NCBI GenBank assembly: GCA_051530055.1
Contig: CM121341.1
Location: 15,912,784 to 15,976,783 of the forward strand
Direction: 5' to 3'
Origin: Neoechinorhynchus agilis
Lineage: Eukaryota; Animalia; Acanthocephala
DNA: 64,000 bases
Shown here: positions 1 to 64,000 of the stretch, one piece after another
Position numbering within the stretch: position 1 is the stretch's first letter
How the letters are laid out: every line of letters begins with the position of its first letter
Position numbers and translations under genes: made by a program
Notes under the pieces: model-generated
What the model saw: the letters and a program-made list of their open reading frames with translations, nothing else
Told to the model about the DNA's origin: nothing
The model's database searches: none

Positions 1-42
1 GGCGTAACTGTCCCATAACATACTTTGAATAGAAACAAATTG

Positions 43-800
43 TTATATATAAAGCTGGGTTTTGAGAGCGACAAACCTTTTCATTGATTCTGAATTTTCA
101 AAGTAACTCACCGAGCGTCTGAATCGATCGACATAATCAGTCAATGCAGTCAGCACCTGACCGTTTTTATAAGAAATAGAATGTACTTCGGTTTCACAAT
201 GTTCTAATTTTGCTTCAAAATAAACCATCGCTAATAACCAATAAGCTAACCGAGGAGATATTTAAATAATCTCTGAAGGGCATTCTCTCTGAAAGATGAC
301 ATTTGTTCAATTATTTGAAGTCTAAAGAACATTAAAGAGGAGATGCTTTTAATATAACTGTACATAATCGTTGATTTCGTCTGTTTAAATAGCGTTTGAC
401 AATCACAATGAATTTGATCAATTTTAGATAATGTCATGAAGAAGTCCTGAAACAATAAATATCAAAGATACATATAACAATTTCATTAATACTTCGGTTA
501 GATCATAATTCGTTGCATAAATAATCGATTCCTCCTTTGGAGTCAATTGGTACTTTCGTATGAAATGGTCTACGAGTGCCGATTTTGTGTCTAAGTACTC
601 TCTGAAAGTTTGAAGAATATTATCTTCTGAGAGAAAATCGGCATCCGACGTACTTCTTTTGTTTCAAGCTCTTTGCACGCTGACTGTAAGGTCGGATTTG
701 TTCCGAAAGATCCTAGAGGATATTTTAAGACGACGGATACGATTTCCAGTTTAAAAAAATGCGCTGTCATTTTGTTGCGGAAAATAGCAATAAGCCTCAT
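43..800 (-). CDS. Putative multi-exon gene for an unidentified helical/coiled-coil protein (exon structure unresolved)
   Basis: Successive minus-strand ORFs (591-800, 246-455, 43-228) with protein-like composition. 246-455 and 43-228 join in frame via a 20-nt GT-AG intron (231-250). No family recognised. Confidence 0.25.
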
Positions 801-1367
801 CTTATGTGTACCTTTATACTCTCACGGTTATACTGATCTGCTTCAAAAACTTGCTCCAACGCTTTCGTCAAATGATCAATATCCTATGGTTCAAAAAATC
901 GATTTTGTGTCCAACCACTAACGATTTACCTTCTGCATAGGTTCGAGTCTATCAAGGAAAGCTTGGTTATCTCCCAGAACTTTATTTTCTAATATAGATC
1001 TCAGTTGCGATCGATCAGGTCTCGTTTTAAATATTGGTTGTAGCATTTCCACGCATCTTACAAACACCTAAGAATTGGAATCAATTGGTGTTGCTTTATG
1101 AATGCGTGGCGTACTTCATCACAAGGGAAAGGCGCAGTTGGAATGCTCATCTGAAAAATGGTACAATATTAAAAATGGACAAAATGTCTAAATCGCCTTT
1201 AAGAACAAATCGAAAAGTTAGACATGAGAACGTAGCGCTAGAGAATTTTATGACTTGAGCTCGAACATTCTATATTATCCTAAAAGAGAACCTTAGACTG
1301 TTTGGGCATTCAAAACGCAAGCTTGTATCGAAGACTACCGATCACTTATATGGGAATCCGAATGTGA

Positions 1368-1826
1368 TTGCTACAAAAAAGCAACTCGATCAACGTCAAC
1401 AAAAGGGATGAGTTTTGTACAAAAGCAGTTTCGGCAAAACCGAAGGCATCATCAGAATACAAAATTTTGCATAATTTAAAGAAAAATCTAGTTTCTCAAA
1501 CAACAAAACTCTTACTGATAACAGGAGACTTGGTAGAAGTAAAAGAAAGGCTGGAAGAGAGATGGTATAGATTGCATGAGTCTCAGAACATTTCGAAAAT
1601 TCCGAACAAAAAAGGTATTTCATCAGATTCGAATGCATTTAATGCGATTTTAAAGTTCCAGATTTATTATCGAACGGAAAATTGGTGTTTTATTTGTTTA
1701 TTGCTTCAAATTTTCGACGCCTTGCGTCTTCGTCAGGAAGCTTTTCTTCGGTTGTCTGAAAAGGAATCAGAGGAGGGCAACGCTGTCCGTCAGCTCATCC
1801 CTCTTATTGAGCATCCCCTCAGATAA
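1368..1826 (+). CDS. Unidentified ORF, possibly part of a coiled-coil protein gene
   Basis: 152-codon ORF; the same frame resumes after a single TAA up to ~1946. No recognisable domain. Confidence 0.2.
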   Translation: MLQKSNSINVNKRDEFCTKAVSAKPKASSEYKILHNLKKNLVSQTTKLLLITGDLVEVKERLEERWYRLHESQNISKIPNKKGISSDSNAFNAILKFQIYYRTENWCFICLLLQIFDALRLRQEAFLRLSEKESEEGNAVRQLIPLIEHPLR

Positions 1827-2579
1827 TCGCGGATCGTAAGAAGAGAAGTTAAGAGTCGTATGGACGATGTGCAGTTCAGCATGTCAGTAGAGAACTGCTT
1901 GTTGATTTCGTTGGAAAAATTTGTTACATATTCCGAATCCCTTTAACAGTTAATAATAGCGCAATTCACCTTTCTACTCCAACTGGCGAGGACGACCGCC
2001 ACGATTACGATTCGATTTTGTGTGGCGCAATTTCTTTGGAGAAAACATCTAACAAAGATTTGAATATATTCTAAGATATGCAAGGATGTAAGATTCAAAG
2101 ATATGCTGAAAGGGGGTTTATTTGGTTGGATGGCGTGGCGTACTGGGACGAATTATCAGTTTAAAATCTTGAAGTGTTGAAATCATAGGGCTATCGACTG
2201 CGAGAGATCTAGAGAGGATTATGATCATATGAGATGACGAATTATCTGCAATAACAAGAGGAAGGCGATGATCAACTGATTTTAGATCCATCAAAAACTT
2301 TCCATGACTTGCCATTGAATGAATATGAAACCGGACTGGTTTATAAATGGTAAGAAAATTGATTGAAGAACTAATACAATAATATAAAAATTTTAATGCA
2401 TGCTTTTAGAATAAAATGCTAACCTTTCGATCGATCTATCAAGCGAGGAAGTTATAAAACATAATTCGATGAACTTTATGACTTGTAATTTTTACGTCAA
2501 AGCTTTCGACCTCAATAACTTAATGCAATTGCAAACAGCACTTAAAAATTCCTTTAATTAATAATAAAACGAGACAAAT

Positions 2580-2770
2580 GATACGAGAGGGTTAAATGAA
2601 ATTAAGAATTTATTGATTTGATATTTCGATCCACTATCTCGGATCTTCTTCAGCGATTGTTTGCAAGTGTCAACGTCGTAAACACTTGCAAACAATCGCT
2701 GAAGAAGATCCGAGATAGTGAATCGAAATATCAAATCAATAAACTCTTAATTTCATTTATCTCTCCTATC
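2580..2770. repeat. 191-bp near-perfect palindrome (fold-back/MITE-like) containing a hammerhead-ribozyme-like core in each arm
   Basis: Arms of ~90 nt are reverse complements with few mismatches around an 11-nt loop (CAACGTCGTAA). Ends are GATACGAGAG...CTCTCCTATC, flanked by GACAAAT at 2573-2579 and 2771-2777. CTGAAGA at 2699-2705 and GAAA at 2725-2728. Confidence 0.85.
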
Positions 2771-4949
2771 GACAAATAACAATGAATTATCGTTTCAACA
2801 TACGGGAGTGTTTAAAATCATTATGAAGCAGAATTCGAAATTTTTAGACCCCGTCGATATTCTCCGAGTTTAGTGACGCTATCAAAAAATCGAACTCTAA
2901 AAGTGACGATGCACACGAAAGAAATAATCTGGTGAAATACTATTTGATATGCCAGCCGCATGATTGATCAAGCTTTATTTCTAAATTGACGCTTGAGCGG
3001 CTTGTTGTAATGATTGCGAAAATCTTTATTTTCGAGCTTTCGCCATCTTACGGCTTGTTCAGAAATTTACAAAGGCGCATGAAGATGTGAAGATTTTTAA
3101 AGTAGCAACATCGAAATGGAACGTTCGTTCCGCTTGTTTAGCAATTCTGAACTTTGTCTAGCTCATGTCTAAAACTCTCCCTCGGCTTCCCAGATATAAG
3201 TGGTGCCTCAGCGATAGATAGTTCCATCGGGTCCTTGGCCACAAACCTAACCTGCGTCCGAGTTTTACTTCGCCGCTTTGGCACTCTGCGTTGTCCTTTG
3301 CCCATAGCGTGGTCATGATTTTGCCTCCGGAATCATTACGAACATGTTCCGTGCATGTTGACGCAGAGGCCGTTCATTTTTGCTTATGTAGATGATCACG
3401 GGATTTTCATGGGCCAAACATCGTCCGCTGGTCATCTCGTAGACCACGTTGCTTCGAGCAGTTGTAATACGCGGACCTATTTCATATAAAACTGCCATGG
3501 ATTACACGACGTAAAGAAAAAAGGCTACAAAGAACTGCGAACGAGAAACCGTTAATGAATTCGAAATGCAGATTGGACTGATTGAGTTCACCATTATGAA
3601 ACTTCCGTATATTTTAAGAGAATTCGGAACACCACGGCCCATGTCATTGGAAAACAATTGTATTGATGATTGAACAACCAAAGAAAGTGCTTTGTGCCAC
3701 AACTTGACGAGGAATATATTTTGTTTGGTGATGAGAAATAAAGATTGAATTCGACCAGATTAGTCATCCATTTATAAATTCTTGCTTAAATTCGCATGGT
3801 TCCGGCGAAATTATGTTAGCTTGTTCACTCTTTTGATACCATCGTTATTGAACGTGCGAACCCAAGGAGTTATAAGGGCGTCACGCACATGGTATGTTTG
3901 GAAATTATGGGGTTGGATTTTATGGTGACCATATAAGGCCAACTTTTCGTTTGGAGAGCATTTGTTCTCGTTGGTGGGAAGGTATGGGAGATTGCGAAAA
4001 CATAGCTTTAGAGTATACAATCGAACACCCCCTGCGCTGTGTTGAATTTTCCATTGATTTTTAAAACGTAGTGGGCCGTTATTCTTAAGCTAAAGTTAGC
4101 TTCGTTTCCTTGTATTGTGTTGGACTACAATATATATAAGGATTCCAAAACAATACATTTTTTAAGTTTGGCTCCCTTTCTACAAAACAAGTGCCACCAA
4201 AATCAGCGCGATGTTGAAGAATCTCTTGGTAATTTCAAATGGCAGAGGAGTGCTCGAATCGGCTACAAACTTGCTTGTGTTAGGCGACCTTCTTTTTGAT
4301 GCCCTACATCGTTTGCCCTATTTAGACTCTATCACACTGTTCACTGTGCATTCTGTAGATTGTTTCTGAGAGCGATTCCTCTATTATTATTATATAGGCG
4401 AATTCCAATCTTCTTCCTCAACGATCAGATTAATCAGATGCCTCTTGTGCAAAGATTGATGACTAATCCCTAGTTGTGCCAAAATCAGATCCGGTATCAT
4501 CATCGGGTTCCAAGATTTTCAACTGCAGAAGTTCTCTAAGAAGTTAATCATATTCTGGATTCACGAAATGAGAAACCGCACCGATAAACCTAAAAGGCTA
4601 TCAGCATAGCTTTGTTGATTGGTGATACGTATCTTAGAAGGTAGGGACATCATAGGTGTCAATGAATGCGTTAATTGACGAATCTAAATCGCTGGACACT
4701 ATATAATTACGAGCTGCATATAAAAACTTGAACAATTAAGACCGAAAACATTTGAATGGCACGGTTACTCTGTGAATAGACCTCTACACACCTTTTCCTC
4801 AGAGGAACTGAATTTGCTGAACAACGGACCCGACTGTATTATGAAAAACCAGGTACGATCTACATAAATCAGATATGATTTAGAACAGCTTATAAACTCA
4901 CGCGCAGATCTGATGAGCTCAATAGTGACCTATGACAGGAAGTTCGGAG

Positions 4950-5340
4950 AGAGAACTGTCGCAATGATAACGACGCAATAGCAATCTCGAAGTCCCTTAA
5001 GGAAGTGTGATCAATAATGATTTGCAAATCCAACAAGGGGCGTGATTTAGTAGTTAACAGATATATAACGACCGCTAAATTAGGCACAGGAGCCGCGGCA
5101 ACGAGAGTGGAGAAACGTAAGACCGCAAAGTATCATGAGTTAGCCTCTCAGTTTTTGTTCCTGCCCTTCAGAGTCGAGACTTACGGGGCTTTTGGAAAGG
5201 CCGCAGCGGAATTCGTGATTGAACTGGGGCGACGTATCGCGAGTGTGACAAAAGAGCCACAGGCAATCACTTTCTTGCGACAAAACTAGAGTCTGGCGGT
5301 CCAGCGTGGGAACGCTGCCAGCGTCCGGATGACATGTAAT
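4950..5340 (+). mobile_element. Decayed 3' fragment of CRE-clade non-LTR retrotransposon (RLE domain)
   Basis: Translates to ...FLPFRVETYGAFGKAAAEFVIELGRRI...FLRQN*SLAVQRGNAAS, matching the C-terminus of the more intact copy at 33957-35591; contains an in-frame stop. Confidence 0.85.
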
Positions 5341-7096
5341 GGGCCTAATGTAAGTTGTAATTGATTTTGTTAACTAATTGTATCGCCTCATTTCCTTTAA
5401 TGTATTTTATTATATTGTTTAAATCTTTTATTCTTAAGTCTAAATCCGTCTATCCATTGATTTATGCTGACGATATTTTTTATCTTGTAAACATAAGCGC
5501 AGATCGTTTTTATTGAATCATATTGATTCTTACTTATTGAGGCTCCAAGAAGGCTTAAAAGTTGCGAGTCTTACAATTAATCCTGCTAAGACGGTGATCT
5601 TGCCACTTACTAAATCCTATTCTTCGCGTGCACAATCGAAGAAAGATTTCTATTCTTATCACACGTCATCTACTTTCACCATTAAAAGAAATAACCGAGT
5701 TCTCGGTATAGACTTCCCACCTAGTAATAGGCGTACATTAGTCAGCTCCTCGTTATCGAGTTTCTTTTACGAAACTTCTTCGCTTTTAAAACGTGCACTT
5801 CTCGATTTTAACTTTAGTTATGTATACCGACTTATGCTCACTTTCTTTGGAGGCTGCCTATGCTTTTTTACTAAAGGTCGACCACCCGAAATGCGAGTCG
5901 CCTTTTTTAACTTCTTTGTTAAAAAATTATGAAAACACTTAACAAATTCTCCGTTCCGAAATCTCATCTTTGATCAGCTTTACATCGAATTTTTGTAACT
6001 AAGGTATGGTTTTACTCTCCATCCTTCTCTTTTAATAAACTCTTTCTTTTTAATAATGAGATTTTCATTTTATCATCCATATCTAGCCAGGTTAATTCGT
6101 TTATCCAATTATCTATTAGAAAATGTTTACCTAATGAAAGAAATATTCTTGAACCCTTCCTCGTAATCCTTAATTTAAATGACAGATTAAAAACATTCTT
6201 TAGCAAAACACTTCTAAATGGGTAAGTCCGATTTGTTCGGGAGCAAGGGGTGGTGATTGAGGAGCTTGAGATCACTCTTACTCGGCATCACTGCCTTGCT
6301 TGTCTTTTGATTACATTTAGATCTTCCTGCTCAAGAAAGCAAATACGAATTGAATGTGCATATGCGATTAAATATAAATAAAAAATAAAAATAAAAGATT
6401 GAATATCACTATTCGTTGATTGTGTTTAACTCAATCGCAACATTCCTTCATATCTTCTTAGGTTTTTACAGCTCGATGAAGTCCAGATTTAATTACGGGC
6501 CGCAAAAGCGAACAAAAACTCAAAATCCTTGTTTAATTGTGAAAATCGTTGGAAGCGTTAGGCGTGGACAGAGCTACATAGAAATCAAGAACAATGCAGA
6601 TGTCCCTTAATTCTCTAAAACACTATAATTTTAGCCGAGGTAAGGAATAAACGTGTTTGAATTTTTGAGTCAAGACAAAGTATCGGGATTTTGAAAAGTT
6701 GTAATTTAGGATTTACGGTTTCTTGGCGTTTTTGCCATAATTTATATCGTGCAAACATCTCCTGGATGATACCAAGTGTGTATTTTTCAACCGAAAACAA
6801 ATCCTCGGTTACCCGTTGGTTTGTATATGACTAATTTGCACGAAGATATGAACTCAGGGCTTACACTTGATTCTCATTTGGTGACTTTCCTGAGCTTCAT
6901 AAAATGCACTTTGCGCTTATTCTACGACGAGCTTAGAAACTGACTCATTTGGTTGAAAACGAGAGTTGCATTGATTTTACTCACTGTCATCACCTTTTGA
7001 AGTCAGGTGGCATCCGTCTGCTGCATGCGCCCATTTTTGACTTTTAAAGACATACTTCTGCACTTTCACCTCAAACATTCATAACTTTCAGCCCCA

Positions 7097-8215
7097 ATGA
7101 AGGATTTGAGAGACGATAACCGACGCCGGGCAAAACTCAGTCAACTCGTATCCCAGCCGGAAAATGCGACCTGCTTTGACTGTCTTCAGAAAGGAATCAG
7201 CTATGCCAACATGACCGTCGGGACATTTGTTTGCATTAGATGTTCTGGTGTACTGTAGGTTCCACCGGAGAAGAGTAAAATTCATTTGATTAATTTTAGG
7301 CGTGGTCTCATTCCACCACATCGTTTAAAGTCAATCTCGATATGTACCTTCAGCAACGATGAAATTCAATTTTTATTTGACCGCGGAAATATGGTGAGGA
7401 TGTGTTCTTTGCTTGGAAACACTAAGAGGGTGGCGGGGTTTTTATAATGCTTTTCAACAGATTTGTCCATTCGACGGTCTACTGACTACTCACTCCTCTT
7501 GACACACATTTTCTGCTATTTCAATTCGATCGGCATTAATTTTATCCGTCGAAACCGATGGTGCTTATTGATTTGATCATTTTTCGTATATAGTTTCTGT
7601 GGTACTTTAAAACCTTCTACTTCACAATTGTTTAACTTAGTTTAACTGATACTTTTAAGTTTATGAAAGCTGTCTATGGTGATCTAAAGGTACCGCCTGA
7701 AACAAGAAATGCAAAAGTGATGAAAAGGTTTCTCAGTGGAAAGTACGGTCGGAAACCTGATTTTGAAATAAAAGTTGTTAAAGGCACTCAAAATGAATTG
7801 AAAAATGACTTTGAAACTTTACCAGTAAGTCCGGTAGAAGAGTGTTCTAGTATATGACTATCGTTAACTTTAGTTGAGGGTAACAGGAAATAGTGTAAAA
7901 CTGTGCAAGATATCCGACATCGCTGCAAGACTGACCGGGGAAACGTCAAAGGACTCTAATAATCATGCTGCACTTGAGCTGTGCACCGGTGCTGCGAATT
8001 CGCCAGGACTTAATTCGAAGAAATCCAATAATGAAAGCGTAGACAATTTCGCTAACAGCGAAGTTAACAGTAAAGTCGATGATTTGGTCACAGAGACCTT
8101 GGAATTCTTAAAATCGGTTCCTAGTGCACCTACAGTAATGAAACAATCACGCGACGAGTCCTCAACCGCGAGTTTGGTTGCTCAAGACATAGAAAAACTA
8201 CTTGCCGAATTCTAA
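7097..8215 (+). CDS. AGFG1: ArfGAP with FG repeats-type protein (AGFG1/HRB family), 4 exons: 7097-7254, 7300-7393, 7660-7824, 7874-8215
   Basis: Not in the ORF track. Spliced translation MKDLRDDNRRRAKLSQLVSQPENATCFDCLQKGISYANMTVGTFVCIRCSGVLRGLIPPHRLKSISICTFSNDEIQFLFDRGNMFMKAVY... has the CxxC-x16-CxxC ArfGAP zinc finger and the AGFG-typical NMTVG.FVC and RGL.PPHR.KSIS. Three canonical GT-AG introns (45, 266, 49 nt). Confidence 0.85.
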
Positions 8216-8669
8216 GATCAGTGTGAATCTTTGCATCACATATTATAATCGATTGAAAAATATTCAGTTGCTGTGGTCGTGAATACAATCAAATCTCTTA
8301 TGTAATCTAAGCGTAATGATTTATCGTATATGTTCCAACCAAGAACATTTTATTAGTTTTCTTAAAGTATTTCATTCACTTTAGACAGTCTAGTGAAAGC
8401 CTAACTTTGATCGATTATTAGATTTGTGCTCTCGCGATGGACCATTTACTCATTGGGTAGTTATGATATAAATCAGTTTCTAGTATTTCATAATGTTGCC
8501 CTGCTCATTGGCATTGCCTAAGCAATTTTAACCTCAAGAGTAGTTTATCTTTTAACATTAACACGGCACTGATTTGAATCCATTTATTTCCAAAAAGAAA
8601 GAAGGTCATTCAAACCATGTTGCTTGACAACGACGAAATAAAAAGAATCCATATTCTTAATTAACAAAT

Positions 8670-9095
8670 ATGTCCTCAGAAAACGTGGAATTTACTTTTG
8701 ATGTAGAGGAAGAAGACTGTGATTTATTGTGCAGAAGCACAGTTGATTTACCCGAGATTCACGAACACGTGCTTGGGAGTTCAAAGGAAATACGGGAAAT
8801 GGCCAAAAGGCTTTTGTTGGAAGGAATTAAGATGGGGTTACACCAACAAGACTTGTGTGAATACCTAAAGTGTAATCTTGAAAGCGACTGTGGTGGTATT
8901 TGGTGCGCTGTGATTGGAACTGCATTTGTATTTCGAGGTCAATGTTCTCGCGATCATTATCTACATTTTCAATATGAAAACAATCATGTTATTTTGTCGC
9001 AAACGGAGACCTTAGAACTGCGCGACAAAAGCGTTGAATTCCCAACGAAGCGCCAAGAACATGAACGACGTGAAGCGCCAAGTTTTATTAATTGA
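8670..9095 (+). CDS. Divergent dynein light chain type 1 (LC8-like) domain protein, single exon
   Basis: QDLCEYLKCNLESDCGGIWCAVIGTAFVFRGQCSRDHYLHFQYENNHVILSQT follows the LC8 pattern (DIA.YIK.EFD..Y...WHCIVG..F....H....FIYF....AILLFK); has N- and C-terminal extensions. Confidence 0.7.
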   Translation: MSSENVEFTFDVEEEDCDLLCRSTVDLPEIHEHVLGSSKEIREMAKRLLLEGIKMGLHQQDLCEYLKCNLESDCGGIWCAVIGTAFVFRGQCSRDHYLHFQYENNHVILSQTETLELRDKSVEFPTKRQEHERREAPSFIN

Positions 9096-9514
9096 GTTTT
9101 TAATAAATGATTAATTTTTGGAGCGGTTGGTATTGCTATACACAAGTTCTATATCATCAACTGAAGATTTCAGCTTTTCCTTTGGGCTTAAAAACGGCAA
9201 GGACTGATATTACTGCGTTGCTGCCATGGCGACCCTGTTCAGCCTTTTCCAAATTTGACTCAGCAATTTAAATGCCCAATCGAAAATCGTTGTGCGTATC
9301 ACAAGTAAATGAGGTTTGTTTGTTTGACCTAACATAATTCCTCATACTACTTTTTCAATAGAAAGACATTAAAGGACTTGAAAGAAGAAAAGCCAGTCAA
9401 TCGTGTCGAATCAAAGTCTATATTGGCTACTACTTAATAAAATACATCAACGATGTTTATCAATTCGAACTGCGTTGCACTCATTTACCTACCATAGGAG
9501 ATCTATTACACTCG

Positions 9515-9700
9515 GTGTCCGTGCAATTCGATATTTATTTAAATGATGCGATGCTTTTTTACAAAAAGGAAAGGATTGATTGTTTAAATCACGATTTATC
9601 GTTGGATAATGTGGGAGTTGAACAAGGTTCAATTCTCTGTCTTCATCGACAATCTACAAAAATGGAACCTTCCTCTGTAAAGACTGAGGAAAACTCATAG
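9515..9700 (+). CDS. Possible last exon of a small ubiquitin-like protein gene
   Basis: DAMLFYKKERIDCLNHDLSLDNVGVEQGSILCLHRQ resembles the C-terminal half of a ubiquitin fold (L.Y.G..L.D..TL.DYGI..GS.L.L); upstream exon not resolved. Confidence 0.35.
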   Translation: MSVQFDIYLNDAMLFYKKERIDCLNHDLSLDNVGVEQGSILCLHRQSTKMEPSSVKTEENS

Positions 9701-9879
9701 GAATTTATAAAGCACTCTTTTTGAATTGAATAAAATTGATTTATATCCGAGTTGCACGAGGTGGTCGATTAATTATTTGGGTTTAAGCATTGATTGTTCC
9801 CGCAGCAGCGCAAACAAATTCCATATAATTCTTATTACGACTAAAGAGAAAGAAAAGGTACCGTCAAAGACTTAGTCTA

Positions 9880-10930
9880 CGCAACCCTGATTCCTTCCCA
9901 AACTTCTCTTTCAAAGTGAAACACGTGCCAGACTCCATCAATCAGCACCTCTGCCCTGACTCAAATTACAATCATCGCCCCACCTCAGACTTCACACAAA
10001 CTATACCTGAAATGGGACTCGCACATTACACTCTCCCTCAAGCTAAACACCTTTAAAATTTATCTCCTCGAACGCCTCTGCCATATAGGAGTCTCCTCGC
10101 CCAATCTCTACAAATTTTACTTTTCCCACGTTTCATAAAAGAGCATCTAAAATTTGCACAGCTGATTTTCCCCTCTCACCAAATGCCTTGATACTATTTT
10201 CATCGAACAAACAAAACTCCTCTCAACCCTACCACAACAATTTTAACCATATTTTATTCCCCCTTTTCAGAGGAGCACAACACTCGTAATCCCATTTCAT
10301 TTCATCCTCTTTCGGCCTTGAACCTTCTTGTACATACGCTAATTTTCCCATGCTGTTCAATCTTCTCTGATGTCATAACCTGAAATGAACCTGGGGAAAG
10401 ACAAACCTCACAAGCTCTCCTGAAAACAATAACCACCAACTTTCAAATCCGACCGGTATCCTCCTCCACTCCAAAATCAATCAAGGAACCTATCATATGG
10501 TTTTAATGTTCACCAGTGCCCGGAGTTACATGGTCCCTCTACTTATGTTCAACTTTAGCTCATCAAACGCCGCTATTTTCATGTAAAACCAAGCGGAATC
10601 TTTATGTGCACACTCTGCTTGATCTTTTCGGCTTAATGCTTACATTTCTAGACCAAGATGCAATCTGATTGGTTTTTCGTAGATGACGCTCTAAAAATGG
10701 ATATAAACATAATATCTATTGTCTAGTTTATCAGTTTAATTTAAAATGTTTGCGGTTATCGACACATGTAGAATGTTGGTAAAAAGTCGAGCTTCATTCT
10801 GATTACTGTAACAAAGAACCAAGTGTTGTGTATCATGAGTTGGAGTTGTGTTGATCATGATTTCATATAAGGCGTATTTCGATATGAGATTTGAAAGATG
10901 CTCTAATAAACAAAGTAGACTGTGGTTCAT
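9880..10930 (-). mobile_element. Highly decayed Penelope-like element fragment
   Basis: Minus-strand remnants resembling PLE RT thumb/linker motifs (YEKPI.., LDF.S.., FRRACEVC), similar to the clearer fragment at 61338-61604; many frameshifts; G-rich on the sense strand. Confidence 0.45.
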
Positions 10931-11068
10931 GGTATAAAGTGATTTTATGCGCTTCCTTGAATCACATCGGTGGGCTTTGTGCCCAAGAAATCACCCGTGT
11001 GTGGGATAATCGCTTCCAAATAAGTATCGTAGGGCATTAAGGTCAACAATAACCAATAAATCATCATT

Positions 11069-14000
11069 TTATTTAATAGAAGGATTAAGACGAAGTTTAA
11101 TCCATTCGCTCTGTAAAAACTTAAAACGTTCCTTATTCAGGTACAATGCTACTTGTCTAGTAAACGCATAATCAGCTTCGCCATTTATATCTATATACAA
11201 CGCTCCTAAATTCTTTGACGCTCCTTCCAACGTAGAAATAGATACAGCCGAGTTTCTCACGTTCATTTCGATTCCAAGGTGAGCACAGCAAACTTTATTT
11301 GCGTGATTCAAAGAAGTTTTCTTCATTTGATTGCAGCAGAAGATTTTGGACGGTTGATCAACTGATACAAATGGAACGGAGCATACAAGACAGAGTCTAG
11401 TTACATTTCTGTTCCATTTCAGATGATCGGAGAATGGCATATGTTCGCATTGTGGACATTTAAACTGAGCTACATTTAGATGCAACATATCCAAGGTTCT
11501 TGGTAGTTGGGCTATCTTCGGTTTAAGAAGCGATCGTGCTGCCAATCCTTGAAAGGTCGTAGCGACACTCAGAATCTTTAGAACGGATTCATCGCATTTT
11601 TTTGCACTGATTTGATTTATCCAAAACCAACATTTTGCATTTAATGCCGAAACAGTTATACTACCGTTCACATTTAAACCAATAAATTTACACAATGTTT
11701 CGAACGCTTCGTGTGAGCATTGATTATCGTTAAGAATGATTGATATATATTTCTCGGTCATTTGATTCCAGTTATCTCCTAGAAGTGAAAATTTTAGATA
11801 AGCCAAACCTGCGACGATTTTAAATTGAAGCGCTAGGATATGATCTTTGCTGATTGTGTTATAGATTTTATTTTTCCTTTCAACGAACCCGCACATTTTT
11901 AAGTTGCTTTGCAACTCTTTAAGAAATTGACGAATTGTATAACTTTTGTCATTTTTAAGATCATATTCGCTTAATGCGATGGCCACTAAAGACTGAACAA
12001 GACCCAATTCATAAATAGAGCCTACGTGCTTCTGGAAAGCATCCAACGGATTTTCATCGCTCAATATAACGAGATTAATTATTAAAATAAGCGGATCGTA
12101 GAATATTATAGGCATAAATGGTGAAACCTCATCGACTTTTGATTCAATTGCATATAAGCTATGTATAAGATAAGTAAAATGTTCTTTTGCGAGATTACTT
12201 GTTTTACGAAATAAGTAAAAAAGATTTCCGAGGAATATTAGACATCGACGCGATTCTGAATTAAAATCTTGTAATAAGTCAGATTCCAATTGGTTTCGAA
12301 TAAAACCAGCTAGATTGACGCCTTTGGTATAATCATCGTTTCCCTTAACATTCTCTTCTATAAATATATCTGCAACATCCGAGCTATCGGTCATTGAAGC
12401 GTTTGGAACAACTGTGTTGCAACGACGACCACACATTGGGCAACATAATCCTTCGGATAAGAATCTGTATGAGCACTCTAAGTGTACATGGTGCCCACAC
12501 GATTGGAAATGAAGGTAATCACTAAAATCACAATTGGTAAGATCGACGAAAAAAGATACTGGTTTCGCGATTGTGCAGTCATCATCAATTAAATCATCAA
12601 CGTGTTGCTTATTCACCGGAGATGACTTCAGCCTTTCGTCTTTTTTTCCTGCTTCACCGACGGGAAAAGAACTTTGGTTTGATGACAAAAAGTAAGAGCT
12701 TGGGAACGAATCGTCAATTACAGGAATTCCTACGAAATCCTCTGATTCAGTTACAGTTGTTTCCGATTGATCATCATCCCCAAAGCATTCACTTAAAGGG
12801 TACAAATCAAAGATAGTTCGGATCGGAAGGACGAATCTTTGCGAACTAGTACCAAGAAGATTCTCCAATTGTGCAGAATCGCTCTCCTTGTTAAGTGTAG
12901 ATGTATGAAATGTAGGTTGAATCTCTTGACTGCTGTGCAATATTTCTTCTAATTTTTGGGATGTTTTGGACGGTGTCTGCAAATCGACATGCGATGCCAG
13001 AGCAAAATCGATCAATCGTATTTCAAATTCCTTGTGCAACTCGTTTAAATTGACAATCTCTGTGTTTTTTCCGTCAGTAGTCAAATTAAGATATTGTCGC
13101 GATGCCAAATCAGTTTTTTGTTTGTATGACAAAATTCCGAATGGTTTATCGTCTTTGTAACCTTGGCAAATTACACAGCATTGTGTTTCGTCGAATGTGC
13201 ATTTGTTTTTCAGAAATTGCCCAAGAATACTATCCTCCGCTGAAACCAACTTTTCCTTTTTTAATTCATTTGAGGTACTGGATTTCTCAATTACGGATAT
13301 AGCGGATGGGATCGTGTTCAAGCAATCATATAGGTAATCTTCGTTTCCACTAAGTTGCAAAACAAGTCTTATAAGGTCACACAAATGAGATATCTCTGTC
13401 CACACCTGAAGCCCCGGTCTTATTTCAATTGGATTTTCGTTAAGAATAAGCGTCTTAACTCTATCCTGATCAGACAAATCCATCAGTGCTTCATCTATCT
13501 TCTTCGCGCTAGCTGTGGCTAATAACTCCACGAGTAAGCAAAAAATACTTGTTTCGCTTCCATAAACTGATACCTTTTGTGGTTGTGACTCTATGATTAG
13601 ACAAGTCTGTGTGGACTTCTCAACCATCGGAGAATTGAATAACGGATCGTCTTCTTCGAAACAGTCATATATATAGTCCTCAGAAAACGGCTTACAGTGT
13701 TCGCAGGGAGATGATTCTGTGCACGGACCCCCAAGACTCATTGTTCCTTGAAAATCAGAATCTTTGACTCGCTGAAGCACATTAGTTAATACATCGTCAT
13801 TTTCGTAGACACAATAAAGGTCCTCTAGTGCTTTTTCACGGATAGAATATTTATCTCTGGTTTTGAGAGCGATTCGCAATAGATTTATCAATAGATAGAG
13901 TACGTTTTCGTGACCTTGACTGCACTTGGGATACGCGCGTAGGATTAAAAATATTAGCTGGTGAAGATATCTGGAGTTGACAAGCTTATTGCAATGATCA

Positions 14001-17000
14001 TTATGGACTGGCAAGTCCGGTAGCCATATATTTTTTCGTGTATGATCAGGCAAATCTGGAATCATATCGCTAATCCATTTCGTGTAATTTAGAATCGCTT
14101 TCGAATAATCTAGAGGATTTCGAGCCGTTCTGTAAAGAGTAAAAAGAGCATCGAACGAATCTCTATTTTTGAGTTTGTAGAAGCCATTAATTGCAACAGT
14201 GGTATTCACTGTAGGAGGCATGTAATCAGCAACCTTTTCTAAAGTATTGCGCAGGTTTTGACGACATTGTTTTGAACACCTTGAATAAGTAGGTAGAAAA
14301 TCTTCGATTTCTGAGAATGTCTTGTCACCAATATAAAGGGCTGTCGTTACTTCCTTTTCGTGTTCGTTAAGGTTATAAGGATTTAAAGACACGGGACACG
14401 TTGTAAGTTGAGCAATAAGAGTCATGAAAGATCTCACGTTGTTGTAATGGTTTGGCGACGAAAACTTTGTATCTCCAAACGTCCCATTATTGATTGATCT
14501 TACGAGAAATTCAGGATTTTGCAAATAATCGTACAGCAGTTTGAATCGGCGAAAAAACGTTAAAATGAGGTTTTCCGTAGGTAATCTGGAACATATAGCT
14601 CGAATTAGGAATCTGTCTTGGTCAATAGGTGCGCTAATATCAGGTGATTTGCTTCGAGTGTACTTTGAGCAATTCCATTTGATTGCAGGATTAAAAGGTT
14701 CCTCGGAAACGGCGCATTGGAGTTGAACTGGATGAGCTAAAATACGTTCCAAAAGGTGTATATCTACCTTCAATTCATCGAAAATCTGGCTAAGTGAAAG
14801 CTTGAAGTGTTCTTTTAAAACGAATATAAGATTAGATAATAGCCGGTGCAGTGGAAGATGGAATGTTAATGAAAAATCAAGAGCGTCGTTCGCTATGCCA
14901 ACGTTTTCATTTTCGAAGTCCATGAGATTGCAATTGAACCCTGCTTGCTTGCACCAATGGTCAATTCCTTTTAAGACTTGCGCGAGTGCGCTGATGATTT
15001 GCTTGATCTTTAGATTGTAATAAATCGATTCGAGCAATGTCTTAATGGGCTAATATGCAAAACCCCTTTATCAAAAGCGTTTCTTTGTCATAAATAAAAA
15101 CTAAAAATATTACTTCTTAGTTATGGCAAAAGACGTAAAAAATGAATTTGATGCACATGAAGTATTAGCAAATAAAGAATTTAAAGAGTTGTACCGATTT
15201 AAAACAAATGTGCTGGGCGAGTCCGCCCTTAAACCATGCGACGAATTGGTCGTCAAAAGATGCAGGCGGCCAGAGGCAACTGTAGTAAGACTTTCCTCCC
15301 AGGATAAAAATGGCTGTCCAGCGAGGGTCGTGATTTAAGCTGTGAAAAGAATTAAATTAATAAATTAGAAAAATAAAAATACTTGTTCAGACACCTTAAG
15401 AATAATTTAAAAGAAATTTTACGAACCTTAAAACTAAGAATCGATTTTGCAATTTTTCAACAAAAAAAGACATTCGCGAGTTTGACTTACTGACCGAAGG
15501 CTGTATGCTTAGAGCATCAACCCTTAATGTTTTTAGTATTGAAACGACAACTTCATCATTTAAGTGGAAACTCGTTTTCCAAGCCAATCTCTCAGCGACT
15601 GAGATTGTATTCGGTAAAGAATCATCAAGCTTCTTGAATCCACCGGTATAAATCATTCCTTGAAGATGCACTAAAATATCTACCCACATTGCGAAAAAAT
15701 TCTTTTGACCTATAAAAATTTCAGTTGCATTTGAGTCACCTAATACACATCTCAACTCCTTAAAGGTTTTCGATAACAGCAGCATTTGGGAGCAACTTGG
15801 ATTGAGTACCATTTGCAGAGGTTTTGTGAACAATGATCGACCATCATACCTGACTGTGGCCGGCACAAGGCAATTCTCGCATTCGATGAAGCATTCTTTG
15901 CAAGAGTATAAAATAACATTGAAAAGATCAATCAACATTTCCTTTTCCTTTATAATCGAGATATTAGAAAAAAGGATAAAACTGAACAAAGCCTTATTGT
16001 TTACAGCCTTTTCATCCAGAGTTTGTCTTAGAATTCGTTGAGCCAGTAAATACCACTTAATATATTCTCGAATAAGAGGAATCCTGATACATTTATACAT
16101 AGAAACCCCTACAAGTAGATGACTTAGGTTCTCTGGGAAACCCGTCCTACAGCTCCAGTAAATCAGTTCGCTCAAAATGTTCTCACATTTGAAAGGTTTA
16201 AGTTCTGGTAATCCTTCGATTTTGCACACTTCTAAAGAATGATCTCTTATTCGGTTGCAAGCAATATCTTCTATCTTTCTGTTTAACATTAAGCAAATGA
16301 TGGTACTTGCTAGCGATGAGCCGAGCCTTGAAATGTCTGATAATAAGCTGAGAATAAGATCGTTGAGCTCTAAACCATTTAAAATCTCATACGTTTCCCT
16401 TTCACATAGATACGTATTTTTGTACAGATCTATGACTATGAATCTCCACGGTTAAAAGACTTCATATTATAAGAATCAGTGAATTTTTAAAAGTCAACAA
16501 TGATGCATTCACTAATACGCCGAAACTGTCGCGCTCAGTCGACTAGAGCGACGTTTAATATTAAAGTTACATTTACTTACGATCATACCTAAAATATTGG
16601 GTAGCGAAGAAAACTTATCTCTAACAGAACTCGGGGGTGAGGTTTCGAACTATTAGCTTTTCTAGCCCCCATAAAGATCCATGAATGTATGATGTGAAGT
16701 AATTCTGGCTTAGCGAGAGATTCGCTCGAAAAACCAAGTTTAAATTTGTGCGTGAAAGTCGCTGGATACCATAATGGCATTGTTGATTCACCGAACTTCT
16801 GTACGTATCTAAAGACGGCGCTCTGCTGAAGAGATCGTATTTCCGATTTCTGTCGTTCATTCAAGTTCAACATGTTCATAATACGTAGATTTATAATTAT
16901 TACTTCAGCTAATTCTACTAAAATCGGTTTCATGGTCACCATAATCATTTCTAGTTCCTTAGAAGATAACCTATGTGCTTCATTTTTTCTTGAATGGAGA

Positions 17001-17548
17001 AAACAACTAAAATTGGCATTAAACTTTTCTCGGTCGCCGCATGAACATATTGTGTAGTCATCCATTTGCAAATATCTATAATCATGAAGAAAATGTCCGC
17101 CGTGCTCAAAGCAATTCCTGCAAAGAAAACCCTGACGCTTCGTCTCACATGAGCGACAGTTGAATGCCAAATTGTCAAACTTCAACACAGTACCACAAAT
17201 GCGATCCTTCGCTCCGATTCTAGTACACAACTTGTCAAATACCGTGAAAATATATTCTGCGTGGACCTTTATGTTTTGTTCCTCGGTGCAGAGGTTAGAG
17301 AACGCTGTATTTAACAGTAGACGATCATTGGAAAATTCCGATATGGCCCATCCGGAACATAGATAAGCTTCCAGAAGAGCGATTCGAGCAGTCAGTTGGC
17401 CGTAACAAAGAACTCTTTTCACGAGCTCATTCACCTTACTTACATCATACCCAATTGAACACAAGAACGCAAAATAAGACGGAGAGGCTAAACTCATCTC
17501 GTTTTTATCATCTGATGTGTTAACGTTTGTCCAATGAAAGTTTTTCAT
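11069..17548 (-). CDS. UBR3: UBR-box/RING E3 ubiquitin ligase, UBR3-like; predicted exons 17548-16688, 16430-15504, 15010-11069 (~1900 aa)
   Basis: UBR box (CGTVLKFDNLAFNCRSCE...LCRNCFEHGGH...CSCGD); UBR3-like LSELIYW...FPENL and LTFHLPLHR; RING-H2 CVICQ...CGHHVHLEC...CPMC; C-terminal LYIDINGEAD...LYLNKERF. The exon junctions are non-canonical (see findings) and the second is tentative. Confidence 0.85.
15011..15503 (-). other. Candidate non-canonical stem-loop intron in UBR3-like gene (boundaries tentative)
   Basis: End regions pair (minus strand CTCGCGAATGTCTT with AAGACATTGCTCGAA). The TA...TA join ATA|AAG is in frame; an alternative in-frame join (GTC AGT|TAC) also exists. Confidence 0.5.
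16431..16687 (-). other. Non-canonical TA-flanked stem-loop intron in UBR3-like gene (257 nt)
   Basis: TCATA direct repeat at both ends; 14-bp uninterrupted stem AUGGAUCUUUAUGG/CCGUGGAGAUUCAU set 5 nt in from each TA; the join gives ...LLHII|DLYKN... in frame. Confidence 0.7.
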
Positions 17549-17949
17549 CGCTATCTTCCTTTAATAGTAGCGTTTCGCAGCAGGTTACCATAGTGACACA
17601 GAAAAAACTTGCAGGCTTATTTCGTCAAATCGTTAGTTTTTAAAATCATCATAAATTGCTATTAGCGTATTAAATACAATTCAATATCTTGAGTATTATT
17701 GTTACGTTTTTAATAAAAAAATTGTTTACCGGATGAAAACCTAAGCAGTATTTCTAACATATACCGTGATACCTCACATATCGACAACAACAAGGATTTA
17801 TTCGTTAGGAATCGCAATGCATTTACTTTTTTTCAACAGGGATTTATTCTTTAGGAATCGCAATGTATTTACTGCACATATCGACATTGCAATATGTTCA
17901 GTTATATAAACACGTTTTATTGATTTAGAAAAACGATCCATACACTTGC

Positions 17950-18830
17950 CAGCATCTATCTTTGCTGAAGTTGTCTGGATGTCGGATGTTGAGGCAGGGA
18001 GGTGGGATTTACCTTTGGGGTTATACAGGAGAATGACAGATTAGGAGCCTTTCCTTGTTCTCCGGTTATTAAGGAAAGATTGGGCTTGAGGGAAGAAAGA
18101 TTTTTGGTAGAGGGTGGTATGAGCGAGGGGGGGATGAAAAAGGTTCGGGTTCCGGGTGTTTACTAGGGACGAGTATTTAGAGATGAGGGAAGAAAATTGT
18201 GGAGGGGGTTGAAGAAGACGGAGGGCGTTTTTGGAGAAAATGGAGTGGAGGTGGGCTTCGAGGGGAGGGAGTGAAGTCCCGCATATTCTCGCTGCTCTCT
18301 TGTGGAAGGTTTCGAGGGAATGTAGAGCATTGTCGGAAAGGGCGAGGAAAGTGGGTAGGCGTATGTAAGGATAGGGAGGGTGGCCGAGAGATAAAAGTGG
18401 GCAAGGTGTTCAGGGGATACGCCGAGACGCCGAAGGAGTTTGAGGAGGTAAAGACGAGGGTTTGCTTTAGAGAATGTAAATGAAATGTGGGCATCCCATT
18501 TAAGGTTTTCTTGTCGAATGTAAGATCAAGATTTTAGACAGAGAATATCCTTTTTCATACGCGATATTTCTACGAAGAACAAAGAATCAATGTTGAACCT
18601 GATAACAGAATTAATCTGTAAACGTAGGAATTAATGTCGATTTATGGGTTATTGATAATTGTAAAACCTGGCGATATGTTGATGACACGTTCTTCATCAT
18701 CGAAAATAACACAGATGTTAAAACGTTAAATGAACTGTTGGATTCGAGACACAGTAACATAAAATGGGCTGTAACAGAAGAAGAGAGTGAACAGTGAACC
18801 ATCAATTTCCTAGATGTTACTGCTAGTCGT
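17950..18830 (+). mobile_element. Decayed Penelope-like element fragments (endonuclease tail followed by an RT piece)
   Basis: WRYVDDTFFIIE...INFLDVT (PLE RT YVDD motif) at ~18670-18830; EHCRKG and GHPI...ILDRE remnants upstream; strongly G-rich at 17950-18480. Confidence 0.7.
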
Positions 18831-19039
18831 CGCCTACCTTCTTTACAAATGATAGAAACAAGCGTGTTCATACCGACGACACCGATGCTGTCTACTCGCT
18901 TCGCTCGGGAACGGCACGTTCCTCGCTTCGCTCGGAACCAGGATACTAGACAACAATATGAAGACGGAAACTTGTCGTCCAAAACGAGTCAAGTGAAAAG
19001 ACCAAGGAAACGCCCAATGTTATCGGGACACCAGGCCTA

Positions 19040-21170
19040 AATTCTGTTCATCAAATCACTGACGCAGACACCTTGAACGCGCCACTTTTCGATCGCACTC
19101 AATCTCAGAAGACCAACGCTGCCGGGCTCCCACGCGTCTCTACCGATGTGTGTTTGCGTTAAGTCTTTTAAATGAAGCAATTTGGGGGTTTTGTTTGCCC
19201 ATGGTCCCGGGATCTCCGCTGTAGCGGGTCTTGTTCTCCACCACAATCAACCGATCTGTTTATGCTTAAGACCTCTCAGATCACCACTGACTCTATTTCG
19301 ATACCTGATATCGTGCGGTTACTGCCCAAGAAAGTCCTGAAGCGGATCCAAAAGGGCGCACGATATCAGGTCGGAAAAGCATTTACGGGATTGCTCAACG
19401 ATTGCCTCCAAAAGAACTGTGCGCCATCATGGACACGGCTTTTCGCATTCCCGCTCTTAGTCTTTTGCACCAGTGATGATTCTGGGTGTCTTTGACATCA
19501 ACAATCAAGGAAAGGGTGGCCTCCTTCGAACAGATATTTAACAATTTCGAAATGAAATTTCGCGAGGTTCGTAAGGGACGCATGAAGGAAGGGTCTCGTT
19601 GCCGTTTTTCAAAACGATCACTGACTGAACGTGTCTCTTCGAAGCTTGCGGACGGGGTGCGACACTACAAATACTCCGGTCAAAACACCCACGCAGTAGT
19701 GGCAGTTTTGAAATCCCACCTCCTCCCATACAAGACAAGACACCCAATCAAATTTCAGAGCTAAAAAAGGCCATCTCATCTTTTGCAAATGGTTCGGGTC
19801 ATGGGCTTGACGAGCTAAGGCCTCAGCACCTAAAGGACATATATCCTTTACAACTGGTGAAGCCGCTCTCTCTTTAGAAAGTGCGCTTTCTCGGGTAGTC
19901 CACCGCCTGACTGGGGAGGACCTGAATCCCGTTGCAAAAGACCTATTTTTCGGAGCATCATTATGTGCCCTCACAAAAAAGAAGGTGGGATTCGTCCCAT
20001 CGCCGTATCTTCGACGATACGTCGACTAGCAGGAAAAATTCTCGGTAAAAGTAACACAGGGAAAACCGGGCAGCAACTTCGCCCAGTCCAACTGGGCTGC
20101 TGCACATTTTGCGAGGCGGAAGCTATTGTCCACGCGCTCCGAAACTTTACTACGAGGAGTTCAGAGCCGTGCGTGATTCTTAAGTGCGATTTTCAGAACG
20201 CCTTTAACTCTCTCAATAGCGAAAGCATGTTCTGCGCAATTAAGGATCACGCACCAGAAGCCTTCCAGCATTTTCTCAATTCCTACGGGACCGCGATTCT
20301 TTTGCTATTCGAAGACCACCTAATTTGGTCCGAACGAGGAGTGCAGCAAGGAGATCCTCTCGGTCCAATCGCAATCTCCCTAACGGTACATCCAATAGAG
20401 CACTCTCTCCATTCTAGCTTCAACGCTTGGTACTTGCATGGCGCTACGCGCGAAGATGATCCCTCCGTTGTACTGCGCGATTTGGAGACGCTAATTAGGG
20501 AGACCTCGAGAATGGGCATTGAGCTCAATGCTGGAAAGTGTGAGCTTCTAGTATTAAATATCGAAGACGCTGCCAAAGTCAAGGAGCTAATGGATGAGTT
20601 CGAGGCCGTAGCTCCAGGTCTGAAATTCGTGACTCCAGAGCAACTCAGCCTCCTGGGTAGTTGCGTCTTCGATTCAAATGTGGAAGATGAGATCGGCCAT
20701 ATCATACCGCAACTTTCGTTGCTGTGCGATAGGGTGTGTGCTCTCTCGGCTCATGAAGCCTTGTTTCTCATAAAGAACGCGCTCTTCATCCCCAAATTGT
20801 TATATAAGGTCCGCACGGCAACATTCTTCAAACATAAGGAAGGATTGGCCAAGCTCGACGACAAGGTGGGGGCTTGTCTAGAGCGTATTTTAATTGTCCA
20901 GCTCTCAGATGAGGCGCGGCGACAAGCTTCACTACCTGTGTCATCTGGGGGACTGGGCATTCGGGCGCTAGTAGACCTTGCCTTGCCAGCCTTTCTTGTT
21001 ACCAGTATCGAAGAAAATTCTGAGAGAAAAGTTTTGTCTTGACCAAGACTTTGTGGTGGCAGTTGAGGAATGGTGCCAACAGACAGGCGCTAACCATGTT
21101 CCCGTGAATGGCCTCAGACAGTCGATCTGGGATAGACCTCTCGTCGCGAGAGCTCACAGCTCTCTACTTT
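19040..21170 (+). mobile_element. CRE-clade non-LTR retrotransposon, frameshifted and 3'-truncated
   Basis: KKEGGIRPIAV, LKCDFQNAFNSL, GVQQGDPLGP and degraded WYLDD RT motifs; the 3' ~900 nt closely resembles the inverted copy at 34727-35640; ends abruptly at the PLE fragment. Confidence 0.9.
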
Positions 21171-21189
21171 CAGAAACCAAACTTAGCCC

Positions 21190-21800
21190 AGTTTTCTTCG
21201 CGTTGATCAACAAACACTCCGGATTCATATAAAATATTTGCAGCAGTGTCCCTGTTTCTGAGAGCTATAAAATATGCTCAACTTACATGTTAGGACAGGC
21301 TAAAATACGCTTGATTACTCAAGCTCGGGGAGCAATTGGCTATCCCGAATCGGCGATAGGAAGAGCTTTCCACAAGGCAAAGAACGTCGCAAATAGACAT
21401 GAGAAAATACTCCTGACATGTACTGGGAATGACAAGCCCAAATATATAGGGGTAAAATTTGTGGACAATGAAATTCGATCGAACCTAAGACGGGATTTTC
21501 GTGACCTGGACAAGACGATCATTTTGTATACTATAAAAGGGTGGCAACCTTGTAGGCATCCGTAAAAACAAGCCAAAATATGAGCACCATGAAGTGGTAT
21601 ATGAGGTCCACTTCAAAGACTGCCCATCAAAATATGTGGGACAGACCAAACAGGGACTTAGCAAAAGGAAATCACAGCACAGATATGTATGTAGGTGTTA
21701 TGACTCTTCTTCAGCCTTATCAATTCAAGCGGTGAATTGTGGACGTCAAATTGATCTGGATGACCCGAATGTGACTAGCACAAAGCCATAATTACGAAAT
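21190..21800 (+). mobile_element. Penelope-like element 3' fragment (GIY-YIG)
   Basis: VYEVHFKDCPSKYVGQTKQGLSKRKSQH...SSALS...GRQID: PLE GIY-YIG endonuclease motifs; frameshifted. Confidence 0.8.
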
Positions 21801-22159
21801 CGTTTGATGATGGGCCAGCATTAGTTTAAAATTGCCATTGAAAATGCAATGGTGCTCTGGCTCAAAGGTTCTAGTGGACCATGAGTCCAGGAACGGTAGT
21901 TTGACGAACATGCTTGCCCATTAAGTACTAGTCAACAGGATAACGTCATAATGTTTGTGTTTTAGATGACAGACCTTGGGAAATATCGGAATTATCCAAT
22001 GATATATCGGAGATAAATTAGTGAACTTAAATTTGGGGTGACAAAACTACCAAAAGAAAGTATCTTTTCCCGACGATAATAATCCAAGGTATAAAAAGAA
22101 AAATGGTTACATTGAATAGATGCGCAATTCGTATATGGAGACTAAAACTATAGTACTAA

Positions 22160-22355
22160 GATTTCATTCTTATCCTTTTCTTAAGAAAACCATTTTAAAG
22201 TCGTTTTAAAAGTCGATGAGGTAAAATGCTACTGATTTAAACGTCCAACAGATCGTTACGGTTTATGTAATCTTCATTTAACTTAAAATACACCGATAGG
22301 CAATTTTATCTTTATATATCTTTATTCTTAGAAAGCTTTGCAAAGTTGCTATTTT
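22160..22355. repeat. ~200-bp dispersed AT-rich repeat (second copy 26216-26410; mirrored at 56421-56615)
   Basis: Shared blocks TATCCTTTTCTTAA.AAAACCATTTTAAA, GATGAGGTA.AATGCTACTGATTT, TTTATGTAAT..TCATTTAACT.AAAATACA, AAGTTGCTATTT; diverged copies. Confidence 0.75.
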
Positions 22356-22409
22356 ATTACAATCTGCGAATTAAACTTCTCGGTATGATATTCCGGAAAA
22401 TTTTGTTGT

Positions 22410-22620
22410 CGATCCGTCGTGGTGCCCTCGGACCAAAAACAGCAGAATTCTTATCCAAGGTTTGAAAGTTTATGGCCGAAGCCAACTATTTTTTATGAGA
22501 GAATCAGCTGTGCAATTCAAAAAAGGAATGCCGGATGCATCCTCGAAGCAATGGAGGATAAAGGTGTTCCTTCGTTCACATCGGAACTTTTATAAATTGG
22601 AAAGATGGCTTGTAAAAGAA
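22410..22620 (+). mobile_element. 3' end fragment of a second CRE-like family
   Basis: GALGP...SQLFFMRESAVQFKKGMPDASSK remnant, similar to 49560-49690 and to the RLE C-terminus (FLRQNISLAVQRGNAA). Confidence 0.6.
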
Positions 22621-22786
22621 AATGAATATAATATCAATCAGTTGTTTCTATCTAGTATTTGTTGTTTGCTTCGTATTTAACATTGTTTGTATACATGGCA
22701 AATAGGCGAGCAAAAGATCCTAAGAATAAGGTACAATGTAATAAAAAGGTTGTTATTTTCGAATCACCTTCTCGTATACATTTTCG

Positions 22787-24537
22787 ATGCAATTTTTCCT
22801 TTTCGTTTCCCTAATCCTACACACATGGGCGCACAAGAGAGACTATGGTTTGCGTATGTGCATGGATCTTTTGGACGACGCTAATATTCTTCAGGATATT
22901 CAGTACTTGACTGGATATCGGATAGTTGACACTGGAAAGTTAACGTTCATTGGTTTTGGTAAAGAAAACGAAAACCGAAATCTCTTTTTGCGGCTAACCA
23001 AGTTGGAACTTCTTAAAGACATTCTATATGCCAAAAAGGTTGCATTTCAGTGGCCTATTATTAGAAAGAGAAGGCGGCCTTCAATTAGTGAAGCAACGAG
23101 TTTTTATTTTAATGATCCACTATGGCAGGAGCAATGGTACATGAATAAAAACTGTTCATTGGCTACTTTCATGGATATCGAAGGGGCATGGAATATGGGT
23201 TTTAGTGGCAAAGGAGTAAAAGTTGCAGTCTTAAGTTAGAAGTAGCTCAAAATGGGGTTTCTTTAAAGGAGCTATTTCTCATAGACGATGGGCTTGAGTA
23301 CACACATCCTGAGATTGAGAAGAACTATAGTCCAAATATTAGCTACGATTTCACTGAAGACGATGATGACCCTCTACCAAGGTTCACCCTTACGAATTTG
23401 AATCGGCACGGAACTCGTTGTGTTGGTCAGATTGTTGCCAAAGCGAATAACAGCCGCTGCTGTGTAGGGATTGCTCAGGACGTGCAGATTGGTATGCTGA
23501 AGGTCCTCGATGGTCCAAGTACGGACGCAAGCGAATCCCAAGCAGTTTCGTTTAAAAATGATGAAATCGATATTTACAGTTCGTCCTGGGGACCTGATGA
23601 TAATGGGGAGAAAGTAGATGGACCAGGATTACTTACGATTTCAGCCATGGTTAAAGGTGTTCAACATGGCCGGCAAGGCCGAGGCTCCATCTTTGTCTGG
23701 GCAGCAGGTAACGGAGGACGATACAATGACGATTGCAATTGTGACGGGTATTGCAACTCGCCTTTTTCTATCAGTGTGAACAGCATAAGTGAGAAATTCA
23801 TCGTTCCATCATACACTGAGTCTTGTGCAAGCGCGTTAACATCAACTTTTAGCAGCGACAGGGTTCACGACCGTCAAATTGTAACAACTGAACTCGGGGG
23901 AGGATGCACAATGCGCCACTCAGGAACATCCGCGTCGGCTCCAATTGTGGCGGCTGCCGTTGCTTTGGCTCTTGAAGCTAATCCAAGTCTGACATGGCGT
24001 GACGTTCAGCACTTGATAGTACATTCCTCCTTTCATGATCAAATTAAATCGAAGAATCGGCGTAAAAACGGTGCTGGCCATCATTTTGATGACGCGTGTG
24101 GTTTTGGACTGCTAAATGTCAAAGTGCTTGTTGCAAAGGCTCTCAATTGGAATAATGTGCCAGAAAGACATAGTTGTGCCGTGCTTGCTCATGTTAAACA
24201 TGTACGCATACCCGCGAACCGAACGGTCGTCGCTCGAATGAATACGAAATCATGTGATATGCTCAAAAGTCTTGAACATGTTGAAAGTGTTCTCACAATC
24301 GATAGTCAGCGAAGAGGACGGCTGAGCATTGTTTTAATGTCACCAATGGGCACGAGAAGCAAATTGTTAAGGAAGCGACTTCATGATATGTCCAATTCCG
24401 GCTATTACAACTGGCCTTTTACTTCTGTTCAGTTCTGGGGAGAAAATCCTACTGGAGAATGGACAATCGAGATTCATAACGAAGATCATAGCGACGCATT
24501 TTTTACTCAGTGGCTTACCGTGTTCCATGGATTTTAA
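22787..24537 (+). CDS. Furin/kexin-family proprotein convertase (signal peptide, prodomain ending RKRR, S8 catalytic domain, P domain; no Cys-rich or TM tail); exons 22787-23233 and 23284-24537, 566 aa
   Basis: VLDDGLEY (after non-canonical splice), HGTRC, WGPDDNG, AAGNGG, HSGTSASAP, LTWRDVQH; P domain LEHVES...RRGRL...SPMGTRS...FWGENPTGEW. Confidence 0.92.
23234..23283 (+). other. 50-nt hairpin intervening sequence splitting the catalytic Asp codon region
   Basis: TA|AGTTAGAAGTAGCTC...GAGCTATTTCTCATA|GAC with an 11-bp stem. The TA join gives VLDDG; the only GT-AG join gives VLNDG. Confidence 0.7.
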
Positions 24538-24857
24538 ACAGTTAACATTAAAATTTATTTATTCTTTATTGTTCGGTATGGAGATATCAAAGATTAGTAT
24601 AAACCTCTGAACCAGTAAAAACTACCACCGAAAATTCATGTCAAAAAAACAAAAATACACATTAATCGTATAGATGATATGGCTGACCAACAAATATCGC
24701 CCGGCAAATAAATTCAAGGGTGCAGCTTCTCATCATTATTTTTGTCGAGCCGTGAAAAGGACTACGAAGTTACACGATTTATGTTAGTTGCTGGATGGCG
24801 ATTTTGATTAAGTCTACTATTTATCCCATTACTTTGCCTTGAGAAGCTAAGTTGAAT

Positions 24858-26157
24858 TTATTTTCGTTCGCGGCAAATAAGTTTATGAATTGCCCAATGG
24901 TTCTTCTGACAAGAAATGTCGCAATATTGAGCAATTTTACACCGTCCGCATTTTTGTAATGTTTCAACTACTGCACCACATGATGAGCACTGAACTGTTT
25001 TTTGGTTAAATTCAAGATTGTGCGAAAACAGCAACGAACACTGTTCAAGAACATTTCCTAGCCGCCCACATGAATCCTTCGAAAGGTAAAGTTGACATGC
25101 AGATGAAGCGATTTCTTTCCAATCAACGTTCTTTGTGATTTGCTCGAGTATTCGCTTGCTGCAATCAACGATCAGGAACGGTTTTAAATTGCACGACGTA
25201 GGTGATATAAGACTTAACTCTAATATAAAGCGCTTCAAATGCTCTAGAAAGGGTAGCTGATCCAGTAAATATTGATTTAAGTGGTGATTGCACGCCTTTT
25301 GAAGACTTTCAATGCGCACGACATCTAAAGGGTATTTTTGAAGAAAATCCGAGGAGGTGACCAGGGAAAAGAGTGCCATCCAGCACTGAGCTTCAATTTT
25401 GTTTATTCTGTGTGGATTATACGGACGCCAGTTTCCATCAATATACTCCTTTACCTCCTTCGTATCCTTATTTACGCCTATCCAGACCTTTTGATCTAGT
25501 GCTCTTAGGATTAGCATGGGGAAGTCAAAATCAACCAGCATCTTATTAATAGCTGCAACACCTATTTGACGTAAATTCTGTGTGAGACATCCCATAATTG
25601 TAAGTGCCTTTATTTTTCTTAATTTTCTGAACTTTTTAAGTTGTCTCAAAATCTCTTGAAGCATACGAGGCACACTCTTAGGTACATCGTTGACGATGAG
25701 ACATCGGTGGCAATAGTCGATTAGATCGACTGAAGACTCGTTCAGTGATTTAAATGGAGATACTCATTAAAAGAAGACATTTGAGTGCCTCTCGATTAAC
25801 ATTTTCGGCGTGGAATAGGATTGTTTCCAACAGGTTTGCAAGAATGCATTCGTAGTAGAAGGAAACAGCGAGAACCGTGATTGTTTCCGGATATATTTGA
25901 TGGGAAATCATTGAACCAAACACATGAACACGCCATACTTCTGCAGTTATTAGTTCATGGAGTAGAATTTCCATTCGTGCTTCAAGGACCAATGATACGT
26001 TATCCAACGAAGATCCGGACTTCGCGATGCATACTGCCTCATTGGTGGTCTTTAAAATGACAACAAACTGCTTAAACCAAGCTTCTGATCCAAATTCCGA
26101 GATGCGAAACTGTCGGATGGAGTGAAGTTCTTCATCTAACAATTTAATAGGAATCAT
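24858..26157 (-). CDS. ZMYND10: Zinc finger MYND domain protein 10 (BLU; axonemal dynein assembly factor), copy 1; exons 26157-25797 and 25750-24858, 417 aa
   Basis: FRISEFGSEAW, LLHELITAEVW, LANLLETILFH, VDLIDYCHR, KIEAQCWMAL, LLDQLPFL and a C-terminal MYND finger CSSC...CGRC..AQYCDISCQKNHWAIHKLIC. Confidence 0.92.
25751..25796 (-). other. 46-nt TTAA-flanked hairpin intervening sequence in ZMYND10 copy 1
   Basis: Mirror of 57035-57080; no GT-AG solution of plausible size; removal restores the frame. Confidence 0.75.
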
Positions 26158-26689
26158 GTGGCAATGTATTTAAGGTCGATACAACATCAGTTGCCAATGG
26201 TTGCTATGGTACTTAGAGATTTTATTTCTATCCTTTTCTTAAAAAACCATTTTAAAAACGTCTTAAGAGTAGATGAGGTAGAATGCTACTGATTTCAAAG
26301 TCAAGCAAATCGCTGTCGTTTATGTAATGCTCATTTAACTAAAAATACATGGATAACCAATTTTAGCTTTATACATCTTAATTCATAGGAAGCTTTACCA
26401 AGTTGCTATTTAATCATAATAAATGAATACTAAAATAAAGTTTTACATTGTGATACGGACATGCAAAGTGGCACCAGAAAGCGTTTGCTAATGTCAATGG
26501 AACCATAATGTTGATCGTTAATACCTTTATTATCAATGTCTGAAAAATTAACGATGACCCAACTCGACTTTGAAGGCGAAAGTCAATAATTGATGGATAT
26601 GAGAAGACATACAATGATGTGGATGATTTCCTAATGTTCAAAGTCTTTATCTCCCATTTATTCAAATAAATCATTCAAACCTAATCATC

Positions 26690-27260
26690 GTATGTGGTTC
26701 TGATGTGGATGAATTTGGAATACATGGCCTTCTTTGCGAAAATCAAGAGGACATATAGCAAGACACGCGGAGCTCAACGCAATAATAGGCAGAGCCCTCA
26801 ACTCGATACACGTACGGACCATCCTGGAGTCCAATCATCTTTGTCGCTCGAATGGAAAGCGTCCCGACGGAATAACAATTTTCCCATGGAAACAGGGTAA
26901 GTGTTTGATTTGGGATGCGACGTTTATCGACTCGCTCGCACCCTCCAATCGACAAGATGCCATGACTGGACCTGGAGGTGCTGCGACGGCGACTAAAAGG
27001 AAGAAAGCAGCAAAGCATGCTAAATTGCAGCAACATAACCAGTTCCTTCCTTTCGGCGTGGAAGCCCAAGGGGCCTTGGGATCGGCAGCCAGCAAATTCT
27101 CCAAAGAACTTGGCCGCCTCTTAACTGCCGCCAAAGGAGATCGCAGGGAACATAGCTTCCTCATTGAGAGGATCAGCCTCGCGATCCAAAGAGGCAACGC
27201 AGCAAGCGTTCGAGGAACGACAAAATGAGATCCAGTAAAAACAATTTATTTAATAAAATT
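26690..27260 (+). mobile_element. 5'-truncated CRE-clade retrotransposon (CCHC knuckle + RLE)
   Basis: CGSDVDEFGIHGLLC...RHAELN...NGKRPDGITIFPWKQGKCLIWDATF...SLAIQRGNAAS. Confidence 0.9.
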
Positions 27261-27789
27261 AAACACGTTCTTCAGTCTAAAAAACATCGTTGTAAATGAA
27301 TAGTAAAATAAACTTCAATTTACTCTTCGGCGCTAGATTACTCAATGCTTTATTGCATGCTTTGTGAATTTAAAAACAAAATTTTTTCATTTAAGTCGAC
27401 CTTGCTGCAATCTGCAATACCAATGAACCCTTGTATTTAAATATAAAGAAAAAACTTTATTTGATACGTGATTGATAACACTTTCAGAAAGTTTACTGAT
27501 CGAAATAATTAAAGTGGAATTTTGTACACTTACTTTCATATGAGAGCAGTAAAGGCAAATGGATTGATCCTTCGCAGAAGGCGTATTTCTTGTAAACGTC
27601 TTTTGAAAAAAGGAAATTACATTATGTCGATGTGTGGCCTATTATGACACGGCTGTTAAGAAACTGTCGATGAAACTGCGAGCAATTCTGAACGAAATCG
27701 GAACCAAAATCAAGTGATTCAAAAACATTATTAATTTATTCTTTTTTGCTCATCATTTCTTTGATTTAGTAACGGGAAAGTTAAAAAAG

Positions 27790-28089
27790 AAACGTTGCAT
27801 TTTTGAAATTTTAAAAATGCATTCAACGGAGTTTACCGAGCAGATTTGCTCGAAGTAGTTGGATATCACGCACCAGAAGCATTTCACTATTTCGCCAGAC
27901 CGAGGAACCGTGGGGACGCCATTGTCTCGTATGTCGGCTATCAGGCGGAAGGTACTCACGACATGCCAAAGTGAACGCAATTCTCTTAGTCGTGCCCTGA
28001 ATACTGTGAATGCACCCAACATCCTGGAGCCGAACAATCTTTGCCGACTCGATGGACGTAGACCGGACGGTGTCACAATATTCCCGTGA
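27790..28089 (+). mobile_element. Internally deleted CRE fragment (RT piece fused to RLE piece)
   Basis: NFKNAFNGVYRADLLEVVGYHAPEAFH joined directly to ...NAPNILEPNNLCRLDGRRPDGVTIFP. Confidence 0.8.
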
Positions 28090-28492
28090 TGATTTTAAGC
28101 AAAAATTCGAAATCGGCTATTGACACTGATATTCTCGATATCACTTTAAAACGACGACTTGAATCGCTTAACCCAAAAAATAAGAATTTATTTACGCCAT
28201 TGTTGTTATACTCGTTCAGCGCTTCCATAACACTAAATAAAAAAGAAGATTCGATTCATTTCAGAAAATTGCTCGATTAACATCTTTAAATAACTCAATG
28301 CTTTTTACCGTGGACACTATTTTGGTATTCTACATTTATCTTTAACCAAATCAACGGTATCTTTCTGGTTGAATTGACTATCAAGAGCACAAAAGGCAAT
28401 GAGCGTTCAAGTTCATTAGAGGTGAGGTTTCCAAGGTAACCTCGAACAATAACGGAGCGCGATGAAGAAAAATTCGTATTATCGACATCAAA

Positions 28493-29050
28493 ATGTTTTA
28501 CACCGACGACCTCGTTCATATTCAAATCGACGATAAAACAGAACATTGGATATTGTGTGACCAGCTGTCGTATTTGTCAAAAGAATGGGGAAGCACTTAT
28601 TCGAAATTCTACTTGCCACGAAAAGCGAAACTTATAACGAATCGCATATTCATTACAGGATTCGGCGTAGATATCGATGTCGTTGATGCTTGTTATCCTT
28701 TTCATCCGCACGGAAAGATTATTGGCTTTGTCCATGTCCGAGCGAAGAATCGAAAATCGTATGTCTTCAGTGAAAAACTTCTTGAGTTCAATATCGTTTT
28801 CAGATACGCATTCGTTACATTTGAGAGCGCCGATGCAGCCCTAAAAGTTCTTAAATTGCCGGTAAGTCTTAGTAAAAAACAAAGCGCGATTTTGCCATTT
28901 TAGCAGCCCTACTCCTTTTATATAAATGGATTGCCAATTGCCGTTAAACCGGCCTATAAGAAATTTGCAGTTTCAGAAGACAAAAACGATATTATCGACA
29001 AGCAACATGTGGGGACATATGAATGTTCTAAAACGGTTCTTTGGAATTAA
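28493..29050 (+). CDS. BOLL: Single-RRM protein of the Boule/DAZ type; exons 28493-28758, 28804-28861, 28904-29050
   Basis: ITNRIFITG (RNP2), RKSYAFVTFES (RNP1 after removing a 45-nt GT-AG intron) and INGLPIAVKPAYKK (cf. Boule/DAZL PNRIFVGG...GYGFVTFE...KLNIGPAIRK). Two canonical introns. Confidence 0.6.
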
Positions 29051-29616
29051 ATAAAAACCTGACATTTCGAATACAATCGCTAATTTTGTTAAGAAGGTTT
29101 CTGCAAACGACCCCAAGAACTATCGATTTTTTAAATAATTCGATGAAAGTCAAAAACGCCAACTTAGTTTAAATCTTGCTAAATGCTTGAAAATCTATTT
29201 TTTTGGATGCGCTTTTGTTTTTTACTGCGAGATAAGTTTGTTGAAGGATGAAAACGAGTGAGCAAATTGTAAACTGCTTGCCAATTTGTAATTTGCTTCC
29301 ACTATTTTTGACTAAATAAACGACCGCAATCGTCCGTAGAGTACTCTAGGTTTCGACCATAAATAAAAATACCGTTCAAGGATTTATAGGAGGTGCATCA
29401 TGTACTCTGCATGGACCTAAATAATTTCAGGGAATCTTTAAAAGCAACTCCTTCAGTTCGTGTTGTTATAACTCGTGGACTACCGTTCGCCCAGAAAACG
29501 ACGTCAGAAACGCAATCCAAAACAAGAAACCATGATTTATGTAGGTCCAGCGTTTATCACCAGCTCGAAAGTATATTTTGCAATAAATAAATCGAAAATA
29601 GTCGCGAATATTACAA

Positions 29617-32600
29617 CTAAGAGAACGGCTTTTTATAATCCATTGTGATATTTTTTGAATTCAACGTAACTTCATACGCAGTGTCGATCCAATCTCCAAA
29701 GGAGAAACAATGCGCACCACCTCCGAAGATAAAAAATTGGTCACTGGATACAAGGATACTTTGATGATTGACGAGCATATGTGTTCCATCCAATTCTTTT
29801 GATAGAGAAATCTCTTCAGCGCTATAATGGAGAGTACTGCTGTTAAAGCTTATAATGATTAAGCCGACATTTGCTCCATGGGGACTGATTCCTCCAAGTA
29901 TGAAGAGGCGCCCGAAGTGAGCGTGACAATTATGGGAACAAATGGGACGTATTTCATTTCCTCCGGTTGCTGGTAGCTTTCGCCAATTGCGATCGTTGAG
30001 GTCATACATCCAAATTTCGTTGCTTACAATGCCTTCTTTGATTCCACCAATCAAATATAGCCGGTTGTTCATGTATGTTATGCACTACGGTTTCGCGTAA
30101 TACAAGAACGTAAAGATCTAATGAAACTAAAGGTCGATTGAACATTGACGATTTGAATCAGACTGGAAAGCTGGCTAGTTACGCACAGATGTAACCCAGT
30201 AAGTAGCAAAAGAGATTTTTCAACGCGAAAAAAAGTTTTAAAATTGCAATGTATCTAGCGTTGGCACATAGTTTACATAAAGGACCGTCAGCATAGTGAA
30301 CGCTAAGCAAATACGATTTTAAAAACACAAATGGGTCTATATTCAAAAACGTAGGTTTGTAGAGCAATTAAAACTATTTCAGCTAACTTAAGGACAGTTG
30401 ACTAACCTTTATTCTTTGGGCGTTAATTTGCAAATAAAAGAGATTCACGAGTTTCCTACGTGAAAACCGCAATATTCTTTAGAGAGTGAGAATGCCGATT
30501 CGGTGGGCTATTTCCGAGGTTCATTATAGTTTCAAATTTCAAATCGTTGGTGTACTTGAACTTCATTAGAAAAAATTTCACAAACTTTTTATTCGTATAG
30601 AGGTTGATTCCTCCAAATACGTAGATTTCCGATGCATTACCCGCCACGCAGGACGCGTGTCTCCATCGCTCATAGCCAATCGACTCACTGAGAGTTCTAA
30701 TTTGACTGAAATTTAGATTCACCATTTTACATGGAAGTGGCATCAGCGGAGAAAAACGGCCAAACAAGATTACAATTTGATTTCCCAATAAGTGACTTGT
30801 ATGATACCTTCGATTGTTCCTACCTGAAACTCATTTTAAGAAAACAGAAAATGCGTTTTGTGCTAACATGATTCGACATCAAGCGAGTAGCAACAATTCG
30901 TTGAACGAAGAATCTTCAAAAGAGATGTTGTTGGAAAGTGGCCAACCCCTCCAGTGAGAACAATATAATCATAATCGGTTGCTATAGAGTGTGCATATCT
31001 ACGAATGCAGTGAACTGAATCATTTTTCAAGTTCACAAAAGTTCGTTGTGTAGGCAATTCAACTGGATAAGAAACGAGCTTCAAGCACTGAGTATAATTG
31101 GAACATATAGATATCGAGTAATGCTTCAATTTCATATACCAAGCCTCGAACTCGTCAAACGGCTCGATTTCGTTTATTCTGCGCTATTTACATAAAAAGC
31201 AATTGACCAACGTGTTTGGGTACCTGTTGCGTTCTTGTGCATCAACTATTTCGTTTTCGAAATTGGCCATATCAATTATTGTTCGGAATTTAAATCCCTT
31301 TTAAATCGCTATAGACAGTGGGTTGTATAACAATTAATACTACTTACTATTCCTGAATATCGGCGATGCAAATCATCGACGGTTTTGTAAGTTTTTATAT
31401 GCTGTAAAGGTGCTTTGATTTTATCGAAAGATGAAACCATTAGACGTCCAAAACAATCATCGGGGTTTATCTTTTGAATTTTTAAACGCAATATTTGATT
31501 TTTCCAATTACCTGTTCATATGAACAATACGTCAATGCTGGAAACATTTGACATAATCTTGAGAGTAAATCGTCCGATCTAAGTGTTAAAACAACATTAT
31601 ATCACGAGATAAAGTCATTGAATACTTTTCGTTGCTGACGTAGGCAAGTGCAACTTCGGAAATCACAAGTGTCGCAATCGATTTATAAGGAGTGAGTTCG
31701 GCAATTTTATCTATGATGTCTTTTGGATCCTCCAAGTCTCCCGGAATGAGGAAATATTTGTCGCCATATACTAAATATTTTTCAATAACGATACTACTAA
31801 CAGACTAATTGTAGCGTCAAAAGTTTAATCGACAAAATCTGAAATCGTAATAACAAGCAAGTCTATATTGAAGCCGACGTCCCAATTTTTCAGCTAATGG
31901 AAAAATGCAGCGTATTGAGAAGTGCTTCTAGGGCATTATTATAATTATGAAACGAAATTTAATAGTCATTACAAACATATGCCACTTTCAATAAAGAATC
32001 AGACGTGCAATTCCTTTGCCTTTCTATAATTTTTGAACTGATTTTGTTTATATTTACAAACAAACGAACGCAAAAAACGTAGCCGATAAATAAGATTCCT
32101 TGTTCAAATACAAACGTTAAATTCACCACAAAACGTTGGAAAAACGAGTAAAGTTCTGCTAATTTAAATGGTTCAGTAAAGTGTTTTATAATTTGAACAT
32201 CTAAAAGTTATTTTCTGATTCTTTTACTTATTTTGCATTTACCGTAAGTGTTATTAAGTGTTAAATAACACTTAAAAATAGATCAATTGGCTCGCTAAAG
32301 GATCAAAACAGGTACAATTGTCTATTGTTACCAACGATATTTTCTAATACTTCACTCCTCGTTAGAAGCTGGGCCTTGTAAATAATCACATTTTCTTTGT
32401 CAATCTGAGCGATGGATTTTGGTGCAATTTTCGCAAAGGAGGCAATAAATACCTCAAGGAATCTTTGCAACTTCGGTGATGTTCTCAAGTTAAAATGCGT
32501 TGTATCAAGACCAGATCCAAGAACAATGACCTTAATGCTTTCTGTTACAACCATTAAGAATGCGTTAATAAACTACCTGATAGTTTTCAAAATTTCCGTC

Positions 32601-33343
32601 GTACCAATTCAAAACTGTCCGCATCGCGAACCATCGTATGTGGTACCCACTAAAAGGTTTAATTATAACGTAACTTGGATTTAAGTATAATCGTATTCTT
32701 AGTGATTACGCGAACTTCAATATGCTGCTGCAATAACTCTAAAGAGAAAACTTGAGATTAAATTACGACCAATTAAAAAGCTATAAAGAATTGTCCCTTT
32801 GTTTTTTGAATTCTAAAAATAGATATTTGGTCACTGAATAATGCATAAAAACTGTTTGTAACTTAGAGGCTAACTTTCTATTATCGACAAACAAATGAAA
32901 ACTTTGCGGTAAACGTTCTTCTTTCTAAAATTTACAGAATTGACGAAAAGAAGTATTTTGGAACCGCAAAAATAAGAGATTTACGACAGGGATTACGGTT
33001 AGAAGAGCTACACTGAATCTTGATTTGTGGGTAATATTGAGGATTTGACTAGACCATAGTACAAGATTAGCATAAATTATGTCATGGTCAATCCTTCAAT
33101 TTTATTGGATCGTTTTGAACCACAGCGCCTATATGACCGTACCGGTTTATAATAGGCGAGCGTCTACGAATTTTGTTCGTAGGTATAAAATGATCGATGT
33201 ATGGATCCTCAATGTACCCCAAGCATTTAGCTGAATGCTTGCTGATTATTGTATTCCAACCAGACCACAGATCCTGCAAATGAACGATCATTGCATTCAA
33301 TAAAACCATAAAAGAATAATACATTTAAATCGCTCCCGCTCAT
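29617..33343 (-). CDS. LCMT2: Leucine carboxyl methyltransferase 2 / TYW4 (LCM methyltransferase + kelch repeats), about 12 exons
   Basis: Spliced translation: TIISKHSAKCLGYIEDPY...RRSPIINRGYHIR...QVIVLGSGLDT...FLEIDKENV...PGDL...SEVALAY...YEQINPDDCFG...IEPFDEFEAW, followed by kelch repeats. About nine GT-AG introns plus two non-canonical ones. Confidence 0.88.
30079..30479 (-). other. Non-canonical TA-flanked stem-loop intron in LCMT2 kelch region (401 nt)
   Basis: CTA|AAGAAT...GTGCATA|ACA; stem TGCGGTTTTCACGTAG/TTACGCGAAACCGTA; the join gives RHSHSLTYMNNRLYLIGG. Confidence 0.75.
31798..32328 (-). other. Probable non-canonical TA-flanked stem-loop intron in LCMT2 methyltransferase domain (~531 nt; 3' end could shift by 3 or 6 nt)
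   Basis: TA-ACAATAGACAATTGTA...TACAATTAGTCTGT-TA terminal inverted repeat; in-frame join ENIVG-S(S)IVIEKY. A canonical GT-AG alternative using an AG ~28 nt further on exists but shortens the linker. Confidence 0.55.
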
Positions 33344-33899
33344 TGTAATAGTAGAAGCCACTTTCAATCACTGCTTTACGATAAAACCGTTGTTTAACCC
33401 ATTTTCTTAAGGATTCTTTCTTAAATGTTTCATATACTGTAATTGGAAGGGGAAAGATTCGCTCGAACCCGACGCTAAGTGGAGAAATTTGGATTCATGC
33501 AGGAAATGACTATCGATTTTTCTCGACTAAGTACCTATAAATATTGTTCACTTGATTTAAAAAAAATATTTTCGGTTCTCTTAGACAGGTTGTCAACGTC
33601 GAAGTAATTAAATTAAGTGTAAAATATTCCCGATCGCATTTGGTACAAAATGTAGATGTTGTTATTTTGGTCCCTTGTCATATATAGATAATGACTGGTT
33701 CAATCAGTCCTAGGACTAAAATAATAACATGTCTAACAACCTCGGATGCAATCCTCAACGAAATTATAGACGGTTTAACTTTATCCTTGCTCCGACATCA
33801 TCGTATTCGCTCAGCAATCACAAAACTCTTAAGAAAACGCGGTGCCTTAGGGCGAATTCAATTTGCGTTCGGAAGGTATCAACGCTTATAGTGCTGACA

Positions 33900-35970
33900 A
33901 ATTACGAAGATTTTTTTAGGCAGTATTGTTTTCTATTTGGTTACTTTTCTTTACATTCACCACCTCCCACCAAATTCCAGCTTTTGTCCTTCCTCGACCG
34001 TCGCCATCACGCTGGCAGCATTGCCCCGTTGTACTGCCAGCGAGATATTTTGTCGAAGAAATAAGCCTGCTCTTGAGTCTCCGGTTGCCTCTCTCAATTT
34101 CTTCGAGAGATCCTTGAGCAGAGAGAGTGCCGAGCTGCCGAGCGCTCCATACGTCTCTACCCCAAAGGGGACAAAATAGTGAGCCCTCGATAGCTGCATA
34201 TATTTTCGTACCTTCCTCCCTTCCGCTGCACTGGCGGCACCACCGGCGATTTCGAGGGAGTAGGGGATGTTGCTGGCTGCGAGGGTGTCCACACACGTGG
34301 CGTCCCAGAGAAGGCATTTGCCCTCCCGCCACGGGAAGACCAAAATTCCATCGGGCCTACGGCCGTCTAGTCTGCAGAGGTGGGCGGGTTCCAGGATGTT
34401 CGGGAAGTTCGCCGTTCTCAACGCCCGAGAAATTACGTTATTGATTTCAGAATCGCGTGAAAACCTTCCTGCTGACCTTCTGCAGACGAGACCGTGTCGC
34501 CCGAAAGCATCAACCAAAGACCCACATCGACAGCGATGGGGCGTGCATATCGGGAGACCGAGTCTTAAGGATACTGCGATCCTCGTCACCTCGTCAGTAA
34601 GAAGAGTTCCCACAGATGCCAGAGGAACAGCCTCCAACCACGCTCCAGATTCTCGTGTAGAAACTGCCAACAGTCTAGCTCGGACGACCCCATCGCGAGA
34701 ACCTGAAAGAAGAGAGCTGTGAGCTCTCGCGACAAGAGGTCCGTCCCAGATCGACTGTCTGAGGCCATTCACGGGAACTTGGTTAGCGCCTGTCTGCTGG
34801 CACCATTCCTCAACCGCCACCACGAAATCCCGGTCAAGACAAAACTTTTCTTTCAAAATGTTCTTCGAGACTGGTAGGCTCCCCTCAAACGATCCAAGAA
34901 AGGCCGGCAAAGCAAGGTCGACTAGTGCCCGAATTCCCAATCCCCCAGATGACACAGGCAAAGAAGCTTGTCGCCACGCCTCATCTGAGAGCTGGACATT
35001 TAAAATACGCTCGAGGCAAGCCCTCACCTTATTGTCCAGCTTTGCCAATCCTTCTTTGTGTTTGAAAAATGTTGCTGTGCGAACCTTGTACAATAATTTG
35101 GGGATGAAGAGCGCGTTCTTTATGAGAAACAAGGCTTCATGAGCCGAGAGAGCGCACACCCTATCGCACAGCAACGAAAGTTTCGGTATGATATGGCCGA
35201 TCTCATCTTCCACATTTGAATCGAAGACACAACTGCCCAAGAGGCTGAGTTGTTCCCGAGTCACGAGTTTCAGACCTGGAGCTACGGCCTCGAACCCAGC
35301 CATTAGTTCTTTGACTTTAGCGGCGTCTCCAATATTCAGTACAAGGAGCTCACATTTTCCAGCATTAAGCTCAATGCCCATCTTCGAGGTCTCCCTAATC
35401 AGCGTCTCCAAATCGCGCAGTACAACGGAGGGATCACCTCCGAGCGTAGCGTCATCCAAGTACCAAGCGTTGAAGCTGGAATGGAGAGAATGCGCTATTG
35501 GGTTTACTGTTAGGGAGAATCCGATTGGACCGAGGGGATCTCCTTGCTGCACTCCTCTTTCGGACCAAATGAGGTGGTCTTCGAAAAGCAAAGGAATCGC
35601 CGTCCCGTAGGCATTGAGAAAATACTGGAAGGCTTCTGGTGCGTATATCGAAGTGATGACAATCGTGACATTACTGCAACTAACCTACGAACTAAAGTGA
35701 GCAAATTTTTGTCAAAAGAACTTATTCGCTCTTTTATTTTTGTGGTCAGAGATCCCCCAGAAACATCACCAGCGGAAAGCACTATCCTGGGGAACGCAAA
35801 GGGACGCATCCACGACAACTCTGAGTTAGTCTCGATGCAGTCTGTCATTAGAGAGGTGAATTTCTTTGCGGCCTGATAACGCGCGTCCCAGGGCATTCTT
35901 TTCAGAACGTTCCTAGGCAGAACTCGCACAATATTCTCTACAAATGGAATTTCGTTTTGTGCTGGTGATG
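33900..35970 (-). mobile_element. CRE-clade non-LTR retrotransposon: open 544-codon RT C-half + CCHC + RLE, with an internal deletion of the N-terminal RT motifs
   Basis: GVQQGDPLGP, WYLDDATL, CTPHRCRCG...RHGLVC, RLDGRRPDG...WDATCVDT, VETYGALG, SLAVQRGNAAS. Confidence 0.95.
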
Positions 35971-35979
35971 TCGTGATAC

Positions 35980-38240
35980 TATTTTGGCGCACACCATCAA
36001 TGGACTTCGGCAAGGATGACGATGAAACTTTACGAACTCTTCGTTCCAAACATCCGAGTGACGGCGGTCGGAAGTATTTCGTTAAATCCTTCTCCTTCGA
36101 TACGATCCCCTATGTTTTATCATCAAAATCAGAATTGAAGACCGCGATCTCCTCTTTTGCTAACGGATCAGCTCACGGGCTTGACGGGCTCCGGCACCAG
36201 ACTTCCTTTTCAGTAGATGACGCTGTTCAGTCCTTTGAACACGCATTGGCACGCCTAGTCGATTAATTTGCAGGGGTAGAGTTGATTCCAAAAGCAATTG
36301 AGCTATTTTTCTGCGCATCGCTGCACGCTCTCGTGAAAAAGGAAGCTGGGATTCGTCCCATTGCAATTGGAGCAACTATGCACCGCTTAACAGCAAAAAA
36401 TTGTGAATAAAAGGAACGCGGAAAAGGATGGATATAGCATCGTCCAACTCAGTTTGGCTGCTGTATACCTTGCAGCGCAGAAGCGATCATTCATTCACTC
36501 CTCATGTTCATCACCGGAAACTCAAAGCTGTGCGTAATCTTGAAATGTGATTTCAGAAATGCATTCAACACAGTTCACCGAGCAAAACTGTTCGAAGTAG
36601 TTAGAGATCAAGCACCAGAAGCATTTCGCTATTTCGTTAATGCCTATGGGACATCAACTCCCTTGTTGTTCAATAACCACATTTTGTAGTAAAAATGAAG
36701 AGTTCAACGAGGGGATCCTTTGGGCCCAACAGCCTTCCCACTTGCATCTCTCCAGTCCAGTTTCAACGGCTGGTACCTGGATGATGCCACGCTCGGAGGT
36801 AACCTCTCCGTAATCGTGCGCGATTTAGAGACACTCGTGAAGGAGGTGGCGAAAATTTACATTGAATTGAATGCTGCGTAATGCGAGATTTTAGTGATGA
36901 ACGTGGAAGATGAGGCGTCCAGGCAAACTATCGTGAAAGATTTTCAGAACCTGGCCCTTCTAGGAGGCTGCATTTTTTGTTTTAATTTTAAGGCAGAGAT
37001 TGCCAATCTTCAACCGCAACTTTCGGTACTGTGCGAACAAATTGACGAATTATCCTCACACGAGGTTCTGTTACCGATCATGAACACCTTCTTCATTCCA
37101 AAATTGCTGTATAAGCTGCGCACAGCACTTTCAAAATTAGATGCGACGGTGAAAGCCTCTCTCGAGAAAATTTTAAATATTCAGTTGTCGGACGAGGCCT
37201 GGCGTCAAGCGTTCTTGCCTGTGTCGTCCGGCGGTTTTGGTATCCGAAAAGCAGCCGAGATTTCTCTGCCAGCTTATTTGTGGTCGTATGAAGCAAGCCT
37301 GCGAGAATTACACTTTGGATGTCGATTTCGTGGAGGCTCTTAATAATAACACGTTTTATTAAAGCCAAAGGAATAGAATCAGTGTACCTTTGGGTCCTCA
37401 TGAACGCTTGAGTTCGGATTTTTTTAAATGAATGTGTCAGTTGATTTTGGAGTCTATAACAGGTGCGGTCGGGCGGGGAAATATCCAATCAGGTTAGGAA
37501 GGTTGGTGATTGAAAATACAAAAGGTTAGGAGAACCCATGTACCCTTGGGTCCTCATCCGTTAATATGGGAATATGCAGTCGAGGGATGCCCGTTCGGGG
37601 AGTAATATCTGGTTGGACGTCCGTTCGGGAGGTTAGCGAGCAGGGCCCCGTCAATGATTAATCCTGGTAGCGAGAATTCATAACTCCTTAATTTTAGATT
37701 CTCGTGACCTGGTGAACCGAACTCTATTGACGGCAGTCTCTACAAGAGAATCGGGTGCTTGGCTCAACGCTATCCCAATCGCCCCTGTTGGTACCCATCT
37801 CTGACGAGACAGTAAGGATTGCAGTGGCACTAAGACTCGGGGTACCGATGTGTACACAACATCGCTGCCGTTGCAGAGCCACCGTGGAACCATCGGGACG
37901 CCATGGTCTCGTCTGTCGGCAGTTAGACGGAAGGTACTCACGACACGCCGAAGTGAACGCAATTCTGAGTCGTGCCCTGAATACGGTGAATGCGCCCAGC
38001 ATCCTAGAGCCGAGCAATCTTTGCCGACTCGATGGCCATAGACCGGACGCTGTCACAATATTCCCGTGGCAAGAAGGAAAATGCTTTCTCTGGGACGCTA
38101 CACTCACAGCCAGCAAATACTCAGGCCGTTTAGTACCGCGGCGCAGGACCCGATCAAGCAATGGTCCAAGAAACTTAGACGAATCACTGATGATCCCAGG
38201 GCAATAGCATTCCTCCTGCAAAACTTTAGTCTGGCTGTGC
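35980..38240 (+). mobile_element. Decayed CRE-clade element (another subfamily), head-to-head with the previous copy, interrupted at ~37380-37660 by a PLE-like fragment
   Basis: SFANGSAHGLDGLR, GIRPIAIG, LKCDFRNAFNTV, WYLDDATL, CTQHRCRC, RLDGHRPDAV; many frameshifts. Confidence 0.85.
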
Positions 38241-38701
38241 AACGGGGGAACTTAATCATCCGCCCTTCAGACCATTACACCAAGACTTCAGCTGAGTGAT
38301 TCAGAGCGGTGGCGTGGATGTTTTAAAGATTGATATGTTACTACGCTTCAATCGCTGCTTTAAATACGCAAAGCTGAATTTTGAGGATCTTTAACGATCA
38401 CATAAATCCTAGGTCTTTAGAAAACTTAATTTGGATTTTTGAGAGGTGCCAAATATACCTTGAATTTAATATTCACTTGGTGCGGAAACTTTGCCTTCAG
38501 CTTTCTTAATTTTCATTAAGGCGACATGCGAAATCATTAACCACAGAAGCAGCAAGACGCTGCAGCCAATCAGCTTGCTTCGTTGCCTTTAAAATCGTAA
38601 CGTTGAACGCAATAATTGTGTTCATTCAGAAAGAATGATGATTCCATTGACTGGATAAAATTGTTCACAGTTTGTTCAAAACGAGCAATATATTCCATGT
38701 G

Positions 38702-39169
38702 ATGGGCGATAAAAACCTTAAAAAAGAACCTGATTATATGGTTGAATCAATAGAAGCGCCATCAAATGTGCATGGGCAGAACGTTGATAACATTCAAGCA
38801 CTAAGTGAAAGGCAGTCAAATTTATTGCAGCCAATCACGATAGGTGCTATCGTCGCCTTGCTCTTAAAAAGTAAGCGGGAAATCAAGCAACCATTTTCCA
38901 TACCAAACAGTGACCATGCGAATACAGTTGACAATATCTCAACGAAAAATCGCCGTAGAAGTTGGACAAGGCACAACTTTTCTAAACACGAAAAGGAACA
39001 TTTAGAGGCCGAGTTTGAAGTCAATCCGCGTCCCACTGAACAACACATGGCAAATATTGCTACGAAATTAGGTGTAAGGTTCAATACAGTAAAATTCTTT
39101 TTTCAAAACAAGCGGACAAAGCGCAATAAAAGTGAGGCCTTAAGAACAGCTTGTTCACGTAATAAATAA
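38702..39169 (+). CDS. Homeodomain protein with F48 (CUT-class: ONECUT/SATB-like); may have upstream exons
   Basis: RRRSWTRHNFSKHEKEHLEAEFEVNPRPTEQHMANIATKLGVRFNTVKFFFQNKRTKRNK. Confidence 0.8.
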   Translation: MGDKNLKKEPDYMVESIEAPSNVHGQNVDNIQALSERQSNLLQPITIGAIVALLLKSKREIKQPFSIPNSDHANTVDNISTKNRRRSWTRHNFSKHEKEHLEAEFEVNPRPTEQHMANIATKLGVRFNTVKFFFQNKRTKRNKSEALRTACSRNK

Positions 39170-40803
39170 ATTGAAAAGGCATTGTAATTGGTGAACATTA
39201 AATTGTTGTCTCGTGTTAACATCAATCATTATTTCCATCGATTATCCTTTATGCAAAGCATATTAATATTCCTGTGGGATTTTTGTGTTCATGTCAAATT
39301 AAAAAATGTTAGATCCTTGAAATTTAATCGGGATGTTATTGCGTTTCGCATATTATCGATCGAGAAAGCGTCTACTAAATTCGAAAAACTTGATGTCATA
39401 GCGTTCGCACATCAAATGTGACCAATCGTCCATTTCTTCATCTAAGATAATCAGTCGATAAATTTGAACTGTAGTGGTTATCATTACCATCATATTCTAA
39501 TTCAATCTAAGCGAAAAAGGCACTGTTACCTTCCATGGTTCCGAGCGTTACTTATTCTCTGTGTTAGACCGTTAGTCATTGAGACTTTATTCGATTTCCT
39601 GAGACAAAATACCAACTTATTTAAAATGTTCAATGTAAACAAATATTTTTATCCGTAGAATTACTAATATTGAAATGGTCTCACAAAAGCATTGTAATAA
39701 TGAGTTCGACTAGAACTTACAAGGCAGTAAATTTATCATTGACAACTATACAAGCTTCTCAAATTAAAGCAGAGATAGAATTCTTGGACAAGCCCTATGC
39801 CCTGTATTCGACCGTTTTCATTGCACTTAGAATGAAAAAAGCATCGGTACAGTGCAGTTTTCAGCCAAAATTAAAAAACAAATATTGTGTAGGAAATCGT
39901 GACTTTCCCCGGATTAACTTAAAAAACGCTATATCATATGAGATTCTACATAATTTGTGTGGGTAGAAATTTCTTCCAACCGCAATGGTTAACGTAACCG
40001 GGAACATTGGGTCGAGAATAAAAGTTGCTATAATCTACTTCAATTTTGCAACAAGCAACGCATAAAACAATGAGCTTCAATGCGGAACTTGATACACTGT
40101 GCTAAAGCGGTGACACAGTAATGCCTTTAAATAGTTGAGTTTAAAAACACTCCCCGTTATCTTCTACAAAGAAGGCAGTTCAATCATGTTCAAATAGAAA
40201 TGAAAGTGCTCGCAGATTATGGTCGTCGCTGAAAGTATGACCACCAAGATACAAGATTTATGGTTTTTGTTCGGCGCACATTAGCACAATATTTGCAGTA
40301 CCTTTTTGCCTCATCTAAGGCAAAAACGCCAAGCCAAAAACAGAAATCACAGACAAAATCTGGCTTCTCAGCACTAAGATGTTTATAAGAAGTAAATTAT
40401 GGTCTGTTTCATTAAGTGCTTCCAGCACGTTCCTTCAATTTTTCCGTCTTCCAAAATCCATCTAAGCAAACTGTACAGTATTTCAAGCAAATGGAGCTCT
40501 TTTTGTAAATGTGAGCGAAATTCGTAATTTAAGTATTCTATATTTAATGGTCGTAAAACGTATTTAAGTCGTATAATGTAAAACTTTTTAAAGCAAAAGC
40601 CTTTTCCGTCTTGTAAATTTCTTCAAAATGTTAATGTATACATAACCAATGAAACTTCAAAAATTACTTTATTTAACATAAAAACGCAAACCATCTAAGA
40701 TTAATCAATCTAACAACCAAGTAGATTCTATGCATTAGCATTCCTGAACCGAAACTGCTGGAAATACATTAGTCGCAATTTTTAATCCTTCGCTGCAAAA
40801 CAC

Positions 40804-42030
40804 ATGAAGGTTTCAAAGTCGCCGGGTGATTTGGCTGAGCTTGTAGCACAAGACTTGGGTTCATCCCGAAAACGATATTGCAATAGGTCTGCGTCCATCA
40901 AATTCGATCATTTCACACTCGTAAACCATTTATATGAAATCTCAGTAGAAAAAATCTTAAGTACCATCACAGCTAAGTCTCTACAAAACGAACACACATT
41001 ATCCCGAACATAGGAGTTGAAAATTATATATCTCGGGCAACCATCACTGTAGGCTTCAAGGGTAATATTACTAAGATCCATCCCTTAAAAACACTCAAAG
41101 CGTAGATTGGGATTTTTTGTCAACGATTTATCGCGAACGGTATCCAAAAGTGATTCGTTTCGCTTGCTGTCACAAATAATGACCGTTGATCGCAGAAATA
41201 ACGTTCAACTCTCAACGTATTTAAAATGCGAAGCAGATTTAAAATTAGAAAATTTTAAACAGCATTGTACGAAGGCTCACTTGCAAGGTTTTGAACCTCA
41301 AAAACTGCCACGCGTCAAGGTTCCTTCGCGTTTTGTTTAGCTCTGGGACCAGAATTTAGATTCTAATAGAAAATGGATTTATGCATTCATAATTTTCAGA
41401 TATCAGGCTTGCTTCATGTTCTGTTTGCTCGGTTACTTGTTTAACAGCACACTGAAACAATATTGCTCCTTTCTTGCAGATTTGCGAAACAAATGCCACT
41501 CAGATCGAAGCGTTCTTAAGAAAAAACTTTGTCGATTTCTTGAAATAACCACTATTCATTGAGGATGATATGGAGTATTTGTGTACATCGATTAGATAGA
41601 TTTATAACTGTACATGCATCAATGCGGCTTAGATTTTTTGATAAATCGATTTCTTTCATTCTCAGAAAACTAGCTACGATAACTACAACACGCGGAAAAG
41701 CATGACAAATTGGTACTTTTATTTCTTTGTCTTGGGAGATGCGGACTGTCAATGATTCCCGTTGCATAGACAGCGACAAACCCGTAACTCGCGAAACACG
41801 CTGAGCTCCCTGGAAACGCTTGTCTATGAGTAATGACGGAAAAGCGTTGGAACCATTCTTTGTCGATCCTGCCGTTGTTGCTGAGACGGCTATATTTGTT
41901 GTTGAAGAAAAACGTTAGCCTAGAAGAAGATTCGTTTACACTAATGAAAAGGTGTAAATTAGATAAGATTGCGACCAATGACTTTCAAAAGGGTCACTTT
42001 TATCCAGCAAAAAATGTAAGCGCCAAATGA
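40804..42030 (+). CDS. Possible unidentified multi-exon gene
   Basis: Series of short same-strand ORFs (40804-41013, 41107-41340, 41833-42030) and a ttcttgcag acceptor near 41479; no homology recognised. Confidence 0.2.
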
Positions 42031-42704
42031 CACGCTTTCAGGTACCAATTGGACAATGCCAACGAACCTTTTTCGACCTTGATTCATGCGATTAAATTTC
42101 AGGCCAAAGAAATTTCGATCTTGTAAACGTGTTTTTATGTGGCGTAAAAATTGGGGTAGTTTATTTATTGAATCCTCAAGCAATTTTAGAAAAGGCACAA
42201 TATTATGCCTAAATATCGGAATCAATAATTTTTTTTAATTTTTCCGCCATATAAAAACATAAACAATTCAATCTTCAAACGATCTTGTAAACATCCAGCG
42301 AACTTGAAAACGTGACTGATGAGAACTAAAGTTTCCAAAATAATGGAACCACCCGGGCGTCTAAGTTGTCAAGAATTTCGTCAGACTTTCTTTTAAAAGA
42401 ATTCCCCCATTTTTTGGCTTGCTTCACTCCGTCAGGACTTAATGCACCCGCAAGATCCGCTCAAACCGCGATGAATGAAAATCTTTCAGGTCGTGAATGT
42501 CCGTATCATCAGGGTACTCAAAAATATACTTAATCTCCTTAAAAGGCATTCTACCCAACAACGCTAAAAGTCTTCTTGTAACCAAGATTCCGGATGATCG
42601 CAGGAATCATTTTGCCTCCGTCATTAATGTTTTGTCTTCTTTCGTGCTTTAGGACTGTGTCTGCAATTAAGAATGCAGGATAATCCTTTACTAAATTTCA
42701 GAAA

Positions 42705-45700
42705 ATGGAAAAGGCGGAGGAGGCTCAATCAAAAAAAGATCATGAAACGTCAAGTGAGGAATCGTTCACACTTCGCATTAGGTACAGTCTTAATCGATCT
42801 TTGAACTCTCCGAACGGACCGACGTCTTCGCCGACCGAGAGAATAATCGATCAGAAAGTCATGAGTGGTCAACTCGTCCAAGAACTTATTCAGGTTCTCA
42901 TGGACCGCTCAGAAACGTGCCATAAGTCATGCTTTTTGTTGAGACTACCCGACGGCAGCCCTCTCGAGAATTTCGCTGAAATTTCTTCGTTCAAGCAAAT
43001 TCAACAAACCGATGTTGTAATTGACATGACTGACGAACCCTATTCGCCTCGAGATATCCGAGCTCACGTTCTGCATATAAATGAACTCATTTGGTCAACG
43101 GTTAAATGCGACGAGGACTCTTTTAATGGATATGCCGGCTATTCGCCTTCATTTCTGCCTAGTGCTCTTAGTGAATCCGATCCTGGCAAAGTAATCGATC
43201 CCGATCAGTTGCCTGATCACAAGACGAGTGTTTCACTTAAAAACTTAATGCAGGAATCCTCGATAGCCAAAAGATCTTGGGATTTAAATGTCTCACTGAC
43301 CGTCTTTTTTGAGAATTGCGTTTAAAGTGCTTCTGTGGCGCCGATCGAAGACTGTGAACTACATTTATCGAATGGCGACCTATAAAATATCTAGATGATC
43401 GAACTATTTCTTAAGCATAATAATCCAGCCTGGTAGGTTCATTTGAACTCCCGTTCGATGCTTACAGTGTGTGGCATTATAGCAGTAAAGCTTCCTTTTT
43501 CCATTTAATTTTCGTACCCTTTAATTCTTTTTGAGGCATCCAATCTGTTGATTTGGCGTACTCTCTGTTGAACGCGGCTTTGTCTACGGAAATGATTCAT
43601 ACGTGAGTAATAACAAATAACGAAATAAATTCTTTTTTGAGAAAGTGTATTGAGGTTTATGTCTACCTTTACGATCAAATCTATCAAAAATAATACGTTA
43701 GGTGCGACACTTAATCTCGTCTAAATGCGAACCGCGTCTGTATTGTAACTGGGATTTTTAAGAATGTACATTTTGCAATTTAAGGACACTAAGAAACCAA
43801 TTTTTGATTAACAGCGTAAAAATTGAACTGTAATTTCTTTTAAAAGTCTAGCAAGAATTCCTGCCTATTTCATCGATCACGCAATCGCCACTCGCGTGAT
43901 CCTGGCTCACTAGACAGCTCTCTACCTGTTCATATCAGCTACAGTGGATGGAACCCTCCGCTTCCTTACAAGAGATTACATGGTGACCTTGCCTACCTTT
44001 GCATTCAAACAAATCCATGGAGTTCAAAGGCATCCAGTCGCGTCCTTCACGTAACGGCATGTTCTCGAGGATTTTTCATCAATCAATGCACGAACGAAAC
44101 CTTCGATCCCAATCCAGCAAATGGCCGAACAATCTTCCATTCAATTGTCGACCTTCTGATGGTCAATTGTCCCGACTTCCGCAAACAATGGCGGAGGATA
44201 TTGGATATGCGGAATAACCTCAATCCTCTCGTCCGTTTGCCCGTTTCCCCAGTACCTGAATTCAGCTGGTTATGCCCTCGAATAAAACCGTCGTTCGATC
44301 TAATGCGAGCCAATTGCGCCGAAATTCAACCGATTCTACTTTACAGTGATTTATCTGTTGCTCTGTGTTCACCTGTTGGTCAAAATCGCGATTGGAATGA
44401 AGAACTGCAGGCAAGTCACGAACTTCCTTGCGACACAGCTCAACAACAACTCATTTATGATCGCACAACGTTTCGAGTGATGTGCGACTTTGTAGGAACT
44501 GCAGTCAGATGTGCCAAGACTGCGGTTGAAGGTCAATTACCGAGCATTAACCCAAGTGATGCCGTGTGCCAGCAAATGTTTATTCACAACAATCTCTTTA
44601 TCAGTTTCGGTTTTGATGTCAGAGATCATTATGCAAGCCATGGAGGTAACGAAGCGGCCCATGCTGCTGCCAGGTATGATATTAGAGGAATCCAGGTTTT
44701 GGAGGATATGGCTTGGGCTGCCCGGACCAATAACGAAATTCTGGATGATTTTAGAACAGTAGGTACAGTCGTAGTTGATTACGGCGGTTATAAAACACGG
44801 GAATCGTCTCATTTTTTCGGAGGTTGCATTGAAATCGAAACATGTATTTGTCACGAAATCAGTTAGTTAAAATTGCTCACCTCTTGAAGTCTCCAGCCCT
44901 TGCATTTGGCGCTACTTTGTAGTAGCAATTCGAGTCGATTTACCGTGAAATAGAGTTACCGTCCAGTCGATAATTCCTGGAATTTTAGACAAAGAACAAG
45001 ATAAGAGTGTAGTGTATGGTTCGGTGAATTTCGGTAAATCATTTGTAGATAACACTGAACTAGCTGAAAAATTAAACGCGATCGCTGATAAGATGGGTAT
45101 GTCTGAACAGGAGATTTTATGTGGCAAATTTGAAGAAAATCCAACGAGTGAGTCTAGCGAAAAAGACCTGAAAGCAGTTAAAGTTCGAGTGCCGGTCGAA
45201 TGGAAAGTAATTCACGGCAACGACGGTCGTCACTACATTTTAGATCTTATAAGAGTTACTCCCCCAGATGCTAACTGGCTCGGTACATCAACAAATTTTC
45301 CGGCAACCGAGTACCCCCACAAATTGGCAAGTCTCAGAAGTGAGTACTTTGAAGGACTAATTCGTCGAAATCCCAATGAAAAGTACAACTTTAACATGTT
45401 TCAACCTTTGGTTCGATTTAGTGGTGACGTTGATGGTGTTGACCAGATTAAAGAGATCGCTAGGAATTTATGCGAGGAAGTAGTACCATCATTTGTAAAG
45501 GCTATCCTGTCGTCCTATACTACAATGGATCCATCGTCGTCGATGTTGCTAGTGCCGTTAGATGGGCAACAGTTGACCGATACAATGCACTTGTTTGGTT
45601 TGAATGTCCGGTACCTGGGTGAAGTTTTTCGGTGTATTAAGGGAATGGCAGGCGATGAGTGCACTGACGCGAGCAGTTCAGATATCGAGAACATCGATTC

Positions 45701-47610
45701 GAGCTCAAATGGATCTTTGATTCATTTGAAATCACTTGTAATAAGTGAAATATGGGTGCGTTCCATGAAGCACATGTTCCGGAATCTCATGACCACAGCT
45801 GCACCGATGACTGAGCATATAGTTTCATTTTTAAACTGTGCTTTGTTTCCCAACCAGGAAATCCGGAAATCAAAGAAATCAAAGTCCCAATCTCTTGAGT
45901 TCATTCAATCGACAAACTGTTTCTATAGAAGGCTCGCATTAATAGCCAGAGTAAGATTCAATTTCCATTGCTTCGAAACGATTTCTAGTTTCAGCCAAAT
46001 GTGCTCTCACTTAAGCCCTTGTCTTGAATTCACAAGTGCTCTTCGTCGTATTTGTCAACAGACTGGAATTCAGTTGTTTACTAGCTACCAAACAGACGTA
46101 CCATTCACTATTGATGACATATCCGGGTTCTTTCCAAGAATTAAGACAAAAGTAATCAAATCTCATACCCTTGATCGAGCTCATCGACTTATTACTGAAG
46201 CCAGACAGGCCGTTTCTGAATGTCAGTTCAGAGCCGCATTCGAAGCAATTACGTGTGCTCATGGAATTCTCACATCCGTCTATGGGCCACTAAATGACGA
46301 AGTGGCGATTTGTCTTAGAATGTCAGCTAGACTCAATTTTATCCTTGGCGAAACTGCAGAAGCTCTTGTGCTTCAGCATCGTGCAACACTTGTGGCCGAA
46401 CGAATTAACGGCGTCGATTCCGCTATGTCTATTCGGGATTATTGCCATCTTGCTCATTATTGCTTTGCCACAGTTGCTCTTAGATTGTTGGAAAAGAATA
46501 AGGATGTCAGCAATGAGATGATCGAGTCTGACTCCGGATTGCCTAATCTAAACGATAAAGCTGCACTTCTGAGAGCCGCGATTAAGTATTCCACTAGAGC
46601 GAGGTATATAGCTTGCATTTCTGGTGGTCAATCTCTATTCCATCCTAAGTTGTTCGCAATTGAAGCGAATTTGGCACTAATGATACAATCTTATGATATT
46701 CTCTGTAGTAGCGACTTAGCTCCATTCGCTAACTCTTATGCGGATAGTGCACTAAAGCGAAGTCAGGCGTTAATGTGTAGGCCGTCAAAGTTATAGGAGG
46801 GAGGAATTCGACACACATGAACACTCGATTAAGGCTTTAATGGCTCGAAACTAAACTTTGTCCTTTTAATAGCAGTCTCACATTGAACTGTTTTAGTGGA
46901 AACGGGAACCTTGTCAGTATTGTGACAATAGCTTTACGGTTAAATTATAAATCGATCCACGTTACTGGTATCCCCATTTATTGAACCTTAGGGGAGTCGA
47001 ACGCGAAATGCCCCGATTTTTTAAAGCAAAGGCATAATTCGTTCTTTAAGTAGTCTCATGGTTATCGCTCCTTAGACATCTTACAACTTCGACATTCTAT
47101 GCGGTATTCGGGCCTAACGCTCCACAAACAGGCCTGATGCACCAAGTCCGTGCTCAAGTTCACTTATGCCAACTTAATTTCCATGAAGCAGTCCAGCACC
47201 AAAAGCATTCTGTTCGAATATCAGAAGGAATTCACGGTCCATCTCATTTTAGGACAGAACATGCATCCGCCAAAATGAAAACGATGATCGAACAAGGAGT
47301 TCTTTACAAAAAGCAAATGAAGCAGCTTTACGGAGATAAAGCGATGGCGAAAGTTTTGCTATCTGGCAAACCGAGTCCATCGAATTTTATAAACCGGACC
47401 ATAATATTACACACTGTTTTGGACATCATGAATAGTATAAACGGTTTTATGACCTTAAAAGACAATGAAATTATTTTCATTAAATTCCCAACATCCCTTG
47501 ATAGTACCGAAAATCCACAAGAAGTGTCGTCTCAGAGTGAAAGAGGCAATTCCGAATCAAATGTTGCTACTAACCGGGAAAATAGCGAACAGGATGCTAA
47601 GACTGAATGA
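42705..47610 (+). CDS. CLUH: Clueless/CLUH/TIF31 mitochondrial mRNA-binding protein; predicted exons 42705-43289, 43859-44792, 44953-46772, 47107-47610 (~1280 aa)
   Basis: YSPRDIRAHV, SGWNPP...HGDLAYL, RDWNEELQASHELP, MFIHNNLFISFGFDVRDHY, QSIIPGIL...YGSVNFGK, GNDGRHYILDL, GLNVRYLG and C-terminal TPRs. All three introns lack a good GT-AG solution. Confidence 0.95.
43290..43858 (+). other. Non-canonical stem-loop intron 1 of CLUH (569 nt; AAT direct repeat; reads GT..AT or AA..AG depending on register)
   Basis: Join gives WDLNSCL (cf. human WKPLQCL spacing from memory); ends pair imperfectly (GTCTTTTTTGAGAATTGCGTT / AACTGTAATTTCTTTTAAAAGTC). Confidence 0.6.
44793..44952 (+). other. Non-canonical TA-flanked stem-loop intron 2 of CLUH (160 nt)
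   Basis: TA|AAACACGGGAATCGTCTC...GAGTCGATTTACCGTGAAATA|GA; the join gives DYGGYRVTVQSIIPG. Confidence 0.8.
46773..47106 (+). other. Non-canonical TA-flanked stem-loop intron 3 of CLUH (334 nt)
   Basis: ~26-nt imperfect terminal inverted repeat starting 2 nt inside each TA; the join gives SQALFGPNAP. Confidence 0.72.
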
Positions 47611-48774
47611 TTGTTTTGTCGTTGATTCTTTTTACTTGAAAATAAGCCTTGAGTTTAAGTTGGCCCGCCTCTGTGCTCATTGCACTTGACCAAATTGCCA
47701 CATAGGAAGTTTCCTACGAAGTATAGTTTTCGAGGGCCATTAGTTCGCCAAAGTGCTAAGTCCGGCGACCAAAAATCTCATTTGGGAATGCTGACTTCGC
47801 TAAAGTACACCCTGGAATTTCGTTTGGAAATCGTTTGAGAATCATTTAAAGTTTGTTAGACTACATTTGAGACGAGACAGATCTGTATATTAAGGTTCGG
47901 ACTAATTGTTGAATCATCACACTTCAAGATTTAGAACATTAAGGGGATTAACAAAGAAAGGCATTTACACTATTTATTGCTTCCCAGCTTCAAAATCGAT
48001 CAGAACGCAGGTTCCTGCACCTTTCGCTGAAATGATTGAGCATTTTCTAAAGCACCCAGAACGCTTTCTGGTATAGTTTCCTAAATTGGAGTTCTGGTAA
48101 CCTCACGTATCGACACATATTTTATTGATACATTTCGAAAAAGGAAGCATCATCAGTCACCTAAAAGGCTCACTGGGCCATACGACTTAAATCTTTTTAG
48201 ATGACCAATGATTCTCCCTCTTTCGAAATTTTTCAATAAAATACGTTTTTTAAGTGTTGTGGACATCTCTTTCACGGCTGGTAATTTTCCTTTCGCACAC
48301 AGTCCACCGATCTGCGTGAGGGAAGTGATTAAATCACCTAGACCACGATCCATTATGGCTAATGACTGATCCGGAGAGATGTACATACTCATAACCGAAC
48401 GGTTGAAGGTTACCCAGATCGGCGGGCTATGTGCCCAAGAAATCAGCCGTGGATGGGACCCGACCAGCCAGACAATACAAAAAATAAGTTTTATATAGCG
48501 ATCACCAGCTAACGATTTTTTCTCAATGATTAGTTTCCTAAAATGTATTTCGAAATTAATATCGTGTTCAACTCGCTAAAAAATGTTGTCCTAACTCACG
48601 GGTCTCGTACACCTTTACAAAAACTCGATATTTCGGTCGACGGCGATCGTGTTCACTGACTGGACAAAATGAGCGGAACATCACCATGAGATCTGTAGCA
48701 AAATGGACATTGACGAAAGAAAAGCGATCATCTGAGGATCGTGATGGTCGAATGCGCTCTTATCTGGCTCTTCG

Positions 48775-49005
48775 ATGCACGATATCTACTATTCTGAAAA
48801 ATATAGGGACAACGAATTCGAGTATCGGCATGTCATTCTGCCCAAGCACTTGGTCGGCCGTGTTCCAAAAGGAAAACTGATGAGCGAGAGCGAATGGAGA
48901 AGTATTGGCATTCAGCAAAGTCTTGGATGGGAACACTATATGATTCACAAACCCGAACCGCATGTAATTCTATTCAGAAGACCTCTGAATTATGGAGTAC
49001 CGTGA
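48775..49005 (+). CDS. CKS1: Cyclin-dependent kinase regulatory subunit (CKS1/suc1), intronless
   Basis: [21 protein letters not shown]...[37 protein letters not shown]: hallmark CKS sequence. Confidence 0.96.
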
Positions 49006-49399
49006 GTTTATCGGATGAAAACGAGTAACGATTTTGTTCGATGCTAAGTGATGTGTTTTGTGTTTAAAAAAGAAGAAACTTGTTTTGTAGGATTATTCTT
49101 TTTGGTATGAATGGCGATATTCGGTCTCATCCTCCAAATTCTACTCATCAAAATTATGGTGGCTATATTTAAATGACCCTCAAACAAATAAAACAATTTT
49201 AATGCACATTATAACAGAGAAAAGTGGTATATCAATTTTAGAGTCCCCGGATTCATTGCTATAAACCTCTAGCATCACTTCTGTTCCGACTTTTCCAACA
49301 TTCGTGGCGCTTGATCCCAATAATCTATTTGTTCGTAACAATCTTTCCCAAACTTGGAACTAGAAGAATTATTTCTCGATTAGGGCTAATTATTCGGCG

Positions 49400-49700
49400 C
49401 TAAAGGCTGTACTTTTTGTGTTCATCATCATGAAATTTCATTTACAAATGCCTCGATCCGTCGCTTTACATTTTCCGACGTCGCGCGATTGAGACAATTG
49501 GTTCCGTCGGACCATGCAACCACAGAATTTTTTAGCAAGGTTGGAAAATCTTTGATAGCAACAACAAAGGACGCACGCTCAGCCAACTATTTTTATCAGA
49601 GAATCAGCGATTCAGAAAGGGAATGCTGAATGCATCCTCGAGGGCGATGGAGGATAAAGATGTTTCACCGTTCCTATCGTAATTTGTTAGCAAAAATTAG
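49400..49700 (+). mobile_element. Decayed CRE-like RLE 3' fragment
   Basis: AIETIGSVGP...FFSKVGKSL...ANYFYQRIS...KGNA remnant; related to 22410-22620. Confidence 0.7.
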
Positions 49701-49921
49701 AGCAGTTTCAATAAAATTTTAAATTTTTGGTTTGATTGGCTATTTATAAAAAAGGGTGAAAGGAAAAAGTACAAATCATTTCTCCCTTCATATTTCATTG
49801 TCTGCGATGAGCGCGAATTTACTTCCTAGTTAATCGTTAAACTTAAATTCAGAGAATGAAATCATGATTGGTGAGTTGAATTTACTTTAAACATAAAAGC
49901 TCAATGTTTGAGCTACTAATT

Positions 49922-50254
49922 TTATTGATTTCTACTTGCCCATTCCAAACGTTCTTCTCTTTCATACTGAAGTTCTCGAACCAAAGACATCATTGCACTG
50001 GTAAGAGATTCCGTTGCAAGGAATAAGTCTTTTCTAAGCGTTTGAAAAGACTCCTTGTTATCGGCGTTTGAACCATGGTCAGCATGACCTTTGTCTGCAT
50101 TTCCTGTAAACTGCTTCGAGATTCCTGCCATCTCTTGGATACTCTGGAACTTTTCCCTTTTTGACATCTCGAAATTTACATCACTGTGGGTAAATTCTGA
50201 AACGAGCAAAAACCTTGTTCTTGCAAGTAGACACGATCGATTCAATGCTGGCAT
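49922..50254 (-). CDS. Unidentified small coiled-coil ORF; its 5' part is duplicated in inverted orientation at ~52035-52255
   Basis: 110-codon ORF with a helical C-terminus; ORF 52092-52316 repeats its first ~55 residues almost exactly. Confidence 0.35.
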   Translation of the reverse strand: MPALNRSCLLARTRFLLVSEFTHSDVNFEMSKREKFQSIQEMAGISKQFTGNADKGHADHGSNADNKESFQTLRKDLFLATESLTSAMMSLVRELQYEREERLEWASRNQ

Positions 50255-52329
50255 TCACTTTGCATTGGGGGAAAACAATCGCATTTGAGTGCGCTTCTCA
50301 ATCATTGCATGCGTTTCATACTCCAACATTATTACATTCGTGCTTGCTTTACGGGCACAATTAAATTCTATGAAAAACACCGAGGTTTTTACATGAAAAC
50401 CCATAAATTAATGTATTGATACAATCAGTAATCTTCGAATTGAGCGCTCAGTTGATGTAGACTAGTAAATCTTGAAATCTTGCTATAAATTCCGATTGTA
50501 TGATGGTATAGAATGTTCCTCATTCTATAAAAAATTCTTAGCTCATTATTGATCTTACAAGATAAATTATCGCAATAAAAAATAGAGAGATATCATCAGG
50601 TGCCGAAAATTGTAATATTTTGCTATTTCGTGGAATTTGTTTCGTTCGCTTTCAGATATCTGTGCGTTTTTTAACGCTATAGATTTAAGTCAACAAATTT
50701 ACATCGGTGAAGTTGTGAAGAAAAACACCAATTCTACTTTAAAGTAAAATAACTTAGAGTGAAAAATTTATATCAAAAATTGTTTAGGGTGATTGGCCAA
50801 CACTTACGACCCCGGTGTGCTTTTTGGTTAATAATTCTTTAAAATGGAGTAGAATAATTATGTCGGTTAAAAATATTGATGATCGCAATTGACGAAAGCT
50901 TCCAGCAACCGGAGGCAATGAAATACGTCCCATTTGTTCCATAATTGTCACGCTCACTCCGGGCGCCTAATCTTACTTGGAGGTCGTCGACCGTCATCCA
51001 CACCGGATCCCTCATCCACCTCTCCGGATCCGCCATCAACTCTAAAGTGATCACGAGGACCCAGAGGTACATGGGCCCTCTTTTTAAACTAAATAAATGA
51101 AACGTGTTGTTGAAATATCGGCCTAATCGTTATAAGCTTTAACAGCAGTAGTCTCTATTATAGCGCTGAGGAAATTTCTCTGTCAAAAGAATTGGATGGA
51201 ACACATATGCTCGTCAATCATCAAAGTATCCTTGTATCCAGCGGCCTACATTGAATTCAAAAAATATCACAATGAATTATACAAGACCGTTCCTTTAACT
51301 GTAACATTCGCGAGTAAACTATGTGTCCAACGCTCCATGTACATTCAGGAGATCTCAATTAAATATAGAAGGCAGAGCTTGTCCGTGAATTAACACGAAG
51401 AAAACTCTTGTTTAGGAAAACATCGGAGTTTGTGTTTATTTGCGAAGCTCAACAATTAAGACGAATAATTCGCCACTTTTCATGGGCGGAAACATCAGTG
51501 CCTTTAAACACAGTAAACTAATCGTAATCCCAATTCATTTCATCGTCCAACAACCTACCCACCTCATTTTTCCATGCTGCCTTATCTTCTCGGATACAAT
51601 CAACCGAGATGAAAATGAGGAAGGACCCAACCTCACAAACTCTCCTCGACGCGAAGAATAAACCACTTCTCCCACCCAACCGAAACCGTAATCCACTCTA
51701 TAATCAACAACCGCATTAATTGAACAAATCAGAAATCAAGTTTTTATAAGGACCCAAAGGTATCCCTGTTTGTCTGTTACTGGTCAAACGTAATACCATC
51801 GGTGTTTTTCACATCCCAAACATAGAACTGCTCTAATGTGCCATTTGATACATTAAGTGGTTGTCTCTACTTCTGAGGTAAATTCAGCGGCGAATAAATT
51901 AACATGAATAATCGCAATTGGATGATTCAGTACTAGGTACGTTCAATTCTGCCATCCAACAATAATCCCTATTTGTCTGTTACTGGTCAAACTGTTGGAG
52001 TAGCCGGGTTTCATGAAAAAACCATCGGTGTTACGCATGCAATGATTGAGAAGCGCACTCAAATGCGATTGTTTTTTCCAATGCAAAGTGAATGTCAGCA
52101 TTGAATCGATCGTGTCTACTTGCGAGAACAAGGTTTTTGCTCGTTTCAGAATTTACCCACAGTGATGTAAATTTCGAGATGTCAAAAAGGGGAAAGTTCC
52201 AGAGTATCCAAGAGATCGCAGGAATCTCGAAACAGTTTACAGGGAATGCAGACAAAGGAGTGACGACGTCATTCACGCGATCGATGATTACTACACTCAG
52301 CGGCGTCCCCTGTTGAACAGCGGAGAATT

Positions 52330-53630
52330 TTATCTCAATGGCTGTGAGCGTGGCGTCCTAGAGAAGGCATTTTCCTTCTCGCCACGAGAATACTGTGACA
52401 CCGTCCGGTCTATGGCCATCGAGTCGGCAAAGATTGCTCGGCTCTAGGATGTTGGCCCCATTCACAGTATTCAGCGCACGACTAAGAATTGCATTCACTT
52501 CGGTGTGTCGTGAGTACCTTCCGCCTGATTGCAGACTGGCGATACCATGGCGTCTCGATGGTTCCACGGTCGCTTTGCAACTGCAGCGATGCGATGTGCA
52601 CATCGGTACCCCAAGTCTCAGGGACACTGCAGTCCTAACTGTCTCGTTCGGAGAGAAGGGTACCCACAGAAGCGACTGGGATAACGTTGAGCCAAGCACC
52701 CGATTCTCTTGTAGAGACTGCAGCCAATGGAGTTTGGTTCACCAGATCACGAGACTCTGAAATTAAGGAGTTATGAATTCTCGCTACCAGGATTGAATCC
52801 CAATCTGATTGTTTGCAATCATTGATGGAGACCTGCTAGCTACCAGAATCCTCCCACGAAAGATTAAGAGCCTCGACGAAATCGACCTCAAAAGGGTTAA
52901 TTCTCGCAAAGAAAAGACTAAATTATTTTGCGGCTTGCTTCATACGATCACAAGTAATCTGGAAGGTAAATATCGGCTGCTTTGCGGATACTCAAACCGC
53001 CGGGCGGCACAGGCAAGGACGCTTGACGCCATGCCTCGTCCGACAGCTGAGTATTTAAAATGTTCTCGAGAGAGGCTTTCACCGTCTCGTACAATTTTGC
53101 CGGTTCTGTGGCAGCTTATACAGCAATTTTGGAATGAAGAGGGTGTTCTTGATCAGGAACAGAGCCTCGTGTGAAGATAATTCATCAACTCGTTCGCACA
53201 GTACCGAAAGTTGCGGTTGAAGATTGGCAATCTTTGCTTAACATTAGAACCAAAAATGCAGTTATTAGAAGACTCAGCCGGTCTAGGGTGATAAATTCTA
53301 TCCCGTGGGATAGGTCCTGAAAATCTTTCACGATAGTTTGCCTGGTCCTTCCACGTTCGTCACTAAAGTCTCGCATTTCGTAGCATTGAATTCAATGCCA
53401 ATTTTCGTAGTCTTCTTCATGGGTGTCTTCAAATAAACTACTCTTTCTTATTACAAAATGTGGTTATTGAACAGCAAGGGAGTTGAAGTCTTATAGGCAT
53501 TGACAAAATGGTGAAATGCTTCTGGTGCGTGATATCCAACTACTTCGAGCAAATCTGCTCGGTAAACTCCGTTGAATGCATTTTTAAAATTTCAAAAATG
53601 CAATGTTTCTTTTTAACTTTCCCGTTACTA
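52330..53630 (-). mobile_element. Decayed CRE-clade element, same subfamily as 36500-38240
   Basis: Antisense ORFs mirror those at 37093-37488 and 37755-38207; CTSHRCSC and RLDGHRPDGV motifs. Confidence 0.85.
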
Positions 53631-53679
53631 AATCAAAGAAATGATGAACAAAAAAGAATAAATTGATAATGTTTTTGAA

Positions 53680-55106
53680 TCACTTGATTTTGGTTCTGAT
53701 TTCGTTCAGAATTGCTCGCAGTTTCATCGACAGTTTCTTATTTTGTTCGATTTCATCACTTAACGTTTTAAGAGATTTTCGCATTTTATCGACATCCAGA
53801 TTTAGAACAAGCTCGTTTACGAGATGATCGACATCTTCACAAAGATTCTTTTGAGAATCAATAAGGAGTGCAACGCGGTCCAAGTGCATCTTTGAGGAGT
53901 CTGTTAATTTAAAATTCTGGCTAAATCCTTTATTGAGTTCAAAATGATCTTTACTTCTCAAATCAGCAAGACTAAGACTTCGATCAATTATATGCACCTG
54001 GTTTGACTTTTTGAGTCCCACTAAAAATCGCTGAATCAGCAACATTTTGTCTTGAACGAATCGACGAGAAAAGAATGACGTATTTCGGGTCGCCTGAGAT
54101 TTAAGCATTTCAATTGGCTCGGGCTCGTGTTTCAGAAGTTCGGAAAGGCTTTGTTCGCTAAGCTTCTGATTAGATTTTATTCCATTTACTAAGGTTTGCA
54201 GATCTTGACCTGTCATGTCCGTCTTATTGCAAGATTCACTTTTATCGAAATTTTTTACATTTTCAAATAAATTTCCAATTTCAACCATTTGCTCAGTCAC
54301 CCTATCTGTGATTGCCCCAAATGCTTCTAATTGATTTGATTGGGGAAACGAATCGCTTTGTTGTTCACAGTGTTCTTTAGAAGTGATTATTGATAAGGAA
54401 ATATGGAAATACGATTTCTGATAGAATTGGTATTCTTTGAGCTAAAAGTCATCGAGGAATAAAATGAAAAACGTTTTTTATAATGACTGACAGAGTAATA
54501 AAGTGTCAAGGATCGGTGAGAAAAGCAATTTGAATCTTATTTAAAAGAATCGATTTGACTTTAAAGGTGGATGATTTTCGCAAGGATTTACGGAACAAAG
54601 CAAAAATTCAGAATTCAGATCAAGCTTGTAATTTGTTTAGTAAATTCGGAATGAATATTAAAAAATGTTAGAAGTTATATATGAAAGGCAACTAAAAAAG
54701 AGCACTGTAATTCCATTTGAAAGTCGTTTCCTTTCCAATCGATTAAAATCTTCTCAAGTCTCTCGTTTCTCAATTTCAATCGTTTGAGAATACCGTTATA
54801 GGCAATACATTCGGCTATATTTTGTTCCATATCAATATTCGGCGCTGTTATTGATTGAAGATCAATGATTGCTCCATTCCACTCGCCTTTGTACAAGCGA
54901 TCAACTATGTAATCTTGAGAATACTTCTTTGTCTCGCAAATCGAAATGAGATGACGAATGACGTTCATGAGAAGATGGTCCCGTGTGATCGATCGGAAAT
55001 CAAAAGATTGAAGAAATCGAATAGCATTATCCAGTAGAGTTTTGTCGCCTTCCAACGATAAATTAACAAGACGTTTTTGAATGTTTGTTTGAGATTCCCC
55101 AGGCAT
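53680..55106 (-). CDS. Unidentified coiled-coil protein, two or more exons
   Basis: ORFs 54675-55142 (ATG at 55106) and 53680-54300 (open upstream to ~54441) on the same strand with protein-like composition; junction unresolved. Confidence 0.55.
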
Positions 55107-55570
55107 TTTGATTTGAAGAAATTTTATCAGTTGAAAAGTCAATGATGTTGAACGAAAGAATTAAATATTGGTTATTTGGCTCTATTATTAAAGAACAGAC
55201 AGTAAACAACGTTATTTCTCTTTTTTCAAAAGACGTTTGAAGAAATACGCCTTCTGCGAAAGATCAATCCATTTGCCTTTACTGCTCTCATATGAAAGTA
55301 AGTGCACAAAATTCCACTTTAATTATTTCGATCAGTAAACTTTCTGAAAGTGTTATCAATCACGTATCAAATAAAGTTTTTTCTTTATATTTAAATACAA
55401 GGGTTCATTGGTATTGCAGATTGCAGCAAGGTCGACTTAAATGAAAAAATTTTGTTTTTAGATTCACAAAGCATGCAATAAAGCATTGAGTGATCTAGCG
55501 CCGAAGAGCAAATTGAAGTTTATTTTACTATTCATTTACAACGATGTTTTTTAGACTGAAGAACGTGTTT

Positions 55571-56141
55571 AATTTTATTAAATAAATTGTTTTTACTGGA
55601 TCTCATTTTGTCGTTCCTCGAACGCTTGCTGCGTAGCCTCTTTGGATCGCGAGGCTGATCCTCTCAATGAGGAAGCTATGTTCCCTGCGATCTCCTTTGG
55701 CGGCAGTTAAGAGGCGGCCAAGTTCTTTGGAGAATTTGCTGGCTGCCGATCCCAAGGCCCCTTGGGCTTCCACGCCGAAAGGAAGGAACTGGTTATGTTG
55801 CTGCAATTTAGCATGCTTTGCTGCTTTCTTCCTTTTAGTCGCCGTCGCAGCACCTCCAGGTCCAGTCATGGCATCTTGTCGATTGGAGGGTGCGAGCGAG
55901 TCGACAAACGTCGCGTCCCAAATCAAACACTTACCCTGTTTCCATGGGAAAATTGTTATTCCGTCGGGACGCTTTCCATTCGAGCGACAAAGATGATTGG
56001 ACTCCAGGATGGTCCGTACGTGTATCGAGTTGAGGGCTCTGCCTATTATTGCGTTGAGCTCCGCGTGTCTTGCTATACGTCCTCTTGATTTTCGCAAAGA
56101 AGGCCATGTATTCCAAATTCATCCACATCAGAACCACATAC
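55571..56141 (-). mobile_element. Duplicated 5'-truncated CRE fragment
   Basis: Mirror of 26690-27260; QRGNAA reads QRGYAA in this copy. Confidence 0.9.
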
Positions 56142-56673
56142 GATGATTAGGTTTGAATGATTTATTTGAATAAATGGGAGATAAAGACTTTGAACATTAG
56201 GAAATCATCCACATCATTGTATGTCTTCTCATATCCATCAATTATTGACTTTCGCCTTCAAAGTCGAGTTGGGTCATCGTTAATTTTTCAGACATTGATA
56301 ATAAAGGTATTAACGATCAACATTATGGTTCCATTGACATTAGCAAACGCTTTCTGGTGCCACTTTGCATGTCCGTATCACAATGTAAAACTTTATTTTA
56401 GTATTCATTTATTATGATTAAATAGCAACTTGGTAAAGCTTCCTATGAATTAAGATGTATAAAGCTAAAATTGGTTATCCATGTATTTTTAGTTAAATGA
56501 GCATTACATAAACGACAGCGATTTGCTTGACTTTGAAATCAGTAGCATTCTACCTCATCTACTCTTAAGACGTTTTTAAAATGGTTTTTTAAGAAAAGGA
56601 TAGAAATAAAATCTCTAAGTACCATAGCAACCATTGGCAACTGATGTTGTATCGACCTTAAATACATTGCCAC

Positions 56674-57973
56674 ATGATTCCTATTAAATTGTTAGATGAA
56701 GAACTTCACTCCATCCGACAGTTTCGCATCTCGGAATTTGGATCAGAAGCTTGGTTTAAGCAGTTTGTTGTCATTTTAAAGACCACCAATGAGGCAGTAT
56801 GCATCGCGAAGTCCGGATCTTCGTTGGATAACGTATCATTGGTCCTTGAAGCACGAATGGAAATTCTACTCCATGAACTAATAACTGCAGAAGTATGGCG
56901 TGTTCATGTGTTTGGTTCAATGATTTCCCATCAAATATATCCGGAAACAATCACGGTTCTCGCTGTTTCCTTCTACTACGAATGCATTCTTGCAAACCTG
57001 TTGGAAACAATCCTATTCCACGCCGAAAATGTTAATCGAGAGGCACTCAAATGTCTTCTTTTAATGAGTATCTCCATTTAAATCACTGAACGAGTCTTCA
57101 GTCGATCTAATCGACTATTGCCACCGATGTCTCATCGTCAACGATGTACCTAAGAGTGTGCCTCGTATGCTTCAAGAGATTTTGAGACAACTTAAAAAGT
57201 TCAGAAAATTAAGAAAAATAAAGGCACTTACAATTATGGGATGTCTCACACAGAATTTACGTCAAATAGGTGTTGCAGCTATTAATAAGATGCTGGTTGA
57301 TTTTGACTTCCCCATGCTAATCCTAAGAGCACTAGATCAAAAGGTCTGGATAGGCGTAAATAAGGATACGAAGGAGGTAAAGGAGTATATTGATGGAAAC
57401 TGGCGTCCGTATAATCCACACAGAATAAACAAAATTGAAGCTCAGTGCTGGATGGCACTCTTTTCCCTGGTCACCTCCTCGGATTTTCTTCAAAAATACC
57501 CTTTAGATGTCGTGCGCATTGAAAGTCTTCAAAAGGCGTGCAATCACCACTTAAATCAATATTTACTGGATCAGCTACCCTTTCTAGAGCATTTGAAGCG
57601 CTTTATATTAGAGTTAAGTCTTATATCACCTACGTCGTGCAATTTAAAACCGTTCCTGATCGTTGATTGCAGCAAGCGAATACTCGAGCAAATCACAAAG
57701 AACGTTGATTGGAAAGAAATCGCTTCATCTGCATGTCAACTTTACCTTTCGAAGGATTCATGTGGGCGGCTAGGAAATGTTCTTGAACAGTGTTCGTTAC
57801 TGTTTTCGCACAATCTTGAATTTAACCAAAAAACAGTTCAGTGCTCATCATGTGGTGCAGTAGTTGAAACATTACAAAAATGCGGACGGTGTAAAATTGC
57901 TCAATATTGCGACATTTCTTGTCAGAAGAACCATTGGGCAATTCATAAACTTATTTGCCGCGAACGAAAATAA
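56674..57973 (+). CDS. ZMYND10: ZMYND10 copy 2; exons 56674-57034 and 57081-57973
   Basis: Translations identical to copy 1. Confidence 0.92.
57035..57080 (+). other. 46-nt TTAA-flanked hairpin intervening sequence in ZMYND10 copy 2
   Basis: GTTAA TCGA GAGGCACTCA...TGAGTATCTC CAT TTAA ATCA; the join gives HAENVKSLNESSVDLIDYCHR. Confidence 0.75.
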
Positions 57974-58293
57974 ATTCAACTTAGCTTCTCAAGGCAAAGT
58001 AATGGGATAAATAGTAGACTTAATCAAAATCGCCATCCAGCAACTAACATAAATCGTGTAACTTCGTAGTCCTTTTCACGGCTCGACAAAAATAATGATG
58101 AGAAGCTGCACCCTTGAATTTATTTGCCGGGCGATATTTGTTGGTCAGCCATATCATCTATACGATTAATGTGTATTTTTGTTTTTTTGACATGAATTTT
58201 CGGTGGTAGTTTTTACTGGTTCAGAGGTTTATACTAATCTTTGATATCTCCATACCGAACAATAAAGAATAAATAAATTTTAATGTTAACTGT

Positions 58294-60043
58294 TTAAAAT
58301 CCATGGAACACGGTAAGCCACTGAGTAAAAAATGCGTCGCTATGATCTTCGTTATGAATCTCGATTGTCCATTCTCCAGTAGGATTTTCTCCCCAGAACT
58401 GAACAGAAGTAAAAGGCCAGTTGTAATAGCCGGAATTGGACATATCATGAAGTCGCTTCCTTAACAATTTGCTTCTCGTGCCCATTGGTGACATTAAAAC
58501 AATGCTCAGCCGTCCTCTTCGCTGACTATCGATTGTGAGAACACTTTCAACATGTTCAAGACTTTTGAGCATATCACATGATTTCGTATTCATTCGAGCG
58601 ACGACCGTTCGGTTCGCGGGTATGCGTACATGTTTAACATGAGCAAGCACGGCACAACTATGTCTTTCTGGCACATTATTCCAATTGAGAGCCTTTGCAA
58701 CAAGCACTTTGACATTTAGCAGTCCAAAACCACACGCGTCATCAAAATGATGGCCAGCACCGTTTTTACGCCGATTCTTCGATTTAATTTGATCATGAAA
58801 GGAGGAATGTACTATCAAGTGCTGAACGTCACGCCATGTCAGACTTGGATTAGCTTCAAGAGCCAAAGCAACGGCAGCCGCCACAATTGGAGCCGACGCG
58901 GATGTTCCTGAGTGGCGCATTGTGCATCCTCCCCCGAGTTCAGTTGTTACAATTTGACGGTCGTGAACCCTGTCGCTGCTAAAAGTTGATGTTAACGCGC
59001 TTGCACAAGACTCAGTGTATGATGGAACGATGAATTTCTCACTTATGCTGTTCACACTGATAGAAAAAGGCGAGTTGCAATACCCGTCACAATTGCAATC
59101 GTCATTGTATCGTCCTCCGTTACCTGCTGCCCAGACAAAGATGGAGCCTCGGCCTTGCCGGCCATGTTGAACACCTTTAACCATGGCTGAAATCGTAAGT
59201 AATCCTGGTCCATCTACTTTCTCCCCATTATCATCAGGTCCCCAGGACGAACTGTAAATATCGATTTCATCATTTTTAAACGAAACTGCTTGGGATTCGC
59301 TTGCGTCCGTACTTGGACCATCGAGGACCTTCAGCATACCAATCTGCACGTCCTGAGCAATCCCTACACAGCAGCGGCTGTTATTCGCTTTGGCAACAAT
59401 CTGACCAACACAACGAGTTCCGTGCCGATTCAAATTCGTAAGGGTGAACCTTGGTAGAGGGTCATCATCGTCTTCAGTGAAATCGTAGCTAATATTTGGA
59501 CTATAGTTCTTCTCAATCTCAGGATGTGTGTACTCAAGCCCATCGTCTATGAGAAATAGCTCCTTTAAAGAAACCCCATTTTGAGCTACTTCTAACTTAA
59601 GACTGCAACTTTTACTCCTTTGCCACTAAAACCCATATTCCATGCCCCTTCGATATCCATGAAAGTAGCCAATGAACAGTTTTTATTCATGTACCATTGC
59701 TCCTGCCATAGTGGATCATTAAAATAAAAACTCGTTGCTTCACTAATTGAAGGCCGCCTTCTCTTTCCAATAATAGGCCACTGAAATGCAACCTTTTGGC
59801 ATATAGAATGTCTTTAAGAAGTTCCAACTTGGTTAGCCGCAAAAAGAGATTTCGGTTTTCGTTTTCTTTACCAAAACCAATGAACGTTAACTTTCCAGTG
59901 TCAACTATCCGATATCCAGTCAAGTACTGAATATCCTGAAGAATATTAGCGTCGTCCAAAAGATCCATGCACATACGCAAACCATAGTCTCTCTTGTGCG
60001 CCCATGTGTGTAGGATTAGGGAAACGAAAAGGAAAAATTGCAT
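58294..60043 (-). pseudogene. Convertase copy 2 with a 1-nt deletion (A5 to A4 in GCCAAAAAGG, near 59795) frameshifting the prodomain
   Basis: The 5' ORF diverges after LYAK and ends at 118 aa vs 150 aa in copy 1; the catalytic exon translation is identical. Could be a homopolymer sequencing error. Confidence 0.65.
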
Positions 60044-60209
60044 CGAAAATGAATACGAGAAGGTGATTCGAAAATAACAACCTTTTTATTACATTGTACC
60101 TTATTCTTAGGATCTTTTGCTCGCCTATTTGCCATGTATACAAACAATGTTAAATACGAAGCAAACAACAAATACTAGATAGAAACAACTGATTGATATT
60201 ATATTCATT

Positions 60210-60740
60210 TTCTTTTACAAGCCATTTTTCCAATTTATAAAAGTTCCGATGTGAACGAAGGAACACCTTTATCCTCCATTGCTTCGAGGATGCATCCGGC
60301 ATTCCTTTTTTGAATTGCGCAGCTGATTCTCTCATAAAAAATAGTTGGCTTCGGCCATAAACTTTCAAACCTTGGATAAGAATTCTGCTGTTTTTGGTCC
60401 GAGGGCACCGGCTACGGATCGAGGTATTTGTATTTCCCCCTTTTCGGTCCTTCGCCCTTTCGCCACTTTACCAACCCCGGAAACTGCAAGAGGCACTTTG
60501 TTTTTAGCATTCGTATTTGGGCAGGTGAAGGGGAGACGGCCTCCTTCAGACGGAACTGTTGATGCGCCGTCCTGTCTTCTCCCGTCATCTCTGCTAAACA
60601 GCCCGGCTCGAGGAAAGGTGGAATGTAGTTTCCAGAGCCCTAGCGATTGTGGCCGGTTTTTGGGGGCAATCGAGTCTGTAGGTTATTGTGCTGTCCATCG
60701 TTGCACCGCATTTGCATGCTTCGGGGATTAATCAAACCAC
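60210..60740 (-). mobile_element. Decayed CRE-like RLE fragment spanning the outer end of the duplication
   Basis: ACKCGATMD...LDC, DDGRRQDGASTVP, FTCPNT...KYKYL remnants on the minus strand, continuing into the duplicated 3' piece. Confidence 0.7.
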
Positions 60741-61149
60741 GAATAAGCGTAGTGTCGAAGCGAGACCAGAGAAGGGGTCGCCCAGTTTTTAAATCTGAAA
60801 ATAGGTTTCAGCATCCAAATGAAAATGAGTCGATTTTTTGTGATCTAAAACAGAAAATACATCTTTTGCAAATTTGCTGTTTACGGAAATTATACATTTT
60901 ATATATCGGAGTTTTGATCATCATAATACAAGATAAGACATATTTTATTGATTTGAAATATTTCGCTAGGGGGCATCGCATCATCTAAAAGGTTTTAGTT
61001 GCTTTGTACTGTATAACTCGGGTGTGCGTGATCGCAATTCCCGTTGTTAGGGGGATCGTGTCCGCTCGTACCCGCCACGATGTGTGACATTTTCTCATTT
61101 GTTTTTAATACATCACTGGCCGGTAGTCTTAAGCTTTACAGCGATCGCC

Positions 61150-61610
61150 TTTAAAGGTTTTGGTTGCCTTTTGACAAAATGTGTACCATGAAACTCAAAA
61201 AAGCGACAAGCCTGTTTATATTGGGCGATTATCTTCTAAATGCCCCGCGTCGTTTGTCCGATATGCACATTATCACCCCGCTAGTCGGATCAGTGTATCT
61301 TTTTTTGAAGGTACTTGCGAGGGTGATCCCTTTATTTTTATACAAGCGAACTCAGACCTTCGCCCTCATAATTGAATAGATGGTAATTACATCTCTTAAT
61401 ATCGCAATCTATTACCCATCTAGAATATCCTCTTACTCTCAATTCCCAAACGATACTTTCTTTTTTTATCGACACAAATCCAGTGGACGATACCATAAAA
61501 GCTCGTCGAAGATAAGCAGTAATTGTGGATATTTTATACTTTATTGGTTGATGACCAGACCAGTATGGTGGTTCCCATGGCAATTTCGGATTCCGAAGTA
61601 ACACTATAGT
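61150..61610 (-). mobile_element. Penelope-like element fragment
   Basis: YWSGHQPIKYKISTITAYLRRAF...RGYSRWVI and HIGQTTRG remnants. Confidence 0.75.
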
Positions 61611-62199
61611 TACTTTTCCTTCAGAACGTCTAGGAACGAAATCTCTCCATTACTATTCTCGCTATTGACTGTCTACTGTGTGCGTGGATCTTTAATATTC
61701 AGCACTGCATTCAGTGAGTTATGTCTGTTGTAAAAATCAATCAGAATGAACCCGAATAATACACTAATCTTTCATTCAGTTTGTCGCAGTTTAATAAAAT
61801 ACGTTAACAAACGACTATACACAATTTTCTTTCAAAACGACTTTGATTCATTTTTTGTTTAAAAGATTTGATTAGTGACTTTTTAAACGAATCAAATTTC
61901 TTACTGTCCTTGAAAAAAGTGAGATGTTATAAATTCGATTTCGAGCAAGTAAACAAAAAGTTAAGGAGTATCATTGAAAATCGACCTTTAAAGAGCTAAG
62001 AACTCGGTTAAGGGAAAAACTCCTGAAACTCGGCAATTTGTGTACCGAATGGAAATGTACAGTTTGAACGTTTCTACGATTTTCTGGACGCACCTGAATT
62101 TTAGTAAAACTTAAACCTTATTAAAGGATAAAGCCACAAGAATCGTGGAATAGGGCGGTAGTTTAATAATGTAGGTTTGAAGAAAGGTTGTTAATAAAT

Positions 62200-62860
62200 A
62201 TCGAAAATGTGGATACAACGAGCGTTTGCTCATTGCAGCTCGATTACTGACCTGGAACATGAATTGGAATTTCTCTTGGATTTATAGCTACGGATGGGTT
62301 ATCCGTTGAATCTGGTTAGGAGGGTGATCAGTAGCGCTAGGTTTGAAAGGCCGACAGACGTGACATCGGATAAGGATCGTGTGTTTCTTGATTTGCCGTT
62401 TATTGACGATTCCTCCTATCAGAGTTTATCCAGGGTTTTATTAACAAGCCACCAGAGCAAACGTACGCTCTTCTATTCCAAACGGAGGAAGAATCTTCAT
62501 GGCCTGATCTGTCCGAGCAATCGTGAAGGCCCAAGTGGTGCAGTATATAGAATATCCTGCTCGGATTGTGATCGCTGCTACATTGGCCAGACAAATAACT
62601 TTGGGAGGGGGAGGAAGGAGCATCGCTATTCACTGAAGAAACAGGGCACGAACTCCGCTGTGGTTTCCCACTCTCTGACTACGGGCCATAAGATCGATAT
62701 TAACGACGCATATTTGTTGGTACGCAATGACCATAAGGTTGAGCGTGTTATTATCGAGGCCATGTTCATTCAGGGAACCAATACTTTCGCGGTAAACAAG
62801 ATAGATTATTCCCTAAAGTTGAGGATACCTACTGATAAGACAATGAGGCTGCCAAATTAA
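62200..62860 (+). mobile_element. 5'-truncated Penelope-like element (thumb/linker + GIY-YIG)
   Basis: MGYPLNLVRR...FLDLPFI...GAVYRISCSDCDRCYIGQT...RKEH...SAVVSHSLTTGHKID...ERVIIEAMFI; one stop just upstream of the ORF. Confidence 0.92.
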
Positions 62861-62867
62861 TTTTTAG

Positions 62868-62916
62868 ATAATTGACTGAAGAAGTCCAGTGTGATTGGAC
62901 GAAATATTTCAATTAT
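62868..62916 (+). ncRNA. Minimal type I hammerhead ribozyme in the PLE pseudo-LTR
   Basis: Stem I ATAATTGA/TCAATTAT; core CTGAAGA (62876-62882); stem II GTCCA/TGGAC; GAAA (62901-62904); palindromic minimal stem III AATATT; predicted cleavage after 62908. Confidence 0.88.
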
Positions 62917-63481
62917 AGTGATTCTTGGATATATAACTCTTCCCCACTTCCACATACTCATGGAATTTATCTTTAAATATCGAAAAACAATCGAGAAGCT
63001 TTCATCGATACGATATGCTTAACATTAGGTTCTGACAATAAATAAAGAGCCACTAACTGAGCATTTATTATTTTCTAATTAGCTCGAAAGCACTCTTCAA
63101 AATTTGATGAATTTCTTAATTATAGAATGCTCGCAATTCACACGAATTCCACGTAGCGATTAAGAAGTGCTAAAATACCAAAGGAACTCTTAAATCCAGG
63201 GGAATTCACCGGAGATAATGATGAGATTTACGGCAAAAAAGAATTCCCCTTCCAAGTCTACGAAACACAAAAGAACGTTTTCTTTTGTTTTTATGTGGTT
63301 TTCAATGATGGGTGATCCATTGTTCTTTTTTATTTAGATTCACACATATTCCTCGTTACGAAAACTATGCATTGAATAATTAGCCCTTTTTACGAATTTT
63401 AACGATTTAAGTTTTTTCAACAAATCTGTTGAGCGTGAATTTCCACCCGTTTAAATGCGTTAGAAAATTAAATGCACTTGG

Positions 63482-63715
63482 TTGTTTCAGAATATGGCAA
63501 TTGAACACTTGGATATGGAACTAAAGATCAAAACATGGGTTGAAGAGTACAAGCGAATGAGTGACGATAAATTCTGCTATGATTCATTCACATTTTCGAA
63601 ATTTGATAATTTGCAAACATTAATCGATATTGAAGGAATCTACGAGATATCTGCACCATTAAAGAACTACCATAAAGTATCCGCTGGATCAATTATATTT
63701 CCTCTAAATTGGTAA
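63482..63715 (+). CDS. Unidentified exon/ORF; the gene may continue past the window end
   Basis: 77-codon protein-like ORF with TTTCAG just before ATG at 63494. Confidence 0.3.
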   Translation: MFQNMAIEHLDMELKIKTWVEEYKRMSDDKFCYDSFTFSKFDNLQTLIDIEGIYEISAPLKNYHKVSAGSIIFPLNW

Positions 63716-64000
63716 TGCTCAATGAATAATCTCTGGTGGTTTAGAAGGATTCCAAACTTAAGTAAAAATAACAGACTATTTCTCGTAAGCTTCTAAGGTG
63801 TAAATGTTTTGATAGATTTCTAGAAAATTGCACTTTAATTTTTTTCTCAGAGCAAGCACCGTCGTTGATAGTAGCCAGCTTAATTTTCTTTTTGAAATTG
63901 GGTATTATCTCATTACACAACGATCTTCAACTGCAAGGTAGCGTCGTCGTTTCCGGTTGCACAAGACCGATAGCAGAAAACACTGTAACCCACAACTCTC

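Follow-up and report, generated by a model that had tools for sequence, protein, structure and literature searches.

The window analysed here is a 64,000-nucleotide stretch of chromosome CM121341.1 (~15.91-15.98 Mb) of Neoechinorhynchus agilis, an acanthocephalan parasite of fish. It contains convertase, ZMYND10, UBR3-like, LCMT2, CLUH and AGFG1 genes, and it is rich in retroelement debris. Judged from the sequence, sensible proteins would require the exact excision of short, TA-flanked, hairpin-ended inserts that lack normal splice signals (Table 1). Nine such inserts had been listed in the first-pass annotation; seven are exact as delimited there (50, 46, 257, 401, 531, 160 and 334 nt), whereas a CLUH insert given as 569 nt was mis-delimited and a UBR3-like insert of ~493 nt is an ordinary GT-AG intron. 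The flanking exons were described as free of stops and indeed contain open stretches of up to 1,326 codons.

Table 1. Inserts and GT-AG introns in the window. Inserts are given in the register running from the base after the first TA through the second TA; a slash marks a junction.
Feature	Position	Strand	Length (nt)	Boundaries and remarks	Terminal duplex, kcal/mol (P)
AGFG1 GT-AG intron	7255..7299	+	45	CT/GTAGGT...TTTTAG/G, giving CSGVL-RGLIPPHR	
UBR3-like GT-AG intron	15050..15494	-	445	G/GTCAGTAAGT...CATATTAG/C, 3' end also given as GCATATTAG; annotation P0121	-8.1 (0.18)
UBR3-like insert	16431..16687	-	257	TCATA repeat 16692-88 and 16435-31; in frame	-18.3, 14 bp (0.0015)
Convertase insert	23234..23283	+	50	TA repeat 23232-33 and 23282-83; 10-bp stem 23239-48 with 23269-78	-16.0 (0.0065)
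Convertase insert, mirror copy	59548..59597	-		identical sequence; within 5.2-kb inverted duplication	
ZMYND10 insert	25751..25796	-	46	TTAA repeat 25799-96 and 25753-50	-10.1 (0.083)
ZMYND10 insert, mirror copy	57035..57080	+		identical sequence	
LCMT2 insert	30079..30479	-	401	TAA repeat; in frame	-15.5 (0.0055)
LCMT2 GT-AG intron	30867-30824	-	44	GTTAGC..TTTCAG	
LCMT2 GT-AG intron	31347-31184	-	164	GTAAGT..AATAG	
LCMT2 GT-AG intron	31605-31512	-	94		
LCMT2 insert	31798..32328	-	531	TA repeat; in frame; top-ranked TA-TA pair	-13.9 (0.012)
CLUH insert 1, candidate bounds	43266..43912	+	647	TAG repeat 43264-66 and 43911-13	-14.0
CLUH insert 2	44793..44952	+	160	ATA repeat 44790-92 and 44950-52	-19.4 (0.001)
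CLUH insert 3	46773..47106	+	334	TA repeat 46771-72 and 47105-06; TPR segment	-12.9 (0.02)

Junctions and conserved proteins

Homology fixes the junction at four sites in the window, namely the convertase DDG motif, ZMYND10, the CLUH segment DYGGY/RVTVQS and the CLUH TPR segment. As first proposed, removal of an insert together with one repeat copy restores the conserved protein, and at none of these four sites does any GT-AG pair reproduce it. Arguments from residue spacing are not absolute because acanthocephalan proteins evolve fast.

Without its 50 nt the convertase reads VAVLDDGLE and aligns to furin without a gap, with the catalytic Asp retained; the DDG motif is present in all homologues. 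The annotated intron (P0122), from GT(23235) to AG(23284), has the junction GTCTTAA/ACGATGG and places Asn (AAC) at the catalytic Asp position, whereas the codon at the TA junction is GAC. This canonical pair, A/GTTAGA...TTCTCATAG/A, has decent splice signals, and by signal quality it is not absurd, because GTTAG is the genuine 5' splice site of the 44-nt LCMT2 intron. The inverted duplication that holds both window copies has 99.56% identity, and the right-hand copy carries a 1-nt deletion. An insert is present in every convertase copy seen in N. agilis, including the paralogue ACOME3_002884 elsewhere on the chromosome, where a 102-nt insert interrupts the same codon and exactly 102 nt must be removed. 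The paralogue offers no in-frame canonical solution, GT(9700)..AG(9805) being 106 nt long and out of frame, and BRAKER annotated it as two genes. The two proteins diverge by ~40% and keep all catalytic residues and intact flanking exons; the exon flanks are 69% identical and the intron is unalignable. Both inserts retain a stem, though its inner part differs (window copy, GAAG+TAGCTC/GAGCTA; paralogue, GAAG+GCCTTT/AAAGGC), and the TA repeat is absent at the paralogue insert.

The ZMYND10 product HAENVKSLNESSVDLIDY fits a segment of fixed length, 18 residues, in 20 homologues (LFH-x6-L-x-[DE]-x3-DLIDYC). The annotated 49-nt GT-AG intron (P0242), with the junction REALK/FDLIDY, leaves a product one residue short of that segment, and a canonical 34-nt solution makes it four residues too long. 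Removal of CLUH insert 2 yields DYGGY/RVTVQSIIPGIL, that is, the conserved DY.GYRV..QS motif, from the TA-type junction GGTTATA/GAGTTAC; with any in-frame GT/GC-AG pair, conserved residues are lost or substituted. The MFE z-score of this insert is -3.0. An annotated GT-AG junction in CLUH reads CHEI/NKEQDK. For CLUH insert 3, removal of 334 nt is the only variant that aligns gap-free to 15 homologues: the annotated 286-nt GT-AG intron leaves 16 extra residues and a 361-nt variant loses nine. An equal-length variant 6 nt upstream, with a GCG repeat, is possible.

The length of CLUH insert 1 was revised because homologue spacing demands the removal of 644-647 nt; removing 569 nt would leave ~56 residues where homologues need 28-30, and the ends of both 569-nt candidates fail to pair (-3 and -4 kcal/mol). 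Bounds at 43243-43889, of equal length, where the repeat is ACT and the stem weak, are also a candidate. Only one N. agilis CLUH occurs among the matches listed, and none there is insert-free. Since the CLUH and convertase orthologues of Pomphorhynchus laevis are intronless, the positions of the inserts are lineage-specific.

The UBR3-like 257-nt insert is delimited by structure and reading frame at a place where homology gives no constraint. It ranks first among 117 TA-TA pairs by terminal duplex, and a 251-nt variant ending at 16437 is equally possible. The 445-nt GT-AG intron that replaces the ~493-nt version in this gene preserves the frame and leaves 13 additional codons open; the earlier version pairs weakly (-7.1 kcal/mol). 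Excision of 401 nt from LCMT2 gives PPNRHSHSL/TYMNNRLYLIGG with Kelch spacing (18 residues from Arg through GG), and the canonical alternatives are 5-6 residues longer. The 531-nt LCMT2 insert is the weakest case, with in-frame GT-AG alternatives and loose homology. A nearby LCMT2 fragment is a pseudogene.

Repeats and terminal stems

Direct repeats containing TA were found at all four homology-fixed window sites and at all eight retained sites, compared with 1.5% of random junctions (4% with a slack of +/-3 nt). The ends of the inserts are mutually complementary, with terminal duplexes of -10 to -19 kcal/mol. For the four inserts fixed by homology (three in the window plus the paralogue), P ranges from 0.001 to 0.083 against random genomic segments, with a Fisher combined p = 7.6e-6. 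In all nine inserts the stem lies close to the termini, at a distance of 0-5 nt on the 5' side and 1-7 nt on the 3' side. When TA-TA pairs are ranked by stem, the in-frame pair is first or tied first at 5/9 junctions and second at 3/9. There is no GT..AG in any register of any insert, no common terminal dinucleotide and no common sequence among the inserts.

In the shuffled-sequence control that had been proposed, TA-TA pairs whose stems reach at least -15 kcal/mol in strength number 301 in the window and 304-324 in shuffles. Because such stems are no commoner in the window, the structure-defined inserts (UBR3-like 257 nt, LCMT2 531 and 401 nt) are individually weaker. The TA-containing repeats and terminal complementarity of the inserts are well above chance.

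The coexistence of ordinary GT-AG introns was confirmed, with three in LCMT2, one in AGFG1, one in the UBR3-like gene and, in the paralogue region, another three in a gene for a Cys-loop receptor. End pairing is absent in seven verified GT-AG introns of the same DNA (P 0.18-0.96), including the three of LCMT2 (P = 0.39-0.56). In the same genes these stemless introns and the non-canonical inserts occur in roughly equal numbers.

Comparison with known systems

The closest animal case is the larvacean Fritillaria borealis, so that the inserts would represent a known kind of intron in a new lineage, with one other animal described so far. The earlier statement that no such pattern had been described in an animal was thus too strong: for the non-canonical introns of F. 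borealis, TIRs and TSDs are reported along with an origin from MITEs (PMC11282704, PMC13326754), and in that animal dependence on the U2 spliceosome, a duplicated U2AF and altered snRNA m6A have been shown (Soo et al. 2026, PMC13326754). Like those introns, the inserts of N. agilis are non-GT-AG and lie at lineage-specific positions, with TIRs and TSDs and with canonical introns alongside. The two animals differ in that GT-AG introns make up less than 10% in Fritillaria and about half in the small N. agilis sample, and N. agilis belongs to a different phylum (Gnathifera, Spiralia). The Fritillaria termini (AG/AC or AG/AT, with a YAY triplet preceding the 5' site and another closing the intron) are complete in one of nine N. 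agilis inserts. What is new here is the lineage, Acanthocephala, and the absence of the Fritillaria AG/AY plus YAY signature. The Fritillaria introns are reportedly also the subject of a 2019 study by Henriet et al.

Euglenid nonconventional introns likewise have non-canonical junctions, paired ends, TSD-like repeats and conventional introns alongside, but they belong to a different kingdom and are excised as circles, and their CAG (+4-6) and CTG (-8-6) signature is absent in 9/9 N. agilis inserts. Introners of the parasitic dinoflagellate Amoebophrya have non-canonical borders, an 8-20-nt inverted-repeat hairpin and 3-5-nt boundary direct repeats (Farhat et al. 2021, PMC7789003). They share with the present inserts the lack of a dinucleotide consensus, the end-pairing hairpin, the boundary repeats and a parasitic host genome; they differ in belonging to a protist with repeated element families and an incomplete U1, and the N. 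agilis repeats are 2-5 nt long and nearly always contain TA. Gozashti 2022 reports introners in only two animal groups, Acanthocephala being unmentioned (PMC9860276). Canonical introners also arise from DNA-transposon insertions with TSD and TIR, but they bring GT-AG sites with them or generate such sites, and their splicing is conventional. Those of Micromonas, Aureococcus and others were reportedly studied by Huff in 2016.

Possible origin and removal of the inserts

These results lead us to suggest that the inserts are probably MITE-like elements, integrated at TA sites and excised precisely from pre-mRNA. The MITE origin proposed earlier agrees with the anatomy, that is, TA-containing repeats, 10-18-bp inverted repeats close to the termini, the lack of a common core and lineage-specific positions. 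The case comes entirely from TSD and TIR, since no second copy of any insert was found within 85 kb and no DNA transposase within the window. Stowaway or Tc1/mariner-like MITEs, which duplicate a TA target, probably inserted long ago into coding exons of N. agilis and would now act as non-GT-AG introns. The paired ends would bring the two cut sites together, and the element plus one repeat copy would be removed exactly at the RNA level; the inserts would persist in coding exons because such removal restores the original frame.

By analogy with F. borealis the enzyme may be a U2-type spliceosome with relaxed site choice, which is the weakest step of the explanation. A structure-specific endonuclease cutting at the hairpin base, followed by an RtcB-type RNA ligase, is a much less probable alternative. 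A route of this kind is suspected for euglenid nonconventional introns, and it would suit the lack of a GT..AG register, of a common terminal dinucleotide and of a shared YAY signature, the placement of the stems close to both ends, and a paralogue that retains the stem and not the TA repeat. Against it, inspection of the inserts reveals neither a bulge-helix-bulge nor an XBP1-like motif, their lengths range from 46 to ~650 nt, and the sole animal precedent depends on the U2 spliceosome (PMC13326754).

We consider it quite unlikely that the annotation is correct, with ordinary GT-AG introns throughout and proteins that truly carry the resulting replacements and indels, among them Asn in place of the catalytic Asp of the convertase. 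In-frame GT/GC-AG pairs do exist at eight sites, BRAKER adopted GT-AG alternatives at most sites with RNA-seq hints, and the convertase pair has the signals described above. Yet canonical models drop in-frame conserved codons (RVTVQSIIPGILD, GY/R) and add unconserved ones, fail in the paralogue, and leave unexplained the TA repeats and stems that genuine GT-AG introns lack; moreover, were the TA junction the true one in the convertase, aligners would still call the canonical junction, at the cost of one mismatch. On the reading favoured here, the BRAKER models are wrong at every non-canonical insert site, and the public annotation mishandles such introns.

Precise excision from somatic DNA by a domesticated transposase, with the germline version assembled, was raised earlier and now appears very improbable. 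TA at both ends with one TA left behind, terminal inverted repeats, a Tc1/mariner-like origin and interrupted coding sequence all recall Paramecium IESs, and such systems do remove precisely an element plus one TA. Paramecium IESs, however, are removed at the DNA level in the somatic nucleus and have TAYAGYNR ends, whereas the listed N. agilis termini have no apparent consensus of that type and nothing points to removal from DNA. The assembly, made from DNA of whole animals (pools of ~50 worms, and females), keeps every insert; no transposase lies nearby in the window, and a literature search gave no report of DNA elimination in Acanthocephala. It is scarcely credible that the inserts are never removed, being disruptive in decaying genes or confined to one haplotype. 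The 1-nt deletion in a convertase copy, the LCMT2 pseudogene and the retroelement debris of the region point that way, but within 64 kb this would require a null allele for each of eight inserts, spread over five genes with long stop-free exons, no insert-free CLUH is among the N. agilis matches listed, and the convertase insert is common to paralogues that have kept their catalytic residues.

Homology and the boundaries of the inserts

The nine inserts, eight in the window and one in a second N. agilis convertase (ACOME3_002884, locus L003), are 46–647 nt long with a GC content of 30–40%. Their direct repeats measure 2–5 nt, with TA at both boundaries in 8 of 9, and their stems of 10–18 bp start 0–5 nt within the 5' end and finish 1–7 nt ahead of the 3' end. 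GT..AG is found in none of the 2–6 equivalent registers of each insert, and where in-frame canonical pairs occur nearby, their products match homologues less well. As the first-pass annotation had stated, there is little shared sequence, and we found none common among the inserts. None lies within a listed long open reading frame or matches an identified protein family, and no insert recurs as a second copy across the 85 kb of window and L003 sequence (~0.1% of the genome). Rfam returned zero matches in the window and L003, and no tRNA-type bulge-helix-bulge was seen by eye.

Features of the window and of locus L003
Feature	Coordinates	Strand or remark
UBR3-like gene	17548-11072	minus
UBR3 ordinary intron	15494-15050	G/GTCAGTAAGT...CATATTAG/C
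UBR3 exon B, annotated 51-nt removal	~16100-16050	GTAAGT...ATAAAG
Furin-type convertase and ZMYND10	within 5.2-kb segment 22409-27623	recurs inverted at 60422-55208, 99.56% identity
Inward extension of the duplication	27657-29994 / 50881-53740	85-97% identity
LCMT2/TYW4-like gene		minus
CLUH	42705-47610	plus
CLUH insert 2	44793-44952	160 nt
CLUH insert 3	46773-47106	334 nt
Boule-like RRM gene, 42-nt stretch	28466-28900	YVFSEKLLEFNIVF
Dynein light chain, AGFG1, homeobox gene, CKS1		other window genes
Palindromic foldback element	2586-2770	intergenic
~220-nt dispersed repeat	22148-22370, 26204-26425	plus mirror copies
Reverse-transcriptase debris (RVT_1), GC-rich	18000-22000, 34000-38000, 52000-54000, 26713-27225	GC 46-51%
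Cys-loop receptor TM3 (L003)	13795-14091	AA-flanked, 297 nt

In the convertase, removal of 50 nt at the TA repeat yields GKGVKVAVLDDGLEYTHPE and a gap-free alignment to furin with the catalytic Asp kept. The canonical alternative, GT(23235)..AG(23284), is of equal length and in frame, but its junction (GTCTTAA/ACGATGG) produces VLNDG, and the public model P0122 has exactly this Asn at the catalytic Asp; furin and kexin both have DDG here, as do Pomphorhynchus laevis and a metagenomic relative at 56% identity. The paralogue (P0129), 3.5 Mb off, is interrupted at the equivalent codon. Both of its flanks share one frame, exactly 102 nt must be removed, and there are zero in-frame canonical pairs, the obvious GT(9700)..AG(9805) pair spanning 106 nt. 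The two inserts have similar ends (AG..GAAG... / ...TTCTC..ATA) and different inner stem sequences, and in the paralogue the TA repeat is lost, with T alone remaining. This single case (n = 1) suggests that the TA repeat may be a historical footprint and the stem the maintained element.

CLUH insert 2 falls within an invariant motif, DY.GYRV..QS: joining GGT TAT to AGA GTT ACC across the 160 nt gives DYGGY/RVTVQS, and every in-frame GT/GC-AG pair harms the motif. The annotated model (P0001) instead includes 23 unconserved codons and leaves out RVTVQSIIPGILD. For CLUH insert 3, the TA-flanked 334-nt removal proposed earlier held up as the only one of three variants with a gap-free alignment to 15 homologues. 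A 569-nt insert in the same gene had also been proposed; it has no stem, leaves ~27 surplus residues and was abandoned. The homologue spacing of 28–30 residues calls instead for the removal of 644–647 nt (insert 1), for which there are two candidates of equal length, one of which (43266–43912) has a TAG repeat and a stem of −14.0 kcal/mol. Other candidates in CLUH were rejected. A 620-nt in-frame removal (17-nt inverted repeat 43250–66 / 43848–64, TA flanks) gives a product with 8 additional residues and loses LMQES, which aligns to P. laevis; a 361-nt removal (7-nt direct repeat TATGCGG, 46737 and 47098) deletes 9 aligned residues and lacks a stem; and a removal based on the 18-nt inverted repeat at 46763 and 47120 would take the conserved FGPNAPQTG with it.

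The ZMYND10 segment LFH-x6-L-x-[D/E]-x3-DLIDYC is constant in length across 20 homologues. Removal of the 46-nt TTAA-flanked insert recreates it, with the conserved Leu and acidic residue in place; splicing out the 49-nt GT-AG intron of the annotation (P0242) leaves 1 residue too few and a 34-nt one 4 too many. Removal of 401 nt from LCMT2 gives a Kelch spacing, Arg through GG, of 18 residues, to which canonical alternatives add 5–6. The UBR3 insert of 257 (or 251) nt and the LCMT2 insert of 531 nt are predicted from structure only, and when splice variants of UBR3 were scanned against Pfam, no domain was found across the junction. A 13-nt TIR pair in UBR3 (16700 and 16471) was rejected, as it leaves an in-frame TAA behind. 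The UBR3 site of ~493 nt, taken for a stem-loop insert in the first-pass annotation, is in our view better read as an ordinary intron, in frame and without terminal pairing.

Predicted non-canonical junctions, terminal duplex energies (kcal/mol) with P against random segments, and corresponding errors in the BRAKER models
Insert	Junction	Energy	P	BRAKER model
Convertase, window copy	GTTGCAGTCTTA/GACGATGGGCTT	-16.0	0.0065	Asp to Asn
Convertase paralogue	ATAGCGATTGTG/GATGACGGAATC	-14.9	0.0105	split into two genes
ZMYND10	CGAAAATGTTA/AATCACTGAACG	-10.1	0.083	1 residue short
CLUH insert 1	CCTCGATA/GACAGCTC (or ACT alternative)			
CLUH insert 2	GGCGGTTATA/GAGTTACCGTC	-19.4	0.001	without RVTVQSIIPGILD
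CLUH insert 3	GTCAGGCGTTA/TTCGGGCCTAAC			
UBR3	CTTCACATCATA/GATCTGTAC			~130 open codons skipped
LCMT2	ATCGTTGGTA/GTAGTATCG and CACTCTCTA/ACATACATG			
Seven GT-AG introns (controls)		-1.4 to -8.1	0.18 to 0.96	

Direct repeats and terminal complementarity

Among random junction pairs drawn from the window, 1.5% have a TA-containing direct repeat, or 4% when the start is allowed to slide by ±3 nt, compared with 4/4 homology-fixed window sites and 8/8 retained sites. The joint chance of four TA repeats is ~0.04^4 = ~3e-6, somewhat weaker with the ±6-nt ambiguity at CLUH insert 3. Terminal complementarity was measured as the RNAduplex energy between the first and last 22 nt, with random genomic segments of matching length as the null. 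The Fisher combined p for the convertase, its paralogue, ZMYND10 and CLUH insert 2 is 7.6e-6. Of the seven control introns, LCMT2 and a Cys-loop receptor gene in L003 supply three each and UBR3 one; exact homology or strong signals verified them, and removal of one of the receptor introns brings back PDLTLINNADGQY. Duplex energies of inserts and controls do not overlap (p = 0.0003 by the Mann–Whitney test), a test that is biased because the stem helped choose three of the non-canonical boundaries. When TA-TA pairs were ranked by stem energy with the frame ignored, the in-frame solution came first or tied for first at 5 of 9 junctions and second at 3 more, and was absent at the junction reclassified as canonical.

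A comparison with random controls was named in the first-pass annotation as a possible refutation. TA repeats and terminal duplexes at fixed sites exceed chance. A caution is that, counted over the entire window, stems of ≤ −15 kcal/mol with TA flanks are not in excess (301, compared with 304–324 in shuffles); structure alone neither detects nor proves these elements.

A further site, in TM3 of a Cys-loop receptor in L003, was left out of the counts. Removing a canonical 279-nt intron, whose poly-T/AAG acceptor is strong, makes TM3 6 residues longer than in nAChR structures; the AA-flanked 297-nt removal gives the exact nAChR spacing, with a duplex of −11.2 kcal/mol (P = 0.05).

Proposed removal of the inserts and described systems

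The CLUH and convertase genes of P. laevis are intronless, the exons around the inserts are long and stop-free, and the insert position is common to convertase paralogues that are ~40% diverged in protein and keep every catalytic residue. These observations indicate that the inserts have long been compatible with gene function and, to judge from the sequence, must be removed. Pools of whole worms supplied the DNA for the assembly, in which all inserts are retained; this favours putative removal at the RNA rather than the DNA level. For the convertase, with its 50-nt gap, stem and nearby stop, we also considered T4 gene 60-type translational bypassing; this was rejected, as take-off and landing codons mismatch and other inserts reach up to 650 nt.

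With a TA target-site duplication, terminal inverted repeats and no coding capacity, the inserts resemble Stowaway / Tc1-mariner-type MITEs, and their apparent anatomy is MITE anatomy. The TA boundaries are also a likeness to Paramecium-type IESs, which are cut precisely out of somatic DNA. The closest described systems are the non-canonical introns of Fritillaria borealis, an animal case spliced by the U2 spliceosome, with U2AF duplicated (PMC13326754), and the introner elements of Amoebophrya, which belong to repeated sequence families, with inverted repeats of 8–20 nt and direct repeats of 3–5 nt (PMC7789003). The inserts share with the former non-GT-AG termini and lineage-specific positions (the junctions here coming from homology, not RNA), and TIRs and TSDs that point to a MITE origin. 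With the latter they share inverted repeats between their ends, short direct repeats over the boundaries and non-canonical sites. Unlike F. borealis introns, among which such termini dominate, none of the 9 inserts has AG/AC or AG/AT termini with YAY; YAY, expected ahead of the 5' site and in the three final bases, is present on both sides only in one register of the UBR3_AB insert and at the 3' end only in four other inserts. They also differ from euglenid nonconventional introns, in that pairing of CAG at +4–6 with CTG at −8 to −6 occurs in 0 of 9 inserts in any register.

We raise, as an unlikely scenario, that a non-tunicate bilaterian independently evolved stem-guided mRNA excision of hairpin-ended, TA-flanked transposon relics without splice-site dinucleotides, through either a non-spliceosomal endonuclease-ligase or a structure-reading spliceosome. 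Among the papers searched, none connects introners or non-canonical introns with Acanthocephala or with rotifers. Should transcripts confirm the junctions, Acanthocephala would become the second lineage of animals, and the first among protostomes, known to have many introns of transposon origin that do not follow the GT-AG rule, providing an independent replicate on how splicing comes to tolerate such introns. The occurrence of canonical introns next to non-canonical ones in the same genes would be convenient for experiments.

Annotation and other features of the locus

If the predicted junctions are right, the public BRAKER models, among them P0121 for UBR3, are wrong at every non-canonical site. 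The N. agilis genome paper used BRAKER2 for gene prediction, reports a metazoan BUSCO completeness of 47%, and does not contain the word "intron" in its text (PMC12690905). Claims of gene loss in acanthocephalans rest partly on data such as this genome, and the "massive gene loss" would be partly an annotation artefact if stem-guided excision were true. Standard spliced aligners (default HISAT2, STAR) would mask the signal because they favour a canonical junction with one mismatch.

The window lies at ~15.91–15.98 Mb on CM121341.1 (GCA_051530055.1), and locus L001 is identical to its positions 32705–57610. When the CLUH sequence of the window was used as a query, the best match was ACOME3_003798, a hypothetical protein of Neoechinorhynchus agilis (97% identity), followed by P. 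laevis at 33% and then rotifers. The protein searches returned no transcript-derived protein. The inverted recurrence of the convertase-ZMYND10 segment accounts for the end coordinate in the first-pass annotation; this duplication could be a genuine palindromic segmental duplication or an artefact of assembly. Inward it runs on into a decayed copy of the LCMT2 3' exon that has lost 70 nt and carries a GC-rich insertion of ~110 nt, and the right-hand copy lacks 1 nt in convertase exon 1 (23033 vs 59798). The ~220-nt dispersed repeat (83% identity) has no terminal inverted repeats and flanks the convertase-ZMYND10 pair; neither it nor the decayed LCMT2 copy is informative on empty insertion sites. 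No DNA transposase was seen in the window; the retroelement fragments include several diverged copies (86–89% identity). The foldback element is a near-perfect palindrome of ~175 nt, TAAATGAAATTAAG...CTTAATTTCATTTA, with an inner-arm duplex of −36.6 kcal/mol.

Two short stretches concern canonical splicing. In UBR3 exon B the annotation removes 51 nt that are in frame and stop-free and encode VSMYKCIRIPLIREYIK; a short canonical intron and a retained coding segment are both plausible. In the Boule-like gene, the RNP2-RNP1 spacing suggests an in-frame intervening stretch immediately 5' of RYAFVTFES, which is probably a short canonical intron.
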